Assembly: GCA_963773815.1 (NCBI GenBank)
Contig: CAVZCI010000017.1
Location: 891-64,890, forward strand
Length of the DNA: 64,000 nt
Direction: 5' to 3'
DNA from: an uncultured Acidobacteriota bacterium
GTDB lineage: Bacteria > Acidobacteriota > Thermoanaerobaculia > UBA5066 > DATFVB01
Shown here: positions 1-64,000 of the stretch, one piece after another
How positions within the stretch are numbered: the stretch's first letter is position 1
Layout: every line of letters starts with the position of its first letter
Program-made: the position numbers and the translations under genes
Notes under the pieces: generated by a model
The model's database searches: none
What the model saw: only the letters and a program-made list of their open reading frames with translations
What the model was told of the DNA's origin: nothing

Positions 1-861
1 GGCATCCCGACTCTGGGCGCCTCCACGGTCCAGATCGAAGCGGCGCTCGACACGGTCGTCACGGCGGACAATTTCTACGGGTCGTCGGCCTTCGACAGTC
101 CGACCAAGGATGCGCCGATCCTCGTCAATCCGACGAGCTCCTTCATTCCGTTCGGCTTCCAGCCGTTCAATTACCCGGATTACGAGGACCTCCTATCGCA
201 ACCGGTTCGGACGTTCTACGCCCGGTACTGGGAAGACACGACGGGCTTCAACGGCGTCGACACGGGCGTGACGAACAACGGAGACGAGGGCAACTACATG
301 GCGGCCGTGTTCCCGTTCGTCTCGTTCACCTTCGGCGACCAGCGCGAGCCGCTTGGCGTTCGATACGGCGTCCGCTACCTCAACAGCGGCGGCCTGAGCT
401 CGAACCTGCGCGTGTGGCGCGCCTCGGCCGACGACCTGACGGATCTGACGGGAAATTCCTGCACCGCGCGGGAAGCGGCGATTCTGGCGACGGTGTTCGA
501 CTCGGATGAAGGAACGCAGCAGATCAACGGGTGCCCGTCTCCGTGCCCGAAGACGTCGTTGAACTTCCCCTACGAGACGCAGCGCACGGGAGTCGATCAG
601 ATCGGCGCGCTCGCGGTCAACGGGTGGGCTTACATGAACTTCCTCGGTGCGGAGAGCAACGTCTCCTCGTCGAAGGATCTCGACCAGGCGTGGGTCGACT
701 ACGAGATGTCCTCGGGTGTCGCGTTCGTCAACGCGAGCGTCCCGGGCACGCAGCTCGATCCGAGCACCTGCTTCCCGGAGGGTCTCACGGACCTCGAGGG
801 CCTCGGCCCCTACCAGGCCTTCACTTTCTATCCATGGCCGGTGGGACTGGGTCACAACTAA
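1..861 (+). CDS. Hypothetical, probably secreted protein (5' partial)
   Basis: Frame open from base 1 (GIPTLGASTVQIEAALD...) through ORF 268..861; followed by a terminator. Confidence 0.75.
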   Translation, partial: GIPTLGASTVQIEAALDTVVTADNFYGSSAFDSPTKDAPILVNPTSSFIPFGFQPFNYPDYEDLLSQPVRTFYARYWEDTTGFNGVDTGVTNNGDEGNYMAAVFPFVSFTFGDQREPLGVRYGVRYLNSGGLSSNLRVWRASADDLTDLTGNSCTAREAAILATVFDSDEGTQQINGCPSPCPKTSLNFPYETQRTGVDQIGALAVNGWAYMNFLGAESNVSSSKDLDQAWVDYEMSSGVAFVNASVPGTQLDPSTCFPEGLTDLEGLGPYQAFTFYPWPVGLGHN

Positions 862-883
862 GCCTCGGTATCTGTCCGGTTCG

Positions 884-914
884 GTGGGCGGGGGCAACCC
901 CGCCCACTTTTTTT
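884..914 (+). terminator. Rho-independent terminator
   Basis: GTGGGCGGGG-GCAA-CCCCGCCCAC stem followed by a T run. Confidence 0.9.
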
Positions 915-1132
915 GTCCGGGACCCTGGTGACCCGGGAGCCCTGCTGGACCCTGGATTTCCGCCGTGTCTCGCTCCACGTGTTCGCGACCCTCGGGCGGA
1001 AGGCCATCTGCGGCCGCCGATTCTGAAATCCAGACGACAAGGACGCGCCCTGCGCAAAATCGAAGCGTACACTTGTCCCTTCTGTCCAATTTGTGCGATG
1101 GGAAGAGCAGCCGGGATGGCCAGGAGGCAGGG

Positions 1133-3073
1133 ATGCGCTTGCGGAAGGGTTCCCTCACGGAGAGCCAGGAGTCAGAGGCGAAATACCGCGGATTACTGGA
1201 GGCGGCACCCGACGCGATGATCGTCGTGAAGGAGGACGGAGAAATCGTCCTGCTCAACGCCCGCGTCGAGAAACAGTTCGGCTACCGCCGCGATCAGCTC
1301 GTGGGCCGAAACGTGACGATCCTCATCCCCGAAGGTTTCAAGGAACGCCTGTTCTCGGACGCCCTTCGCTCCCGGGCCGACGCCCTGGCGCAGCAGATCG
1401 GCTCCGGCCTCGAGCTCTCCGGCCGGCGGAGCGATGGAACCGAATTCCCGATCGAGATCATGCTGAGCCCTCTCGAAAGCGCCGGGGAAACCCTCGTGAC
1501 CGCGGCAATCCGCGACATCACCGAACGTCGGCGCATCGAAGAAGCGTTGCGCCAGAGCGAAGCGCGCGCCCGGGAACTGCTGGAGAACGCGACGGGAGCG
1601 ATCTACATCTCTTCGGTCGACGGCACGGTCGTTCAGGTCAACCGGGCCGCCGAGAGGCTCGAGGGCCGGCCGCGGCTGGAAATCGTCGGGCGGTCGGTGC
1701 TCGACTCGATCGCGCCGGAGGAGCGGGAAAACACCGGCAGGAGCTTCGGGGACATCCTGTCGGAAGGAAGCGTCCTCGGCTTCGAAACGCGGTCCCTGCG
1801 AGCCGATGGCACGTCGGTTCCCACCGAGGTGCTGGCGTCGCTCGTCGAGGTCGGCGGGGAGCGGTTCATCCACGCGACCGTCCACGACGTGTCGCAACGC
1901 AAGTCGCTCGAGGAGCAATTACGCCACGCGCAAAAGATGGAAGCCGTGGGCCGCCTCGCCGCCGGCATCGCGCATGACTTCAACAACCTTCTCACGGTGA
2001 TTCTCGGATCGAGCGAAATTCTCGAGCTGCACCTGGCCGACCCGGACGCCATTCGGCGGGACCTCCGGGAGCTTCGGCACGCCGCGGAGCGCGGCGCCGC
2101 GCTCACGGGCCAGTTGCTGGCGTTTTCCCGGAAGCAGGTTCTGAAGCCGGTCGCGCTCGACCCCGGCGAAGTGCTGGCCGGCATGAGCGCGATGCTCGGC
2201 GGACTGCTCGGCGAGCGAATCGACCTGTCGTTCTCGGTCGCACCGGATACCGGAAGAGTCCTCCTCGACCGCGGTCAGCTCGAACAGGTGATCATGAACC
2301 TCGCGGTGAATGCGCGCGATGCCATGCCCGCCGGCGGCAAGCTTTCGATCCGCGTGGAGCCCGTTGAGCGCGACGAGAATTACACGGATCTTCACCTGCG
2401 GGCGCGCCCGGGACCGTTCGTCCGGATCACGGTGGAGGACGACGGCATCGGAATGACCGCGGAGGTGAAAAGCCACGTCTTCGAGCCGTTCTTCACGACG
2501 AAGGAATCCGGCAAGGGGACCGGCCTCGGGCTCGCGACCGTTTACGGCATCGCCCACTCCGCCGGCGGCGACGTCTGGGTCTACAGCGAGCCCGGCCACG
2601 GAACGACGTTCAAGATCTTCCTGCCGCGCATGGAGGGGACCGACGAGCGAACGCGAACCACCCCGACGCCGACTCCGGTTCCGGTTCGAACCGGCACCGA
2701 CACGATTTTCCTCCTCGAGGACGACAACACGATTCGGGCGATGGCGGAGGAATACCTCTCGGCGAAGGGCTATCGGGTGGTCTCCGCCCGCGACGGCGAC
2801 GAAATGCTGCGTCTCGCGGCGTCTCACGCCGAGTCCTTCGACGTGCTCGTCACCGACGTCGTCGTTCCCGGCAAGAACGGCCGCGAGGTCGCGGAGGCCC
2901 TGCGCGAAAAGAACCCGGCGCTTCCGGTCATTTTCATGTCCGGATACACGGATGACGCGGTGATCGTCCGGGGAGCGCGGGAGGGAGGCATGGAGTTCCT
3001 GCAGAAGCCGTTCGACCTGTCCACGCTCGCGAGAAAGATCGCCGAGATCCTGGATCGCCGCCTGCCCGGCTGA
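1133..3073 (+). CDS. Hybrid sensor histidine kinase (2 PAS, HisKA/HATPase, receiver)
   Basis: AHDFNNLL H-box, NLAVNARDAM, FEPFFTTK..GTGLGL, C-terminal receiver; AGGAGG before ATG 1133. Confidence 0.92.
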   Translation: MRLRKGSLTESQESEAKYRGLLEAAPDAMIVVKEDGEIVLLNARVEKQFGYRRDQLVGRNVTILIPEGFKERLFSDALRSRADALAQQIGSGLELSGRRSDGTEFPIEIMLSPLESAGETLVTAAIRDITERRRIEEALRQSEARARELLENATGAIYISSVDGTVVQVNRAAERLEGRPRLEIVGRSVLDSIAPEERENTGRSFGDILSEGSVLGFETRSLRADGTSVPTEVLASLVEVGGERFIHATVHDVSQRKSLEEQLRHAQKMEAVGRLAAGIAHDFNNLLTVILGSSEILELHLADPDAIRRDLRELRHAAERGAALTGQLLAFSRKQVLKPVALDPGEVLAGMSAMLGGLLGERIDLSFSVAPDTGRVLLDRGQLEQVIMNLAVNARDAMPAGGKLSIRVEPVERDENYTDLHLRARPGPFVRITVEDDGIGMTAEVKSHVFEPFFTTKESGKGTGLGLATVYGIAHSAGGDVWVYSEPGHGTTFKIFLPRMEGTDERTRTTPTPTPVPVRTGTDTIFLLEDDNTIRAMAEEYLSAKGYRVVSARDGDEMLRLAASHAESFDVLVTDVVVPGKNGREVAEALREKNPALPVIFMSGYTDDAVIVRGAREGGMEFLQKPFDLSTLARKIAEILDRRLPG

Positions 3074-3092
3074 GCGAGAATTTCGTTTCGAA

Positions 3093-3111
3093 GTATCGGT
3101 CGGGACGCCGG
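3093..3111. repeat. Direct repeat of tRNA-Pro 3' end (att-like)
   Basis: GTATCGGTCGGGACGCCGG vs GTATTGGTCGGGACGCCGG at 3910-3928 (18/19). Confidence 0.75.
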
Positions 3112-3245
3112 TCATCGACGATCTCGACCGTCTGCGCGCCTCGATCCGCTTCCGGCGCTCCCGCGCGATCTCCGCGAGTACCTGGGCCGGGCTAGGGCCG
3201 ACTTCGACCTCAGGCGTTTACTCGCGGAGCTCGAGAGCGACACTC

Positions 3246-3615
3246 TTACTCGGCGAGAGGAAACGGGTGCCGTCGAATCCGTCGCCGGTCAACCACCGTC
3301 AGGGAATGTGCGAGTTCCGAAGCATCGAATCGCTCCAGAACACGATCGAGGAGCGCCAGCATTTCCTTGTCGGAATAGCTCCCGCCCCGAAACAGAATTA
3401 CTCCCGGGCCCGAGCTTCCATGGAGCGCGAGGAGGCGGGGGTAATCCAAGTCGGCGGTCACCACCACGCGACCCTCTTCTTTCGCTCTTTCGAGAATTTT
3501 TTCGTCGGACGCGGAGAACAGGCCGATCGCGGATGCGGTGGACCGCATCGTGCCACGCCGCTGACAGGTGCTGAACGGCGCCCGGAGTGACCGGCATATC
3601 GATAAGGAATTTCAA
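3246..3615 (-). CDS. DUF5615 PIN-like toxin (frameshift near 3540)
   Basis: KFLIDMPV...HDAVH in one frame joins ASDEKILERA..VVTADLDY..GVILFR in another; start overlaps DUF433 stop. Confidence 0.75.
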
Positions 3616-3839
3616 CCGCCGACGATTTCGAAGGTCTCGTCTTCCGCGAGGGTCGCCGCATACTGCAAGGACTCGTCGATGTCGGCAGCTTCGAGATACG
3701 GGTAAGCGCGCAGGATCTCCTCGCGCGACTGGCCCGCCGCGAGCAGTCCCAGCAGTCTCGAGACAGGGAACCGCAAATCGCGGATACATGGTTTCCCGGT
3801 GCAGACGTCCGGGCGAATAGTGATTCGGCTGAAAGTCAT
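3612..3839 (-). CDS. DUF433 antitoxin
   Basis: RITIRPDVCTGKPCIRDLRFPV...YPYLEAADI signature. Confidence 0.88.
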   Translation of the reverse strand: MTFSRITIRPDVCTGKPCIRDLRFPVSRLLGLLAAGQSREEILRAYPYLEAADIDESLQYAATLAEDETFEIVGG

Positions 3840-3913
3840 CCCTGCTCCATACCCTCGGTCGTATGGTACCGCGTCTTCAGTGCCCGATCGGGCTGGTCCG
3901 ATTGAATTTGTAT

Positions 3914-3991
3914 TGGTCGGGACGCCGGGATTTGAACCCGGGACCCCCTGAACCCCATTCAGGTACGCTAGCCAGGCTGCGCCACGTCCCG
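3914..3991 (-). tRNA. tRNA-Pro(GGG)
   Basis: CGGGACG acceptor stem, anticodon arm CCTGA-ATGGGGT-TCAGG, GGTTCAAATCC, encoded CCA. Confidence 0.95.
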
Positions 3992-4045
3992 ACCGTTGGA
4001 AGGGCGCATTTGAACACGCGCCCGGCCGCGAGTCAACGCGACGAG

Positions 4046-4084
4046 CCTCCCCTCCCTGCAATGCGGGGAGGGGCAGGGGTGGGG
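4046..4084. repeat. Palindromic CCCCTCCC/GGGAGGGG-type repeat
   Basis: CCCCTCCCTGCAATGCGGGGAGGGG hairpin plus GGGGTGGGG tail, related to 12531 and 54253 copies. Confidence 0.55.
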
Positions 4085-4092
4085 TTTCCGCG

Positions 4093-4605
4093 CTACCGCG
4101 GCGACAGAATTTTCAGGATTTCCCGCAGCTCCTTCGCGAGGCGCTTCGCGTCGACCGCGGGTGTCGTCTTCGGCGCGGGGGCAGGAGCGGCCGGAGCCGG
4201 CGCCGGAGCGGCGGCGCGCGGAGCGGGCGCGGACGGGGGCAAAGGCGCAGCCTTCGCCTCCAGTGGCAATGCAGGAGGAAGCGGAATCGGCTTCACGGGA
4301 GCCGGGGCGGGGGCGGCGGCCTTCTTTTTCGCGCCCGGCTTTCCCTGGAACTCCCCCGCCGCGATCTCCGCGTCGATCTTCTTCTTCGCGCCGGCGATCG
4401 TGAATCCCTCGTCGTAGAGGAGCTGCCGGATGCGCGAGACGATCTGGACTTCCTTTTCCGAGTAGCTGCGGTTCAGGCTCTTGTCTTTGTCCGCCGCGGA
4501 GAGGCACGGAAACTCCGTGAGCCAGTACTTCAGGACGTACGGCGCGACGTCGGTGGTCTTGCAGACTTCCGCGGCCTTGAACGTCTTTTCGGTGGTTTCC
4601 GGCAT
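4093..4605 (-). CDS. MerR-family HTH regulator with Pro/Ala linker
   Basis: VLKYWLTEFP..RSY..IRQLLYDEGFTIAGAKK; common position upstream of tRNA-Pro. Confidence 0.85.
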   Translation of the reverse strand: MPETTEKTFKAAEVCKTTDVAPYVLKYWLTEFPCLSAADKDKSLNRSYSEKEVQIVSRIRQLLYDEGFTIAGAKKKIDAEIAAGEFQGKPGAKKKAAAPAPAPVKPIPLPPALPLEAKAAPLPPSAPAPRAAAPAPAPAAPAPAPKTTPAVDAKRLAKELREILKILSPR

Positions 4606-4643
4606 CTGCACGCGATTTTAACCCAGGAGTGGCTCTGCCCCGA

Positions 4644-4726
4644 CTGTCATCGCGAGGCCTCGAAGAGGCCGTGGCGATCTACCCCGTGGGCGGATTGCTT
4701 CGTCGCTTCGCTCCTCGCAATGACAG
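4644..4726. repeat. GTCAT(T/C)GCGAG...CTCGCAATGAC palindromic REP-like element
   Basis: Terminal inverted repeats with inner hairpins; related copies at 6112-6197 and 57488-57519. Confidence 0.8.
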
Positions 4727-4734
4727 CCAGGAGG

Positions 4735-6090
4735 CTATGACCGTTTCGTGCCCGAAGGCTTCCGCTTCCTCGCGCTCACATGAAACAGGATCGGCGTGCC
4801 CGCGAAGTCCGCCGCGCGGCGAAAGACGTTCTCGAGGCGCCGCGAGTCGGAGAAATACAGCTTGTCCGCGCGGGACGCGACGAGCGTGAACGTGGGCGGC
4901 GAGGTCTTCGTCTGGGACGCGTACAGGACCTTCAACTGCCGTCCGGAGTCCCCTTTCGGCATGCGGCCGCGGAACTCGTTCGAGACGATGCGATTGATCT
5001 CCGCGGTCGCGAGGCGCCGCTCCCGGTTGCCCGCGACGCGCGCGATCTCGGCGGGCAGTTTCGCGACGCCCCGCCCGGTCTTTGCCGAGATCAGGAGCAG
5101 CGGGGCGAACTTCGCGAACGGGAATTTCTCGTACACGTCGAGCCGGTAGTCCTTGGAGTCCTTCGTCGTCTCGACAGCGAGGTCCCACTTGTTGCCGATC
5201 AGGAGCAGCGCCTTTCCACTCTCGACCGCGTAGGACGCGATCGTGGAATCCTGCGACGTCGGGCCCTGCACGGCATCGAACACGACGAGCGCGACGTCGC
5301 ATCGTTCCAGACGCTTGCGCGCCGCGACGACGGACAGCACCTCGGGTCCCTGCTCGGTCTTTCCCCGGCGCCGGATGCCGGCCGTGTCGATGAATCGAAA
5401 CCGGCGATCCCCGAACGACATGACGATATCCACGGCGTCGCGCGTCGTTCCGGCGACCTCCGAGACGATCGTCCTCTCGAACCCGACGATCGCGTTCAAC
5501 AGGGAAGATTTACCCACGTTCGGCCGGCCCACGATCGCGACCGCGATCTCCGCGGCCCCGGCGGGCTCCGGGGCCGATCCCTCGGCCTCCGGCTTCTTCG
5601 ACCGCCGGGCGATCTCGTCGAGGACCTCTTCGACGCCGAGGTTGTGTTCCGCGGAGACTCCGAACACGTCCGGAAACCCGAGGTCATAGGCTTCCGGCTC
5701 CCCCTCTTCCCCTTCGCGCCGGTCGATCTTGTTCGCGAGCACGAAACACGGCTTGCCCGCCTCCCGGATCACCCGCGCGGACTCCCGGTCGCCGGCGAGG
5801 ACGCCGGCCGAAGCATCGATGACGAGCAGCGCGAGGTCGCAGCTGCGGATCTCCGCGAGCGCCCGCTCGCGGACCGAGTCCGGAATCGATCCCCGGTCGG
5901 AAGGATCGAAGCCTCCCGTGTCGATCAGGAGAAACGATTCGCCGGTCGGAAGCGTTACTCTCTCTTCGACGACGTCCCGGGTCATCCCGGGCAGATCGTG
6001 GACGAGCGAGCGCCTTTTCCGGAGGATGCGGTTGAACAGCGCCGACTTTCCGACGTTCGGCCGCCCGACGATCGCGACGCGGAGACTCAC
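4735..6090 (-). CDS. der: Ribosome biogenesis GTPase Der
   Basis: Two GRPNVGKS G-domains, DTGG/DTAG, NKID/NKWD, KH-like C-terminus. Confidence 0.96.
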   Translation of the reverse strand: MSLRVAIVGRPNVGKSALFNRILRKRRSLVHDLPGMTRDVVEERVTLPTGESFLLIDTGGFDPSDRGSIPDSVRERALAEIRSCDLALLVIDASAGVLAGDRESARVIREAGKPCFVLANKIDRREGEEGEPEAYDLGFPDVFGVSAEHNLGVEEVLDEIARRSKKPEAEGSAPEPAGAAEIAVAIVGRPNVGKSSLLNAIVGFERTIVSEVAGTTRDAVDIVMSFGDRRFRFIDTAGIRRRGKTEQGPEVLSVVAARKRLERCDVALVVFDAVQGPTSQDSTIASYAVESGKALLLIGNKWDLAVETTKDSKDYRLDVYEKFPFAKFAPLLLISAKTGRGVAKLPAEIARVAGNRERRLATAEINRIVSNEFRGRMPKGDSGRQLKVLYASQTKTSPPTFTLVASRADKLYFSDSRRLENVFRRAADFAGTPILFHVSARKRKPSGTKRS

Positions 6091-6111
6091 CGCCGCGCCA
6101 ACTTCACTACT

Positions 6112-6197
6112 GTCATTGCGAGCGCCAGCGAAGCAATCTGATCCGGGGCCGGCGGGCAGATTGCCGCGGTCGGCCTCTCGGCCTCCCTCGCAATGAC
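6112..6197. repeat. GTCATTGCGAG...CTCGCAATGAC element, inverted relative to the 4644 copy
   Basis: 11-bp terminal inverted repeat; shared GATTGCTTCG/GCAATCT core. Confidence 0.8.
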
Positions 6198-6205
6198 CAA
6201 AATCG

Positions 6206-8419
6206 TCATCTCCGCGACTTCGCCGGCCGCCCCCGGCCTGCCGTGCGGGGCTCGCGCGGCGGCGGCGCGGGAGCCGACTCCGGCCGGAAATCGACGCGCC
6301 GCTGCACTTCGTCCAGCGCCGTGAGCTTGACGCGGATCGCGTCGCCGAGACGAAACGCCTTTCCGCTGTGCCGCCCGCGAAGGCGGTGGGCCCGTTCCTC
6401 GTAGACGTAAAAGTCGTCGGAAAGCGTCTGGACCGGAACGAGGCCCTCGACGAGGAACTCCGAAAGCGTCACGAACAGGCCGAACGCCGCGACACCCGAA
6501 ACGTACGCGTCGAACGTCCTTCCGATCTTGTCGCGCAGAAACACGATCTTCTTCCACAGCAGCGACGCCCTCTCCGCGGACTCGGCACGGCGCTCGCGCT
6601 CGGAAGACTCTCGCGCGACCTGCTCGTAGAAGCCGTTGCGCGCCTCGAAATCGTCCGGGGGAAAGGGGCGGCGGGACGCGAGCAGCCGGGTCAACGCGCG
6701 GTGCACGATCAGGTCGGGATAGCGGCGGATGGGGGAAGTGAAGTGGCAGTAGTAGTCGGCCGCGAGGGCGTAGTGGCCGCGGCATTCGGAGGAATACACG
6801 GCCTTGCGCTGGGAGCGCAGCAGCAGGTCGGTCAGGAAGCGCTCCTCCGGCTTTCCCTCGATCTCGCGGAGGACCTTCTGGAACGCAGACGGGCGCAGCT
6901 CCGCGAGGTCTCCCTTGAGCTCGTAGCCGAACGACTGGAGCGTCTCGCGAAGGTCGGTGAGCTTGTCCGGATCGGGCCGGTCGTGAACGCGGTAGATCGC
7001 CGGCTCCTTCGCGAAGAGCAGGTGTTTCGCGACCGCCTCGTTGGCGGCGAGCATGAATTCCTCGATGATCTGGTGGGCGACGTTTCGCGCTTCGGGCTGG
7101 ATCCCGACGACGAAACCGTCGGAGTCGAGCATGACCGCCGCGGAGGCGAGGTCGAAATCGATCGATCCGCGGCTCTCCCGCCGTTTCTTGAGGAGCATCG
7201 CGAGCTCGCGCATGAGGCGAAACTTCGGAAGCAGGGGGCCGTACGCCTGGTCATCCTCCGCCGTGGGACTCTCGAGGAGCCGGGCGACTTCCGTGTACGT
7301 CATCCGGGCCGCGCTGCGGATCACGCCCTTCGAGAAGGAGGAGCCCTGGACCCGCCCGTGAGAGTCGAATTCGATCGAGGCGGACAGCGTGAGCCGGTCC
7401 ACCCGGGGGTTGAGAGAGCACAGCCCGTTGGAAAGACGTTCCGGCAGCATCGGAATCACGCGGCCGGGAAAGTAGACGGACGTCCCGCGCCACCGGGCCT
7501 CGGCCTCCAGCGCCGTGCCCTCGGCGACATAGTGAGAGACGTCGGCGATGTGGACGCCCAGCCGGTATCCGCCGCCGGCGGTCTTCTCGACCTCGACCGC
7601 GTCGTCGAAGTCCTTCGCGGTTTCGCCGTCGATCGTGACGATCGCGTGCCCCCGAAAGTCGGACCGCCCGGAGAAGTCCGCCGCTCCCGGCTGCTCGGGG
7701 AAGGACTCGGATTCCGCGACGACCTCCTGCGGAAAGCGGTTCGGCAGGTCGTGCATGCGAATGACGATTTCGACGTCGACGCCCGGCTCGCCGAGAAAGC
7801 CGAGGCGCTCGACGACCTCGCCGCGGGCGATCCGCCGGTCGTCGGGGTACGAGGTGAACCGCGCGACGACGATCTCCGAGTCGATCGCGCCGTCGGTCTG
7901 CTCGCCCGGGATCCGGACCTCCGTCGCCATTTTCGGATCGTAGGGAACGACGCGCGCGCGGCCTTCCTTCGAATCGAACTGGCCGACGACGCGATCGCGC
8001 GCCCTCTGGAGGATCTTGACGACGGTACCCGAGGTGCGGTCGTCCCGGACGCGAGCGCCCTTCCGGGCTTTCGCCTGCGCTTCGCGGGCGAGCACGAAGT
8101 CCCCGTCGAGCGCGCCGCCGAGGCCGGTGCGGGGAATGTAGAGGTCCTCGACGCTGCGGTCGCCCGAGAGCACGAAACCGAACCCCTCGGCCCGGATCGA
8201 AATCTTGCCGGCGACGAGGCTCGAGAATTCGATCGCCGAGTATTTTTCCCCCCGCACCCGCGCGATTTCTCCCCGCGTCTCCAGCGCGTCGAGCCGCGCG
8301 CGAAAGGCTTCGCTCTCCCCTTCCGCCACCTCGAAGACGCCCGCGAGCTGGGCGAACGACAGGATACGGCTCGCCTTCTGGCGAAGGCGGTCGAGGATCT
8401 GGGCGTCGGAGGGGATCAC
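6206..8419 (-). CDS. rnr: Ribonuclease R
   Basis: TIDGETAKDFDDAV, HIADVSHYV, HFTSPIRRYPDL, S1 domain. Confidence 0.96.
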   Translation of the reverse strand: MIPSDAQILDRLRQKASRILSFAQLAGVFEVAEGESEAFRARLDALETRGEIARVRGEKYSAIEFSSLVAGKISIRAEGFGFVLSGDRSVEDLYIPRTGLGGALDGDFVLAREAQAKARKGARVRDDRTSGTVVKILQRARDRVVGQFDSKEGRARVVPYDPKMATEVRIPGEQTDGAIDSEIVVARFTSYPDDRRIARGEVVERLGFLGEPGVDVEIVIRMHDLPNRFPQEVVAESESFPEQPGAADFSGRSDFRGHAIVTIDGETAKDFDDAVEVEKTAGGGYRLGVHIADVSHYVAEGTALEAEARWRGTSVYFPGRVIPMLPERLSNGLCSLNPRVDRLTLSASIEFDSHGRVQGSSFSKGVIRSAARMTYTEVARLLESPTAEDDQAYGPLLPKFRLMRELAMLLKKRRESRGSIDFDLASAAVMLDSDGFVVGIQPEARNVAHQIIEEFMLAANEAVAKHLLFAKEPAIYRVHDRPDPDKLTDLRETLQSFGYELKGDLAELRPSAFQKVLREIEGKPEERFLTDLLLRSQRKAVYSSECRGHYALAADYYCHFTSPIRRYPDLIVHRALTRLLASRRPFPPDDFEARNGFYEQVARESSERERRAESAERASLLWKKIVFLRDKIGRTFDAYVSGVAAFGLFVTLSEFLVEGLVPVQTLSDDFYVYEERAHRLRGRHSGKAFRLGDAIRVKLTALDEVQRRVDFRPESAPAPPPREPRTAGRGRPAKSRR

Positions 8420-8445
8420 GAGGGCAGTTTACCCCGGGGCGGGAA

Positions 8446-8664
8446 TTCGCTCAGCCCGCTTCGCTTCCAGCCCCAGGGCGGCGCTCGGCAGTTCCTCGCT
8501 CGCCGAAAAGAACTCGCAACATCGGGCTTCGCTTCGGCGTCGTCCTTCCGTGGGGGGCTCGGAGACTTCGAGCGAAAGGCATCCAGCTCAAACACACTTT
8601 TCGGCTCCTCAGAACCGCCTGCGCGCCGCCCTTCAGGCCCCGGTCGCTCTCGGGCTCTCGCTCA
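8446..8664. other. ~220-nt imperfect long hairpin element (copy A)
   Basis: Nested inverted segments AGCCCG/CGGGCT, AGGGCGGCGC/GCGCCGCCCT, GCCGAAAAG/CTTTTCGGC. Confidence 0.6.
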
Positions 8665-8721
8665 GGGATGAGACGCCCTCAGCTTGACCCGATGTGCCCG
8701 CGCATCTAAGATGCCCTTCCC

Positions 8722-8807
8722 GCGAAAGTGGCGGAACTGGCAGACGCGCAGGTCTCAGAAGCCTGTGGTGAATAACCGTGGGGGTTCAAGTCCCCCCTTT
8801 CGCACCA
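8722..8807 (+). tRNA. tRNA-Leu(CAG)
   Basis: GCGAAAG acceptor stem, CAGGT-CTCAGAA-GCCTG anticodon arm, long variable arm, CCA. Confidence 0.95.
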
Positions 8808-8831
8808 AGATTCTCCCGCCGAAAGGCCTCT

Positions 8832-9143
8832 TCAATGCATGCGAGGGCTGTGGCTCAGCCCTTTGAGGACCGAGAGGTCGGCCGTCGGCTCCAGATCGAG
8901 CCAGACGATGCCACGATCCTGCAGCGTTCGAATGACCTCGCTGCTGAAACCGCGCGGAAACCCGAGCTTCCCGAGCGCGATCTCGAACTCGATCTCAGAA
9001 TCGAAGCTCTCCGAGATTCCGTTTTCGGGAGCGGAGATCGCGAATCGATTGTTTCCATCGATGCGCACACGATGCGCGTATACCCTTCGAACCATTCCCA
9101 CCTGAAGCACGGCCGAGATGCAAAATTTGTTCCAAAAACCCAA
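8832..9143 (-). CDS. Hypothetical protein (start uncertain)
   Basis: Protein-like ORF in lower-GC DNA next to tRNA-Leu. Confidence 0.4.
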   Translation of the reverse strand: MGFWNKFCISAVLQVGMVRRVYAHRVRIDGNNRFAISAPENGISESFDSEIEFEIALGKLGFPRGFSSEVIRTLQDRGIVWLDLEPTADLSVLKGLSHSPRMH

Positions 9144-9179
9144 CAGCTGGAAGGGTGTGCGGTCTGTGCCCGAATTTGC

Positions 9180-9470
9180 CTACTCGAGGTCCGATTTCGG
9201 GATCGCGAACGCTTTTTCCTTGCGTCCCCGGTCGACGCACAGGAAGCAGGCCTTATAGACGTTTTCATACCCCATCTTGAGCTCGGCTCGAGTGACGAAG
9301 ATCTCCCGCGGCGGAATCGCGGGGTTGTCGGCATCCGACAGGCGCAGGACGACTCCCCGGGGAGTCGCGCTCTGGGATTCGACCTTCAGCCGGTGCGGAG
9401 GCTCGAAGGAGCAGGTGTAGATCGTGTCTTTCGGCAGGGGGCTGCCCGGGGCATTCGAGCTCATCGTCAC
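9180..9470 (-). CDS. Hypothetical protein
   Basis: GTGA overlap with PilZ gene stop; plausible composition. Confidence 0.55.
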   Translation of the reverse strand: MTMSSNAPGSPLPKDTIYTCSFEPPHRLKVESQSATPRGVVLRLSDADNPAIPPREIFVTRAELKMGYENVYKACFLCVDRGRKEKAFAIPKSDLE

Positions 9471-10114
9471 TCCTCGCAGAATCGAGCGATGCGAGCCTTG
9501 TCCTTCGGCTCGATCCGCGTGAACGCGACGCCGTAGCTGCGCCGCAGCCGCTCCGGATCGAAAACCGCGCGCTTCACGGCCGCTGACGCGGAGACCGGCT
9601 CGGGGTCGTCGCCGAGGAAGAACTCGATCTCGAGGCCGTCCCCGACCGAAAGCTCCCTCTGGACTTCGAGAAGCACGCCGGTCAGGGACACGTTGACCGC
9701 GCAGCCGAGCCAGACGGCCGCCGAACCGCCCGCCAGGCGAACGCGGGCGAGACTCGAGGAATCCCGGCGCCGCGGAGCGGACGTCTGCCGGGCGACGCTC
9801 TCGAGGATCGCGGCGATCGGGCTGCCGGCGAACAGCACGTCGTTGATCCCCGCGAGAAAAGACTCCGGAAGGTCGCCGTGCGCCTCCTCGATCAGGAGGA
9901 TGACCGCCACGCGCCGCGCGCCGAGAAGCTCGCGAAACCGGTCGTACAGCGGAAGGCCGTCCTCGCGAAACGGCGCGACGACGAAAAGGTCGAACGGGCG
10001 AAGATCTTCCGGAACAACATCGACGGCGGACAGCTCCTCGACCTCGTAACCGCCGCCACGCAGCGGCGGCGAAAGAACCTGCGTGCCCGGCCCGACGAGG
10101 CCGATCTTGATCAC
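9467..10114 (-). CDS. Degenerate receiver plus PilZ domain protein
   Basis: RRR..., NVSLTGVLL, YGVAF; GTG overlaps upstream stop. Confidence 0.75.
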   Translation of the reverse strand: MIKIGLVGPGTQVLSPPLRGGGYEVEELSAVDVVPEDLRPFDLFVVAPFREDGLPLYDRFRELLGARRVAVILLIEEAHGDLPESFLAGINDVLFAGSPIAAILESVARQTSAPRRRDSSSLARVRLAGGSAAVWLGCAVNVSLTGVLLEVQRELSVGDGLEIEFFLGDDPEPVSASAAVKRAVFDPERLRRSYGVAFTRIEPKDKARIARFCEE

Positions 10115-10521
10115 GACGAGCCGGCGCCCCGCCGGACGAGAATCTCGCCCCGCGCGATCTCCTCGCCTTCGGCCGAGACGACTCCCGAGAACTTCGCGAA
10201 GAGGCCGAAAGTCCCGAGCAGCTCGATCCGGATCGTCAACCGCTCGCCCGGAACCGGCGTCCGGAGCAGCGAAAAGTTGTCCAGCCCGGCGAGAAAACCC
10301 GTTCGCCCGATGTCCGCGTCGCCGCCTTCGAGAAGGAGCGCGGACTGCGCGATGATCTCCGCGAGCAGGAACGGCGAGCCCCATTCCGGCCCGGAGCATG
10401 CGCGCTGCCCGGACGAAACGGCGGCGGACACTTCGCCGCCTCCGAATTTTTCGTCCCGCTCCCGGACAACCGATTCCACGAATCGGAACGGGAAAACGTG
10501 CGGAAGCGGTTGAGGTTCCAT
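10111..10521 (-). CDS. FabZ-like hot-dog dehydratase
   Basis: LPHVFPFRFVE, LAEIIAQ, PVPGERL. Confidence 0.8.
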   Translation of the reverse strand: MEPQPLPHVFPFRFVESVVRERDEKFGGGEVSAAVSSGQRACSGPEWGSPFLLAEIIAQSALLLEGGDADIGRTGFLAGLDNFSLLRTPVPGERLTIRIELLGTFGLFAKFSGVVSAEGEEIARGEILVRRGAGSS

Positions 10522-10528
10522 CCGACCC

Positions 10529-10789
10529 TCAGGCGGCCGACTTTTCCTTGATGAAATCCGTCAGCGAATTGACCGAAGAAAACGCCTTGATGCCGACTTC
10601 CTCGTCGGCAACCTTGATGCCGAATTCCTGCTCGAGCCCGAGGACGAGCTCGAGGGCGTCGATCGAATCGAGGCCCAGCCCTTCGCCGAAGAGGGGCGCC
10701 GAGTCGTCGATCGAAGTCGGGGCGATTTCCAGCTTCAGCCGGCGGACGATCAAATCCTTCACTTTCGACTTGAGCTCCGAGTCGTTCAT
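10529..10789 (-). CDS. Acyl carrier protein
   Basis: GLGLDSIDALEL phosphopantetheine motif. Confidence 0.93.
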   Translation of the reverse strand: MNDSELKSKVKDLIVRRLKLEIAPTSIDDSAPLFGEGLGLDSIDALELVLGLEQEFGIKVADEEVGIKAFSSVNSLTDFIKEKSAA

Positions 10790-10826
10790 CGAGAATTCCT
10801 TTCCAGTGAAGGCAATTCTACATGAT

Positions 10827-11567
10827 TCACATCAACAGCCCGCCGTCGACCTGCCAGATCTGGCCCGAGACGTAAGAGGCGCCCTCGGAAGCGAGAAAGG
10901 CGACGACGGCGGCGACCTCGTCGGGGCTCCCGAACCTCTTCGCGGGAATGAGCTTGAGATAGTCGGCGAGGGTTTCGGCCGTCAGATCGCGGATCATGTC
11001 CGTCTCGATGATCCCGGGAGCGACCGCGTTGACGGTGATGTTGCGCCCGCCCACTTCCCGGGCGAGGGACTTCGTGAACGACATGACGCCGCCCTTGGCG
11101 GCCGAGTAGTTCGTCTGTCCCATCTGGCCGGAGACGCCGCTGTCGGAGACGATGTTGACGATTCGGCCCCAGTTCTTGTGCATCATCCGGCGCACGAAAG
11201 CCTTGCACATTCGATACGTGCCCTTGAGGGAAGTCTCGACGACGCGGTCCCAGTCCTCTTCCCGCATGAAGGCGAAGAGCACGTCTTTGATGATTCCCGC
11301 GTTGTTGACGAGGATGTCGCAGCCACCGTAGTCCTTTTCGACGCGCGCCGAGAGCTCCGCGACTTCGTCGTTGCTCGTGACGTCGCCCGGGAGCGAGATC
11401 GCGATTCCCCCGTCCGCCTCGATCTCGTCGACGACGCGGTCGGCGTTCTCGAAGTCGTCCTTGCACGTGATGACGAGGCGGGCGCCGTCCCGGGCGAGCC
11501 GCCGCGCGATCGCGGCGCCGATTCCGCGGGACCCGCCCGTGACGATCGCGGTCTTCTGGAAGTTCAT
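10827..11567 (-). CDS. fabG: 3-oxoacyl-ACP reductase
   Basis: [21 protein letters not shown]. Confidence 0.9.
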
Positions 11568-11579
11568 GTCCCCAGTATT

Positions 11580-12508
11580 TCACCGTTCCCGGGCGATGTC
11601 CTCGATCGCCGCGAGAGTTCCGGCCGGGCGGCACGACGCCTCGCGGACGATCCACCGGGTCATCCGCGAGAGCGTGTCCCCCGGGCCGACCTCCAGGAAA
11701 TCCCGATGGGCGTCGGCGACCATCGCTTCGACGGTCTCCTTCCAGCGGGAGGGAAGGGCCGCCTGCCGGGAGAGAAGATCCGTCACTCCTTCGGCCGACG
11801 TGACGCGGGCGGCCGTGTGGCCCGCATAGAACGGGATGCCGGGAGCTCGAATCGAGGCGCACCGGGCCACGACGGGGGCGACCCGGAGGCAGACGTCGTC
11901 CATGAGCGGGCTGTGGATCGGCCAGGTCATCGGAAGCCGGACGGCCTTGAGGGCGCGGCCGGAGAAGGCGTCCAACGCGGCGTCCACGCCGGCCTCCGTG
12001 CCCGTCAGAACGAGCTGCGTCGCCGCGTTCACGTTTCCGATCCACACGAAGAGCCCCGCGGAGCGCAAACGGGACGCACTCCTCCTCGACGGAGTCCGCC
12101 GAGAGCCCGATGACCGCCCCCATCGCCCCGCGCACGCCCTGCCGGTCCGATTCCGAGAGCACGGCGAGAAGCACGGCCAGCGCGTCGTCGAACGAGACCG
12201 CGCCCGAGGCGACGAGCGCGGCGTAGTTGCCGAGCGAATATCCCGCGACCGCGGCCGGGACGACGCCTCGACGCGCCAGCTCCCTTCCCGCCAGCACCGA
12301 AACGAGGAAGACGCGCCGGCTGCGCCACGCGGTTCCGGCGCCATTCCGGCTCCTTCCCCTCGAACAGGGCCGCGGCAAGATCGGCGCCGCACTTCTCCGA
12401 AGTTCGGTCGAAGAGCTCTCGCGCCTCCGGCACGGCGTCGTAGAAGTCCTTTCCCATGCCGCCGAATTCGGCGAGCTGACCCGAAAAAAGGAAGGCGGTC
12501 GAGCTCAT
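11580..12508 (-). CDS. fabD: ACP S-malonyltransferase-like (frameshifted)
   Basis: FSGQ..GMG, AGYSLG, WPIHSPLM, EVGPG spread over three frames. Confidence 0.8.
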
Positions 12509-12515
12509 CGCAGCG

Positions 12516-13445
12516 TCACGCCTTTCTGCTGACCTCACCCCCGGCCTTCGGCCACCCCCTCTCCGTATTACGGAGAGGGGGACGGGGGGTGAGGTCCAAC
12601 TCTTCGATCGCGTGCATCCGCTCGGATGCGAGGAGGCGGTCCAACCGCTTCCCGAGGTTGACCCACGTCCCGAAGTGCGCGAGCCGGGACAGCGCCGGCA
12701 GGCCCGTCAGCGCCGGAGGGTTCTCGTCGAGCTCCCAGGGATGAAACGTGAAGATCGGGGGCGCGCCGGCGGCCCGAAAGCGGTCGGCGTTCTTCCGGAC
12801 GAGGCGGAACGGAACGCTTCGAAAGGCCCACGAGCCGCCGAGGAGGACGGTCGTGAAATACGCCCTTCCGGACAGGGGCGGAAACTCCAGCAAACGGTCG
12901 CCTCCTTCGAAGACGACGGCGGAGGGATAAGGATCGTTGCCGGTGCGGCCGATCAGCGGCACCGGCGTGACCGAGGAATCGTAGGCGAACCCCTCCTCCG
13001 CGAGCACGCGAAGGGACGGATCCGACAGGCTTCGGATCGACCATTCCGGCGCGCGGAAGCCGAGAAGCTTTTTTTCCGCGAGGGGTTCCAGGAGATCCCG
13101 GCCCGCGCGAAGGTCGGCGCGGAACTGTTCCTCCGTCATCTCCGTGCACCGGACATGCGCCATCCCGTGGAAAGCGATCTCGTGGCCCGCGCGGGCGACC
13201 GACCGCACGAGCCGGGGGTATTTGCTCGCGACCCAACCGAGGACGAAGAACGTGCCGCGGTGGCTCCCGCGGGCGAGACGCTCGAGCAGCGCCTCCGTCA
13301 CCGCCTCGACGCGCGATTCGAACCGACCCCACCTTCGCGCGTCGCCGAAGTAATCGTCACCGCAGACGCAGAACCACTCCTCCAGATCGACCGTGAGAAC
13401 CGACGGAGGGGATTCGAACCGCGCCCGCGAGACGTCCGGGCTCAC
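12516..13445 (-). CDS. Polysaccharide deacetylase (DUF3473 type)
   Basis: [37 protein letters not shown]. Confidence 0.88.
12531..12596. repeat. 66-bp branched palindrome inside the deacetylase 3' end
   Basis: GACCTCACCCC...GGGGTGAGGTC; near-identical to 32318-32383. Confidence 0.85.
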
Positions 13446-14125
13446 GAGAGCTCGAACACTTTGATGAACACGGCCCCCCAGGAGATCTTCCACGTGTCCC
13501 GGAACGGCCGGTAGTGCGACGTGCCCCCGTAGATCGCGCGGATCGGCACCGTCGCGAACCGCGAAACGCGGGGAGCCGCCTTCAGCAGCATCTCCGTTTC
13601 GATCGAATATCCGGAAGAGCGCAGCCGGATCTCCCGCAGCAGCGACGCTTCGACGAGCCGGTATCCCGACTGGCCGTCTTCGACCGGCAGGCCCGTCATG
13701 CGGGAAAGGATCATGTCGCCGATCCGATTCGTCTCGTAGCGGTAGGCGGGAATGGATTCCCGCTGCGCCATCCGGGAGCCGATGACGAAGCGTTCGCCGC
13801 GGCGGCCGGCGTCGAGGAACTTCGGCGCTTCCTCCGGGTCGTGCTGCCCGTCGCCGTCGAGAAAGAGCACGTGGGTGAGGTTCGGGTTTTTGAGCAGCGA
13901 ACCGAGGCCGGCCCGGATCGCGGAGCCCTTCCCGCCGTTGCCCGCCCGCGCGAGAACGCACGCGCCGGCGCGAGCCGCTTCCGCCGCGGTTTCGTCGCGC
14001 GAGCCGTCGTCGACGACGCAAACGGTCTCAAGGTGGCGGCGCGCCCCCGAAACGACGTCGAAGATCGTCGCCTCGCAGTCGTAGGCGGGGATGAGCGCCG
14101 CGGCGCGGAACGGCAGTTCAGGCAT
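13442..14125 (-). CDS. Glycosyltransferase family 2 (DPM-synthase-like)
   Basis: [29 protein letters not shown]. Confidence 0.9.
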
Positions 14126-14164
14126 GCGGACGCGATTCTACTTCTCCCGCTTAGAATGCTTCCC

Positions 14165-15353
14165 GTGAAACTCGCGCTCGGCGGCATCATTCTCTTGCTC
14201 GCGGTCTCGGCGGCGGCATCGACCCCGCGGGAGCCGGCTTCCGGTCCGGATCTCGCGAAGCGCTACTCGCGCGGCGGCTACGCGCTCTATTTCGCGGGCG
14301 AGGCCTGGAGCTTCGCTCTCCTCGGCGTCATCGCGGCGTCGGGCCTGTGCGTGAAATTCCGGGACTGGGGTCGAAAAGGCCGGCCGCGGGCCGAACCGGA
14401 CGGTCTTCCTGACCGCCTCGATTTTCACGGTCTTCGTTTCCCTCGCGTCGTTTCCCCTCCACCTCTACCGCAGCTATTTTCGCGAGAAACGTTACGGCTT
14501 TTCCCACCAGAGCATTTTTCAGTGGCTCGGCGACTGGGCCAAGGGCCTGGGAATCGGGCTTCTGGTCGGCGGTCTGCTGATCACGCTGATCTACGCCGTC
14601 GCGCGCCGGTTTCCCCGCCGGTACTGGCTGATCGCCGCCGGGATCGCGATCGCGTTTCTCGTGACGACCGTCGTCGTCGAGCCCGTTTTCCTGGCGCCGC
14701 TGTTCAACAAGTTCACGCCGCTCCCCGCGGGAGACCTCCGAACGCGCCTGCTCGATCTCGCGCGCTCGCAGGGAATTCCGGCGAGCGACGTCTTCGAAGT
14801 CGACGCGAGCCGCCGATCGTCGCACACGAACGCTTACGTTTCCGGGCTTTTCGGCACGCGGCGCATCGTCATTTTCGACACGCTCCTGAAATCCGAGACG
14901 CCGCGCGAGATCGTCGCGACGATGGGGCACGAGATGGGCCACTACGTGTTTCACCACGTCGGGAAGGGCATCGCGCTGGCCTCCCTCGGCATCCTCGCGG
15001 CGTGCTGGCTCGTCCATTTTCTCTACCCGCGGCTCACGAAGCTCGAAATTTCCGACCCCGCCGGGCTTCCTCTCGCGATCCTGATCGTCTCGGTGTTCTC
15101 CTTTCTCTCGACGCCCATCGGAGACGGTTATTCGCGAAAGATCGAGCACGAGGCGGACGCCTACGGGCTCGACGTCGTGCGCGACCCGGACGCGGCGGAA
15201 TCGGGGCTCCGAAAGTTCAACACGGTGGACCTCTCGGAATACGACCCTCCCCCGTTCATCGAGTTCTGGCTCTACACGCACCCCTCGCTGCGCCACCGCA
15301 TCGAGTTCTGCGAGCAATGGAAGCGGGAACACGGATACGATTCGAAATCATGA
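14165..15353 (+). CDS. M48 (Ste24-like) metallopeptidase (frameshift near 14385)
   Basis: NAYVSG, HEMGH, EHEAD, THP; signal-like N-terminus. Confidence 0.85.
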
Positions 15354-16285
15354 AACTGTTGCGTTCGATCCTCGGCGCCCTCTGTCCCCTGCTCGCCCTC
15401 GGCGCTCAGGCGGCTACCGCCCCTCCCCCGACGATGGCCGACGTCCTCGCCGCCTCGAAGCCTGCCGACTGGCGCCCGGTCGACCCGCAAAACGAGCTGT
15501 ACCTGGAGCTCTCTTCCGGCCGCGTCGTGATCGAGCTCGCCCCGGCTTTCGCGCCGGAACACGTCGCGAACGTCGAGAAGCTCGTCCGCGCGAAGTATTT
15601 CGACGGACTCGCGTTCCTGCGCTCGCAGGACAACTACGTCGTCCAGTGGGGCGACCCGAACGCGGACAATCGCGCCGAAGGGGGACCAGGCGCGAAGGCG
15701 CGGCCGATCGCTCCCGCCCGCGAGAAGCTCCCGGCGGAGTTCACGCGGCCGCTCGCCGGCCTCGCGTTCACCCGTCTTCCGGATCCCGACGGGTACGCTC
15801 CCGAGGCGGGCTTTTCGGGCGGGTTTCCCGCGGGCCGGGACCCGAAGAATGGGGTGGCCTGGGCCGCGCACTGCTACGGAATGGTCGGCGTCGGTCGGGG
15901 CGACGACCCGGAGTCGGGAAACGGGAGCGAAATCTACGTCGTCATCGGAAACGCCCCGAGACACCTCGATCGGAACGTCGCTCTCGTCGGCCGGGTCCTC
16001 CAGGGCATGGAGCTCCTCTCCACGCTCCCCCGAGGGTCGGGCGGGATGGGCTTCTACGAGAAGGGGGAACCGCGGGCGGCGATCCGCTCGATCCGGGTCG
16101 CCGCCGACCTCCCGGCCGCGAGCCGCACGAACCTCGAAGTCTTCCGAACCGACACGCCCGCGTTCGCGGCGCTCGTGGAGTCCCGCCGCAACCGGAGAGA
16201 AAGCTGGTTCACGTCGCCGGCGGGGCACGTCGAGCTCTGCAACGTTCCGATCCCCGTTCGCGCCGCGCCAACTTCGGCGCATTGA
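15350..16285 (+). CDS. Exported cyclophilin-type peptidylprolyl isomerase
   Basis: [34 protein letters not shown]. Confidence 0.85.
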
Positions 16286-16310
16286 CTCCCTTCTAACTGC
16301 TCGATAGACT
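16282..16310 (+). promoter_or_regulatory. Sigma70 promoter of the nuo operon
   Basis: TTGACT-17 bp-TAGACT. Confidence 0.75.
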
Positions 16311-16312
16311 CC

Positions 16313-16330
16313 TCGTGAAATTTTTCACGA
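16313..16330. promoter_or_regulatory. Rex operator
   Basis: TCGTGAAATTTTTCACGA resembles TTGTGAA-N4-TTCACAA; rex ends the operon. Confidence 0.8.
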
Positions 16331-16336
16331 GGTCGG

Positions 16337-16686
16337 ATGCTCGAATACGTCCCGATCCTGATTCTGATGGGCTTCGCGGCTGTCGTGGCGACGGCGCTGC
16401 TGACGATTTCGGCCCTCCTCGGCCGGCATGTGCGAACCCGTCGAAAGCTCTCGACTTACGAATGCGGAATGCCCCTGCTCGACAAGTCGCGCAAGCGGAT
16501 CTCGGTCAAGTTCGCGGTCGTCGCGATGGTCTTCATCCTCTTCGACGTCGAGATCGCGTTCGTCTACCCCTGGGCCATTCTGTTCGCGCGGCCGGGTGGG
16601 CTCTCTTCGCCGAGATGATCGTCTTCCTCGCGACGCTCGGCGTCGGCTACGCCTACATCTGGAAGAAGGGCGCGCTGGACTGGTGA
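16337..16686 (+). CDS. nuoA: NADH-quinone oxidoreductase subunit A (frameshift near 16600)
   Basis: YECG, FILFDVE, YIWKKGALDW. Confidence 0.93.
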
Positions 16687-16717
16687 AGGAGCTGGACTGA
16701 ATGAAAGCGCTCCGCTC

Positions 16718-17284
16718 GTGAAAGAGCTCCGCTATGCGTCGCGAGCCTCGGGGCGGCCGTTCGCGTTCACGGAAGGGGAATCGCGCGAGATCGAGTCGCT
16801 GCTGAAGCGATATCCGACGAAGCGCGCCGCCCTTCTTCCCGTTCTCTGGATCGTCCAGGAACGGATGCGCTGGGTTCCGGCCGAGGCCGTCGCCGAAGTG
16901 GCGCGCGTGCTGGAGCTCTCGGAGGCCTACATCGACGGCGTGCTGACGTTCTACACGATGTACAGCCTTCACCCGATCGGCCGGTACGACCTGCAGTTCT
17001 GCACGTCGATCTCCTGCCACCTGAACGGCGCGGAGGGCCTGCTCGAACGCTGCGAGAAGAAGCTCGGGATCGGAGTTGGCCAGACGACGGCGGACGGCAG
17101 GTTCACGATCACGGAGGTCGAGTGCATCGCGGGATGCGACCGCGCGCCTTCGATGCAGGTCAACGACAAGTACCACGAGCCGATGACGGCCGAGAAGCTC
17201 GACGAGCTGCTTGAGCGGCTCTCGAGACAAGCCCAAGGGGCGGAAGAACAGCAAGCCCTCAGGGCGAAAGACCAGAAGGCCTGA
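16718..17284 (+). CDS. nuoE: NADH-quinone oxidoreductase subunit E
   Basis: TFYTMY, CTSISC, VECIAGC. Confidence 0.93.
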
Positions 17285-18566
17285 TGCCCTACGAAAAGGT
17301 GCTCCTGGCGCGCGTCGGCCGCGAAAACTCCCGGTCGATCGAGACCTACATCCGCGACGGGGGGTACGAGGCGTGGAAGAAGATTCTGCGCGAAAAGCCC
17401 GACCCGAACGAGATCGTCGAGACGGTCAAGAAATCGGGCCTTCGCGGGCGCGGCGGCGCGGGCTTTCCGACCGGCGTGAAATGGTCGTTCATCCCGAAGG
17501 ACACGAAGGGAAAACCGGACTACCTCGTGCTGAACGCGGACGAATCGGAGCCCGGAACGTTCAAGGACCGGCTCCTGATCGAGCAGGACCCGCACCTCGT
17601 CCTCGAGGGGATGGCGATCGCGGCGTACGCGATCCGGTGCCGCACGGCATACATCTACATCCGCGGCGAGTTCTGGGACGGCGCCAGGATCCTGAACGAG
17701 CGATCCGGGAAGCGTCCGCGGCGGGGTTGCTCGGCGGAGACGCCGGCCTCGACATCTACGTCCACCGCGGCGCGGGCGCCTACATCTGCGGCGAGGAAAC
17801 GGCGCTGCTGGAATCGCTCGAAGGAAAGCGCGGCCAGCCGCGCGTCAAGCCGCCGTTCCCGGCCGTTTCCGGAGCGTTCGCGTGCCCCACGATCGTGAAC
17901 AACGTCGAGACGATCGCGTGCGTGCCGTTCATCCTGAACCGCGGCGCGGAATGGTTCGCGAAGATCGGGCGAAACGAAAAGAACACCGGGCCGAAGCTCT
18001 ACTGCCTTTCGGGACACGTCAACCGGCCCGGAGTGTACGAGGCGCCGATGGGCTTGCAGCTGAAAGACCTGATTTTCGGCTCCGATTTCGGACGCGGCAT
18101 GGCCGGAGGCCGCAAGGTCAAGGCGGTCATTCCCGGGGGGGCCTCCGCCGCGATGCTGACCGCCGCCGAGATCGAGGACTGCCCGCTCGACTTCGACGGA
18201 GTGGCAGCGAAGGGCTCGATGCTCGGATCGGCCGCGATCGTCGTGATGAACGAGGACACCTGCATCGTTCGCGCGGCGAAGAACCTCGCGAAATTTTTCG
18301 CACACGAGTCGTGCGGCCAGTGCACCCCGTGCCGCGAGGGCTGCCCGTGGCTCCTCAAGGTGCTGACGCGCCTGGAAGGGGGCGAGGGCCGGTCCGAAGA
18401 CATCGATCTGCTGCTGTCGATGGCGAAGCAGATGAACAACGGAATGACTCTGTGCGTCTTCGCCGACGCGGCGGTCGGCCACGTCCTTTCGACGATCCCG
18501 AAATTCCGCGGCGAATACGAAGCGCACGTCGCGAACGCCGGCTGCCGCGCGGGAGCGGTGGCGTGA
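17284..18566 (+). CDS. nuoF: NADH-quinone oxidoreductase subunit F (frameshift near 17700)
   Basis: [36 protein letters not shown]. Confidence 0.95.
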
Positions 18567-18679
18567 GGGGAATCGCTCGCCGGGGCGGGTGGCGCGGGGC
18601 GAGACTCCCTTTTGCCGCTCGCGACGCCGGTGTAGCAAAGTCCTCAGGCTCGCGGCGAGCGGAAAAGAGGAGCGAGCCT

Positions 18680-20351
18680 GTGACAGGACCCGCCCCGGTC
18701 GAGCGAGGGTTTTCGAATGCCGTGAAGATCACGTTCGAGGACAAGGCCACGACGACCGTCGAGGTTCCCGACGGCACGAACATGATCGAGGCCGCGAAGA
18801 TGGCCGGGATCGAGATCCCCCACTTCTGCTACCACCCGCGTTTCTCCGTCGTCGGCCAGTGCCGGATGTGCCTCGTCGAGGTCGACGGCATGCCGAAAAT
18901 CCAGGCCGCCTGCACGACTCCGATCAAGGACGGCATGGTCGTCAAGACCGGCTCGGCAAAGACGAAAGAGGCCCAGAAGGCGACGATGGAGTTTCTCCTG
19001 ATCAACCATCCGCTCGACTGCCCGATCTGCGACCAGGCCGGGGAGTGCAAGTTGCAGGACAACTCCTTCGGGTACGGGTTCCAGGCTTCGCGCTACGACG
19101 AGCGCAAGAAGCAGTACGAGGGCTACTCCCGGACCAAGATCGGCCCCCGCGTCATCGCGCGACATGACCCGCTGCATCCTCTGCACGCGCTGCATCCGCT
19201 TCACGCAGGAGATCTCGAAGACGTCCGAGCTGACGTTCCTCGACCGGGCGGGACAGACGCTCGTCTGGACGCACGAGGGCCGCGAGCTGGACAACGACTG
19301 GTCGGCCTGCGCGGCCGACGTCTGCCCCGTCGGCGCGCTCACCGTCGAGGAGTTCCGATTCCGACAGCGCGTCTGGTACCTCAAGAAGACGCCCTCCGTC
19401 TGCCCCGGATGCGACATCGGCTGCAACAACTCCGTCGAATCGCGCGGAGAGACCGTTTTCCGTTACATGCCGCGGCTCAACCCCGAGGTCAACGACTACT
19501 GGCTCTGCGACTACGGCCGATTCCTCTCTGAATCGCTGAACGAGCGGTCGTATTCGCGAGCCCTCCTGCGCGAGAACGGCGAGCGGAATCCCGCGACGTG
19601 GGACGTCGTCCTCGACCGCGTCGCCGCGGAGATCAAGAAGACGATCGCGGAATCGGGGCCGCAGGCGATTTTCGCGCTCGGCTCCGCGAACCTCTCGAAC
19701 GAAGAAAACTGGCTGCTGCGGAAGATCTTCCGCGACACCCTGAACGTTCCGAACCTGGACGTGACGGCCGACGCCGACCGGGTCCGGCGCATGCCGTCGA
19801 AGAACGGATGGATCGAAAGCTCGGGCACGGCTTCCCCGAACGAGCGGGGCGCCCGGGAGATGGGCGTCGGGCCCGGATCCGGAGGCCGGACGCTCGCGGA
19901 CCTCTGGGCCGGGAAGTTCGAGCCCGAGATCCTCTACGTTTCCGACGCGGCGTTTTCGCGCCTCGCGGACGACCCGGAGAAGGTCGCGATCCTCCGCAAG
20001 GCCCGGCTCCTCATCGTCCACGCCCGAACCGAGAACGCGCTGACCCGCGCCGCCGACGTCCTCCTGCCGTGCGCGTCCCTGGCCCAGAAGGACGGGACTT
20101 TCACGAGCCGGTTCGACCGCGTGCAGCGCTTCGAGCGCGCGATGCTCCCGAAGCCCCCCGTCAAGGCAGACTGGGAGATCCTCCTGCTGCTCGGAATGCG
20201 GTTCGGATTCGGAAACCCCGAATGGAACCCCCTGACGATCTTCTCGGAAATCGCGCGCGAGGTCCCCGGATACTCGGATCTCGACTTCCGCGAACTGGAG
20301 GGGGGCTCGACGATGAAGAAGGGCCTCTTCGTTTCGGTGGGCGGGCTGTGA
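18680..20351 (+). CDS. nuoG: NADH-quinone oxidoreductase subunit G, short form (frameshift near 19160; start uncertain)
   Basis: PHFCYHP, CRMCLVE, NHPLDCPICDQAGEC, RCILCTRC, CPVGAL. Confidence 0.9.
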
Positions 20352-21400
20352 CGGCCGTCGACTGGATCATCCTGGCCGTCCGGCCGCTCGCGCCGGTCCT
20401 CACGACGCTCCTTCTCGTGCCGATCATCCTGTGGGTCGAAAGGCGCGGCGCCGGCCTGATCCAGGACCGGCCCGGCCCGAACCGCGTCGGGTTCTTCGGC
20501 TGGAGCGCGTTCGGGCTCGGGCAGCCGCTCGCCGACGCCTTGAAATTTTTCTTCAAGGAGGACGTGACGCCCGACAACGTCGACGTCCTGCTCTACACGC
20601 TCGCGCCGTGGATCGTGATGTTCTCCGCGCTCGTCGCGTTCGCGGTGATCCCTTACGGCCCGACGTTCTCCGTCCGGGGGCACGAGATCAAGATGATCGG
20701 CGCCGACGTTCCGATCGGAGCCCTCTTCATTTTCGCGATGGCCGGAATGTCCGTCTACGGGATCGTCCTGGCCGGCTGGTCGTCGAACAACAAGTACTCG
20801 CTCATGGGCGGCTTTCGCTCCGCGGCGCAGGTCATCTCCTACGAGCTCGCGATGACGACGGCCGCGGCGGGAGTGTTCCTGACTTCCGGCTCCTTCCGCC
20901 TCTCCGAGGTCGTCGCGTCGCAGCAGGGACGCTGGCTCGGCTTTCTCCCGAGGTGGAACGCGGTGCCGCAGTTCTTCGGATTCGTGATCTTCACGATCGC
21001 CGCGTTCGCGGAGACGAACCGCGTGCCGTTCGACCTCGCGGAGGCGGACGCGGAGCTCGTCGCCGGTTACCACACCGAGTATTCCTCTTTCAAATTCGCC
21101 GCGTTTTTCATGGCCGAGTACGTCGCGATGACGGTCGCGTCCGCGTTCATCGTCACGATGTACCTCGGCGGGTGGTCGATCCCCTTCTTCCACCCGCAGG
21201 GAATTCTCGGGGCGCTGATCTCGGTCGCCGTCTTCGCGGCGAAGATCGCGTTCCTGATGTGGGTCTTCATCTGGGTTCGCTGGACGCTGCCGCGTTTCCG
21301 CTACGACCAGCTCATGGCCGTCGGCTGGAAAGTGCTGCTCCCGCTCGCGTTCGCGAATCTCCTCTGGGCGGCCCTGCTCGTCCGGATCGGGGCTCTGTGA
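20348..21400 (+). CDS. nuoH: NADH-quinone oxidoreductase subunit H
   Basis: QDRPGPNRVG, QVISYE, AETNRVPFDL, PRFRYDQLM. Confidence 0.95.
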   Translation: MTAVDWIILAVRPLAPVLTTLLLVPIILWVERRGAGLIQDRPGPNRVGFFGWSAFGLGQPLADALKFFFKEDVTPDNVDVLLYTLAPWIVMFSALVAFAVIPYGPTFSVRGHEIKMIGADVPIGALFIFAMAGMSVYGIVLAGWSSNNKYSLMGGFRSAAQVISYELAMTTAAAGVFLTSGSFRLSEVVASQQGRWLGFLPRWNAVPQFFGFVIFTIAAFAETNRVPFDLAEADAELVAGYHTEYSSFKFAAFFMAEYVAMTVASAFIVTMYLGGWSIPFFHPQGILGALISVAVFAAKIAFLMWVFIWVRWTLPRFRYDQLMAVGWKVLLPLAFANLLWAALLVRIGAL

Positions 21401-21903
21401 ACGCCGCCCGTCTCGCGTTCGACGTCGCCGGAGCGGTCGCGATCCTGTTCGCCGCGGTGATGGTCGTCCACCGGAACCCGATCAAGAGCCTCCTCGCGAT
21501 CGTCGTTTCGTTCTTCGCGATCGCCGCCGGCTTCGTGCTCCTCTCCGCGCCGTTCCTCGCGGTCATCCAGGTCATCGTCTACGCGGGGGCGATCCTCGTC
21601 CTGTTCCTGTTCGTCACGATGCTGCTGAACCTCGACACCGAAGAGGAGGCGCGCGACCCGCGATTCCTCCAGCGCCTGTTTTCTCTCGCGGGCATCGTCG
21701 CGTTCGCCGCGTTTCTTCTCGGCGCGGTCCGCCGGTCGGGCTCGGCCGTCCGGCCGTCCGGCCTCCCGCCGGCGACCGGGGAGATCGCTCCCCTCGCGCG
21801 CGCGCTGTATTCCCGGGCCGCTCTCCCGTTCGAGGCCGTTTCGATCCTCCTGCTCGCCTCGCTGACGGGCGCATACCTGCTGATGCGGCGGGGAGACCGG
21901 TGA
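21397..21903 (+). CDS. nuoJ: NADH-quinone oxidoreductase subunit J
   Basis: QVIVYAGAILVLFLFV. Confidence 0.92.
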   Translation: MNAARLAFDVAGAVAILFAAVMVVHRNPIKSLLAIVVSFFAIAAGFVLLSAPFLAVIQVIVYAGAILVLFLFVTMLLNLDTEEEARDPRFLQRLFSLAGIVAFAAFLLGAVRRSGSAVRPSGLPPATGEIAPLARALYSRAALPFEAVSILLLASLTGAYLLMRRGDR

Positions 21904-21910
21904 GCGGGCG

Positions 21911-22216
21911 ATGAGGGTTCCGCTGACGGACGTCCTCTTCGTTTCGGCCGCGCTGTTCTGCCTCGGCCTCGCGGGGGCGCTGCTGCGGCGCAACGCGATC
22001 ACGATCTTTCTGTCGATCGAATTGATGCTGAACGGCGCGAACCTGGCTCTCGCGGGAATCGGGCAGGCCGTCGGCGGGTATTCGGGCCAGATCGTCGTAT
22101 TCTTCGCGATCGTCGTCGCGGCCGCGGAAGCGGCCGTCGGCCTCGCGATTTTCGTGAACGTCTTCCGCCACAACGAGACGATCGACGTGAACAAGATCAA
22201 CCTCCTGAAGTGGTGA
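21911..22216 (+). CDS. nuoK: NADH-quinone oxidoreductase subunit K
   Basis: SIELMLN, AAAEAAVGLA. Confidence 0.95.
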   Translation: MRVPLTDVLFVSAALFCLGLAGALLRRNAITIFLSIELMLNGANLALAGIGQAVGGYSGQIVVFFAIVVAAAEAAVGLAIFVNVFRHNETIDVNKINLLKW

Positions 22217-22220
22217 GCGG

Positions 22221-24161
22221 ATGAGCGTTCCGCTGTGCCTGATTCCGCTGCTCCCCCTCGCGGGGTTCCTCCTGTGCGGCCTCTTCGGCCGCAAGCTCGG
22301 GAAGGGCTTCGTGACGGCGTGCGGAGCGGGATCGGTCGGGCTCGCGACCGTTGCGGCTTACGCGCGCCTCGTTCCCTATGCCGCGGGCGTTTTCGCGGGC
22401 AACGCGGCGCCCGTCGTCGAGCGGTACGCTTCGTGGATCCGCGTCGGCGGCTTCTCGGTCGATTTCGCGATGCGGCTGGACCCCCTTTCGGCCGTCATGC
22501 TCTCTTTCGTGACGTTCGTCGGCTTTCTCATCCACGTGTACTCCGTCGGATACATGCACGAGGACGAAGGGTACTGGCGGTTCTTCTCGTACCTGAACCT
22601 CTTCATGGTCGCGATGCTGACGCTCGTCCTTGCCGACAACTTCCTCCTCCTCTTCGTCGGCTGGGAGGGCGTCGGGCTGTGCTCGTACCTCCTGATCGCG
22701 TTCGACTACCTGAAGGAGGATTCCGCGCGGGCCGGCCGCAAGGCCTTCGTGACGAACCGCGTCGGCGATTTCGGGTTTCTCCTCGCCCTGTTCCTCATTC
22801 TCGGAAGGTTCGGCTCTCTCGACTTCGGAAGGATCTTTCCGATGGCCGCCGCGGAGCCCCTCCGGTTCGCTCCGGCGACGACCGCGATCGCTCTGCTGCT
22901 GTTCGTCGGCGCCTGCGGCAAGAGCGCGCAGATCCCGCTCTACGTGTGGCTCCCCGACGCGATGGCGGGCCCGACGCCCGTCTCCGCGCTGATCCACGCG
23001 GCGACGATGGTCACGGCGGGCGTGTACGTCGTCGTCCGCAGCAACGTCCTGTTCCGCCTCTCTCCCGGCGCGATGGCGCTCGTCGCGATCGTCGGGGCGG
23101 CGACCGCGATTTTCGCGGCGATCGTCGGAACCGCCCAGGACGACATCAAAAAGGTCCTCGCCTATTCGACGATCTCGCAGCTGGGATACATGTTCCTCGC
23201 GTGCGGCGTCGGGGCTTTCGTCGCCGGGATGTTCCACGTCCTCACGCACGCCTTCTTCAAGGCCCTCCTGTTCCTCGGGGCCGGGTCCGTGATCCACGCG
23301 ATGGGCGGCGAGCAGAACACTCTCCGCATGGGGGGCCTGCGAAAGGCGCTGCCCGTGACGTTCTGGACGTTTCTCGCGGCGACGCTCGCGATCGCCGGAA
23401 TCCCGATCTGGGCGGGGTTCTTCTCGAAGGACGAGATCCTCGGCGCCGCGTTCGCGAAGAGTCCCGCGCTGTGGGCCGTCGGATTCCTCGCGGCGGGTAT
23501 CACCTCGTTCTACATGTTCCGCCTCCTCTACCGGACGTTCTTCGGCGAGTTCCGCGGGACCGAAGAGCAGCGCCATCACCTCCACGAGTCGCCCGCCGCG
23601 ATGACGGTGCCCCTCGCCGTCCTCGGCGTCCTTTCGACGGTCGGCGGATTCCTCGGGCTGCCGCGGCTGCTCGGCGCACGCGCGAACCTCTTCCACCGCT
23701 TCCTCGACGGCATCGTCCTGCCGATGGCCGGCGCGGCCGAGCCCGCGGAGCTGTCCCGAGGCGCGGAAATCGCGCTGATCGCCGCGTCCGTCGCGATCGC
23801 GGGGGCCGGCTGGCTCGTCGCGAAGCGTTGCTACGCCGGCCCGGCCGCCGAGGATCTTCCCGGCCGGTTCACGCGGCGTTTCCCCGGTTTCGCGGGCCTC
23901 GTGCGCCGGAAGTTCGCGATCGACGAGCTCTACGAGCGGATTCTCTACCGCCCCTTCCGCGCCCTCTCGCGCGGTTTCTGGAAGATCGTCGACGTGCTCC
24001 TGATCGACGGCCTCATCAACGCGGGGTCCTTCCTCGTCGAGCTCGCGGGCGATCTCCTCCGGTTCTTCACGACCGGAAACGTCCGCAATTACGCGCTCAC
24101 GTTCCTGCTCGGGATCGTCGCCCTGCTCGCGTACCTCGGATTCGGAGGCCTGGTCCGTTGA
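22221..24161 (+). CDS. nuoL: NADH-quinone oxidoreductase subunit L
   Basis: GWEGVG, GKSAQ..WLPDAMAGPTPVSALIHAATM. Confidence 0.96.
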   Translation: MSVPLCLIPLLPLAGFLLCGLFGRKLGKGFVTACGAGSVGLATVAAYARLVPYAAGVFAGNAAPVVERYASWIRVGGFSVDFAMRLDPLSAVMLSFVTFVGFLIHVYSVGYMHEDEGYWRFFSYLNLFMVAMLTLVLADNFLLLFVGWEGVGLCSYLLIAFDYLKEDSARAGRKAFVTNRVGDFGFLLALFLILGRFGSLDFGRIFPMAAAEPLRFAPATTAIALLLFVGACGKSAQIPLYVWLPDAMAGPTPVSALIHAATMVTAGVYVVVRSNVLFRLSPGAMALVAIVGAATAIFAAIVGTAQDDIKKVLAYSTISQLGYMFLACGVGAFVAGMFHVLTHAFFKALLFLGAGSVIHAMGGEQNTLRMGGLRKALPVTFWTFLAATLAIAGIPIWAGFFSKDEILGAAFAKSPALWAVGFLAAGITSFYMFRLLYRTFFGEFRGTEEQRHHLHESPAAMTVPLAVLGVLSTVGGFLGLPRLLGARANLFHRFLDGIVLPMAGAAEPAELSRGAEIALIAASVAIAGAGWLVAKRCYAGPAAEDLPGRFTRRFPGFAGLVRRKFAIDELYERILYRPFRALSRGFWKIVDVLLIDGLINAGSFLVELAGDLLRFFTTGNVRNYALTFLLGIVALLAYLGFGGLVR

Positions 24162-25684
24162 GCTCGATCCCGCACCTGCTGACCTGGGTCATCTTCCTGC
24201 CGGCGGCGGGAGCGGCGCTGATCGCGATTTTTCCCGCGCGTGCATCCGTCGAGATCAAAACGGCCGGCATCGTCATCTCCGTCGCGACGTTTCTCCTTTC
24301 CCTCGGGTTCTGGACGGGATTCGACCCGCGAACGGCGGGATTTCAATTCCAGGAGCGCGCGGCGTGGATCCCGGCGTTCGGCATTTCGTACTCGATCGGC
24401 ATCGACGGGATTTCGCTCCTGCTCGTCCTGCTGACGACGCTGCTCACGCCGATCGCGCTGCTGTTTTCGATCGGGCACGTTCGGCAGAGCGTTCGCGGCT
24501 TCACCGCGTCGTTCCTCGTTCTCGAGACGGGGATGCTCGGGTCCCTCGCGTCGCTCGACCTGGTGCTGTTCTATTTCTTCTGGGAAATCATGCTCGTGCC
24601 GATGTACTTCATCATCGGGATCTGGGGCGGCAAGCGGCGAATCTACGCGGCGGTCAAATTCTTCCTGTTCACGATGGCGGGTTCGCTCCTGATGTCGCTC
24701 GGCATCCTGTTTCTCGCGATCCAGTACCACCGGGCGACCGGAACGTGGACCTTCGCGCTGCAGGACTTCTACCGGCTGAGCTTCCCGATGCCGGCCCAGA
24801 TGTTGCTGTTCTTCGCGTTCTCGATCGCCTTTCTCGTGAAGGTGCCGGTCTTTCCGCTGCACACGTGGCTGCCCGACGCGCACACGGAGGCCCCGACGGC
24901 CGGCTCGATCATCCTCGCGGGCGTGCTGCTGAAGCTCGGAGTGTACGGGTATTTGCGGTTCTCGCTTCCGCTGTTTCCCCATGCCGCGCTGAAATTCGCT
25001 CCGTGGCTCGCCCTGCTGTCCGTGATCGGGATCGTCTACGGGTCGATGGTCGCCTTCGCCCAGACGGACATGAAGCGTCTCGTCGCTTACTCCTCGGTCG
25101 CGCACCTGGGACTCGTCATGCTCGGCATCGCGGCCCTGACGAGCCTTTCGACGACCGGCGCGGTCCTCCAGAGCGTGAACCACGGCCTTTCGACGGGGGC
25201 CCTCTTCCTCCTCGTCGGCGTCCTGTACGAGAGGCGCCACACACGGGAGATCGATGCTTACGGCGGCATCGCGCGCGTCGTGCCGGTCACCGCGACGCTC
25301 TTCGTCATCTCCGCGCTCGCCTCGATCGGTCTCCCCGGCTTGAACGGATTCGTCGGCGAGTTCCTGATCCTCAACGGAACGTTCAACGCGCCGCACGTCC
25401 CGAAGTGGTGGGCGGTTGCGGGGACGGCCGGGATGGTGCTGTCCGCGCTCTACCTCCTGACGCTCGTTCAGCGCGTCTTCTGGACTCCCCTGAAGAACGA
25501 GGAGAACAGGAACCTGCCGGACATCCGGCGCTCCGAGCTGATCGGCGCCGTCGCGCTCATCCTCTGCATGGTCTGGATCGGCCTCGCGCCGAACTTCTTC
25601 CTCGACAAGATCCACGGGTCCGTCGACGAGCTCCTCGCGTTCGTGCATTCGAAAGCCGCGATGCCGCTGAGGCCCGGCCCATGA
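24158..25684 (+). CDS. nuoM: NADH-quinone oxidoreductase subunit M
   Basis: KVPVFPLHTWLPDAHTEAP, AYSSVAH. Confidence 0.95.
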   Translation: MSSIPHLLTWVIFLPAAGAALIAIFPARASVEIKTAGIVISVATFLLSLGFWTGFDPRTAGFQFQERAAWIPAFGISYSIGIDGISLLLVLLTTLLTPIALLFSIGHVRQSVRGFTASFLVLETGMLGSLASLDLVLFYFFWEIMLVPMYFIIGIWGGKRRIYAAVKFFLFTMAGSLLMSLGILFLAIQYHRATGTWTFALQDFYRLSFPMPAQMLLFFAFSIAFLVKVPVFPLHTWLPDAHTEAPTAGSIILAGVLLKLGVYGYLRFSLPLFPHAALKFAPWLALLSVIGIVYGSMVAFAQTDMKRLVAYSSVAHLGLVMLGIAALTSLSTTGAVLQSVNHGLSTGALFLLVGVLYERRHTREIDAYGGIARVVPVTATLFVISALASIGLPGLNGFVGEFLILNGTFNAPHVPKWWAVAGTAGMVLSALYLLTLVQRVFWTPLKNEENRNLPDIRRSELIGAVALILCMVWIGLAPNFFLDKIHGSVDELLAFVHSKAAMPLRPGP

Positions 25685-27141
25685 TCCCCGCGCTGTTTCC
25701 CGGCGACCTCGCGAGCGTCGCGCCCGAGATCGTCCTCGCGGCGGCCGGCTGCGTTTTGCTCCTCCTCGAGGCGTTCATCCCCTCGAGCCGGCGCTCGTTT
25801 GCCGCGATTTCGATCCTCGCGGTCGGCGGGTACCTCGTTCTCCTCGAGAGGCTTCCGGGCGGCTCGACGTTCTCCGGAACGTTCGATTCCTCCGTGCTCG
25901 CGCGGGTCTTCGGCCTGTTTGCCGGCCTCGCGGCCGTTCTCACGCTCCTGATCGCGCGTCCCTACCTGGACGCGGCGGCCCGGGCGGGCTGGATTCCCGC
26001 GGGCGGCGAGTTCTATCCCCTTCTCCTGTGGGGAATCGTCGGAGTCTCGCTGATGGCGCGCGGGCTCGATCTGCTCGTGATCTTCCTCGGCCTGGAGACG
26101 TTCTCGCTCTGCTTCTACATCCTCGCGGCGTTCTTCCGAAAGTCCGCCGCGTCCGCGGAAGCGGGCCTGAAGTACTTCCTGACCGGCGCGTTCGCGTCGT
26201 CGTTCACGCTCCTGGGGATCGCGATTCTTTTCGGAAAGCTCGGAACGACGAAAATCACCGGGTTCGGAGGACCGCTCCCTTCCGATCCGCTCCTGACGGC
26301 CGGCCTCGTGTTTCTGCTCGCCGGGTTCGGGTTCAAGATTGCGCTCGCGCCGTTCCACGCCTGGGCCCCCGACGTGTACGCCGGCATGCCGACGCCGGCG
26401 GTGGCTTTCCTGTCCGTCGCGCCGAAGGGAGCGGCCCTGATCGTCCTCTTTCGCGTTTTCGCCGCCGTCTTCGGAGGCGCCCTTCCCTCGCGGTTTCAGG
26501 CCGCTCTCGCCGCGCTCGCGGTGCTCTCGATGTGCCTCGGAAACCTCGTCGCGCTCGCGCAGAGAGACCTCAAGCGGCTCCTTGCGTACTCCGGAATCGC
26601 GCACATGGGCTACGTCGGCATCGCGCTCGCCGTGTTCGGCCGCGAGGCGTTCGCGGCCGTGCTCGTCTACCTCTTTGCGTACGCGTTCGCGAACGTCGGA
26701 GCGTTCGCCTGCGTCGCGGCCCTGTCCCGGGACGAGACGAAGCCCCACTCGATCGGGCTCTACGCCGGAGCGGGCCGGACCGCGCCCCTGACGGCATTCG
26801 TCCTCGCGATCTGCATGATTTCGCTCGGCGGCATCCCCGCGACGGCCGGGTTCATCGGCAAATTCTTCGTCTTCAAGGCCGCGATCGAGGGGAGGTTCCT
26901 GTGGCTCGCGATCGTCGGGGTCGCGAACAGCCTCGTCTCGCTCGGGTACTACCTGCGCGTCGTCTACGTCCTCTACATGCGGGAACCGATCGAGGGCGAA
27001 GCGCCGGCGCCGCTCTCCCCCGAGAGCCGCCTCGCGATCCTCCTCTGCGGCCTCGGCACGCTCGGAATCGGGATCTTCCCGTCGCGCGTCCTCGACCTCG
27101 CCGCCGTCGCGTCCCGGTTCCTCCCGCACCTGCGCCCATGA
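25681..27141 (+). CDS. nuoN: NADH-quinone oxidoreductase subunit N
   Basis: EAGLKYF, PFHAWAPDVY, KRLLAYSGIAH. Confidence 0.95.
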   Translation: MIPALFPGDLASVAPEIVLAAAGCVLLLLEAFIPSSRRSFAAISILAVGGYLVLLERLPGGSTFSGTFDSSVLARVFGLFAGLAAVLTLLIARPYLDAAARAGWIPAGGEFYPLLLWGIVGVSLMARGLDLLVIFLGLETFSLCFYILAAFFRKSAASAEAGLKYFLTGAFASSFTLLGIAILFGKLGTTKITGFGGPLPSDPLLTAGLVFLLAGFGFKIALAPFHAWAPDVYAGMPTPAVAFLSVAPKGAALIVLFRVFAAVFGGALPSRFQAALAALAVLSMCLGNLVALAQRDLKRLLAYSGIAHMGYVGIALAVFGREAFAAVLVYLFAYAFANVGAFACVAALSRDETKPHSIGLYAGAGRTAPLTAFVLAICMISLGGIPATAGFIGKFFVFKAAIEGRFLWLAIVGVANSLVSLGYYLRVVYVLYMREPIEGEAPAPLSPESRLAILLCGLGTLGIGIFPSRVLDLAAVASRFLPHLRP

Positions 27142-27785
27142 GCCGCCGTCCCCCGGCCGGGTCCGAGAGCGTTTCCGAAGTCACGGCCCGCCGGCTCTCG
27201 CTCTATCTCCGCGGGCTCCAAACACTCGAGGCCGACGGCGTCCGCACGATTTCCTCGCACGATTTCGCGAAGCAGTTCCACCTGAACTCCGCGCAGATCC
27301 GGAAAGACCTCGCGATGTTCGGCGAATTCGGGATCCGGGGCGTCGGCTACGACGTCGCGACGCTGAAAAGGCACCTCATCCAGCTTCTCGGCATCGATTC
27401 CGAGAAGACCGTGATCCTGTGCGGCGCGGGGCACCTCGGCCTCGCGCTCGCGGCGTACGGGGGATTCAATTCCGGCGGTTTCCGGATCGTCGCGCTGTTC
27501 GACGTCGATCCGGCGAAGATCGGCACGAAATTGAAGACGGGCATTCCGATTCTCGCCGCGGACTCGATCCCCGATTTCGCGTCGCGCCAGCCGGTGGACA
27601 TCGGCGTGATCGCCGTTCCGGCGGACGCCGCGCGGGCCACGATCGACGCGCTCGTCGCCGCGAAGATCCGCGCGATCCTGAACTTCGCGCCCGTCCAGCT
27701 GAAAGCCCCGGAGAACGTTTTCCTGAAGAACGTGGACCTGAAGATCAACCTCGAGACGCTGTCGTTTTACTTGAGGAATTCGTAG
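27138..27785 (+). CDS. rex: Redox-sensing repressor Rex
   Basis: RLSLYLR, SAQIRKDL..FG.RGVGY, GAGHLG, ILNFAP. Confidence 0.95.
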   Translation: MSRRPPAGSESVSEVTARRLSLYLRGLQTLEADGVRTISSHDFAKQFHLNSAQIRKDLAMFGEFGIRGVGYDVATLKRHLIQLLGIDSEKTVILCGAGHLGLALAAYGGFNSGGFRIVALFDVDPAKIGTKLKTGIPILAADSIPDFASRQPVDIGVIAVPADAARATIDALVAAKIRAILNFAPVQLKAPENVFLKNVDLKINLETLSFYLRNS

Positions 27786-27873
27786 GGGTCAGGGCTTTCG
27801 CCCTTCATCGGCAGCCGGGAATTGCGCGCCTTAGCCGGTTGCATTATGATTCCATTTTGGAACCGGAGGATCG

Positions 27874-28113
27874 ATGCCAACCGTGACGCTCAAAGGAATG
27901 CCGGAAACGCTGCACCGCCGCCTGAAGAGCCGCGCCCGGGAACGCGGAAGGAGCCTCAACAAGGAGATCCTTTCCTGCCTCGAAACGGCTGTCTCGGCCC
28001 ACCGCGTGGATACCGAGACATGGCTGCGACGGGCGGCCGACTCACGCAGCCGCGTCCGCGGCCCCATAAAGGATTCCGACCTGAAGGCCTGGCGCGAGAC
28101 CGGCCGCGCTTGA
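27874..28113 (+). CDS. FitA/Arc-like RHH antitoxin
   Basis: MPTVTLKGMPETLHRRLKSRA..RSLNKEI. Confidence 0.85.
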   Translation: MPTVTLKGMPETLHRRLKSRARERGRSLNKEILSCLETAVSAHRVDTETWLRRAADSRSRVRGPIKDSDLKAWRETGRA

Positions 28114-28499
28114 TCGTCGTCGACACGAACATGCTCGCCTACCTCTGGCTCCCCGGGCCGCGAACCGCCGCGGCCGAAAAACTCCTGCAGGCCGACTCCG
28201 ACTGGAACGCTCCCCTGCTCTGGCGGTCGGAGTTTCGAAGCATTCTCGCAGGGTGCCTTCGCCGCGGCGACATGGCCTTCGAGGGAGCGCTCCGGATCGT
28301 CGCCGACGCCGAGGAACAGATGTCAGGACGCGAGTTCGAAGTTCCCTCCGCGGATGTCCTCCGTCTCGTGCAGCAATCCCCCTGCTCCGCCTACGACTGT
28401 GAGTTCGTCGCGCTGGCTCAGGATCTCGGAGTTCCGCTCGTGACTTCGGACAAAGCGATCCTGAAGGCCTTCTCAGCGGTCGCACGTCCGCTCGAGTAG
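28110..28499 (+). CDS. vapC: VapC PIN toxin
   Basis: IVVDTN, SAYDCEFVALA, LVTSD. Confidence 0.9.
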   Translation: MIVVDTNMLAYLWLPGPRTAAAEKLLQADSDWNAPLLWRSEFRSILAGCLRRGDMAFEGALRIVADAEEQMSGREFEVPSADVLRLVQQSPCSAYDCEFVALAQDLGVPLVTSDKAILKAFSAVARPLE

Positions 28500-28683
28500 A
28501 GATTGCCGGCCGATAGGCTGGCGCGGGTCCTGCCCGGCGTCACCTTCCGGCTGTGCGTGGAGCCTTCAATCGATCCGCCTGAATTCAGTCGGTCGCACTC
28601 CTCCGCGCAGGCGGAAGGGATGCCGCCGCCGGTCACCCGCGCCCGGATCCCCGAGCAAAGTCTGCTCCCGCAGGTTCAACCCC

Positions 28684-28707
28684 GGGCGCAATGAATTGCG
28701 CCCCTAC
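28684..28707 (-). repeat. GTAG-type REP overlapping the radA stop
   Basis: Minus strand GTAGGGGCGCAATTCATTGCGCCC. Confidence 0.75.
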
Positions 28708-30050
28708 GAGCCGGGTTGTTTCCCCGCGAGCTCCCCGACGTCGGAGATCGGGAACGCCTTCAGCCCGGGGAACTCGCCGGCGGACGAGGCGTCCGATTTC
28801 GAGAGGTAGACCTTGCGAAAGCCGTGCGCCATTCCCTCGCGCAGGCGCGCCGGCGCATCGGGGACGGAGCGGACCTCCCCGAGCAGCCCGACTTCCCCGA
28901 AATAGAACGCGTCCGCGGGCAGCGGCTGCTTCGTCTGCGACGAGAGGATCGCGGCCGCGAGCGCGAGGTCGACGGCCGGCTCGCGCAGGTCGAGGCCTCC
29001 GGCGCACGAGACGAAAACTTCCCTCTGGGCGAAGGAGAAGCCTGCCCTCGCCTCGAGGACCGCGAGGATCATCGAGAGCCTCCCGGAATCGAGGCCGACG
29101 GCGCTGCGCCGGGCGGAGCCGGCCACGAGCGGGCCGACGAGCGCCTGGATCTCGACGAGCAGCGGCCGGGTGCCTTCCACGGAGGCGGAGACGGCGCTGC
29201 CCGCGACTCCCGCGCGCCGCTCGGCGAGCAGGGCGCTCGAGGGATCCGCGATCTCGGCGAGGCCGCTCTCGGTCATCTCGTAGAGCGCGACTTCTTCGAT
29301 CGGCCCGAAACGGTTCTTGAGCGCCCGCAGCACGCGCCGGCCGCGCGAGCGGTCGCCTTCGAAGGAGAGGACCGTGTCGACGAGATGCTCGAGGGATTTC
29401 GGGCCCGCGAGCGACCCGTCCTTCGTGACGTGGCCGATCAGGACGACAGGAACGTCCTTCTGCTTCGCGAACCTCTGGAACAGGAGCGCGGCCGTGCGCA
29501 CCTGGGCGATCGATCCCGCCGGCGAGGCGACGCCGTCCGAGACGACCGACTGAACGGAATCGACGACGACGAGGGCCGGGGCGAGCGCTTCGGCCTCGCG
29601 GCAGGCGACTTCCGCGTCCGTTTCCGCCAGCACGAACAGCTCCGGCGCGAGCGCGTCGAGCCTCCCCGCCCGGAGCCGCACCTGGCGCGCGGACTCCTCT
29701 CCCGAAACGAACAGCACGCGCCGGCCCGCCGCGGCGAGACGCTTGGCCGACTGAAGCAGCAGAGTCGATTTGCCGACGCCCGGCTCCCCGCCGACGAGCA
29801 CGACCGAGCCCGCGACGATGCCTCCCCCGAGCACGCGGTCGAAGTCGGAGAGGCCCGTCGTCAGGCGCGGCGCCTCGTCGCCCGCGACGTCGCCGATCGC
29901 GACGGCGCGGCCCGGCGCCGCCGGCCCGCGCCTCTTCGGGGGAGGGCTCTGCTCGCCGTACGAGTTCCACGCGCCGCAGTCGGGGCAACGGCCGAGCCAT
30001 TTCGCGGAAGACGCGCCGCATTCGGCGCAGGAAAAGATCGGCCCCTTCAC
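28704..30050 (-). CDS. radA: DNA repair protein RadA/Sms
   Basis: C4 zinc finger, GEPGVGKSTL, KNRFG, Lon-like C-terminus. Confidence 0.95.
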   Translation of the reverse strand: MKGPIFSCAECGASSAKWLGRCPDCGAWNSYGEQSPPPKRRGPAAPGRAVAIGDVAGDEAPRLTTGLSDFDRVLGGGIVAGSVVLVGGEPGVGKSTLLLQSAKRLAAAGRRVLFVSGEESARQVRLRAGRLDALAPELFVLAETDAEVACREAEALAPALVVVDSVQSVVSDGVASPAGSIAQVRTAALLFQRFAKQKDVPVVLIGHVTKDGSLAGPKSLEHLVDTVLSFEGDRSRGRRVLRALKNRFGPIEEVALYEMTESGLAEIADPSSALLAERRAGVAGSAVSASVEGTRPLLVEIQALVGPLVAGSARRSAVGLDSGRLSMILAVLEARAGFSFAQREVFVSCAGGLDLREPAVDLALAAAILSSQTKQPLPADAFYFGEVGLLGEVRSVPDAPARLREGMAHGFRKVYLSKSDASSAGEFPGLKAFPISDVGELAGKQPGS

Positions 30051-31487
30051 TTGACCGGAATCGAGCTCAGGAGGAGCTTGATATCGTCGTCGCTCCATCG
30101 CACTCCGGCCCCGAAGAACAGCGAGTCCGCCTTCTTCTTCCGGTTCAGGAAATCGTCGTATCCGGCCGTCGCATAAATCGAGGGCGAGAAGTAGTACCGT
30201 CCCCCGATCTTCATGTGCGCGTTGTAGTCCTGGCGCGCGAAATCCCACGCGTCGAACGAAAAGCGAAGGCGCTTGTTCAGCAGCGAATAGTCCACGCCTC
30301 CGCCGCCGCGCGACTCTTCGAGCCCGGCTCGCAGCGTGAGGTTCCCGAAATTGAACCCGAACAGCGCCGAGATCGCGTTCGAATCGTCGAAGCTCTCCGT
30401 TTGAAGGGAGGTCGTCTCCTGATGGCCGTCCGGATAGGTCGTCGTGTAGTTCTTCGTCGTGAGGGTTCGCCTCCCGAACGGCTGCGTCGCGAGCTCGAAC
30501 CGGTAGAAGTGCTCGTCGTTCGGGATGATGTCGGCGGTCAGGTACCCCTTCGATTTCGCCGGCGAGCTCAGGTACTCGGCGCGGAGGCCGAGGTCGATCT
30601 TGATCTTTCCGACCTTGCCGAGGGTCTTGTTGAGGGCGCCGACGCCTTCCTTCACGGACACGAGCGCGTCGTTCAGATTCCGGGACGTTTCGTCGCTGTT
30701 GATGAGCTGGCCGACGGTCCCCTTCCCCGTGTCGATCTTGCCGGTGATCGAGTTGAGATTGTCGGCGGTCTTCTGGAGCTTGTCGGAGATCTCCTTGATG
30801 TTCGAGATCGACGCCGTCGTGCTGCCGGAATTCGCGGCGACGAGCGCGTCGATCCGGTCGGCCAGGCGCACGATCGACGCGGAGAATTCCCGGAGATTCG
30901 ACGCCGTCGCGTCGACGTTTTCGTGATTCGTCGCGACGATGACCTTGAGCTCTTCGGTGATCCGCTCGACGTTCTCGACGATCGCCTTCATCGTCTGCTC
31001 GCCCTGGGGCCCCCCGAGCGCCCCGCGCAGGCTCGACGTGATGTCCTTCACGTCCGCCTCGATGTCGCGGGCGAGCTTCGTGACCTGGTCGAAGGAGACG
31101 GCCTGGTTGCCCGTCAGGATCGAGTCCTCGGGCAGGGGCGCAGCCCCGATCGGGCCGGGGATCAGCTCGAGGTATTTTTCCCCGAGCAGGCCGAGGTTCG
31201 CGATCGCGGCGGAGGCCCCCTGGCGCAGCTCCACGTTCGGGTCTTCGATTTCGACCGTCACGTAGGCGCGGCCCTCGATCTGCCGGATCTTCGTGACTTT
31301 GCCGACGCGCACGCCCGCGACTCGGACGACCGCCTTGTCGTCGAGACCCGACACGTCGGTGAAGACGACCGAGATCTGACTTCACCCCTTTTCGCCCGAG
31401 GTGAAGGTCTTCGATCTTGAAAATCAGGATTCCCGCGAGGACCATCACCACGAGGAAAAACAGTCCCACCTTCGCAGCCGAGTTCAT
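30047..31487 (-). CDS. mlaD: MlaD/MCE family protein (frameshift near 31380)
   Basis: N-terminal TM, VAGVRVGKV, GLLGEKYLEL, helical region, beta-rich C-terminus. Confidence 0.85.
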
Positions 31488-32284
31488 CCGCGTCCTCCCA
31501 AGCCCTGCCTCCGGCGTCCCCAGTCGTCTTTCGTCATCGGCCCTTCCGCCCGCCCTTCCACGAACTGGCGAACGAGGGGATTCGAAGACGACATGAACTC
31601 CTTCGGCGGTTTCTGCTCGACGATCTTTCCTTCGAAAATCAACGCGATCGTGTCGCCGATCTTTTCGGCGCTTTCCATGCTATGCGTGATCGTCACGCTC
31701 GTGCACTTCAGGCGCGCGCGCATCTCGACGATCGTGCTGTCGATGACGTCCGTCATGATGGGATCGAGCCCCGTCGTCGGCTCGTCGAAAAGAAGGATTT
31801 CCGGCTCCAGCGCGATCGCCCGCGCGAAACCGACCCGTCGCCGCATGCCTCCCGAGAGCTCCGCGGGCTTCTTGTGCTCGATCTCCGACAGGTGGACGAG
31901 GTCGAGACACTCCTCGACCCGCTGGCGGATTTCGTCGGCGCTTTTCTTGCCCTGCCGGCGCAGCGGAAACGCGATGTTGTCGAACACGGTCATCGAATCG
32001 AAAAGGGCGCCTTCCTGGAACGACATTCCGAAGCGGCGCCGGAACGCGTTCAATTCCTTGTCCGGCAGAGACCACAGGTCCGTGCCGTCGATGAAGACCT
32101 GACCCGAGTCGGGCCGCAGCAGACCGATGATGTGCTTGAGCAGGACGCTCTTGCCCGTGCCGGAAGGACCGACGAGCACGACGGACTCGCCGTCCGCGAT
32201 CTCGAGGTTCAGGTGATCGAGCACGGCTCTGCCGCCGAACGACTTGCAAAGATCGACGAGCCGGATTTTCGGTTCCGCGGTCAT
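31484..32284 (-). CDS. mlaF: MlaF-type ABC ATPase
   Basis: GPSGTGKS, LSGGMRRRV, FDEPTTGLDP. Confidence 0.9.
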   Translation of the reverse strand: MTAEPKIRLVDLCKSFGGRAVLDHLNLEIADGESVVLVGPSGTGKSVLLKHIIGLLRPDSGQVFIDGTDLWSLPDKELNAFRRRFGMSFQEGALFDSMTVFDNIAFPLRRQGKKSADEIRQRVEECLDLVHLSEIEHKKPAELSGGMRRRVGFARAIALEPEILLFDEPTTGLDPIMTDVIDSTIVEMRARLKCTSVTITHSMESAEKIGDTIALIFEGKIVEQKPPKEFMSSSNPLVRQFVEGRAEGPMTKDDWGRRRQGLGGRG

Positions 32285-32317
32285 TTAGAACCCGCGATCG
32301 AATTCCCTCGTCGGGTC

Positions 32318-32383
32318 GACCTCTCCTCCGGCCTGCGGCCACCCCCTCTCCGTAATACGGAGAGGGGGACGGGGGGTGAGGTC
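32318..32383. repeat. 66-bp branched palindrome, copy 2
   Basis: Near-identical to 12531-12596. Confidence 0.85.
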
Positions 32384-32400
32384 ACTCGTGCGGCGGCCAT

Positions 32401-33168
32401 CTAGAACAGGACCTTCGTCAGGAAGAAATCGGCGAGCAGGATCGCGAGGCTTCCCGCCACGACCGCCCGGGTCGTGGAGATGCCGACGCCCTCGGCTCCC
32501 CCTTCGGTGTAGAAGCCCTTCTGGCATCCGATCGTCGAGAAGAGCAGCCCGAAAACGGCCGCCTTCAGGAGCCCGGAGAGCAGATCCTTCATCTCGAGAA
32601 ACTGAAACGAATTGTGCATGTAGCTGACGGGGTTCGCGCCGAGCAGGTCGACCGCGACGAGGTACCCTCCGCCGATTCCGACCGCGTCGGCCATCATCAC
32701 GAGGAGCGGAAGCATCAACGTCGCGGCGGCCACGCGGGGGACGATCAGGTAGTGGATCGGCTCGGTCGCGAGGGCCACGAGCGCGTCGATCTGCTCCGTC
32801 ACCCGCATCGTGCCGAGCTCCGCCGCCATCGCGCTGCCGACGCGCCCCGTGACCATCAGCGCGGCCAGAACCGGCGCGAGCTCTCTCGTGACCGACAGCG
32901 CGACGACCGAGCCGACGTAGCTCTCGGCGTGGAACCGGGCGAAGCCTTTGTACGTCTGGAGCGAGATCACCATCCCGGTGAAGAGCCCCGTCAGAAAGAC
33001 GACGGGAATCGAATCGACGCCGACGCGGACCATCTGCTTGACGAGCTCGGGAAAGTCGTAGGGCGGCCGGACGAGCCACGCCGCGGTCTTGCCGAGCAGC
33101 AGGAAGAACCGCCCGATCTCTTCGAAGACGCGGAGGAGGGCGGCGCCGATCGCTTCGAAGAACTTCAC
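32401..33168 (-). CDS. mlaE: MlaE-type ABC permease
   Basis: RELAPV, GRVGSAMAAELGTMRVTEQIDAL. Confidence 0.93.
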   Translation of the reverse strand: MKFFEAIGAALLRVFEEIGRFFLLLGKTAAWLVRPPYDFPELVKQMVRVGVDSIPVVFLTGLFTGMVISLQTYKGFARFHAESYVGSVVALSVTRELAPVLAALMVTGRVGSAMAAELGTMRVTEQIDALVALATEPIHYLIVPRVAAATLMLPLLVMMADAVGIGGGYLVAVDLLGANPVSYMHNSFQFLEMKDLLSGLLKAAVFGLLFSTIGCQKGFYTEGGAEGVGISTTRAVVAGSLAILLADFFLTKVLF

Positions 33169-34278
33169 GCGTACCGGCGGGGAACGCGGGAGCCGATCCC
33201 GCAGAAAATCTCATAAGGAATCGTCCCGGCGGCGCGCGCGAGATCGTGCGCGGAGACGGAGCCGGCCGCGGTTTTCCCCAGAAGGACCGCTCTCTCCCCC
33301 CTCCGGACCTCGATGTCGGTCGTATCGCAAACCGTCAAATCCATGCTGATGACTCCCACCGTTCGGGCGGCGCCGGCCTCGAAAAGAACCGGGACCTTGC
33401 CGCCGAAAGAGCGCCGATAGCCGTCATCATAACCGATCGCCAGAACGGCGAGGCGGGAGTCGCGGCTCGTGACGAACGTCCCGCCGTACCCCACCGGCGT
33501 GCCCGCGGGGACGCTCTTCACGGCGACGACCTCGGTTTCCCAGGAGAGCGCCGGAATGAGTTCTCCGCCGTGGCCGGCCGCCGGCGACACGCCGTACAGG
33601 GAGAGGCCCGGGCGGACGGCCTCGGTCCACAGGCCCTTCCCCGCGATCGCGGCGCCGGAGTTCGCGAGGTGGGTCCAGGCGGCGTCGATTCCCGCCGCGC
33701 GAAGCGCCGCGAAGGCCTCCTTCGAACGCTCGTCCTGCGAAGCGAGCTCGGGGCCCTCCGGTTCGTCGCCGTGCGAGAAGTGAGTGAACGCCGCCTCCAC
33801 GCGAAGCCCGGGAGCCGAGCGCAGGACCTCCGCGAGAGCGGAAATCTCGCCGGGCAGGACTCCCAGGCGCGTCAGCCCCGTGTCCAGCTTCACGTGCACC
33901 GCGAGCGGGCTCGCGAACCCGGCCGTCGCGGCCGCGAATTCCCGCGCCTGGTCGACGGAAAAGAGCGTCGGCGTGAGCGCGAGCGCCCGGTACACGGCCG
34001 CCTCGCGGGCCTCGCAGGAGTTGAGAAGCAGGATCGGCGAGCGGATCCCCGCGCGGCGAAGGCCGATCCCTTCCTCCGCGATCGCGACGCAGAAAAAGTC
34101 CGCCCCTTCCGCCTCGAGCGTCCGCGCGACCGCCTCCGCGCCGTGCCCGTAGGCGTCGGCCTTGACGACGGCGAGCACGCGCTTGCCGGTGAGGCGTCGC
34201 AGCAGGTGAAAGTTGCGCGCGATCGCCCGCAGATCGACCGCGGCGAACGTGCATCCAACTCGGCCTCGGGCGGGTCAA
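33165..34278 (-). CDS. alr: Alanine racemase (5' end has a probable indel)
   Basis: [28 protein letters not shown]. Confidence 0.92.
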
Positions 34279-35633
34279 AACCCCGGTTCGGGGAAGCGAC
34301 TCGTAGTTGCTGAACGTCGTCAATGAGTCGTGCAGGAACACAAGCTCGAATTCACCGGTCGGGCCGTTGCGCTGTTTCGCGATGAGGACGTCGGCAAGGT
34401 TCTTCCGTTCGGTATCGCGGTCGTACATCTCTTCGCGATAGAGAAAGATGACAACGTCGGCATCCTGCTCGATCGAGCCGGAGTCTCGCAGGTCGGCGAG
34501 TTGCGGCTTTCCTGTCGCCCGCCGGCGCTCGGATTGTCGCGAAAGCTGGGACAGCGCCATGACGGGAACATGGAGGTCCTTTGCGAGAAGCTTCAAGCCG
34601 CGCGAGATCTGCGAGACTTCCTGTGTCCGGTTTTCGGGCGGCCCGTGCCCCGCCATAAGCTGGAGGTAGTCGACGACGACGAGATCCAGGCCATGGTCCC
34701 GCTTCAATCGCTGGCACGTCGCGCGCATCTCGGGGACCGAAAGCGCGGAGCGTGTCGTCGATGAAGAACCGAGCTCCGCCGAGCCGAGTCTGCGCGAGGA
34801 CGAGATGCCGGAAATCGTCGTCCGACCCGAGACCCTCCCGGAGCCTTTTCGCGTTGACCTCGCGCCTCCGAGCAGAGCACGCGCAGGCCGAGCGCCTCCT
34901 GCGACATCTCGAGTGAGAAGAATCCGACCGCCCGCGCCTCGTGGATCGCGACATGCTGCGCGACGTTCAGCGCGAGCGAAGTCTTCCCGACCGACGGCCT
35001 CGCGGCGAGGATGATGAGCTCCGACTTCTGAAGTCCCGACGTCAGCCGGTCGAGCTCCTGAAGCCTGTGGGAAGACCCGTCAACGGACCCCCTGCCGCCC
35101 GCGAGCCTCCTCGAGCGTGTGGAGATTGTGCTCGGAGATCTCGGCGAGCGAGATGAAGCCCCCGCGAGCGGAATCCTGTGCGATCTCGAAGATTCCGGGT
35201 CGCCGCGCCCGAGGACGTCTTCCGGCGTGCGGTCCGGCGTCGCGCCCTCCCGCGTCAGCCGGTGCCCGAGAGTGATGAGCTGGCGCAGCGTCGACTTCTC
35301 CTTGACGATGCGGCGCGTAGTGCTCCGCGTTGAACACGTCCGGGATTCCGTCGATCAGGGATGCCAGATAGGCCGGGCCCCCCGCCCGTTCCATCGCGCC
35401 GGACTTGTCCAGCTCTTCGCGAACGGTGACGAGATCGATCGCCGAAGACCGCGCGGAAAGTCCAGGAGTGCGCGATAGATCCGGCGATGCGATTCGAGGA
35501 AGAAGTCGGCCTCCTTGAGGATCGGCGAGACGACAGAGAGCGTGAGGTTGTCGATCAGAATCGATCCGAGCATGGCTTGTTCGGCGTCCAGGTTCTGCGG
35601 GAGTGCCGTCGGCGTTTCGATCGATTCGAGCAT
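34275..35633 (-). CDS. dnaB: Replicative helicase DnaB (several frameshifts)
   Basis: [44 protein letters not shown]. Confidence 0.9.
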
Positions 35634-35654
35634 GGAAGAAGACCGGTATTCTAG

Positions 35655-36485
35655 TCAACGCCCTTCCCGAAGCCGCTCCAGAGCCTCGAGCATCCCGCGG
35701 TCGCCCGTCACGCTGCCCGGGGCTTTTCCCTTCTCCTCGACGCCGTGGTAGTCGGACCCCGCCGTCGAGAGCAGCCGGAACCTCCGCCCGAGCTTCGAGA
35801 AACGCTCGACTTCGGCCTCGCCATGGTCGGGATGAAAGACCTCGATCGCGTCGAGGCCGCGCTCGACGAGCTCTTCGACGACGCCTTCCGGGTCCTTGTA
35901 CCAGATCGCGTGGGCGAGCGACGAGACGCCGCCCGCTTCGCGGATCGCTTCGACGACCTCGGGGGCCATCCACTTCTCGGCCGGGACGTACCAGGGGCAC
36001 TTTCGGTGGAGGAACCGCGCGAACGCGTCGTCGTTGTCTTTCGCGTGCCCCGCCGCGACGAGCGCTCGCGCGAGGTGCGGCCTTCCCCACACGCCGTCCC
36101 CGACGTCGGCGCGAATCGCGTCGAGGTCTATTGGAAAACCGGCAGCCACGAGGTTCTTCGCCATTTGCTCGCCGCGAAGCTTTCGGTTTTCCTGACGGAG
36201 CTCGAGCTTGCGCCGGAACGGCTCGTTCTTCTCGTCGAGGAACAGGCCGAGGATGTGGACGTCGTCCCCGTTGCTCGCGTCCGCGGAAATCTCCGCTCCC
36301 GGGATGAGCTGGAGACCGGCCGCTGCGGCCGCGATTCGGGCCTCGGGCAGCCCGCCAAGCGCGTCGTGGTCCGTCAGCGCGAGCGCGGACACTCCCGCCT
36401 GCCGCATCTTCTCGACGAGACGGGCGGGAGAATCCAGGCCGTCGGAGACGGTGGAGTGGGAGTGAAGGTCGACTTTGAATGTCAT
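35655..36485 (-). CDS. PHP-domain phosphoesterase (TrpH/YciV-like)
   Basis: DLHSHSTVSDG, TDHD, GRPH, GSDYHG. Confidence 0.9.
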   Translation of the reverse strand: MTFKVDLHSHSTVSDGLDSPARLVEKMRQAGVSALALTDHDALGGLPEARIAAAAAGLQLIPGAEISADASNGDDVHILGLFLDEKNEPFRRKLELRQENRKLRGEQMAKNLVAAGFPIDLDAIRADVGDGVWGRPHLARALVAAGHAKDNDDAFARFLHRKCPWYVPAEKWMAPEVVEAIREAGGVSSLAHAIWYKDPEGVVEELVERGLDAIEVFHPDHGEAEVERFSKLGRRFRLLSTAGSDYHGVEEKGKAPGSVTGDRGMLEALERLREGR

Positions 36486-36503
36486 GGGTTCACCTCAAAA
36501 TTC

Positions 36504-36729
36504 TTCGCTCGCCGTCGGAGCGGCCCAGCCCCGCGTGGGTTTTCGGCGCCTTCCTCGAGGAGACGCAGCGCGCCTGGCGGTGGCATCTTGTCCGTGCGCG
36601 CTCCTCGGGCAAGTTTTTTCGCAACATTGCTCTCACTTGTCCAACCCCATACCGGCGAAAAAACATACGCTCCTCTCGGCAGGCGCCTGTGACCCGCGCT
36701 GGCCCCCGGCCGCTCCGAGGCTTCGCTCA
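36504..36729. other. ~225-nt imperfect long hairpin element (copy B)
   Basis: GGAGCGGCC/GGCCGCTCC, GGCGCCT/AGGCGCC, GAGGAG/CTCCTC, GTTTTTTCGC/GCGAAAAAAC; ends resemble the 8446 element. Confidence 0.6.
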
Positions 36730-37293
36730 CGAATGCTGTCCCGCGAGCGCCTGCAGCAGCTCGGAGAGGATGCGCGCGGTCGCGCCCCAGACGGTCTTCG
36801 GCCCGTAGTGGTAGTAAAGCACGGGACTCTCGCGGCCGGGGAACTCCCGCTCCTCGACGGCGGTCGGCGCCATGAGCGCGGCGACCGGGATCTCCCACAG
36901 CGCTTCGATCTCGTCCGGGGACGGCTTGAGATCGACCGGATACGGGATCGCCGCGACGTACGGCTCGACGTAGAAATCCGTCACGGTCACGATCGGCGAC
37001 AGCTTCCCGAGGACGACGACCTTGTCTCGCGGCAGCCCGATCTCCTCTTCCGTCTCGCGCAGCGCCGTTTCCATCAGGTTCGCGTCGCCTTCCTCTTCCG
37101 CCCCGCCGGGGAACGAAACCTGGCCGCGGTGCGTCACGAGGTTCTCGCTGCGCTTCGTGAAGAGGACCCACAGCTCCTTCTCCTTCACGAACAGCGGCGC
37201 GAGGACGGCCGCCCGGCGAATTCCGTCCGGGGCCTCGAGCTCGGCCGGCGGCCGTTCTTCCAGCTTCTTCCGAATTTCCGCGAGCCAGTTCAT
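36727..37293 (-). CDS. Nudix CoA pyrophosphatase
   Basis: HRGQVSFPGG..TALRETEEEIG, VWGATA. Confidence 0.9.
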   Translation of the reverse strand: MNWLAEIRKKLEERPPAELEAPDGIRRAAVLAPLFVKEKELWVLFTKRSENLVTHRGQVSFPGGAEEEGDANLMETALRETEEEIGLPRDKVVVLGKLSPIVTVTDFYVEPYVAAIPYPVDLKPSPDEIEALWEIPVAALMAPTAVEEREFPGRESPVLYYHYGPKTVWGATARILSELLQALAGQHS

Positions 37294-37299
37294 GCGGAC

Positions 37300-38413
37300 C
37301 TACGACGCCCTCTTTTCCGTCGCGCTCTCCTTGAGGTACGCGTCGATGAACGGGGTGAGGTCGCCGTCGAGGACGCGGTCAGTGTCGCCCATCTCGAAGT
37401 CGGTCCGGTGGTCCTTGACCATACGGTAGGGATGCAGGACGTACGAGCGGATCTGGCTTCCCCACTCGATCTTCTTTTTCGCCCCGGCGCGCTTGTCCTC
37501 CACGGCCTGCCGCTCCTCCAGCGCCTTCTGGTAGAGCTTCGCCCGGAGCACCTTCATCGCGACGTCGCGGTTGCGCCCCTGGCTGCGCTCGTTCTGGCAC
37601 GTCACGACGATGTTCGTCGGAATGTGCGTGATCCGAACGGCGGAGTCCGTCACGTTGACGTGCTGGCCGCCCGCGCCGGAGGAACGGTACGTGTCGACGC
37701 GCAGGTCCTTGTCGGGAATCACGATCTCGATGTCGTCTTCGATTTCCGGCGTGACGAAGATCGACGCGAACGACGTGTGCCGCCGCTTGTTCGCGTCGAA
37801 AGGCGAAATCCGCACGAGCCGGTGAACGCCCATCTCGCCCTTCAGGTAGCCGTACGCGTATTCCCCGAGGACGTGGACGGTCGCGCTCTTCAGGCCCGCT
37901 TCCTCGCCGTCCACCCGCTCGATCAGCTCCGCTTTCCATCCGCGGCGCTCGAAGAATCGCAGATACATGCGGAGGAGCATCTCGGCCCAGTCCTGCGACT
38001 CCGTGCCGCCGGCACCGGAATGAATCGAGAACCATGCGTTGTTCGAGTCCTCGGGCTCGGTCATCTTGACGGAGAGCTCGAGGTCGTCCGCGTAGGTCCG
38101 CGCTTTCCCGAGCGTCGCCGCGGCCTCGCCGTCCACGTCCTCGCCCGCGCGGAGGAAGTCGGCAAACACCCGCAGCTCGTCCGCGTTGGCTTCCGCCCGC
38201 GCGTCCGTCTCCAGCGTCTTCTCGTGCGCCTTGATCTTTCGATTCGTGGTCTGCGCGTTTTCCGGGTCGGTCCAGAAATCGGGCGCGGCCGCCTTCTGTC
38301 TCAGTTCGTCGAGCGCGCTCCGCGCCGCGGCGCAATCAAAGATACCCCCGGAGCGCCGAGAGGCGCGCCGCGGTCGAGTCGAGCTCGGAGAGCAGGTCGT
38401 CGCGTTTCGTCAT
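37300..38413 (-). CDS. prfB: Release factor 2 with programmed +1 frameshift
   Basis: SPF and GGQ motifs; CGGGGG TAT CTT TGA T at ~38335-38350 after 25 codons. Confidence 0.95.
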
Positions 38414-39993
38414 TCGTCCTTCAATTCGGGTTTCCGTTTCGCATTCCGCCGCGTTCGGCGCGCGAAACCGCAGATTACCATGCAGAGCGCCGACGCGTCC
38501 GCGAGCGCCGGAAAAACGACTCCTCCCCAGCGCGACCAGACGGTGCTTCCCGTTTCGAGCCGCAACGTCGCCTCGACGATTCCCTCCCGGTTTTCCGGCA
38601 AGCTCGCGAGCATCCGCCCGCGAGAATCGACCGCCGCCGAGATCCCCGTGATCGCGGCGCGGGCGAACGGCCGCCCGACCTCGACGGCGCGCAGCGGCAT
38701 CGCGAGCAGGTGCTGGGCCTGGGCCCCCGCCCGGCCGTACCAGGCGTCGTTGGACACGCTCGCGAGGAGGTTCGCGCCCATCCTCGCTTCGTCGCGCGCG
38801 AGGGACGGGTACGTCATCTCGTAGCACACGGCGGGACCGATCGATATCCCGCCGGCCTCGAGAAGCACGGGGCGCTTCGCCGCGGTGAAGGCCCCGACGA
38901 TCTTCGAGATTTCCCGCATGAAGAAGAACAGCCTCGGGAGCGGAACATACTCGCCGAACGGGACGAGGTGGAGCTTGTGGTATGTCGCGGGAGCCAATCC
39001 CGCGGGCGTGAGGAGGCGCGCCGCGTTGAAATAGCGGCCGTCGGGCAGCTCGTCGACGTCGTTGAAGAGGATCGCGGAACCGCCCCGCGCGGCGACCGCC
39101 GCGAGGTCCCGCCGCAGCGTCGGGGTGAGGCTCCACTCGGTGCCATAGAACGAAGACTCCGGAATCAGAATCAGGCCGGGCCGGGACGCTGCGGCTTTTG
39201 CGGCCAGGGAGATGACCTTGACGTAGTTCGCGGCGACGAGCCCGGCGTCCTCGCGAACGGACTGCGGAATGTTCGGCTGGAGACAGGCGACGCGAACCGG
39301 CGGTCCCGTCTCCCCGCTCCGAAGGCGCGCGCATCCGAATGCCCAGAGCGCTCCCGTGGACGCCAGCAGCGCGGCCGCGATCGCGACTTTCGTCCTGCGC
39401 GATCGGGCGCCGAGAGTCGCCGCGCACGCCGCCCCGAACGCCGCGACGAGAGCGCCGACGCCGAAAGCTCCCCACCAGGAAGCCGTCTGGATCCAGACCG
39501 GGTGGAGAGCGAGCGCGTTCGCGGTCAGGTTCCAGGGAAAGCCCTTGTAGGCGTACGAGCGCGCGTGCTCCGAGGCCATCCATGCGACAGGAAAGGCGGC
39601 CAGGCGCCACGGCGAGCGGGGCCTGGCGGCGACCACGACGACGGCCGCGACGAGCGCCGGCCATTCCGAAAGGATGACGGCGAGCAGGAACACGCAGACC
39701 GCTCCCATCCAACGCGGCTGGCCGCCGAAGTGAGTCACGACGAACGAGATCCAGGGGATCGAAACGCACCAGAAGACGAGACCGAAGAGAACGCCCGACA
39801 ATACTCCCCGCCGCCCGTTCTCCTCGCGCCAGAGCGCATAGATCCAGGGAACGAGCGCGACCGGCGCGAGCCAGGCGATGCCCGCCGGAGGAAACGCGAG
39901 CGCGAGGAGAAGCCCGGAGAGGGCGGCGGCGAAGAAAGCTATCGGCCATCGACTCCATCCGATATTCCTCGGAGGCTGGCGCGAGCGTGTCAC
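38410..39993 (-). CDS. lnt: Apolipoprotein N-acyltransferase
   Basis: [34 protein letters not shown]. Confidence 0.92.
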
Positions 39994-40876
39994 GAGAGGC
40001 CTCGGTTGGGACTCCAGGAGCGCCTCCTCGGCCCGGTAGGACGACCGGACGAACGGCCCCGCGAAGACATTCCGGAACCCCATCGCCTCGCCCTCCGCGC
40101 GGAGCTCGTCGAAGACCGCCGGCTCCACGTACTCGACGACCGGAAGGTTTTCGCGCGAGGGTCGAAGGTACTGGCCGATCGTCACGATGTCGACGCGCGC
40201 GTCCCGAAGGCTCTTCATCAGGTCGACGCACTCGGGGAAAGTCTCGCCGAGGCCCATCATGAAGCCCGACTTCGTCGTCATCCCGGGATCGAGCTCCTTC
40301 GCCGCGGAGAGAACGCCGAGCGAGCGCTCGATCCTCGCGCCGCGCCGCACTTGCAGGTACAGGCGCGGAACGGTCTCGACGTTGTGGTTGAAAACGTCCG
40401 GTTTCGCGGCGACGACTTCCTCGACGGACTCCCGGCGACCCCGAAAATCGGGCGTGAGCACCTCGACGCCGATCGACTGCGTCGAGCACGCGGATCGCGC
40501 GGATCGTCGCCGCGAAGTGCCCCGAGCCGCCGTCGGGAAGGTCGTCCCGGTCGACCGAGGTCAGAACGACGAACTTGAGCCCCATCTCCCGGACCGCTTC
40601 CGCGACCTTCGCCGGCTCGTTCGGGTCGTCGAACGTCGGCCTTCCCGTCCGGATGTCGCAGAAGCCGCACGCGCGCGTGCAGACGTCGCCGAGCAGGAGG
40701 AACGTCGCCGTCCCGCGGGCAAAACACTCGCTCCGGTTCGGGCATCGCGCCTCCTCGCACACGGTGTGGAGGCCGCGCCGCCGCATCGTCTTCTTGATCT
40801 CGTGCAACCGGGAAAGGTCGAGGGACTTTTCGCGGATCCACGCGGGAGCGCGGCCGGCGTGCACCGGGAGACTCAT
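39990..40876 (-). CDS. lipA: Lipoyl synthase (frameshifted)
   Basis: [31 protein letters not shown]. Confidence 0.93.
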
Positions 40877-41640
40877 TGCGCGGGGGCCACCCAGGCGGTC
40901 CTGTGAAACTCGGCGGAGATCCTCGCCGCCAGCTTTTTCGCCTGCTCCTTGTCGGCGTACGGTCCCAGCCGGACCCGGTACATCTTCCCCTTGCTCGAAT
41001 CCACGGCCGACAGCGCGGCCTTGTATTTCTTCGACGAGAGTTTCTCCCTCCACCTCGTCGCCTCCGGCTTCGACGTCGTCGAGATCACCTGCACGTAGAA
41101 GCCGGCTCCCGCTCTCGGCGAGGCCGGCGAGGCTTTTGCAGCCCCGGCCGCCGCCTTGCGCGCCGGAGCCCTCGCTGCGGGCTTCTCCGGGGAGGCCGCG
41201 GCCGCGTTCGGGGAAGACTTCGGGCCGGGCGCGGCGGCCGGCCGGGCCGGCTCCCCCGCGATTTCCGTCCTCGACGGCGCCTGTTCCGGCGGGACTCCCG
41301 CCTCGCGGTCCTCGAACACCGGCGCCTCCTGCGGCGGGACGGGCGCCGCCGGCGCCCCGGCAGGTGCGGCCGCCGCCGAAGCGGACGCCGGAGAAGGTTT
41401 CGTTCCCGGGGGAATCGAGATCGTCGTCGAGGTGGGCGCGGGCGGCGCCGATACGGTCGATTCGCTCTCGCCGGGCGGCACGACCGACGGCTGCGCCGCG
41501 GCAGTCGATTTCTCGAATCCCGCTTTCGCTCCGAGAAAGAAAGCCAGGGCCAGCGCCGCCAGCAGTCCGACGAGGCCGACGAGCGCCTGCACACCCGTGA
41601 ATGAGACCTGGTAGTAGGACTTCTTCGCCGGGTCGGTCAT
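40873..41640 (-). CDS. SPOR-domain cell division protein (FtsN/DedD-like)
   Basis: TM, Pro/Ala linker, FYVQV...YRVRLGPY. Confidence 0.85.
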
Positions 41641-41667
41641 TCCGGCGATCTTAGCAAATTTCCGCGA

Positions 41668-42417
41668 TCATCCCTTTCCGAGGAACGCCTTGAAGAATTC
41701 GATCGGCAGCGGAAAGACGATCGTGGAATTCTTTTCCGAGGCGATCTCGGTCAGCGTCTGCAAGTATCGCAGCTGCAGCGTCATCGGCTCCGTCGCAATC
41801 ACCTTCGCCGCGTTGGCCAGCTGCTGCGAGGCCTGGAATTCTCCCTCGGCGTGGATGATCTTCGCGCGCTTCTCCCGCTCCGCGGTCGCCTGGATCGCCA
41901 TGGCGCGCTGCATTTCGGGCGGCAGGTCGACCTGCTTGACCTCCACCATCGAGACCTTGATCCCCCAGGGCTCGGTGTGCTGGTCGATCGTCTGCTGGAG
42001 GGCGAGGTTCAGCTTGTCGCGCTCGGCGAGCAGCTCGTCGAGTTGCGCCTGGCCGAGCACCGACCGAAGGACCGTCTGGGCCAGCTGAGACGTCGCGTAG
42101 AGGTAGTTCTCCACTTCGACGACCGCGCGGGGCGCGTCGATCACGCGGAAGTAGACGACGGCCGAGACCTTCACCGAGACGTTGTCGCGGGTGATGATGT
42201 CCTGCTGCGGGACCTCGTGAACGATCGTCCGCAGGGAGACCCTGACCATCGTTTCGAACGGCCAGAAGATGAACGTGAACCCGGGGCCCTTTGGCTGCGG
42301 GGAGAGACGTCCGAGCCAGAACGTGACGGCTCTTTCGTACTCCTTCAGGATGTTGATCCATTTCATGAGGATGATGAGAGCGATGATGGCGGCGACGAGA
42401 AGTCCTGGGCCGATCAT
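41668..42417 (-). CDS. SPFH/slipin family protein
   Basis: [30 protein letters not shown]. Confidence 0.93.
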
Positions 42418-43763
42418 GGAAGATCTCCTTTCTGGGGTCCGAGTGCCTCGACCTGGAGAATGAATCCCTTCTTTCCGACGACGCGCACGGTGGAGCCGGA
42501 GGCGATCGGCGATTCCGCCGACGCGTCCCAGTACTCCCCGTGCGCGAGAACGCGGCCGTTCGGAGCGAGCTCGGTCAGCGCCTTGCCGGTCTCTCCGATC
42601 AGCCCCTCGGGGCCTGTCCGGACGGGCCGGCGGCGGACGGCCGCGGCGCGCATCGAGAGCGCGGCGAGGCTTCCCGCGGCCACGACCGCCGCCGGAAGCA
42701 GGAGGGAAAGCCGCACCCTGTACCCGACCGGATTGCCGGAGAACAGCAGCACGGAGCCCGCGACGAAGCTGGCCGCGCCGGAGAGCGCGAGCATCCCGTG
42801 CACGGGGAACTTCACCTCCGCGACGATGAACACGACGCCGAGCGCGATCAGCCCCAGGGCCGCGACGTTGACGGAAAGGACGGAGAACGCGTAGAGCGCG
42901 AGGAGCAGGGAAATGCCCCCCGCGACGCCGGGCAGCACCGCGCCGGGATGCGAGAGCTCGAAGTAGATCCCGACGAGGCCGATGAGAAAGAAAATGTACG
43001 CGAGGTTCGGCTCCGACACGATTCCGAGAGCGCGCTCGACGGGGCCCATTTCGAGGAAATCCCACCGCGGGTTCTTCAAGTGGAGGACGATTCGGCCTCC
43101 CGCCGTCCGCGCGGCCGAGAAACCGTCGATCTTCTCGCACAGCTCCACGGGATCGCGCGCGATGAACTCGATCAGCTTCTTCTCCTTCGCCTCGCCCTCG
43201 GTGTAAGAGATGCTGTCGGTCACCGCTCTGGCCGCGGCCGCGGCATCGCGGCCGTGAGCCGCGCACAGCGTGCGGATCTGGGCGAGAGCGTCCTGCTCGA
43301 CCTTCTTGCCGAGAGTCTTCGGAATATCTTCGCCCTGCCCGCCCACCGGGTGGGCCGCGCCCGTGTTCGTTCCGGGCGCCATCGCCGCGACGTCTCCCGC
43401 CAGGAGAATGAAGAACCCGGCCGAAGCGGCCCGGGCTCCGGAGGGATACACGAACGTGGCCACGGGGACCTTCGAGTTGACGATCGCGGTCGTGATTTCC
43501 CGCATCGAGGTCATCAGGCCGCCCGGCGTCGACAGCTCGATCACGAGGAGCGCGGCCTTTTCCTCCTCCGCGCGGCGAATCGATCTCTTGAGGAAATCGG
43601 CTGCGGCCGGATGGATTTCGCCGTCGAGCGGGCACACGACGACGAGAGGACGTTCCGGCAGCCGCGACGGCTGGGCCGCCGGGGCCGCCGCCTGCCCGGC
43701 CGCAACGGGCGTCAGCGCGGCCAGCAGGATACCGAACCCGGCGAGCCGCTGGAGGAAGAGCAC
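42414..43763 (-). CDS. nfeD: Long-form NfeD membrane serine protease
   Basis: TPGG, AASAG, GAAHPV, GEYW; adjacent to slipin. Confidence 0.92.
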
Positions 43764-43797
43764 GTCCGGATTCTATCCGAATGATAAAATCCGGCGA

Positions 43798-44700
43798 ATG
43801 TCCCGGCGGCCGCTCGAAGTGCTCAACCTCGCCGTGGTGGCGATGCTCGCGGGCGTGGCGGCGCTGTGCGCGTTCGCGGGACGGCTCCCTGCCTGGCCCG
43901 GAGTCCTCGGGCGCTATGGCTGGATGATCGTGTTCCTGCTGATCATTTCGTTCCTCGTGCGCCGCGAAGACCGGCTTCCCCGGGCTCTCCGCATCGCGGT
44001 CAATTTTTATCCGATGGCCGTGATCCCGATGATCTACGAGAGCCTCGGCGTGCTGATCCCGGCGGTGCGAGGCGGTGAAAAGGACGCCTGGCTCATCGCG
44101 GCCGACCGCGCGGTTTTCCACGTCGACCCGACCGTCTGGCTGGAGCGGTTCGTCTGGCCGCCCCTCACCGACCTCCTGCTGATCGCGTACGCGACCTATT
44201 ATTTCTTTCCGATCTTCGTCGGCGCGGCGCTCTGGAAGAAGAACCCCGCTCTCGCGCGGAAGTTCATCTTCTGCCTCTCGTTCACCTTTTACGTCTCCTA
44301 CCTGGGCTATTTTCTCGTGCCCGCAAAGGGACCCCGGGTGTCTCTCGCCGCGGAGCAATCCGTCCGGATCGAGGTCACGCCCATCTCGAGGGCGATTTCC
44401 GCGAAGCTGAACGAGCTCGAACACACGAAGGACGACGCGTTTCCTTCGGGCCACACGATGGTGACCGTCTTCTGCCTGCTCGTCGCCCGGCGCGAGGCGA
44501 ACCGCCTGTTCCGCGCGTGGCTTCCGATCGCGACGCTGCTCGTGGTTTCGACGATCTACTGCCGCTTTCATTACGTCGTCGACGTGGGCGCGGGGCTCGC
44601 TCTCGCGTTCGCCTGCGTTCCGCTCGGCGAGCGGCTGTACGCGTGGATGAAGAGCGGCGCCTCCATGCCGTCCGGATTCGCGAACCCGGCGAGGGATTAG
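43798..44700 (+). CDS. PAP2-superfamily membrane protein, Aur1/IPC-synthase-like
   Basis: [22 protein letters not shown]. Confidence 0.8.
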
Positions 44701-44711
44701 CTCCGCACCGG

Positions 44712-45995
44712 ATGCCCAGCCCTTTCCGAGCGCTCCGGCATCGCAACTTCCAGCTCTTTTTCGGAGGGCAGCTCGTGTCGCTGGTCGGCACCTGGATGCA
44801 GACGATCGCCGAGTCCTGGCTCGTCTACCGGCTCACCGGCTCCGCGGCGAAGCTCGGGATGGTCGGGTTCTGCGCGCAGATTCCCGTATTCCTCATCGCG
44901 CCGATCGGGGGCGCGGCCGCCGACCAGAGCAACCGCCGGCGCACGCTCCTCTTCACGCAGGGCACGGCGATGATCTTCGCGCTCGCGTACGCCGCGCTGA
45001 CCCTGACGCACCGGATCCAGATCTGGCAAATCTTCGTTCTCGCCGCGCTGCTCGGCGTCGTCAACGGCTTCGACATCCCGACCCGGCAAGCTTTCGTCGT
45101 CGACATGGTGGGGAAAGAGGACCTGATGAACGCGATCGCGCTCAACTCGTCCATGTTCAACGGCGCCCGCATCGTCGGGCCCGCCGTCGCGGGCATCCTC
45201 GTCGCTTCGGTCGGCGAGGGATGGTGCTTCTTCATCAACGGCGTGAGCTACCTCGCCGTGATCACCGGCCTCCTGATGATCACCCTCCCGCACCGACGCC
45301 TGGAGAAAGGGCGCGGCTCCCGCGCGCGGCGGATCGCGGAAGGGTTCCGCTTCACGGCCACGACCCGGCCGATCGCCGGCCTCCTCCTGCTGCTGGGCCT
45401 CGTGAGTCTCGCCGGAATGCCTTACGCCGTCCTGATGCCGATCTTCGCCGACCGCGTGCTCCACGGGAACGCGCGAACCCTCGGGGCGCTGATGAGCGCC
45501 TCGGGCGTCGGCGCGCTCCTCGGCGCGTTCACGCTCGCGTTCCGCCGCGGGCTGCAGGGGCTCGGGAGGTGGGTGGCCGCCGCCGCCGCCGGCTTCGGCG
45601 CGGCGCTCATCGCGTTCTCCTTCTCGCACACGGTTTGGATTTCCGCCGCCCTCCTCGTCCCGGTCGGCTATGCGCTCATGGTCGAAATGGCCTCTTCCAA
45701 CACGCTCATCCAGTCGATGGTGCCCGACGAGCTGCGCGGACGGGTGATGTCGGTCTATTCGATGATGTTCATGGGGATGGCCCCGGTCGGAGCGCTGCTG
45801 GCGGGATTCTCGGCGCACGCCTTCGGCGCCGCGCGGACCGTTGCGGCGGGCGGCATGCTGTGCGTCGCCGGCGCCGGCGCGTTCGCCTGGAAGCTCCCCT
45901 CCCTCCGGACGGAAGGACGCCGGCTCATTCTCGCGCAGCAGGCCGTCGCGGGAGAGCCGCCGGCGGGAGTCACGGGAAACGCCGGGGAAGACTGA
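44712..45995 (+). CDS. MFS transporter
   Basis: [26 protein letters not shown], many TM segments. Confidence 0.9.
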
Positions 45996-46029
45996 GAAAC
46001 GAAATGCGTCCTTCGGACTCTCGAGGCGA

Positions 46030-47157
46030 TCAACGCCCGACGGGCTTCTCGTAGATCCGGTAGCGCTTGTAGACCCTGCCGTCGAAGAGATCGATCGGCC
46101 GCTGGACCATGACGTTGTCTTCCAGGATCCAGGAGATCTCGCACGACTCGTACCCGGCTTTCAACATCGCCTTCAACGACTCGGCGAACATCACGGCGTC
46201 GATGCCGCGGCTGCGGTATCCCTTCTTGATCCCGAGCGTGATCAGGCGCGTCATCTTCGGCGTCTTCCAGCCGAGCAGGTAAGCGAGGAATCCGAAGATC
46301 TTCGGCGTCAGGAGCCGCCCCTTCAGCGGCTTCATCGCCTCGTTGTAGTCGGGAAGGCTCATCATGAACGCGACCGGCTCGGCCGGCGTCTCGGCCAGGA
46401 GCATGATGTCTTCGGCGAGAAGCGGCTTGAGACGCGCCGCCATGAAGTCGATGTCGCCGTCCGTCATCGGGACGAAGCCCCAGTTGTCTTCCCAGGCGGC
46501 GTTGTAGACCTCTTTGACCTTCGCGAGGTCGGCCGCGAGGGTCTTCTTCCGGATCGGGCGGATCGTCAGGTCCTTCTCGCGGCGGGAGAAACCCCGGGCG
46601 AGCCGGTCGAGCCGCTCGAGCGGCTTCGGATCGATCGCGATCTTGTACGCGAGGAGGTCCTTCGCCTTGACGAGCCCCGCGTCGTCGTAGAGCCGCAGGT
46701 AGTACCGCGGGTTGTACGTCATCATGAGGACCGGAGGGGAATCGAAGCCTTCGATCAGCAGCCCGCACTCGTCGTTCGTGGTCGGGTTCATGGGCCCGAG
46801 GATGCGATCCATCCCCTTCTCTCTCGCCCACGCCCCGACCCGGGCGAAGAGCTCGCGCGAGACCTCCGGATCGTCGATCGACTCGAAGAAGCCGAAGAAC
46901 GCGCTCTTCTCGCGGTGAAATTCGTTGTGGGCGCGGTCGAGGATTCCCGCGATCCGGCCGACGTCGCGGCCGCCGCGAACCGCCACCCAGAGCTTCATCT
47001 CCGCGTGCTCGAAGAGCGGGTTCGCCTTCGTGAAGACCTTCTTCAAATCGTCCAGGAGGGGGGCCACCCAGTTGGGATCGTCTCCGTAGATGGCGTACGG
47101 GACTTCGAGGAACCGGGCGACATCCGCCCGGGAGAGCGAGAGCTCGACGAGGTTCAA
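46030..47157 (-). CDS. GNAT-fold acyltransferase, probable bacterial ceramide synthase
   Basis: GRIA, FGFFES, GLLIEGF, NWGFVPM, SWILEDN; coupled to the spt-like gene. Confidence 0.75.
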
Positions 47158-48374
47158 ATCACGCCGAATTCTTTGCCCACTTTCTCGAGAGCCTCGAGGG
47201 CCCGGGAGAGGTGCTCCTCGGTGTGGGTCGCCATGTAGGACGTGCGCAGCAGGGCGCGTCCCTTCGGCGTCGCGGGCGAGACGACCGGGTTCACGAAGAC
47301 GCCTTCCTCGTGGAGGCGTTTGGACATTCCGAACGCGTGGTAGTCGTCGCCGACGACGATCGGGATGACCGGCGTCTCCGAGTCTCCCGTGTCGAAGCCG
47401 AGATTCCTCAGGCCCGCCATCATGAACCGGGTGTTGCGCCACAGGCGCTCGCGGCGATCGGGCTCCTTCTCGATGATGTCGACGGCCGCCGAGGCCGCCG
47501 CGACCGACGCGGGCGGGGGCGCCGCGGAGAAGATCATCGTCCGGGCCTGGTGTTTGATGAAATGAATCGTGTCCGCGTCGCCGCAGATGAACCCGCCGAT
47601 CGACGCGAGCGATTTCGAGAACGTCCCCATGATCAGGTCCACGTCGTCTTCCCGGCCGAAATGCTCGGCCGTTCCCCGGCCGTTCTTCCCGAGCACTCCG
47701 AGCCCGTGGGCGTCGTCCACCATCAGGCCCGCCCCGAATTCCCGGGCGACCTCGATGAGATCGGGAAGCGGGGCGATGTCGCCCTCCATCGAGAACACGC
47801 CGTCGACGACGATGAGCCGCCCCTTGCGGCAGCCGTCGTCCATCAGCCGCCGCAGGTCGGCGGCGTCGTTGTGCGCGAACTTCTTCGTGACCCCGAACGA
47901 GAGCCTCGCCCCGTCGATGATGCAGGCATGGTCCTGCTTGTCGAGGTAGACGACGTCGCCGCGCTCGACGAGGCAGGAAATCGCGCCCAGGTTGACCTGG
48001 AAGCCGGTCGAAAACGTGACGGCGGCCTCCTTGCCCATGAAACGGGCGAGCTTTTCCTCGAGGTCGACGTGGATGCCGAGCGTTCCGTTCAGGAAACGGC
48101 TGCCCGCGCAGCCGGATCCGTACCGGGCGATCGCGGCGCTCGCGGCTTCCTTGACCTTCGGGTGATTTGTAAGACCGAGATAGTTGTTCGAGCCCAGCAT
48201 GATCAACGGCTTGCCGTCGATCGTGACGACCGGATCCTGCGCCGATTCGATTACCCGGAAATAGGGCCACACGCCGGCCGCAATGATCTTGTCCGGCACG
48301 TCGTAGGTCCGGCACTTCTCGAAGAAGGGGACCCGCCTTTTTTCAGTTTGAACCGATACCGCGACTTTGCGCAA
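47154..48374 (-). CDS. spt: PLP alpha-oxoamine synthase, probable serine palmitoyltransferase
   Basis: [29 protein letters not shown]; start uncertain (48374 or 48410). Confidence 0.75.
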
Positions 48375-48413
48375 AGAGGCCTCCCTCCGCGATCCGCCGG
48401 AGTTTAGCAAATT

Positions 48414-49406
48414 TTACAATTGCGCGAAAGGCGGGGCAAGCCACCCCTCCCGCTCGTACCAGAGCGCGGTTTCGCGCATCCCCGCTCGCCAGTCCGCGAG
48501 GCCGGTGATCCCGAGATCGGCGAAGAACGGGAGGGGGTCGCAGATCCAGCCCGGCTGGAGGATTTCCGTCGCCTTGTCGCGGTTGAAGGGGCGCGCCCGG
48601 CGCGTGACGACCTCGCGGATCGACTCGGCCCAGCCGGCGGCGCGGACGAGAAAGGCGGGCACGGGAACGAGCCGCGCCGGGGGCTGCCGGAGGGAGGCAA
48701 TGTGGGAGACGACCTCTCGCAGGGTCGTCTCGTCTCCGGCGGCGAACCCGCGCCGGCCCGACAGGTCCGCTCGAACGGCGGCCGCCGCGATGATGCGGGC
48801 GAGGTCCGCAGCCCCGATCAGCTGAATCCTGCACCGGCCTCCCGCGAGCACGGGAGCCCAGCCGCGCGCGACGACCGAAAAAAGCTGCAACAGGCCCGGA
48901 TCGCCCGGCCCGTAGACCGCGCACGGGCGAATCACGCACCACGGCCCTTTCCGTTCGCGCGCGACCGCCTCCTCCCCTTCGAGCTTCGAGATCCCGTACC
49001 ACGAGACCGGGCGCGCGACGTCGTTTTCGCGGACCGGAACTCCGCCGAGCGAAGGTCCCGCGGCCGATTGGGACGAAACGAAGACGAACATCGCCCGGGG
49101 GCACGCCCGCGCCGCCGTCCGCGCGAGCAACGCCGTCGCGTTCGCGTTCGTCTCCCGGTACTCCGAGAGAGAGCGCGCCTTCGTCGCTCCCGCGACGTGG
49201 ACGACCGCGTCGCATCCTTCCAGCGACCGTGCGTATTCCGCCGGATTCCCCAGTTCGGCCGCGATGACCTCCACGTCTCGGGGCAGCAGGCCGGGCCGCT
49301 CAGGACGGCGGACGAGCGCCTTGACCCTCCAGCCGTCGGCCGCGAACTTCCGCGCCGCGTGGCTTCCGACGAATCCCGTCGCTCCGGTGATGAAAACGGA
49401 TTTCAC
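48414..49406 (-). CDS. NAD-dependent epimerase/SDR, probable ceramide reductase
   Basis: TGATGFVG, YGISK, VYGPGD; gene context. Confidence 0.7.
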   Translation of the reverse strand: MKSVFITGATGFVGSHAARKFAADGWRVKALVRRPERPGLLPRDVEVIAAELGNPAEYARSLEGCDAVVHVAGATKARSLSEYRETNANATALLARTAARACPRAMFVFVSSQSAAGPSLGGVPVRENDVARPVSWYGISKLEGEEAVARERKGPWCVIRPCAVYGPGDPGLLQLFSVVARGWAPVLAGGRCRIQLIGAADLARIIAAAAVRADLSGRRGFAAGDETTLREVVSHIASLRQPPARLVPVPAFLVRAAGWAESIREVVTRRARPFNRDKATEILQPGWICDPLPFFADLGITGLADWRAGMRETALWYEREGWLAPPFAQL

Positions 49407-49419
49407 TTCCGCTAAAATA

Positions 49420-50414
49420 ATGCATATTCCAAAGAAAAGCCGATCCCTCGGGCTGTTTGCCGCAATGCTGGGCTTCGCGGGATGCGGCGCGGCGCCGGCT
49501 TTCCTTCGTTTCGACCCCGCGGCGCCCCTCGCGATCCTGAAGCCCGAGCTCTCGCGCTGGGTCGAGGACGATTTTCCGCGCGAAGCCGTCTCCGCGCGAC
49601 GGCGTCGAACGCGCGGTCTTCGAGCGGATCAACGCCGACCGGGCCGGCGCGGGACTCGCCCCCGTTCTCTGGGACGAGAAAGCGGCGGCCCTCGCCCGCG
49701 CCTACACGCGGCAGCAGATCGCCGACGGCACCGTCGGGCACTTTCTCCTCGACGGCGTGCCTCCCTATGCCCGCCTCTCCCGGTCCGGGAGATCTCGGGG
49801 CGAACTCGGAAAACGCGGCCGCGTTCATGACGTCCTCCGGCCACCTGTGGGACAGCCCGAAGGATCTCGCGTTCCTCGGCGAAAAGGAGATGCTCCACGA
49901 AAAGCCTCCCAACGACGGCCACCGGCGGGCGATCCTCGACCCGCTCGCCACGCACGTGGGGGTCGGCTGGGCGCTCGAGGGAGGCGACTTTCGCCTCGCG
50001 GAGGAATTCACGACCCGCGGGTACGACTCCCTGCGGGTCGTCCGCGTCGGCGCGGACGGCGCGTCGATCCGGGTGCGGGGCAAAGCTCTCGACCGGCGGA
50101 CGCTCGATTTCGTTTCGGTCGCGGTTCAGCCGTTCCCCTCGCGGCTCACGCGCGAGGAAGTCAACTCGCGGCGTTCCTACTCCTATCCGACCCCGAGATG
50201 GGCGCTGATGCCGGCCGCCTCGAGCGCGTACGCGGTCGGACTGCATACATTCCATTGCCTCGTGCCGTCGGTTCACGGAAAGTTCTCGTTCGAGTATCAG
50301 CTGGACCGGCCGGGGCTCTGGACGTTCGTCCTTTATTTTCAGGAGAAGGGACGCGGCGGCACTTACGCGGGGGGCTCCGTGAGCGTCTGGGTCGGAGACG
50401 ACCGCCACGTTTAG
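49420..50414 (+). CDS. CAP-domain putative lipoprotein (frameshifted)
   Basis: FAGC lipobox-like, ENAA, GHRRAILDP..THVGVG. Confidence 0.7.
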
Positions 50415-50422
50415 CCCAGGAT

Positions 50423-50442
50423 GTATATGTTGGTGATATACT
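50423..50442. promoter_or_regulatory. Putative TA operator overlapping a -10 box
   Basis: GTATAT-N7-ATATAC; TATACT 6 nt before the GTG. Confidence 0.55.
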
Positions 50443-50448
50443 ATTCCG

Positions 50449-50787
50449 GTGGGCTTCCCGGAGCGGCTCCGAAATGCGACCGGCTTCCAGTGGGACGCCG
50501 GAAATCTCGAAAAGAGCTCCCGGGCGCACGGGGTCGAATTCTGGGAATCGGAAGAGATCTTTTTCAATCAACCGTTCGTCGTTTTGCGAGACGAGAAGCA
50601 TTCGACAAACGAAGAACGGTATTTCGGGCTTGGCAAGACGGATCTCGGGCGGCACTTGCTCGCGGTCTTCACCCTCCGCGGAACCGAGATCCGAGTCATC
50701 TCCGCACGCGACATGAGCCGCAGGGAAAGGACGGTATTCGAAAAGCATGAAAAAGAAGGTCAGGAAGGTTCCGAAGTTCCGGAGTGA
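50449..50787 (+). CDS. BrnT-family toxin
   Basis: FQWD, HGV.F, HSTNEER, IRVISAR. Confidence 0.88.
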   Translation: MGFPERLRNATGFQWDAGNLEKSSRAHGVEFWESEEIFFNQPFVVLRDEKHSTNEERYFGLGKTDLGRHLLAVFTLRGTEIRVISARDMSRRERTVFEKHEKEGQEGSEVPE

Positions 50788-51028
50788 GGCCGAGGAGCGC
50801 CGGTTCTGGTCGAGTCACGACTCGACCGAGTACCTCGACTGGTCGAACGCCAGCTCGATACATCTGACGAAGCTGCGGCCGACGCTGAAAACGATCTCGC
50901 TTCGGCTTCCAGCCGCCTTGATCGCGGAGCTCAAAGTTCTCGCGAACCGGCGTGACGTGCCATACCAGTCGCTTCTCAAGACATTTCTCGCCGAGCGAGT
51001 GCGGGAGGAGTGGAAAGCGAGCGCGTAG
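50747..51028 (+). CDS. BrnA/CopG-like antitoxin
   Basis: PKFRSEAEERRFW..HD, ISLRL, VPYQSL. Confidence 0.88.
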   Translation: MKKKVRKVPKFRSEAEERRFWSSHDSTEYLDWSNASSIHLTKLRPTLKTISLRLPAALIAELKVLANRRDVPYQSLLKTFLAERVREEWKASA

Positions 51029-51072
51029 ACATCTCGCACGCCGAAGGGAGCCCGACGGCGGATGCTTTCTTC

Positions 51073-52287
51073 TTACAGCCCTCTGACAAACTCTCCGAAC
51101 AGGCGCATGCCTTTCTCGATCTCGTCGCGCGCCGCCGCGAATGAGAAACGGATGTAGCGGTCCTCGCCGAACGCCGCGCCGGGAATCGTCGCGACGGCGG
51201 CCCGCTCGAGCAGCACTTTCGAGAAATCGACCGAACCCGGCACTCCCGCCCGCGGATAGAGCGCGGACACGTCGGCGAACGCGTAAAACGCACCGTCGGG
51301 CGGCGGGCAGCGAACTCCGGAAACCGCGTTTAGAGCGGACACGACCCGGTCCCGGCGAATCGCGTACTCCGAGAGCATCTTCGCCACCGATTCGTCCGCG
51401 CGCTCCACCTCCGTGAGAGCCGCGAGCGCCGCCTCCTGGGAAATCGACGAGGCGTTCGAAGTGGAATGGCTCTGGTACGCGGACATCGCGGCGATGACCG
51501 GCTTCGGCCCGACGCCCCAGCCGAGGCGCCATCCCGTCATGGCGTACGTCTTGGAGGCCGCGCCCGAGATGAGAACGTGCTCGGCGTGGTCCGTCCACAG
51601 ATCCGTGGGAGAGGCGTGGGCCCTTCCCTCGTAGAGAAAGAATTCGTAGCACTCGTCGTAGAGCACGAAGAGTCCCCGATCGCGCGCCCAGGCCAGGATT
51701 TTCGCGAGGTCGGCCGCCTCGATCGCCGCTCCGGTCGGGTTGTTCGGAGAGTTCAGAATGAGGCCCTTCGATTTTTCCGTGACGAACGGCCGCAGGTCCT
51801 CGAGCGTCGGACGGAACGCGTTCTCCGCCCGCGCCGGAGCAATCACCGGCGTCGCCCCCGCCAGGCGGACCATTTCCGGAAACGACACCCAGTAGGGCGA
51901 GAAGAACAGGACCTCGTCTCCCTCCTGGAAGAGCACCTGGCACGCGTTGAAGAGAGTCTGCTTGCCTCCGGCGGAGACCGCGACCTGGGACGAGTCGACC
52001 GCGGCGCCGCGCCGCCGGAATTTCGCGGCGATCGCCTCGCGCAGGGAAATCTCGCCGGGAGTGTCCGTGTACCGCGTGCGGTTTCCCTCGATCGCCCGAA
52101 TGCCCGCCTGCTTCACGAAATCCGGAGTCGGAAAATCGGGCTCCCCGACGCCGAGGTCGACGACGTCGCGCCCCTGCCGGCGCATCTCCGCGAGGGTTCG
52201 CGAAATCGCGAGCGTCGGCGAGGGCCGGATCGATTCGACGCGACGCGTCAGCCGCTGGGACGTCTCGACTCCTATCTTCGCCCGCAC
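51073..52287 (-). CDS. Class I PLP aminotransferase (aspartate aminotransferase-like)
   Basis: GEPDF, NSPNNPTG, DECY, SKTYAMTGWRLG. Confidence 0.92.
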   Translation of the reverse strand: MRAKIGVETSQRLTRRVESIRPSPTLAISRTLAEMRRQGRDVVDLGVGEPDFPTPDFVKQAGIRAIEGNRTRYTDTPGEISLREAIAAKFRRRGAAVDSSQVAVSAGGKQTLFNACQVLFQEGDEVLFFSPYWVSFPEMVRLAGATPVIAPARAENAFRPTLEDLRPFVTEKSKGLILNSPNNPTGAAIEAADLAKILAWARDRGLFVLYDECYEFFLYEGRAHASPTDLWTDHAEHVLISGAASKTYAMTGWRLGWGVGPKPVIAAMSAYQSHSTSNASSISQEAALAALTEVERADESVAKMLSEYAIRRDRVVSALNAVSGVRCPPPDGAFYAFADVSALYPRAGVPGSVDFSKVLLERAAVATIPGAAFGEDRYIRFSFAAARDEIEKGMRLFGEFVRGL

Positions 52288-52299
52288 CTCAAAAATCTA

Positions 52300-53462
52300 T
52301 CACGCGGCCGCGCGGGCGCGGCGCCGCCAGGTCTTTCGAAACGCCCCGAAGACCGTCCATTTCTTCCGCCCGGACACAACGAGAACGATCTCGAGCACGC
52401 ACCACCCTCCGTAGACCGCGATCATGGCGTCGCGCGTCGCGGGAAGAGCGAACTGGATCAGCCAGAACAGGAAGAGGATCGCGGCCTCGTAACCGGTCAA
52501 CGACATCGAGGCGAGAAGAAGCCATCCCAGGAGCGATTGCAGCACCGTCAGAAGAATCTCGATTCGCTGGTGGTGATCGAGCGGAAGGGGCGCCGTCGAA
52601 TGGTGGGAAATGCAATAGATCACGGGAATGAGGCCGGAGAGAACCGACCACTGGTTGATGTTCGAAGAGACGAGATTCATGATCGCGACCGGCGCCCGCG
52701 TGATCCGGCGCGCCCAGAGGAAGGCGGAGACCTTCTCCGGGAATTCCGACAGGAACGGCGCGACCCACTGGACGAACACGAATTCCGACACGCCGAGGGA
52801 GACCGCGAGCGAGAGCAGGCTGTCCAGAAAAGGATGCGCGGTGAAGTAAAGAATCGCCCCTCCGCCCAAAAACAACGCGATCACCGCGACGCCCCGCCAC
52901 CGCCCGGGGAAAGAGAGCGCCCAGCGCGATACAAGCGGAACGTCGACGGGCCGTTCGACGTCGTCGCTTCGGGGCGGGAGGCGCAGGAGCAGCACGAGGT
53001 AGGCGACGTACATTCCGCAGAGGATGCCGGCGTCGATCAGGCCGAGCGTGCCCTTCGCGATGATCACGAAAAAGTACAGGACCGGCGGAAGAAGGCCGAC
53101 GACTTCGACCGAGTGGTGCACGCGAAGGCGCATGCCGGAATAGATCTTTCCCTTCCGCTTCGCCGACCACCAGGCGACGACGTAGACCATCGGCCATCCG
53201 AGCCCGACGAGCAGCCGCAGGGAGCCCGTAAAGTTCGCGATCGCGAGGTGGACCATCGAGGGGTCCTTACCCGCGTGCCACGCAATGACGGCTTCGACCG
53301 CGAATTCCGGCGCCGTCTGGAGCCACGCGAGGAGAGCGAGCGCGAGGCCCTGGGACATCAGGAACTCCGCGGCTTCCGCTCCCCAGGCGACGAGGAACGC
53401 CGCGGCGAGCATGGCCGGGAACGTCCAGAGCGCGGTCGCGGCCGCTCCGTCTGGGAATTCAC
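52300..53462 (-). CDS. CaCA-family cation antiporter-like protein (start uncertain)
   Basis: LQTAPEFAVE, ANFTG, PFLSEFPE, SSNINQW alpha-repeat-like motifs. Confidence 0.75.
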
Positions 53463-53511
53463 GGCGCCTGTTATAGCACTTGCCGAAGCTCGTTCGGAGT
53501 ACGATCCGCGG

Positions 53512-54292
53512 GTGATCGAGTCGACGCGGAACCCGCGCGTCCAGTCCCTGCTTCGCGCGGTCGCCGAGCGCGAGCTCTTCGTCCTCGAAGGCGAGAAATT
53601 CATCCTCGACGCGGCGGCCGGAGGATTCGAGTTCGAGGAGATCTTCCACGACGACCACCTGAAACCGGGGCGGCTCTCCGCCCTCGCGCGCCACCGGACG
53701 ACTCCCGTCCGCCGCGAAGTGCTCGCGAGGTTCTGCGAGGCCTCGACGCCGCAGCACGCCGTGGGGCTCGCCCGCCGCCGCGAATCCTCCGCAGCCGAAA
53801 TCCTCGCCGCCGGCGGCCCGGCCGTCTACCTCGACTCCGTCCAGGACCCCGGCAACGTCGGCGCGATCGCCCGGGTCCTCGAGGCCGTCTCGGGAGCGGG
53901 CCTGCTCGCCTCCGAGGGCTGCGCGGACCTGTTCCACCCGCGCGTCGCTCCGGGGCTCGGCTGGCAGCCTCCTGCGGATCCGGGCCGCGTCGAGCGTCGA
54001 TTTCCGGCTCGCGGCCGACGAGGCGCGCAAGGCGGGGCGCGAGATCTGCGGAACGGGCGGCAGGGGCGCGGAGGACCTCTTCTCGGCGCGATTCGAGAAG
54101 CCCGCCCTCTGGGTGTTCGGCTCGGAGGGCGCCGGGCTCTCCCCCGCCGTGCGGCGGCACGTGGAGCGGCGCATCGCGATTCCGCTCGCGTCGCCCGTCG
54201 AATCGCTGAACGTCGCCGTCGCCGCCGGCGTGATCCTGTTCACGACTCTTCGCCTCTCCCAGCGGGAGAGGCCGCCGCAAAGCGGCGGGTGA
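53512..54292 (+). CDS. TrmH/SpoU RNA methyltransferase (frameshift near 53945)
   Basis: QDPGNVGAI.R, FGSEGAGL, ESLNVAVA. Confidence 0.88.
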
Positions 54293-54369
54293 GGGAGCTC
54301 CCGGTCAGACACAGGCTCCCCCCTCACCCGGCGGGCGTCGCCTGCCGACCTCTCCCGCCGGGAGAGGGA
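54253..54369. repeat. Inverted doublet of CCCTCACCC/CTCTCCC-GGGAGAGG palindromes
   Basis: 54253-54295 and 54319-54369 in opposite orientation; the first contains the trmH stop. Confidence 0.7.
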
Positions 54370-54504
54370 ATTTGGAGGATGGCTCCATGTGCGACGTCGG
54401 CGAGCGAGCTATTTCTTGGGCGGCTGACGGGACGGGCCGGGATCGGCCGGGCGGGGCTCGGCTTCCTCGGCGCGACGATCTTCTTCTGCCGGTTCCCGAT
54501 CGAC

Positions 54505-55062
54505 TTATTCGCCATGCGCGGCCGCCTCCTCCCCGAACACTTCCGCCTCGAACGCGTAGAGCTTCACGCCCGGAAGCTTCCACCCGTCCTCCGGCAGGCC
54601 CGCCTTCCGCGAGAGCGCGCCGAGGAACTGCTCCTTCGTGAAGCTCCACTCCTCGGCGACCTGCGGCAGCAGCAGGCCGCGGCGGCCTCCGATCTCGAGG
54701 ATCAGGCCGTGACGCCCGACCTCGAAATGCTCTTCCGCGATCAAACGCGGCGGCGAGAGGATCGAGATCTCGACGAGCACGTCGCGCCATTCTTCGAGCG
54801 TCAGGGGCGGAAACCGGGGATCCTCGAAGGCGGCGTTCAACGCGAACTCGGCGACCGTTCGGGAGATCCCCTCTTCGGCGGCGAGCGTGCCGATGCAGCC
54901 GCGCAGGTCGGATTTCATTTTCAGAGTCACGAACACGCCGCACGAGGTTTCGTCCGCGTGCGGGCGCTGCGGAATTTCGAGAGGCCCCTCGCCCGTCAGC
55001 CTCCGTTCGATCGATTGCCGCGCGATCGACAGGAGCTCCTTCCGGCGTTCCGGCGACGTCAC
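54505..55062 (-). CDS. AMMECR1 domain protein (AmmeMemoRadiSam protein A)
   Basis: GVFVTL, LRGCIG, DPRFPP, LLLPQV. Confidence 0.92.
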   Translation of the reverse strand: MTSPERRKELLSIARQSIERRLTGEGPLEIPQRPHADETSCGVFVTLKMKSDLRGCIGTLAAEEGISRTVAEFALNAAFEDPRFPPLTLEEWRDVLVEISILSPPRLIAEEHFEVGRHGLILEIGGRRGLLLPQVAEEWSFTKEQFLGALSRKAGLPEDGWKLPGVKLYAFEAEVFGEEAAAHGE

Positions 55063-55718
55063 GCTTTCACCGCGATCGCCCCGGGAATCGAAAGCCGCGA
55101 GGCGAAATCCTGAACGCGCTCTTCGAGCTCGTCGAGGTGATCCGTGAAGAAGTGGTCGGCCCCCGCGACGATTTCGACCCGGACGTCGAGAAACCGCCGC
55201 TTCGCCTCGCGCTCGAGCTCGCGGGGATCGGCGAACTCGTCCTCGTCGCCCGAAATCACGAGCGTCGGCTTTTCGACCGGATCCCCCTCGCCGAGCGCCC
55301 AGCGCGCGAGCGGGACTCCCGCGCCGATCAGCGCGGCGACGCGGGGATCTTTCGCGCCGACCGTCAACGCCATCGCGGAGCCGAAGGAGAAGCCTCCTGC
55401 GACGAGCGGCGTTCCGCCGCGGCGGACCGCCTCGTCGAGCGCCGCCGCGACGTCTTCCTTTTCGCCGCGGCCGCCGTCGTGCGTCCCCTGCGACGTGCCG
55501 ACCCCGCGAAAATTGAACCGAAGCACGCCGAACCCGGACCTCGCGAGGGCGCGCGCGATCCGGAACACGACCTTGAAATGCATCGTCCCGCCGTGCGCGG
55601 GATGCGCGTGCGCGACGACCGCCGAGCCGCGCCGCGGCGCTTCCGGCTCTTTCCAGAGCGCCTCGAGGTCGCCGGCGGGCCCGGCGAAAGAATACGGATG
55701 GACCGTGCTCGCGGCCAT
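55059..55718 (-). CDS. Alpha/beta hydrolase
   Basis: HPAHGGTM, RFNFRGVG, GFSFG, ADHFF. Confidence 0.9.
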   Translation of the reverse strand: MAASTVHPYSFAGPAGDLEALWKEPEAPRRGSAVVAHAHPAHGGTMHFKVVFRIARALARSGFGVLRFNFRGVGTSQGTHDGGRGEKEDVAAALDEAVRRGGTPLVAGGFSFGSAMALTVGAKDPRVAALIGAGVPLARWALGEGDPVEKPTLVISGDEDEFADPRELEREAKRRFLDVRVEIVAGADHFFTDHLDELEERVQDFASRLSIPGAIAVKA

Positions 55719-55780
55719 TGCGCCGATCTTATCGCGCGCGGCTTGAACGCCGGCGCTCGATTCAAGATAATACGCGCCTC

Positions 55781-56837
55781 ATGAAAAAAATCGTTCACAT
55801 CGTCGGCACGGGGACCATCGGCGAGCCCCTGATCGGGCTGTTCACCGACTTCGCCCGCCACCTCGGGATCGACGAGCTCACGTTCCACAAGCGGACGCCG
55901 ATGACGACGGAAAAGGCGAAGGTGCAGCACCTGATCTCCCGAGGCGCGAAGCTCGCCGTCGACGAGGACAAGACCGCCGACTTCGAGGCGCTCAGCCACA
56001 AGGTGTCGTACACGGCCATGGAAGCTCTGGAGCGCGCGTCGGTCGTCATCGATTGCACGCCGGCCGGCAACGAGAACAAGAAAGTCTACGAAAAGCTGAA
56101 GGGACCGAAGGGCTTTCTCGCCCAGGGCTCGGAGTTCGGATTCGGCAAGATGTACGCGCTCGGCATCAATGACGAGGCGCTGAAGGCCGGACAGGACCGC
56201 TTCATCCAGATCGTCTCCTGCAACACCCACAACATCGCCGTGCTCGTGAAGACCCTCGCGTCGGAAGGCAACAACCTGACGCTCGAACGGGGCCGATTCG
56301 TCTGCATGCGCCGGGCGAACGACATCTCCCAGGATTCGGGGTTTCTCCCGGCGCCGCAAGTCGGGAAACACGACGACTCCCTGTACGGCACGCACCACGC
56401 CCGCGACGCCTCGCACCTCCTGGAGACTCTCGGCTGGAAGACGAAGATGTTCTCCTCGGCCGTGAAGCTGAACACGCAGTACATGCACGCTCTCTGGTTC
56501 GACCTGGAGCTGACGCGCTCGACGACGAAGGCGGAGGTTCTCGAAAAGCTCCGCCTGAACACCCGCGTCGCGAACACGGAGCGCCGCTCCGCGAACCAGG
56601 TCTTCTCCTTCGGCCGCGACCACGGCTACTACGGAAGGCTCCTGTCGCAGACGGTGATCTCGACCCCGACGATCGTGCTGCCCTCGGAGAAAGAGGTCGT
56701 CGGCTTCTGTTTCACGCCGCAGGACGGCAACTCGCTCGCTCTCGTCGATCGCGGCGGCGCTCTGGCTGATGGAGCCGGAAGTCGACCCGTGGACGAAGAT
56801 GGATCCCCTGAAGAGGTTCTTCTTCCAGGAGATTTAG
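55781..56837 (+). CDS. Archaeal (type II) GAPDH-like dehydrogenase (frameshift near 56735)
   Basis: VGTGTIG, IDCTP, AQG.E, VSCNTH, RRAND. Confidence 0.7.
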
Positions 56838-56932
56838 CGCACAGCACTCACCGCCGTGAGTGCGAAGCGCTAAATCCCGAGCGAGCCGGCCGCCGCGAAG
56901 CGGCGGCGCCAGACGGAGCGAGGGATCGCTTC
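56751..56932. repeat. ~180-bp direct repeat, copy 1
   Basis: Repeated at 57281-57462 with few substitutions. Confidence 0.92.
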
Positions 56933-57253
56933 TATACTCTGTCCTGAGGCTCGCGAAACGAGCCGTGAGGACCTCTCAGAGAGGCGCGGTCCAGACCCTC
57001 TTAACCGTGCGAAGGGGCGTGGTGTTCCTCGAAGGATTCCGGCGACGCTCAGATCCTCATCGAGGTCGGGCCAACGGATTCCCTCGCCGTCACCCAACAG
57101 CTCCCAATTTGAACGCTGAACCTCGGAAGCGTGGAGCAGCCGCGGGAACCAGGCCAGTGGTACGCTGACACGGCGGCCGTCCGCAAGGCCCACCGTCAAT
57201 TCGTCCTCGGAAACGATTACCTCTTGAGCCCGCGGGTTGGCTTCAACCGGCAT
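56870..57253 (-). CDS. DUF2442 protein (3' end uncertain)
   Basis: LADGRRVSVPLAWFPRL, GIRWPDLDEDLSV. Confidence 0.85.
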   Translation of the reverse strand: MPVEANPRAQEVIVSEDELTVGLADGRRVSVPLAWFPRLLHASEVQRSNWELLGDGEGIRWPDLDEDLSVAGILRGTPRPFARLRGSGPRLSERSSRLVSRASGQSIEAIPRSVWRRRFAAAGSLGI

Positions 57254-57280
57254 CGAGCGATTGTACATGGCGGGCACCAC

Positions 57281-57462
57281 GCCGCCGCGCGCTGGCTGAT
57301 GGGGCCGGAGGTCGACCCGTAGACGAAGATGGATCCCCTGAAGAGGTTCTTCTTCCAGGAGATTTAGCGCACAGCACTCACCGCGGTGAGTGCGAAGCGC
57401 TAAATCCCGAGCGAGCCGGCCGCCGCGAAGCGACGGCGCCAGACCTAGCGAGGGATCGCTTC
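57281..57462. repeat. ~180-bp direct repeat, copy 2 (decayed gene end)
   Basis: Copy of the GAPDH-like 3' end with TGG changed to TAG, plus hairpins. Confidence 0.92.
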
Positions 57463-57563
57463 GGGTCGTAAGACACACCACCAGGTCAGATCGCTTCGTC
57501 GCTCCGCTCCTCGCAATGAACAGGGTCGCGAGCGCTCGAATGGCGGTTAGAATCTCTCCGCAC

Positions 57564-60078
57564 ATGGAACCCACCCTGAAGCCGCCCGCCATCACGACGC
57601 CTTCGTCGATCCGTCCCGGCCTCGCGGAGCGGTTCTTCGCGTTCGTCGCCGAATCCCACCCGTTCGCGCTCGATCACGCTTCGGTCGTCTTCCGAAACCT
57701 GCTGCGGCGCGAGGGGGGCGACCCGGGCCGCGAAGCCGGCCGGCTCGACGCGCTCCGAGCGCCGCTTTCGCGCGCGCTCCGCAAGGCGATCAGCCTCGCG
57801 CCCCCGGCGGGAACGACCGAGACGACTCCCGGCGTCTCCGCGGCGTCGAGAATGTCGGCCGCCGTCGACGGGCTCGTCGACGCGTGCGACGGGTTTCTTC
57901 GCCGAGAATCGCTGTCCGCCTCACTCACGGCGGAGGAACGCCTGGAGATCCTCCGCGGCATCGTCCTGACCCGCGCGATCGACAACCGCCTCAAGGCGTT
58001 CTTCACGGGCAGCGAGGTCCGGTACCGGGGCGTCGCTTTCCAGGGGAAGGGTTTTCGCTCGCTCGGCCAGGAGGCGATCTACGCCGCCGCGACGCGCCTG
58101 CGCCGGGGGGAAGCGTTTCGAGAGAACGGCGAGTGGAAGGGCGACGTCGTCGCTCCGCTCATCCGCGACCTCGGCATCGCGCTCGCGATGAATCCCGGGC
58201 CGGAATTCGTCCGGATGGTGCTCAACGCCCAGATGGGGAAAGACGGTTCTCCGATGGACGGCAAAGACCTCCACATCGGGGACTTCGCGCACGGCGTGCT
58301 TCCCGCCGCCGCCCCGCTCGCGATTTCGTCGCTGACGGTCGCCGGCCTCGCGCTCGCGTTCGCCCGGGAAGGGGAAGGGCGGGTCGCCGTCTCGCTCATC
58401 GGCGAGGGAGGCTCCTCGCTCGGCGAGTGGCACGAGGCGATCAATCTCTGCGCCGCGCGCCGCCTGCCGGCGGTTTTCTGCGTCCAGAACAACCAGACCG
58501 CGCTCTCGACCCCGCCGGCCGAGCAATCGGCCGTGCGGGCGTTCGCGGACAAGGCGGCGGGTTACGGGATCCCCGGGATCACGCTCGACGGCACGGACCC
58601 CGACGCGATCGCGGCCGCGTTCGCCTGGGCGGCGGAGCGCGCCCGCGCGGGGAAGGGCCCCGCGCTGCTGGAGCTCATTTCGATGCGCATGTGCGGCCAC
58701 GCCCACCACGACGACATGCTCTATCTCGGCCGCGACCCGCAGCCGGCCTGGACGTATCCGGCGCTTTCGGAATCGGGCTACGCGGCCCGCGAGCTCTACG
58801 AGTACTGGTCGCGGCGCGACCCGATCGCGCTGTACGCGGCCCGCCTCTCCGACGAGGGCATCCTCGGAGGGGGCGACCTTTCGCGCTTTCAGACCGAGGC
58901 GGACGCCCTCGTGGAACGAGAAGCTCGCGCCGTCATCGAGGCGCCCTGGCCCGAGCCGGCGAGCGCGGGGGAAGGGGTTCTCTCGAACGAACCGCGACGA
59001 ACCCGCGTCGAGCCGCTCGACCCGGCCCGTCGCCGGAGCGCTCCGGACCGGGAAATCGAGGTCGAGCCCGCTCCCCCGTTCGATCCGAAGGGAAGCACGT
59101 TCCTCGATGCCGTCGCGCTCGGAGTCGGCGATGCTCTCGCCGCCGACCCGCGCGTCTTCGTCTTCGGCGAGGACGTGGGCGGAAAGTACGGGAACGCGTT
59201 CCTGCTCCTGCGCCCGCTGCTCGAGAGGTTCGGAGACCGCATCCTGAATTCGCCGCTCTCCGAGGGAGCCGTCCTCGGCGCCTGCATCGGCGCCGCGCTG
59301 GCGGGGCAGCGGCCGGTCGGCGAAATGCAGTTCAACGATTTCGTCGCGACCGGCTTCAACCAGCTCGTCAACAGCGCGGCGAAGATCCGGTATCGATGGG
59401 GCGGCCGTTCGGGAGCGGTGTTCCGATGGTCGTACGGATGCCGTGGGGCGGGCTGCGGCACGCCGGCCCGTACCACAGCCAGAACACCGAAGCGTGGTTC
59501 TACCGGACTCCCGGCCTGAAGATCGTCGTCCCGTCGACTCCGCACGACGCGCGCGCGCTGCTCGCTTCGGCCGTCGCCGATCCCGATCCCGTGCTCTATT
59601 TCGAGCACATCGCGCTGTACCGCGATCCCCGCGTCAAGCAGGCCCTTTCCCCGAGGCCCCGGAGCCGATCCCGATCGGAAAGGCGGCGTTGAGGCGGAAA
59701 GGGAAAGACCTCGCGATCCTCAGTTACGGCGCCTACGTCCACGTCGCGATGCGCGCGGCGGCCCGGCTCGCGGAGGAAAACATCGAGGCCTCCGTTCTCG
59801 ACCTGCGAAGTCTCGCGCCGCTCGACCGCGGCGCGATCCTCGACCTGGCCAGCGCGTGCAACCGGGTCCTGATCGTCCACGAAGACACGCGCACCGGCAG
59901 CGTCGGGGAGAGCATCGCCGCGATCATTCAGGAAGAGGCGTTCGAGCACCTCGACGCCCCGATCCGCATCCTCGGCGCGCTCGACACGCCCGTGCCGTAC
60001 TCTCCCCCGCTCGAAGAGTTCTTCCTGCCGGGCGAAGACGAGGTCGTCCGGGCGGCGCAGCTGCTCGCGAAGTACTGA
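57564..60078 (+). CDS. Fused E1 alpha/beta 2-oxoacid dehydrogenase (frameshifts near 59405 and 59650)
   Basis: GEG..NN TPP motif, RMCGH, FGEDVG, EMQFNDF, HSQ, DLRSL.PLD. Confidence 0.88.
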
Positions 60079-60174
60079 GGAGTTCCGGAGCGCGGCCGGC
60101 GGGGTGTTCCGCGAGGAAAGCGTAACTTTTCGAGCTGGAAGGCTTTGACGTCCGAGAAACCGGGAGTCGCGCGG

Positions 60175-60711
60175 CTAGAACTCCGGCCATTTCGCAAATG
60201 CGGCGACGACGAGCGAGTGGCTGATGCGGCCGTCGCGGAGCATCTCGCGAATCTCGGTCCGGTCCGCCTCGACGACCTCGATGTCCTCTCCGGGGTCGAA
60301 CGACGGCTCCGCGACGCGCCGGCAGCCGCGCGCGACGAACGTGTGGCAGCGGTTCGACTGGATCGCCGGGTTCGGGTGCACGAAACCGAGGCTCTCCCAC
60401 GACTCGGCGGCGTGCCCCGTCTCCTCGAGCAGCTCGCGCCGGGCGGCTTCGAGCGGAGACGCGTCTCGCCGGTCGACGGCGCCGCCCGGGATCTCGAGCG
60501 TGAACGTCTCCGTGCCGTGCCGGTACTGCTCGACGAGGACGATGCGCCCTTCCGGCGTCACCGGGATGACGTTGATCCAGTCCGATCCGTCGAGAACGTA
60601 GAAATCGTGCTCTTCCTCGGTCCGGGGAGAGACGATGCGGTCGCGGCGGACGGTGAAAACCTTGAAGTCGCCGAGCGGCTCGCTCCGCAGCCGGCGCCAG
60701 GCGGGTTTCAC
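60175..60711 (-). CDS. Nudix hydrolase (ADP-ribose pyrophosphatase-like)
   Basis: EQYRHG, EIPGG..AARRELLEETG. Confidence 0.88.
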   Translation of the reverse strand: MKPAWRRLRSEPLGDFKVFTVRRDRIVSPRTEEEHDFYVLDGSDWINVIPVTPEGRIVLVEQYRHGTETFTLEIPGGAVDRRDASPLEAARRELLEETGHAAESWESLGFVHPNPAIQSNRCHTFVARGCRRVAEPSFDPGEDIEVVEADRTEIREMLRDGRISHSLVVAAFAKWPEF

Positions 60712-61662
60712 GCGTTCACGATGTGACCGCCGCTCTTGGTGTCCTTCTTGAGGGTGACGAGCTTCAACTTCTGCAGCCTCTTCGAGCAGGCTCGAGAACG
60801 AGTCGAATCCGTAGTAGCTCTCGTTGAAGTACGGCTTCTTGCGCTGCATGGTCTGTTTCACCATCGAGCCCCAGATCACGTCCTTGTTTTCGCGTTTCAG
60901 CGCGAGGATCGAATCGAGCATCAGGCGAAAGACCTCGCGCTTCTTCTCCGGCAGCTCGTCGAGCGAGGGGGACCCGGCCGCGGGCGCGCGGACGAGGTCC
61001 TCGTAGAAGATGAACTCGTCGCAATTCGAAACGAGGAGGTCGGACGACGAGTTCTTGACCCCCACGCCGAGCACGGCCTTGTCGTTCTCCTTGAGCTTCG
61101 AGACGAGCGGAGAGAAATCGGAATCGCCCGAGGCGATCACGAACGTCGTGATGTGGCCCTTCGAGTAGCAGAGGTCCATCGCGTCGACGACCATTCGGAT
61201 GTCGGCGGAATTCTTCCCCGTGTAGCTGCGCTGCGGAATGTCGATCAGCTCGACCGCCGCCTCGTGGAACGGGCGTTTGTAGTCGAGGTAGCGGCTCCAG
61301 TCGGCGTACGCTTTCTTGTAGACGATCCGGCCCTTCTCGAGCAGCCGCTCGAGCATGAGGTCGAGATCGAATTTCGGATACTTCGCCTCCCTCGCGCCGA
61401 TCGCGAGGTTGTCGAAATCGATGAAGACGGCCAGCCGCTGTTCGTCGGCCTGGTTGTTCGGCATGGGAGTGGGTCCTCCGCTGGATGAAAAGGTCAATGT
61501 TTCCGGCGCCGCGGGCTGAGGAGGAGGCGGGGCCGGCTCGGGAACTTCGAACGGCGGCTCGAGCGGCGGCGCGGCCGTCTCGCCCTTCTTTCGGTGACGC
61601 ACGCCGCCACGCCGTCCCCGGCGCTTCGGTTTTGCGGCTTCTTTCTTCTCGCTCTCGGTCAT
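60708..61662 (-). CDS. NYN (LabA/DUF88) domain protein with OST-HTH (frameshift near 60775)
   Basis: FIDFDN, AYADW, KNSADI, SGDSDF, YGFDSFSSLLE. Confidence 0.88.
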
Positions 61663-61722
61663 TCGATGCTCCGCCCGGTCGGGACGAAGGCGGGCGGTAT
61701 TCTGGTCGGCACGAAGGCGATT

Positions 61723-62451
61723 CTACACGGACGGGGACGCGGAGGCGGGCGACCACCACTTCAGGATCCGCTCGACGTACTGCACCGTCTCCCGATAGGG
61801 CGGCACGCCGCCATAGGAATCGACGGCGTTTTCGCCCGCGTTGTAGGCCGCGAGAATAAGCGCGGGTTGATTCTCGAACCGGGCAGCGAGCTCCTTGAGG
61901 TACAGGACCCCCCCGCGGATGTTGGCCGTCGGATCGTAAGTGCGGCGCACGCCGAGCCGGGCGGCCGTCGAGGGCATCAACTGCATCAGGCCGCGGGCCC
62001 CCTTCCGCGAAACGGCGCGCGGGTCGAAGTTGGACTCCGCCTTGATCACGGCGGAGACGAAAGCCGCGTCGAGGTTCGCTTTCCGGCACTCCGACTCGAT
62101 CACCGAGTCGTACCGGGACTGGAACAGGGGCTTCCGCGCGGCCCTGTACGACAGGTCGGCCGTGACGGTCCGCGGGAGGGCCCGGATCTGGGCGGGCGGG
62201 GGCGCGACCTCGTCGTCGACGAAGCGCTCCACGAGCAGGATCGACGTCGTGTAGCCGCCGCCCCCGGGAAGGTCGAGGGAGACGTCGTCGCCGTCGACGT
62301 GGTAGCCCGTGACTTTGACGACCCGGCCGTCGTTGAAGATCGCGAGCTTCGCGAAAGCGGGCCGGGCGGCGAGGCCCAGCGCGGCCAGAAGGAGCCACGA
62401 GCGGAGAAACGCTGAATTCGCCGTACTTTTCGAGGTCATGGTCGAGATCAT
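61723..62451 (-). CDS. Lytic transglycosylase (SLT domain)
   Basis: AES.F, GARGLMQLMP, AAYNAG, ETVQYV. Confidence 0.9.
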   Translation of the reverse strand: MISTMTSKSTANSAFLRSWLLLAALGLAARPAFAKLAIFNDGRVVKVTGYHVDGDDVSLDLPGGGGYTTSILLVERFVDDEVAPPPAQIRALPRTVTADLSYRAARKPLFQSRYDSVIESECRKANLDAAFVSAVIKAESNFDPRAVSRKGARGLMQLMPSTAARLGVRRTYDPTANIRGGVLYLKELAARFENQPALILAAYNAGENAVDSYGGVPPYRETVQYVERILKWWSPASASPSV

Positions 62452-62494
62452 GGACACGTGCCCCGACAACGCTTTCGCCATGCCGAATATTCCC

Positions 62495-63466
62495 TCATCG
62501 CGCCCTCGGATGAAAGTCGTCGTAAACCTGCCGCAGGCGGGTGCGGGAGACGTGGGTGTAGATCTGGGTCGTCGCGATGTCGGCGTGTCCGAGGAGCATC
62601 TGGACCGACCGAAGATCGGCGCCGTGCTCGAGCATGTGGGTCGCGAAGGAATGCCGCAGGACGTGCGGCGAGATCCGGGAGCGGATGCCGGCGGCGCGGG
62701 CGTAGAGCTCGATCAGTTGCCAGAAACGCTGGCGCGTCATCGGCCCGCCGCGTCCCGTCAGGAAGAGAAATTCCGACCTCTCGCGGTCGAACGCGGGCCG
62801 GGCCTCGCGCAGGTACCGGCCGATCCATTTTCGGGCCTCGCGGCCGACCGGCACGAGCCGCTCCTTGTTGCCCTTTCCGACGACGAGGAGCGTTCCCCCC
62901 TCCAGATCGGCGCGCTCGGTCTCCAGCCGCACGAGCTCCGAGACCCGCAGTCCGGACGCGTAGAGCGTCTCGATCATCGCGCGGTCGCGAAGCCCCCGCG
63001 CCGTGGAAGCGTCGGGCGCCGCGAGCAGCGCGTCGATCTCCGCCGGCGAAAGCACGTGCGGAAGAGCCGACCAGGTCTTCGGGCTCGTCAGCTGCGCGGA
63101 GGAATCCTCCGAAACGATGCCCTCCGCGGAGCAATAGCGGAAGAACCCGCGAAGCGAAGAGAGGAGACGCGCGGCGGAGCGGGCCGAGAGGCCCGCGGCG
63201 CGGCGGATCTGGACGTATCGCACGAGATCCTGCCGGACGGCCTTCTCGAGGTCCCGGCGCCCGGCGGCGAGATGGCGCCCGAACCCGTCGAGGTCGCGCA
63301 CGTACGATTCGATCGTGCGGCGCGAAAGGCCGCGCTCGACGGAGAGGTGGTCGGCGTAGCCGGGCAGGAACCGGCGGAAGAACTCGGTGGCCGGCGCGGC
63401 CGGTTCAGGAGACCGCGAGGGTTCTCGAGGGGGATTTTTCTTTGCAGATTTCAAGGATCTCTTCAT
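62495..63466 (-). CDS. xerD: Tyrosine recombinase XerD (start uncertain)
   Basis: LYASGLRVSEL, GKGNKER, HVLRHSFATH, LGHAD..TTQIY. Confidence 0.93.
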   Translation of the reverse strand: MKRSLKSAKKNPPREPSRSPEPAAPATEFFRRFLPGYADHLSVERGLSRRTIESYVRDLDGFGRHLAAGRRDLEKAVRQDLVRYVQIRRAAGLSARSAARLLSSLRGFFRYCSAEGIVSEDSSAQLTSPKTWSALPHVLSPAEIDALLAAPDASTARGLRDRAMIETLYASGLRVSELVRLETERADLEGGTLLVVGKGNKERLVPVGREARKWIGRYLREARPAFDRERSEFLFLTGRGGPMTRQRFWQLIELYARAAGIRSRISPHVLRHSFATHMLEHGADLRSVQMLLGHADIATTQIYTHVSRTRLRQVYDDFHPRAR

Positions 63467-64000
63467 CGTTGAGAACGCGGTCGCTCCGTTTCGCGGCCCC
63501 GAAAATCGCCGCGACGAGCTCCGGTGTGACCTCGATCCCTCTCTCCGAGAGCCAGTAGACCACGTTCGACTCCCCGGACATCGGTCCGACTTCGATCTTC
63601 TGGTGACGGCCCACCATCGCGGCGGGAACCCCGGAATACACGCGGTCGGCGAGCCACTCGTTTCCCTTGTTCCGGGCCTTGATGATCGCGGCCGCGTGGA
63701 CGCCCGTTCCGGTTCGGAACGCGTCTTTCCCGACGATCGGATAGTTGTCCGTCAGCGGAACGCCCGTCGCCTCCGAAATGACCTTGCAGTAACGGGTGAG
63801 CGACGTCAGGTCGCGGTCGATCCAGCCGAGCAGCTGGAGGTTCACGAGCAGCTGGTCCATCGGCGTGTTGCCGACGCGCTCCCCGATCCCGAGGCCGGTG
63901 CCGTGCACGCGGTGAGCGCCGGCTTCGAGCGCCGTCAGCGAATTGATGACGCCGAGGCCGCGGTCCTGGTGTCCGTGCCAGTCGACCTTCACGTCCGGCG
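63405..64000 (-). CDS. LeuA/homocitrate synthase family protein (5' partial, no regulatory domain)
   Basis: HGHQDRG, GIGERVGN, GVHAAA. Confidence 0.82.
   Translation of the reverse strand, partial: PDVKVDWHGHQDRGLGVINSLTALEAGAHRVHGTGLGIGERVGNTPMDQLLVNLQLLGWIDRDLTSLTRYCKVISEATGVPLTDNYPIVGKDAFRTGTGVHAAAIIKARNKGNEWLADRVYSGVPAAMVGRHQKIEVGPMSGESNVVYWLSERGIEVTPELVAAIFGAAKRSDRVLNDEEILEICKEKSPSRTLAVS

Follow-up and report, generated by a model that had tools for sequence, protein, structure and literature searches.

Stop-to-start bridge ORFs between co-directional genes in an Acidobacteriota lineage: very short ones exceed chance and may be scars of opened coupled junctions

Introduction

In a 64,000-nucleotide stretch of DNA from an uncultured Acidobacteriota bacterium (hereafter the window), several spacers between co-directional genes are spanned by an ORF that begins at the upstream stop codon and ends on the downstream start codon. 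Do such bridge ORFs exceed what the composition of the genome would give, and are they traces of how these junctions opened, or a device that hands ribosomes from one gene to the next? The original prediction took the second view: termination-reinitiation coupling would be relayed through throw-away peptides, and insertions at RTGA overlaps would persist only if they kept the relay in frame. The lineage has 66% GC, and about a fifth to a third of its co-directional junctions are 4-base overlaps (RTGA).

Genomes and gene calling

We compared the window's genome (G000) with relatives, including the closest one (G002) and two clean ones (G004 and G016). Genome statistics rest on our own dynamic-programming gene caller, which replaced an earlier greedy version and was applied to G000, 1.6 Mb of G004 and 1.2 Mb of G016. 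Both versions under-call G000; calls amount to 72-85% coding, with about 15% TTG starts. The same caller gave a coding fraction of 72% for G000 vs 84-85% for G004 and G016. The G000 assembly is 78.84% complete in 20 contigs, and G004 and G016 are near-complete one- and two-contig genomes. Within the window, nuoA, nuoF, nuoG, dnaB, fabD, a radical-SAM gene and an E1 dehydrogenase gene are split between frames, and a crude genome-wide count of split genes in G000 gave 41/1343 vs 23/1055 in a reverse control. Many of the short spacers in phase 2 probably reflect -4 overlaps that were called wrongly (51/56), and several long G000 "bridges" are missed genes or fragments, with 3/36 peptides matching real proteins of relatives. 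The nuoA>nuoE and xerD>SLT comparisons cover sequence of G002, G001 and G004.

Bridge ORFs in the window

All eight single-ORF bridges that had been described in the window were recovered exactly at the sequence level (Table 1). All are open and in frame, and end in a TGA that overlaps the ATG or GTG of the downstream gene. The upstream end is NTGA (ATGA or GTGA), with the exception of mlaE>mlaF, where an ATG abuts the stop. Stop/start overlap or few-base proximity was thus found at both ends of all eight, as well as in the nuoA>nuoE chain. Five of them (fabG>acp, deacetylase>fabD, nuoJ>K, nuoK>L and Nudix>PHP) start with GTG rather than ATG; the frames originally assigned to the micro-peptides were right, and the first residue has to be corrected to give VTLR, VSGR and VSG. 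The xerD>SLT bridge depends on the choice of start: it is present with the ATG at 62451, which is common to G000, G002 and G001 with the same 48-nt register in all three, and disappears with the automatic caller's start at 62481, which leaves a 13-nt spacer.

Table 1. Coordinates of bridge ORFs and associated features in the window.
Feature	Position	Strand	Remarks
rnr>der bridge, 40 aa	6087..6209	-	ATG overlaps rnr TGA; TGA overlaps der GTG
MITE-like repeat, inverted ends GTCATTGCGAG...CTCGCAATGAC	6106..6197	.	within rnr-der spacer; 12 copies in G000
fabG>acpP bridge, 14 aa	10786..10830	-	
Deacetylase>fabD micro-ORF, VTLR-stop	12505..12519	-	
rep66 copy (66-nt palindromic repeat)	12531..12596	.	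deacetylase ORF reads through
NuoA true C-terminus, not a bridge	16615..16686	+	displaced by frameshift near 16585; Pfam PF00507, G002 comparison
Micro-ORF, VKELD-stop	16683..16700	+	GTG overlaps true nuoA TGA; first extra copy of duplicated junction
Micro-ORF, MKALRS-stop	16701..16721	+	ATG abuts preceding TGA; TGA overlaps nuoE GTG at 16718
nuoJ>nuoK micro-ORF, VSGR-stop	21900..21914	+	
nuoK>nuoL micro-ORF, VSG-stop	22213..22224	+	GTG formed by conserved Trp codon + TGA
mlaE>mlaF bridge, 39 aa	32281..32400	-	old mlaF start beside mlaE stop, through rep66, to new ATG
rep66 copy	32317..32383	.	inserted in former mlaF 5' end
Nudix>PHP bridge, 82 aa	36482..36730	-	through ~220-nt dispersed repeat, about 36504-36732
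xerD>SLT bridge, 16 aa	62448..62498	-	valid only with SLT start = ATG at 62451

The nuoA>nuoE junction had been described as spanned by two ORFs. A chain does exist there, and the first of those two ORFs encodes the frameshifted C-terminus of NuoA itself: the PF00507 match is divided between two frames, positions 3-68 and 61-99, and the apparent nuoA stop (16616-16618) comes after the frameshift, at which G002 carries one extra base. The real gap, 16687-16717, is covered by the two micro-ORFs listed in Table 1.

The frequency first given for bridges, 9 of roughly 24 gapped junctions counted by hand, was not reproduced: automatic calls yielded 6 bridges among the 33 gapped co-directional junctions of the window, and 76/1336 (5.7%) genome-wide. 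Among 158 sliding 64-kb windows, in which bridge counts ranged from 0 to 6, the window ties for the maximum. The earlier figure is therefore the product of an extreme window and hand-chosen starts, unlike the rate of the genome as a whole.

Bridge counts against null models

The original prediction had proposed a comparison with shuffled spacers, and this went against it: bridge counts obtained with shuffled spacer interiors agree with those observed for spacers of up to 60 nt in each of the three genomes, and of up to 150 nt in the clean relatives G004 and G016. Spacer interiors showed no extra openness under this null (expected vs observed: 16.7 vs 16, 10.0 vs 11 and 29.4 vs 31). A second null, in which the ends were permuted (300 permutations), was exceeded at ≤30 nt in five of six genome-by-bin tests (0-4/300). 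For G004, 16 bridges were counted vs 6.8 expected at 1-15 nt and 11 vs 4.3 in the other bin (0/300 each); the values were 10 vs 4.0 (1/300) and 8 vs 4.0 (4/300) in G016, and 31 vs 14.4 (0/300) at 1-15 nt in G000. The exception was G000 at 16-30 nt, where the ends-permuted null was not exceeded (9 vs 6.3, 43/300).

Stop-to-start bridge ORFs do exist, and it is only the very short ones whose number exceeds chance: the excess is limited to spacers of ≤30 nt and appears only when the null uncouples the two ends from spacer length. The enriched bridges are micro-ORFs of 2-10 codons that belong to no repeat family. In G004 and G016, bridges beyond about 30 nt occur no more often than expected from composition. 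GC-rich spacers and repeats contain few stops, and chance is the best reading for two of the window's long bridges.

Ancestry and retention of bridged junctions

The proposal that insertions at RTGA overlaps persist only when they keep the relay in frame is partly supported by comparison with relatives. Five junctions bridged in the window (rnr>der, deacetylase>fabD, nuoA>nuoE, nuoJ>K and mlaE>mlaF) are -4 RTGA overlaps or abutting stop/start pairs in relatives, and were opened in this lineage by insertion of a repeat, tandem duplication or an indel. The Nudix>PHP and fabG>acp bridges do not support it, as they are not kept in G002.

At rnr>der, RTGA lies directly at the der start in G002, G003, G004 and G005, and the MITE-like insertion is common to G000 and G001, which differ in internal indels and in der starts and are both bridged. 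The mlaE>mlaF spacer measures 0, -1 or 2 nt in relatives, and rep66 occupies the old mlaF head only in G000. The deacetylase>fabD junction is GTGA in G002 and carries rep66 in G000, where the bridge frame matches the ancestral tail frame of the deacetylase; fabD, downstream, is the split gene mentioned above. In the nuo operon, nuoJ>K is a -4 overlap in 16/19 genomes and bridged in G000 and G002 (7 nt) and in G001 (28 nt), the G000 bridge frame resembling the ancestral NuoJ tail. The nuoA>E junction is a GTGA overlap in G004 and has gained extra degenerate junction copies of 17-19 nt, two in G000, two in G002 and three in G001, every one of which closes on or beside the following start. A nuoK>L bridge is readable in 17/19 genomes, with spacers of 1, 4, 7, 10 or 13 nt, all 1 mod 3. 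By eye, the new starts of mlaF, der and nuoE show no SD-like motif within about 15 nt. The fabG>acp bridge is kept in G001 and broken in G002 by a spacer 1 nt longer; TAGAAT and AAGGA motifs lie within this spacer. No Nudix>PHP bridge was found in G002, G003, G004 or G005 as aligned, and PHP has GAGGTGA 5 nt upstream of its ATG.

Membership in a dispersed repeat was found only for the three long bridges and for the rep66 copy beside deacetylase>fabD. G000 holds 18 copies of rep66, 17 of the ~220-nt repeat and 12 of the rnr-der repeat. By its short length, palindromic structure and many intergenic copies, rep66 is a REP/MITE-type element; it contains nested inverted repeats, and its 27-nt core is self-matching on the two strands. 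Inverted ends are seen in the rnr-der element. Copies of the three families are found between convergent and divergent as well as co-directional genes, in either orientation with respect to their neighbours, and those in co-directional spacers bridge in 4/27 cases (rep66 2/13, the others 1/7 each). A MIRU-like behaviour, confined to co-directional stop/start junctions, was rejected for these families.

Among junctions that are a -4 overlap in one genome and open in another with RTGA and xTGA kept (n=36), 21 were in phase 1, 5 in phase 0 and 10 in phase 2. Phase 0 was also seen in 12 of 20-plus junctions opened from -4 overlaps with spacers of 1-30 nt, so this phase is not excluded. The orthologous junction was itself a bridge in 12/57 bridge-side comparisons. 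The bridge state is thus poorly conserved, like other short-spacer classes (22/139 and 26/157) and far below -4 overlaps (358/567). Tandem duplication was considered as a general origin and rejected, since inspection by eye of 58 listed skeleton junctions in G004 and G016 revealed no general signature; it was clear only at nuoA>E and in one 8-nt case.

Spacer phase and the base before the stop

A bias in spacer length mod 3 had been anticipated, and we found it for short spacers. With both genes scoring ≥25 and the genomes pooled, spacers of 1-15 nt were distributed 46/114/57 over lengths of 0, 1 and 2 mod 3; above 30 nt the distribution was uniform. The excess of 1 mod 3 occurred only after TGA stops (66/186/123 vs 86/98/66 for other stops). 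In phase 1 after TGA, the frame closed on the next start in 78/107 junctions with A, G or T before the stop vs 29/79 with C (OR 4.6, p 1e-6), in the same direction in each genome, and the OR was 2.5-6.7 under the filters tried. Restricted to ATG starts in the clean genomes, the association was not significant (OR 2.5, p 0.11); the clean genomes with all starts gave 41/54 vs 18/39 (p 0.005). The association was specific to the base before the stop among nine positions tested, and was absent in phases 0 and 2.

Closure by base was 49/61 for G, 13/20 for T, 14/26 for A and 29/79 for C. This order, G>T>A>C, is not that of start-codon strength, ATG not being the best. Likewise, the first base of bridge starts is 64% G, 18% A and 17% T vs 47% A, 42% G and 11% T in -4 overlaps. 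A Shine-Dalgarno motif of the GGTGA type that embeds the stop may contribute to the base preference. SD motifs of 4-5 bases were not fewer before bridged genes (46%) than before others (42-47%). We rejected a model in which bridges are only relics of a frameshifted upstream tail whose old frame stayed open, as it predicts 57% start-like bases before TGA regardless of closure, and 73% were observed for closed frames vs 37% for the rest.

Origin of the bridges

We lean towards reading bridge ORFs as scars that mark where tightly coupled junctions were forced open, with a frame filter acting on the outcome. What is observed is the pattern in the sequence, the bias in phase and the junctions' ancestry; a ribosome relay through the bridges is plausible. 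A junction would be opened by insertion of a repeat, by tandem duplication of the junction, or by a small indel in the upstream tail or downstream head, after which the upstream stop would still carry the former start codon or reading frame. The first possible stop in the +1 frame of the downstream gene would be the TGA made by the new start codon and a following A (xTGA). Openings in other phases would fuse the genes, extend the downstream protein in frame with no visible gap, or let the old frame overrun the next start unstopped, and the fusions and unstopped overruns should be lost. Survivors would be enriched for spacers of 1 mod 3 that begin at an RTGA and end on an xTGA, in other words for micro-ORFs in contact with both genes. 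We infer that ribosomes would end gene A, restart on the overlapping RTG, finish at the TGA and restart on gene B, and such a relay by termination-reinitiation would be the reason for the phase filtering.

Chance alone, in a stop-poor genome and an extreme window searched by hand, would need neither history nor function, and we consider it an unlikely explanation for the whole pattern. It draws on the high GC content, on TGA as the main stop, on A as the commonest base after start codons and on frames that stay open over short GC-rich spacers and repeats, and it agrees with the shuffled-spacer nulls, the rank of the window, the absence of a Nudix>PHP bridge in four relatives, the 1-nt break of fabG>acp in G002, the few bridging repeat copies and the G000 bridge peptides that match real proteins. 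It does not account for the excess over the ends-permuted null at ≤30 nt, for a phase bias tied to TGA stops, for an association specific to the base before the stop, or for five window junctions that overlap or abut in relatives. Errors of assembly and gene calling, in which indels cut tails so that the true frame mimics a bridge, could add to such cases in the incomplete, under-called G000 with its seven split genes, and the NuoA tail is one example. As a general account this is highly improbable, given that the same signals occur in the near-complete G004 and G016, that G002 and G001 share the micro-ORFs at nuoA>E, nuoJ>K and xerD>SLT, and that the split-gene count is little different from its control.

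The strong form of the original prediction, in which micro-ORFs are under ongoing selection and the downstream gene depends on handed-over ribosomes, appears improbable to us, although several junctions point towards it. The nuoA>E chain is kept with two, two and three units in G000, G002 and G001, nuoJ>K is bridged at two lengths, xerD>SLT holds its register in three genomes, and the five nuoK>L spacer lengths all stay in phase; the new starts of mlaF, der and nuoE lack nearby SD-like motifs, and phase-1 RTGA without a closing stop is below expectation (29/79 non-skeleton start-like vs about half elsewhere). Against it stand the low retention between genomes, the SD motifs that are not lost before bridged genes, a base order (G>T>A) that differs from start strength, and stops that are not depleted inside spacers. 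The nuoK>L length variation is partly start-codon migration with an in-frame change of the NuoL N-terminus, its estimate of at least five 3n changes vs two non-3n is not significant, and the relatives are not independent. More broadly, junctions of high-GC bacteria that lost their 4-base overlap might survive mainly where a chain of micro-ORFs keeps ribosomes passing from stop to start; relay ORFs of 2-10 codons would then be a general, selected repair of translational coupling that would give short operon spacers a three-base periodicity missed by pooled surveys. We put this forward tentatively, as possible rather than probable.

Were the phase filter real, short operon spacers would not be free sequence: reinitiation would tie their length mod 3 to the base preceding the stop and the one following the next start. 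This would improve start-codon prediction, explain the tolerance of insertions and junction duplications in essential operons such as nuo, and offer a simple sequence signature for translationally chained genes. If bridges are only scars, they would still date and type the events that opened overlapping junctions.

Relation to known systems

The closest known case is that of MIRUs (mycobacterial interspersed repetitive units), extra DNA at co-directional stop/start junctions with a small ORF; according to the review PMC12548453 (citing Supply et al. 1997), this ORF has a -4 coupling with the adjacent gene, so that the insertion would spare downstream translation. Like MIRUs, three long bridges of the window traverse dispersed repeats. 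Unlike MIRUs, these repeats occupy all spacer types and seldom bridge, and the enriched micro-ORFs are repeat-free. The signals themselves, RTGA and TGATG, are those of termination-reinitiation at -4/-1 overlaps (PMC10666635, PMC6728339), here used twice in succession. These papers, in their passages on coupling, treat gene pairs, whereas here a throw-away ORF intervenes. Reinitiation is described as requiring overlaps or very short distances (PMC10666635), and its efficiency is reported to drop steeply with distance, so a relay would be useful. The passages on coupling in PMC10666635 contain no phase analysis of positive spacers, and its tables S3, S7 and the first part of S4 no distance distribution.

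A short ORF can "deliver" a ribosome to a downstream gene, as stated in the review PMC12548453, and the axe-txe minigene is a related minicistron case (PMC8708949). In the window, the MKALRS micro-ORF resembles a minicistron at the sequence level, with its own start, AAGGAG 9 nt upstream of its ATG and a stop overlapping the nuoE GTG; it differs in lying between two operon cistrons and in having arisen by junction duplication. Stop codons embedded in a Shine-Dalgarno motif (GGTGA, TGAGG) have been described in short co-directional spacers (PMC2784483), which would account for the preference for G before TGA and for TGA stops in spacers of a few bases. In the part of that survey dealing with spacer phase, co-directional spacers of 530 pooled genomes are without phase bias (PMC2784483), whereas the three high-GC genomes studied here show one.

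Bridging ORFs in the window and the genome

Bridges are small ORFs whose start overlaps or abuts an upstream stop and whose TGA overlaps the downstream start. Genes of the window were named by a Pfam run on 115 ORFs, which recovered rnr, der, fabG, acpP, a polysaccharide deacetylase, nuoA/E/F/G/H/J/K/L/M/N, mlaE/F, Nudix, PHP, xerD, and SLT. All eight single-ORF bridges of the original prediction were found exactly as described, with an open frame from the stop to a TGA overlapping the downstream ATG or GTG. The xerD>SLT bridge hinges on the choice of the SLT start, and the ATG at 62451 chosen in that prediction is common to three genomes of the genus. The connection from nuoA to nuoE through two ORFs stood insofar as two micro-ORFs link stop to start, but the nuoA stop initially used follows a frameshift near 16585, where G002 (same genus) carries one more base. 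The ORF at 16615-16686 is the real NuoA C-terminus, with the PF00507 match split over two frames (positions 3-68 and 61-99).

For genome-wide counts, genes were called using a purpose-written finder (hexamer Markov model, dynamic programming, SD and start-type scores). Coding coverage was 72% of the source genome G000 (3.24 Mb, 66% GC); it was 85% over a 1.6-Mb part of G004 (a single contig, same family) and 84% over a 1.2-Mb part of G016 (from a different family of this order). The finder places starts imperfectly (TTG in about 15%), a caveat that attaches to all genome-wide numbers. The proposed frequency of about 9 bridges in 24 gapped junctions was not reproduced, as automatic calls gave 6 in the 33 gapped co-directional junctions of the window. 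The whole of G000 has 76 in 1336, and the window's count is the joint maximum of 158 sliding windows. Overall, the observation was partly confirmed and its interpretation as relays of termination-reinitiation partly supported.

Phase and ends of short spacers

A start-like codon overlapping a TGA stop (RTGA) and a TGA formed by the downstream start codon plus A (xTGA) are in frame only at spacer lengths of 1 mod 3. Testing spacer length in this way, as had been proposed, showed that 1-15 nt spacers favour this phase (lengths of 0/1/2 mod 3: 53/95/64 in G000, 23/61/28 in G004, and 22/39/14 in G016; 46/114/57 when pooled with both genes scoring at least 25), while spacers >30 nt were uniform. 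The excess was present only after TGA stops (66/186/123 vs 86/98/66 for TAA and TAG). For phase-1 spacers of 1-30 nt after TGA, the frame beginning one base ahead of the stop closed exactly on the next start in 78/107 cases with A, G or T before the TGA vs 29/79 with C (OR 4.6, p 1e-6; 36/53 vs 11/40 in G000, 26/32 vs 14/27 in G004, 16/22 vs 4/12 in G016). Among nine positions tested, only the base before the stop showed this link, which was not found in phases 0 and 2. It persisted when junctions were filtered by score, by ATG-only starts or by presence of an SD motif (OR 2.5-6.7), although with ATG-only starts in the clean genomes (G004 and G016) it was not significant (OR 2.5, p 0.11). A survey published in 2009, which pooled 530 genomes, reported that co-directional spacers lack a phase bias (PMC2784483); the bias seen here looks like a high-GC, TGA-linked effect, if it holds up. 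A TGA-tied three-base periodicity of short co-directional spacers (1, 4, 7, 10, 13 nt) was visible across the whole G000 genome, and also in G004 and G016.

Two null models were compared. When each spacer was shuffled with its length and both ends kept, a comparison proposed with the original prediction, the observed counts were reproduced except in G000 at 61-150 nt, where the excess comes from repeats that lack stops and from fragments of genes that the finder missed; spacer interiors are therefore not specially kept open. When upstream ends, spacers, and downstream ends were permuted among junctions of one length bin, far fewer bridges than observed were expected at short spacers, with no clear excess in G000 at 16-30 nt and none above 30 nt in the clean genomes. 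Since the first null was matched but the second exceeded, the signal lies in the joint fit of the two ends with spacer length.

Bridges observed and expected under two null models
Genome	Spacer (nt)	Observed	Shuffled	Ends permuted	Permutations reaching observed
G000	1-15	31	29.4	14.4	0/300
G000	16-30	9	6.8	6.3	43/300
G000	31-60	11	9.6		
G000	61-150	15	6.7		
G004	1-15	16	16.7	6.8	0/300
G004	16-30	11	10.0	4.3	0/300
G004	31-60	7	6.0		
G004	61-150	5	4.7		
G016	1-15	10	8.2	4.0	1/300
G016	16-30	8	6.4	4.0	4/300
G016	31-60	9	7.5		
G016	61-150	6	6.3		

Ancestry of bridged junctions

Junction histories were read from orthologous junctions in relatives. At rnr>der, TTGA (G002), ATGA (G003), GTGA (G004) or TTGA (G005) lies directly at the der start, whereas G000 and G001 (same genus) have in common a MITE-like element inserted behind a conserved GGAG-ATGA. 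Both are bridged, despite internal indels in the element and a der start that lies at a different codon in each. The mlaE>mlaF spacer is 0 (G001), -1 (G004) or 2 nt in relatives, and in G000 the 66-nt palindromic repeat rep66 (18 copies in the genome) has entered mlaF at its variable 5' end, so that the frame from the old ATG beside the mlaE stop crosses the repeat and ends on a new ATG. Another copy lies within the deacetylase tail ahead of fabD in G000, and the micro-ORF there corresponds to the former frame of that tail; the G002 junction is GTGA. The nuoJ>nuoK junction is a 4-base stop/start overlap in 16/19 genomes, with bridges of 7 nt (G000, G002) or 28 nt (G001) in the genus. The nuoA>nuoE junction is a GTGA overlap with no extra junction copies in G004, and in the genus of G000 a tandem array of a degenerate 17-19-nt unit spanning the overlap, with two (G000, G002) or three (G001) extra copies, each a tiny ORF closing on or beside the next start. 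The nuoK>nuoL junction is bridged in 17/19 genomes (spacers of 1, 4, 7, 10 or 13 nt, read from the alignment), but was not counted as evidence of constraint because a conserved Trp codon dictates its GTG and the spacer lengths differ partly through start migration.

In three genome comparisons, which covered 861 conserved adjacent pairs, the counterpart of a bridge was a 4-base overlap in 12/57 cases and another bridge in 12/57. Of the junctions overlapping by 4 bases in one genome and open in another, with RTGA and xTGA kept, phase 1 accounted for 21, phase 0 for 5, and phase 2 for 10.

Origin of the bridges

The best-supported account is that bridges are the scar of an opened coupled junction plus a filter. 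On opening, the old start or old frame would stay at the upstream stop, and the first possible stop in the downstream gene's +1 frame would be its start codon plus A. In the other phases, the outcome would be fused genes, an in-frame extension that goes unseen, or a frame overrunning the next start. By analogy with published termination-reinitiation (PMC10666635, PMC12548453), ribosomes may restart on the RTG and be handed on. Four results count against bridges being an adaptation that is maintained: conservation of the bridge state between genomes is poor, SD motifs are not lost before bridged genes, spacer interiors are unprotected, and the preference before TGA (G>T>A>C) differs from the order of start strength. 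SD motifs of the GGTGA type may account for part of this preference (PMC2784483).

Chance probably explains two bridges of the window. The Nudix>PHP bridge passes through a repeat of about 220 nt (17 copies), PHP has GAGGTGA 5 nt ahead of its ATG, and in G002 a 93-nt spacer is filled by a different repeat, with the frame ending 12 nt early. The fabG>acpP spacer bears its own TAGAAT and AAGGA motifs, and in G002 a single base puts it out of phase without evident harm.

That a disposable ORF can couple two genes has already been proposed in the literature, for MIRUs and for ribosome-delivering short ORFs (PMC12548453). A MIRU-like nature was rejected for the three repeat families, which occupy every kind of spacer and form a bridge in only 4/27 co-directional spacers, three of these four being the window's own. 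The genome-wide signature in short spacers may be new; it was not found described in the literature searched for it, including passages of PMC10666635 and PMC2784483, which is not proof of absence.

Other features of the window

The repeat rep66 is a nested palindrome with ends GACCTCACCCC...GGGGTGAGGTC, its copies are 81-100% alike, and they occur in co-directional and convergent spacers. The 220-nt repeat (72-83% identity) is dispersed and intergenic, with 22 hits in G001 and 12 in G002. In each relative examined, the insert within the Nudix-PHP spacer is a different one.

According to Pfam, nuoA, nuoF, nuoG, fabD, dnaB (three pieces), a radical-SAM gene, and an E1 dehydrogenase are split across reading frames. 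The completeness rating of G000 (78.84%) and its 20 contigs suggest assembly indels rather than biology. The late profile match of the release-factor gene is compatible with the programmed +1 frameshift typical of prfB lying further upstream, or with one more assembly indel. Two copies of the rnr-der locus occur in G002, which has a contamination rating of 4%. Between nuoA and nuoE the window has no nuoB, C, D or I, and a nuoJKL query had a weak second match on G000 contig C14. Three small two-gene modules were also observed.

Coordinates of features (window positions unless stated)
Feature	Position	Remark
nuoA-stop/nuoE-start junction array	16683-16721	Also G002 locus L191, G001 locus L193
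nuoA>nuoE micro-ORFs	16683-16700; 16701-16721	Join true nuoA stop to nuoE GTG at 16718
nuo cluster	16337-27141	Order A-E-F-G-H-J-K-L-M-N, then Rex-like regulator
rep66	32317-32383; 12531-12596	16 more copies in G000
220-nt repeat (approximate length)	36504-36732	16 more copies in G000
Split-gene regions	16337-20348; 11583-12538; 33430-36090; 38339-41053; 57390-60075	Many genes essential
Release-factor gene	37303-38169	PCRF match begins only at ORF position 72
rnr-der locus in G002	C6:153995-154990; C10:5198-6192	88-90% identity to query
Two-gene modules	27874-28496; 50449-51025; 3249-4061	FitA-like RHH + PIN; BrnT + CopG-type antitoxin; DUF433 + DUF5615
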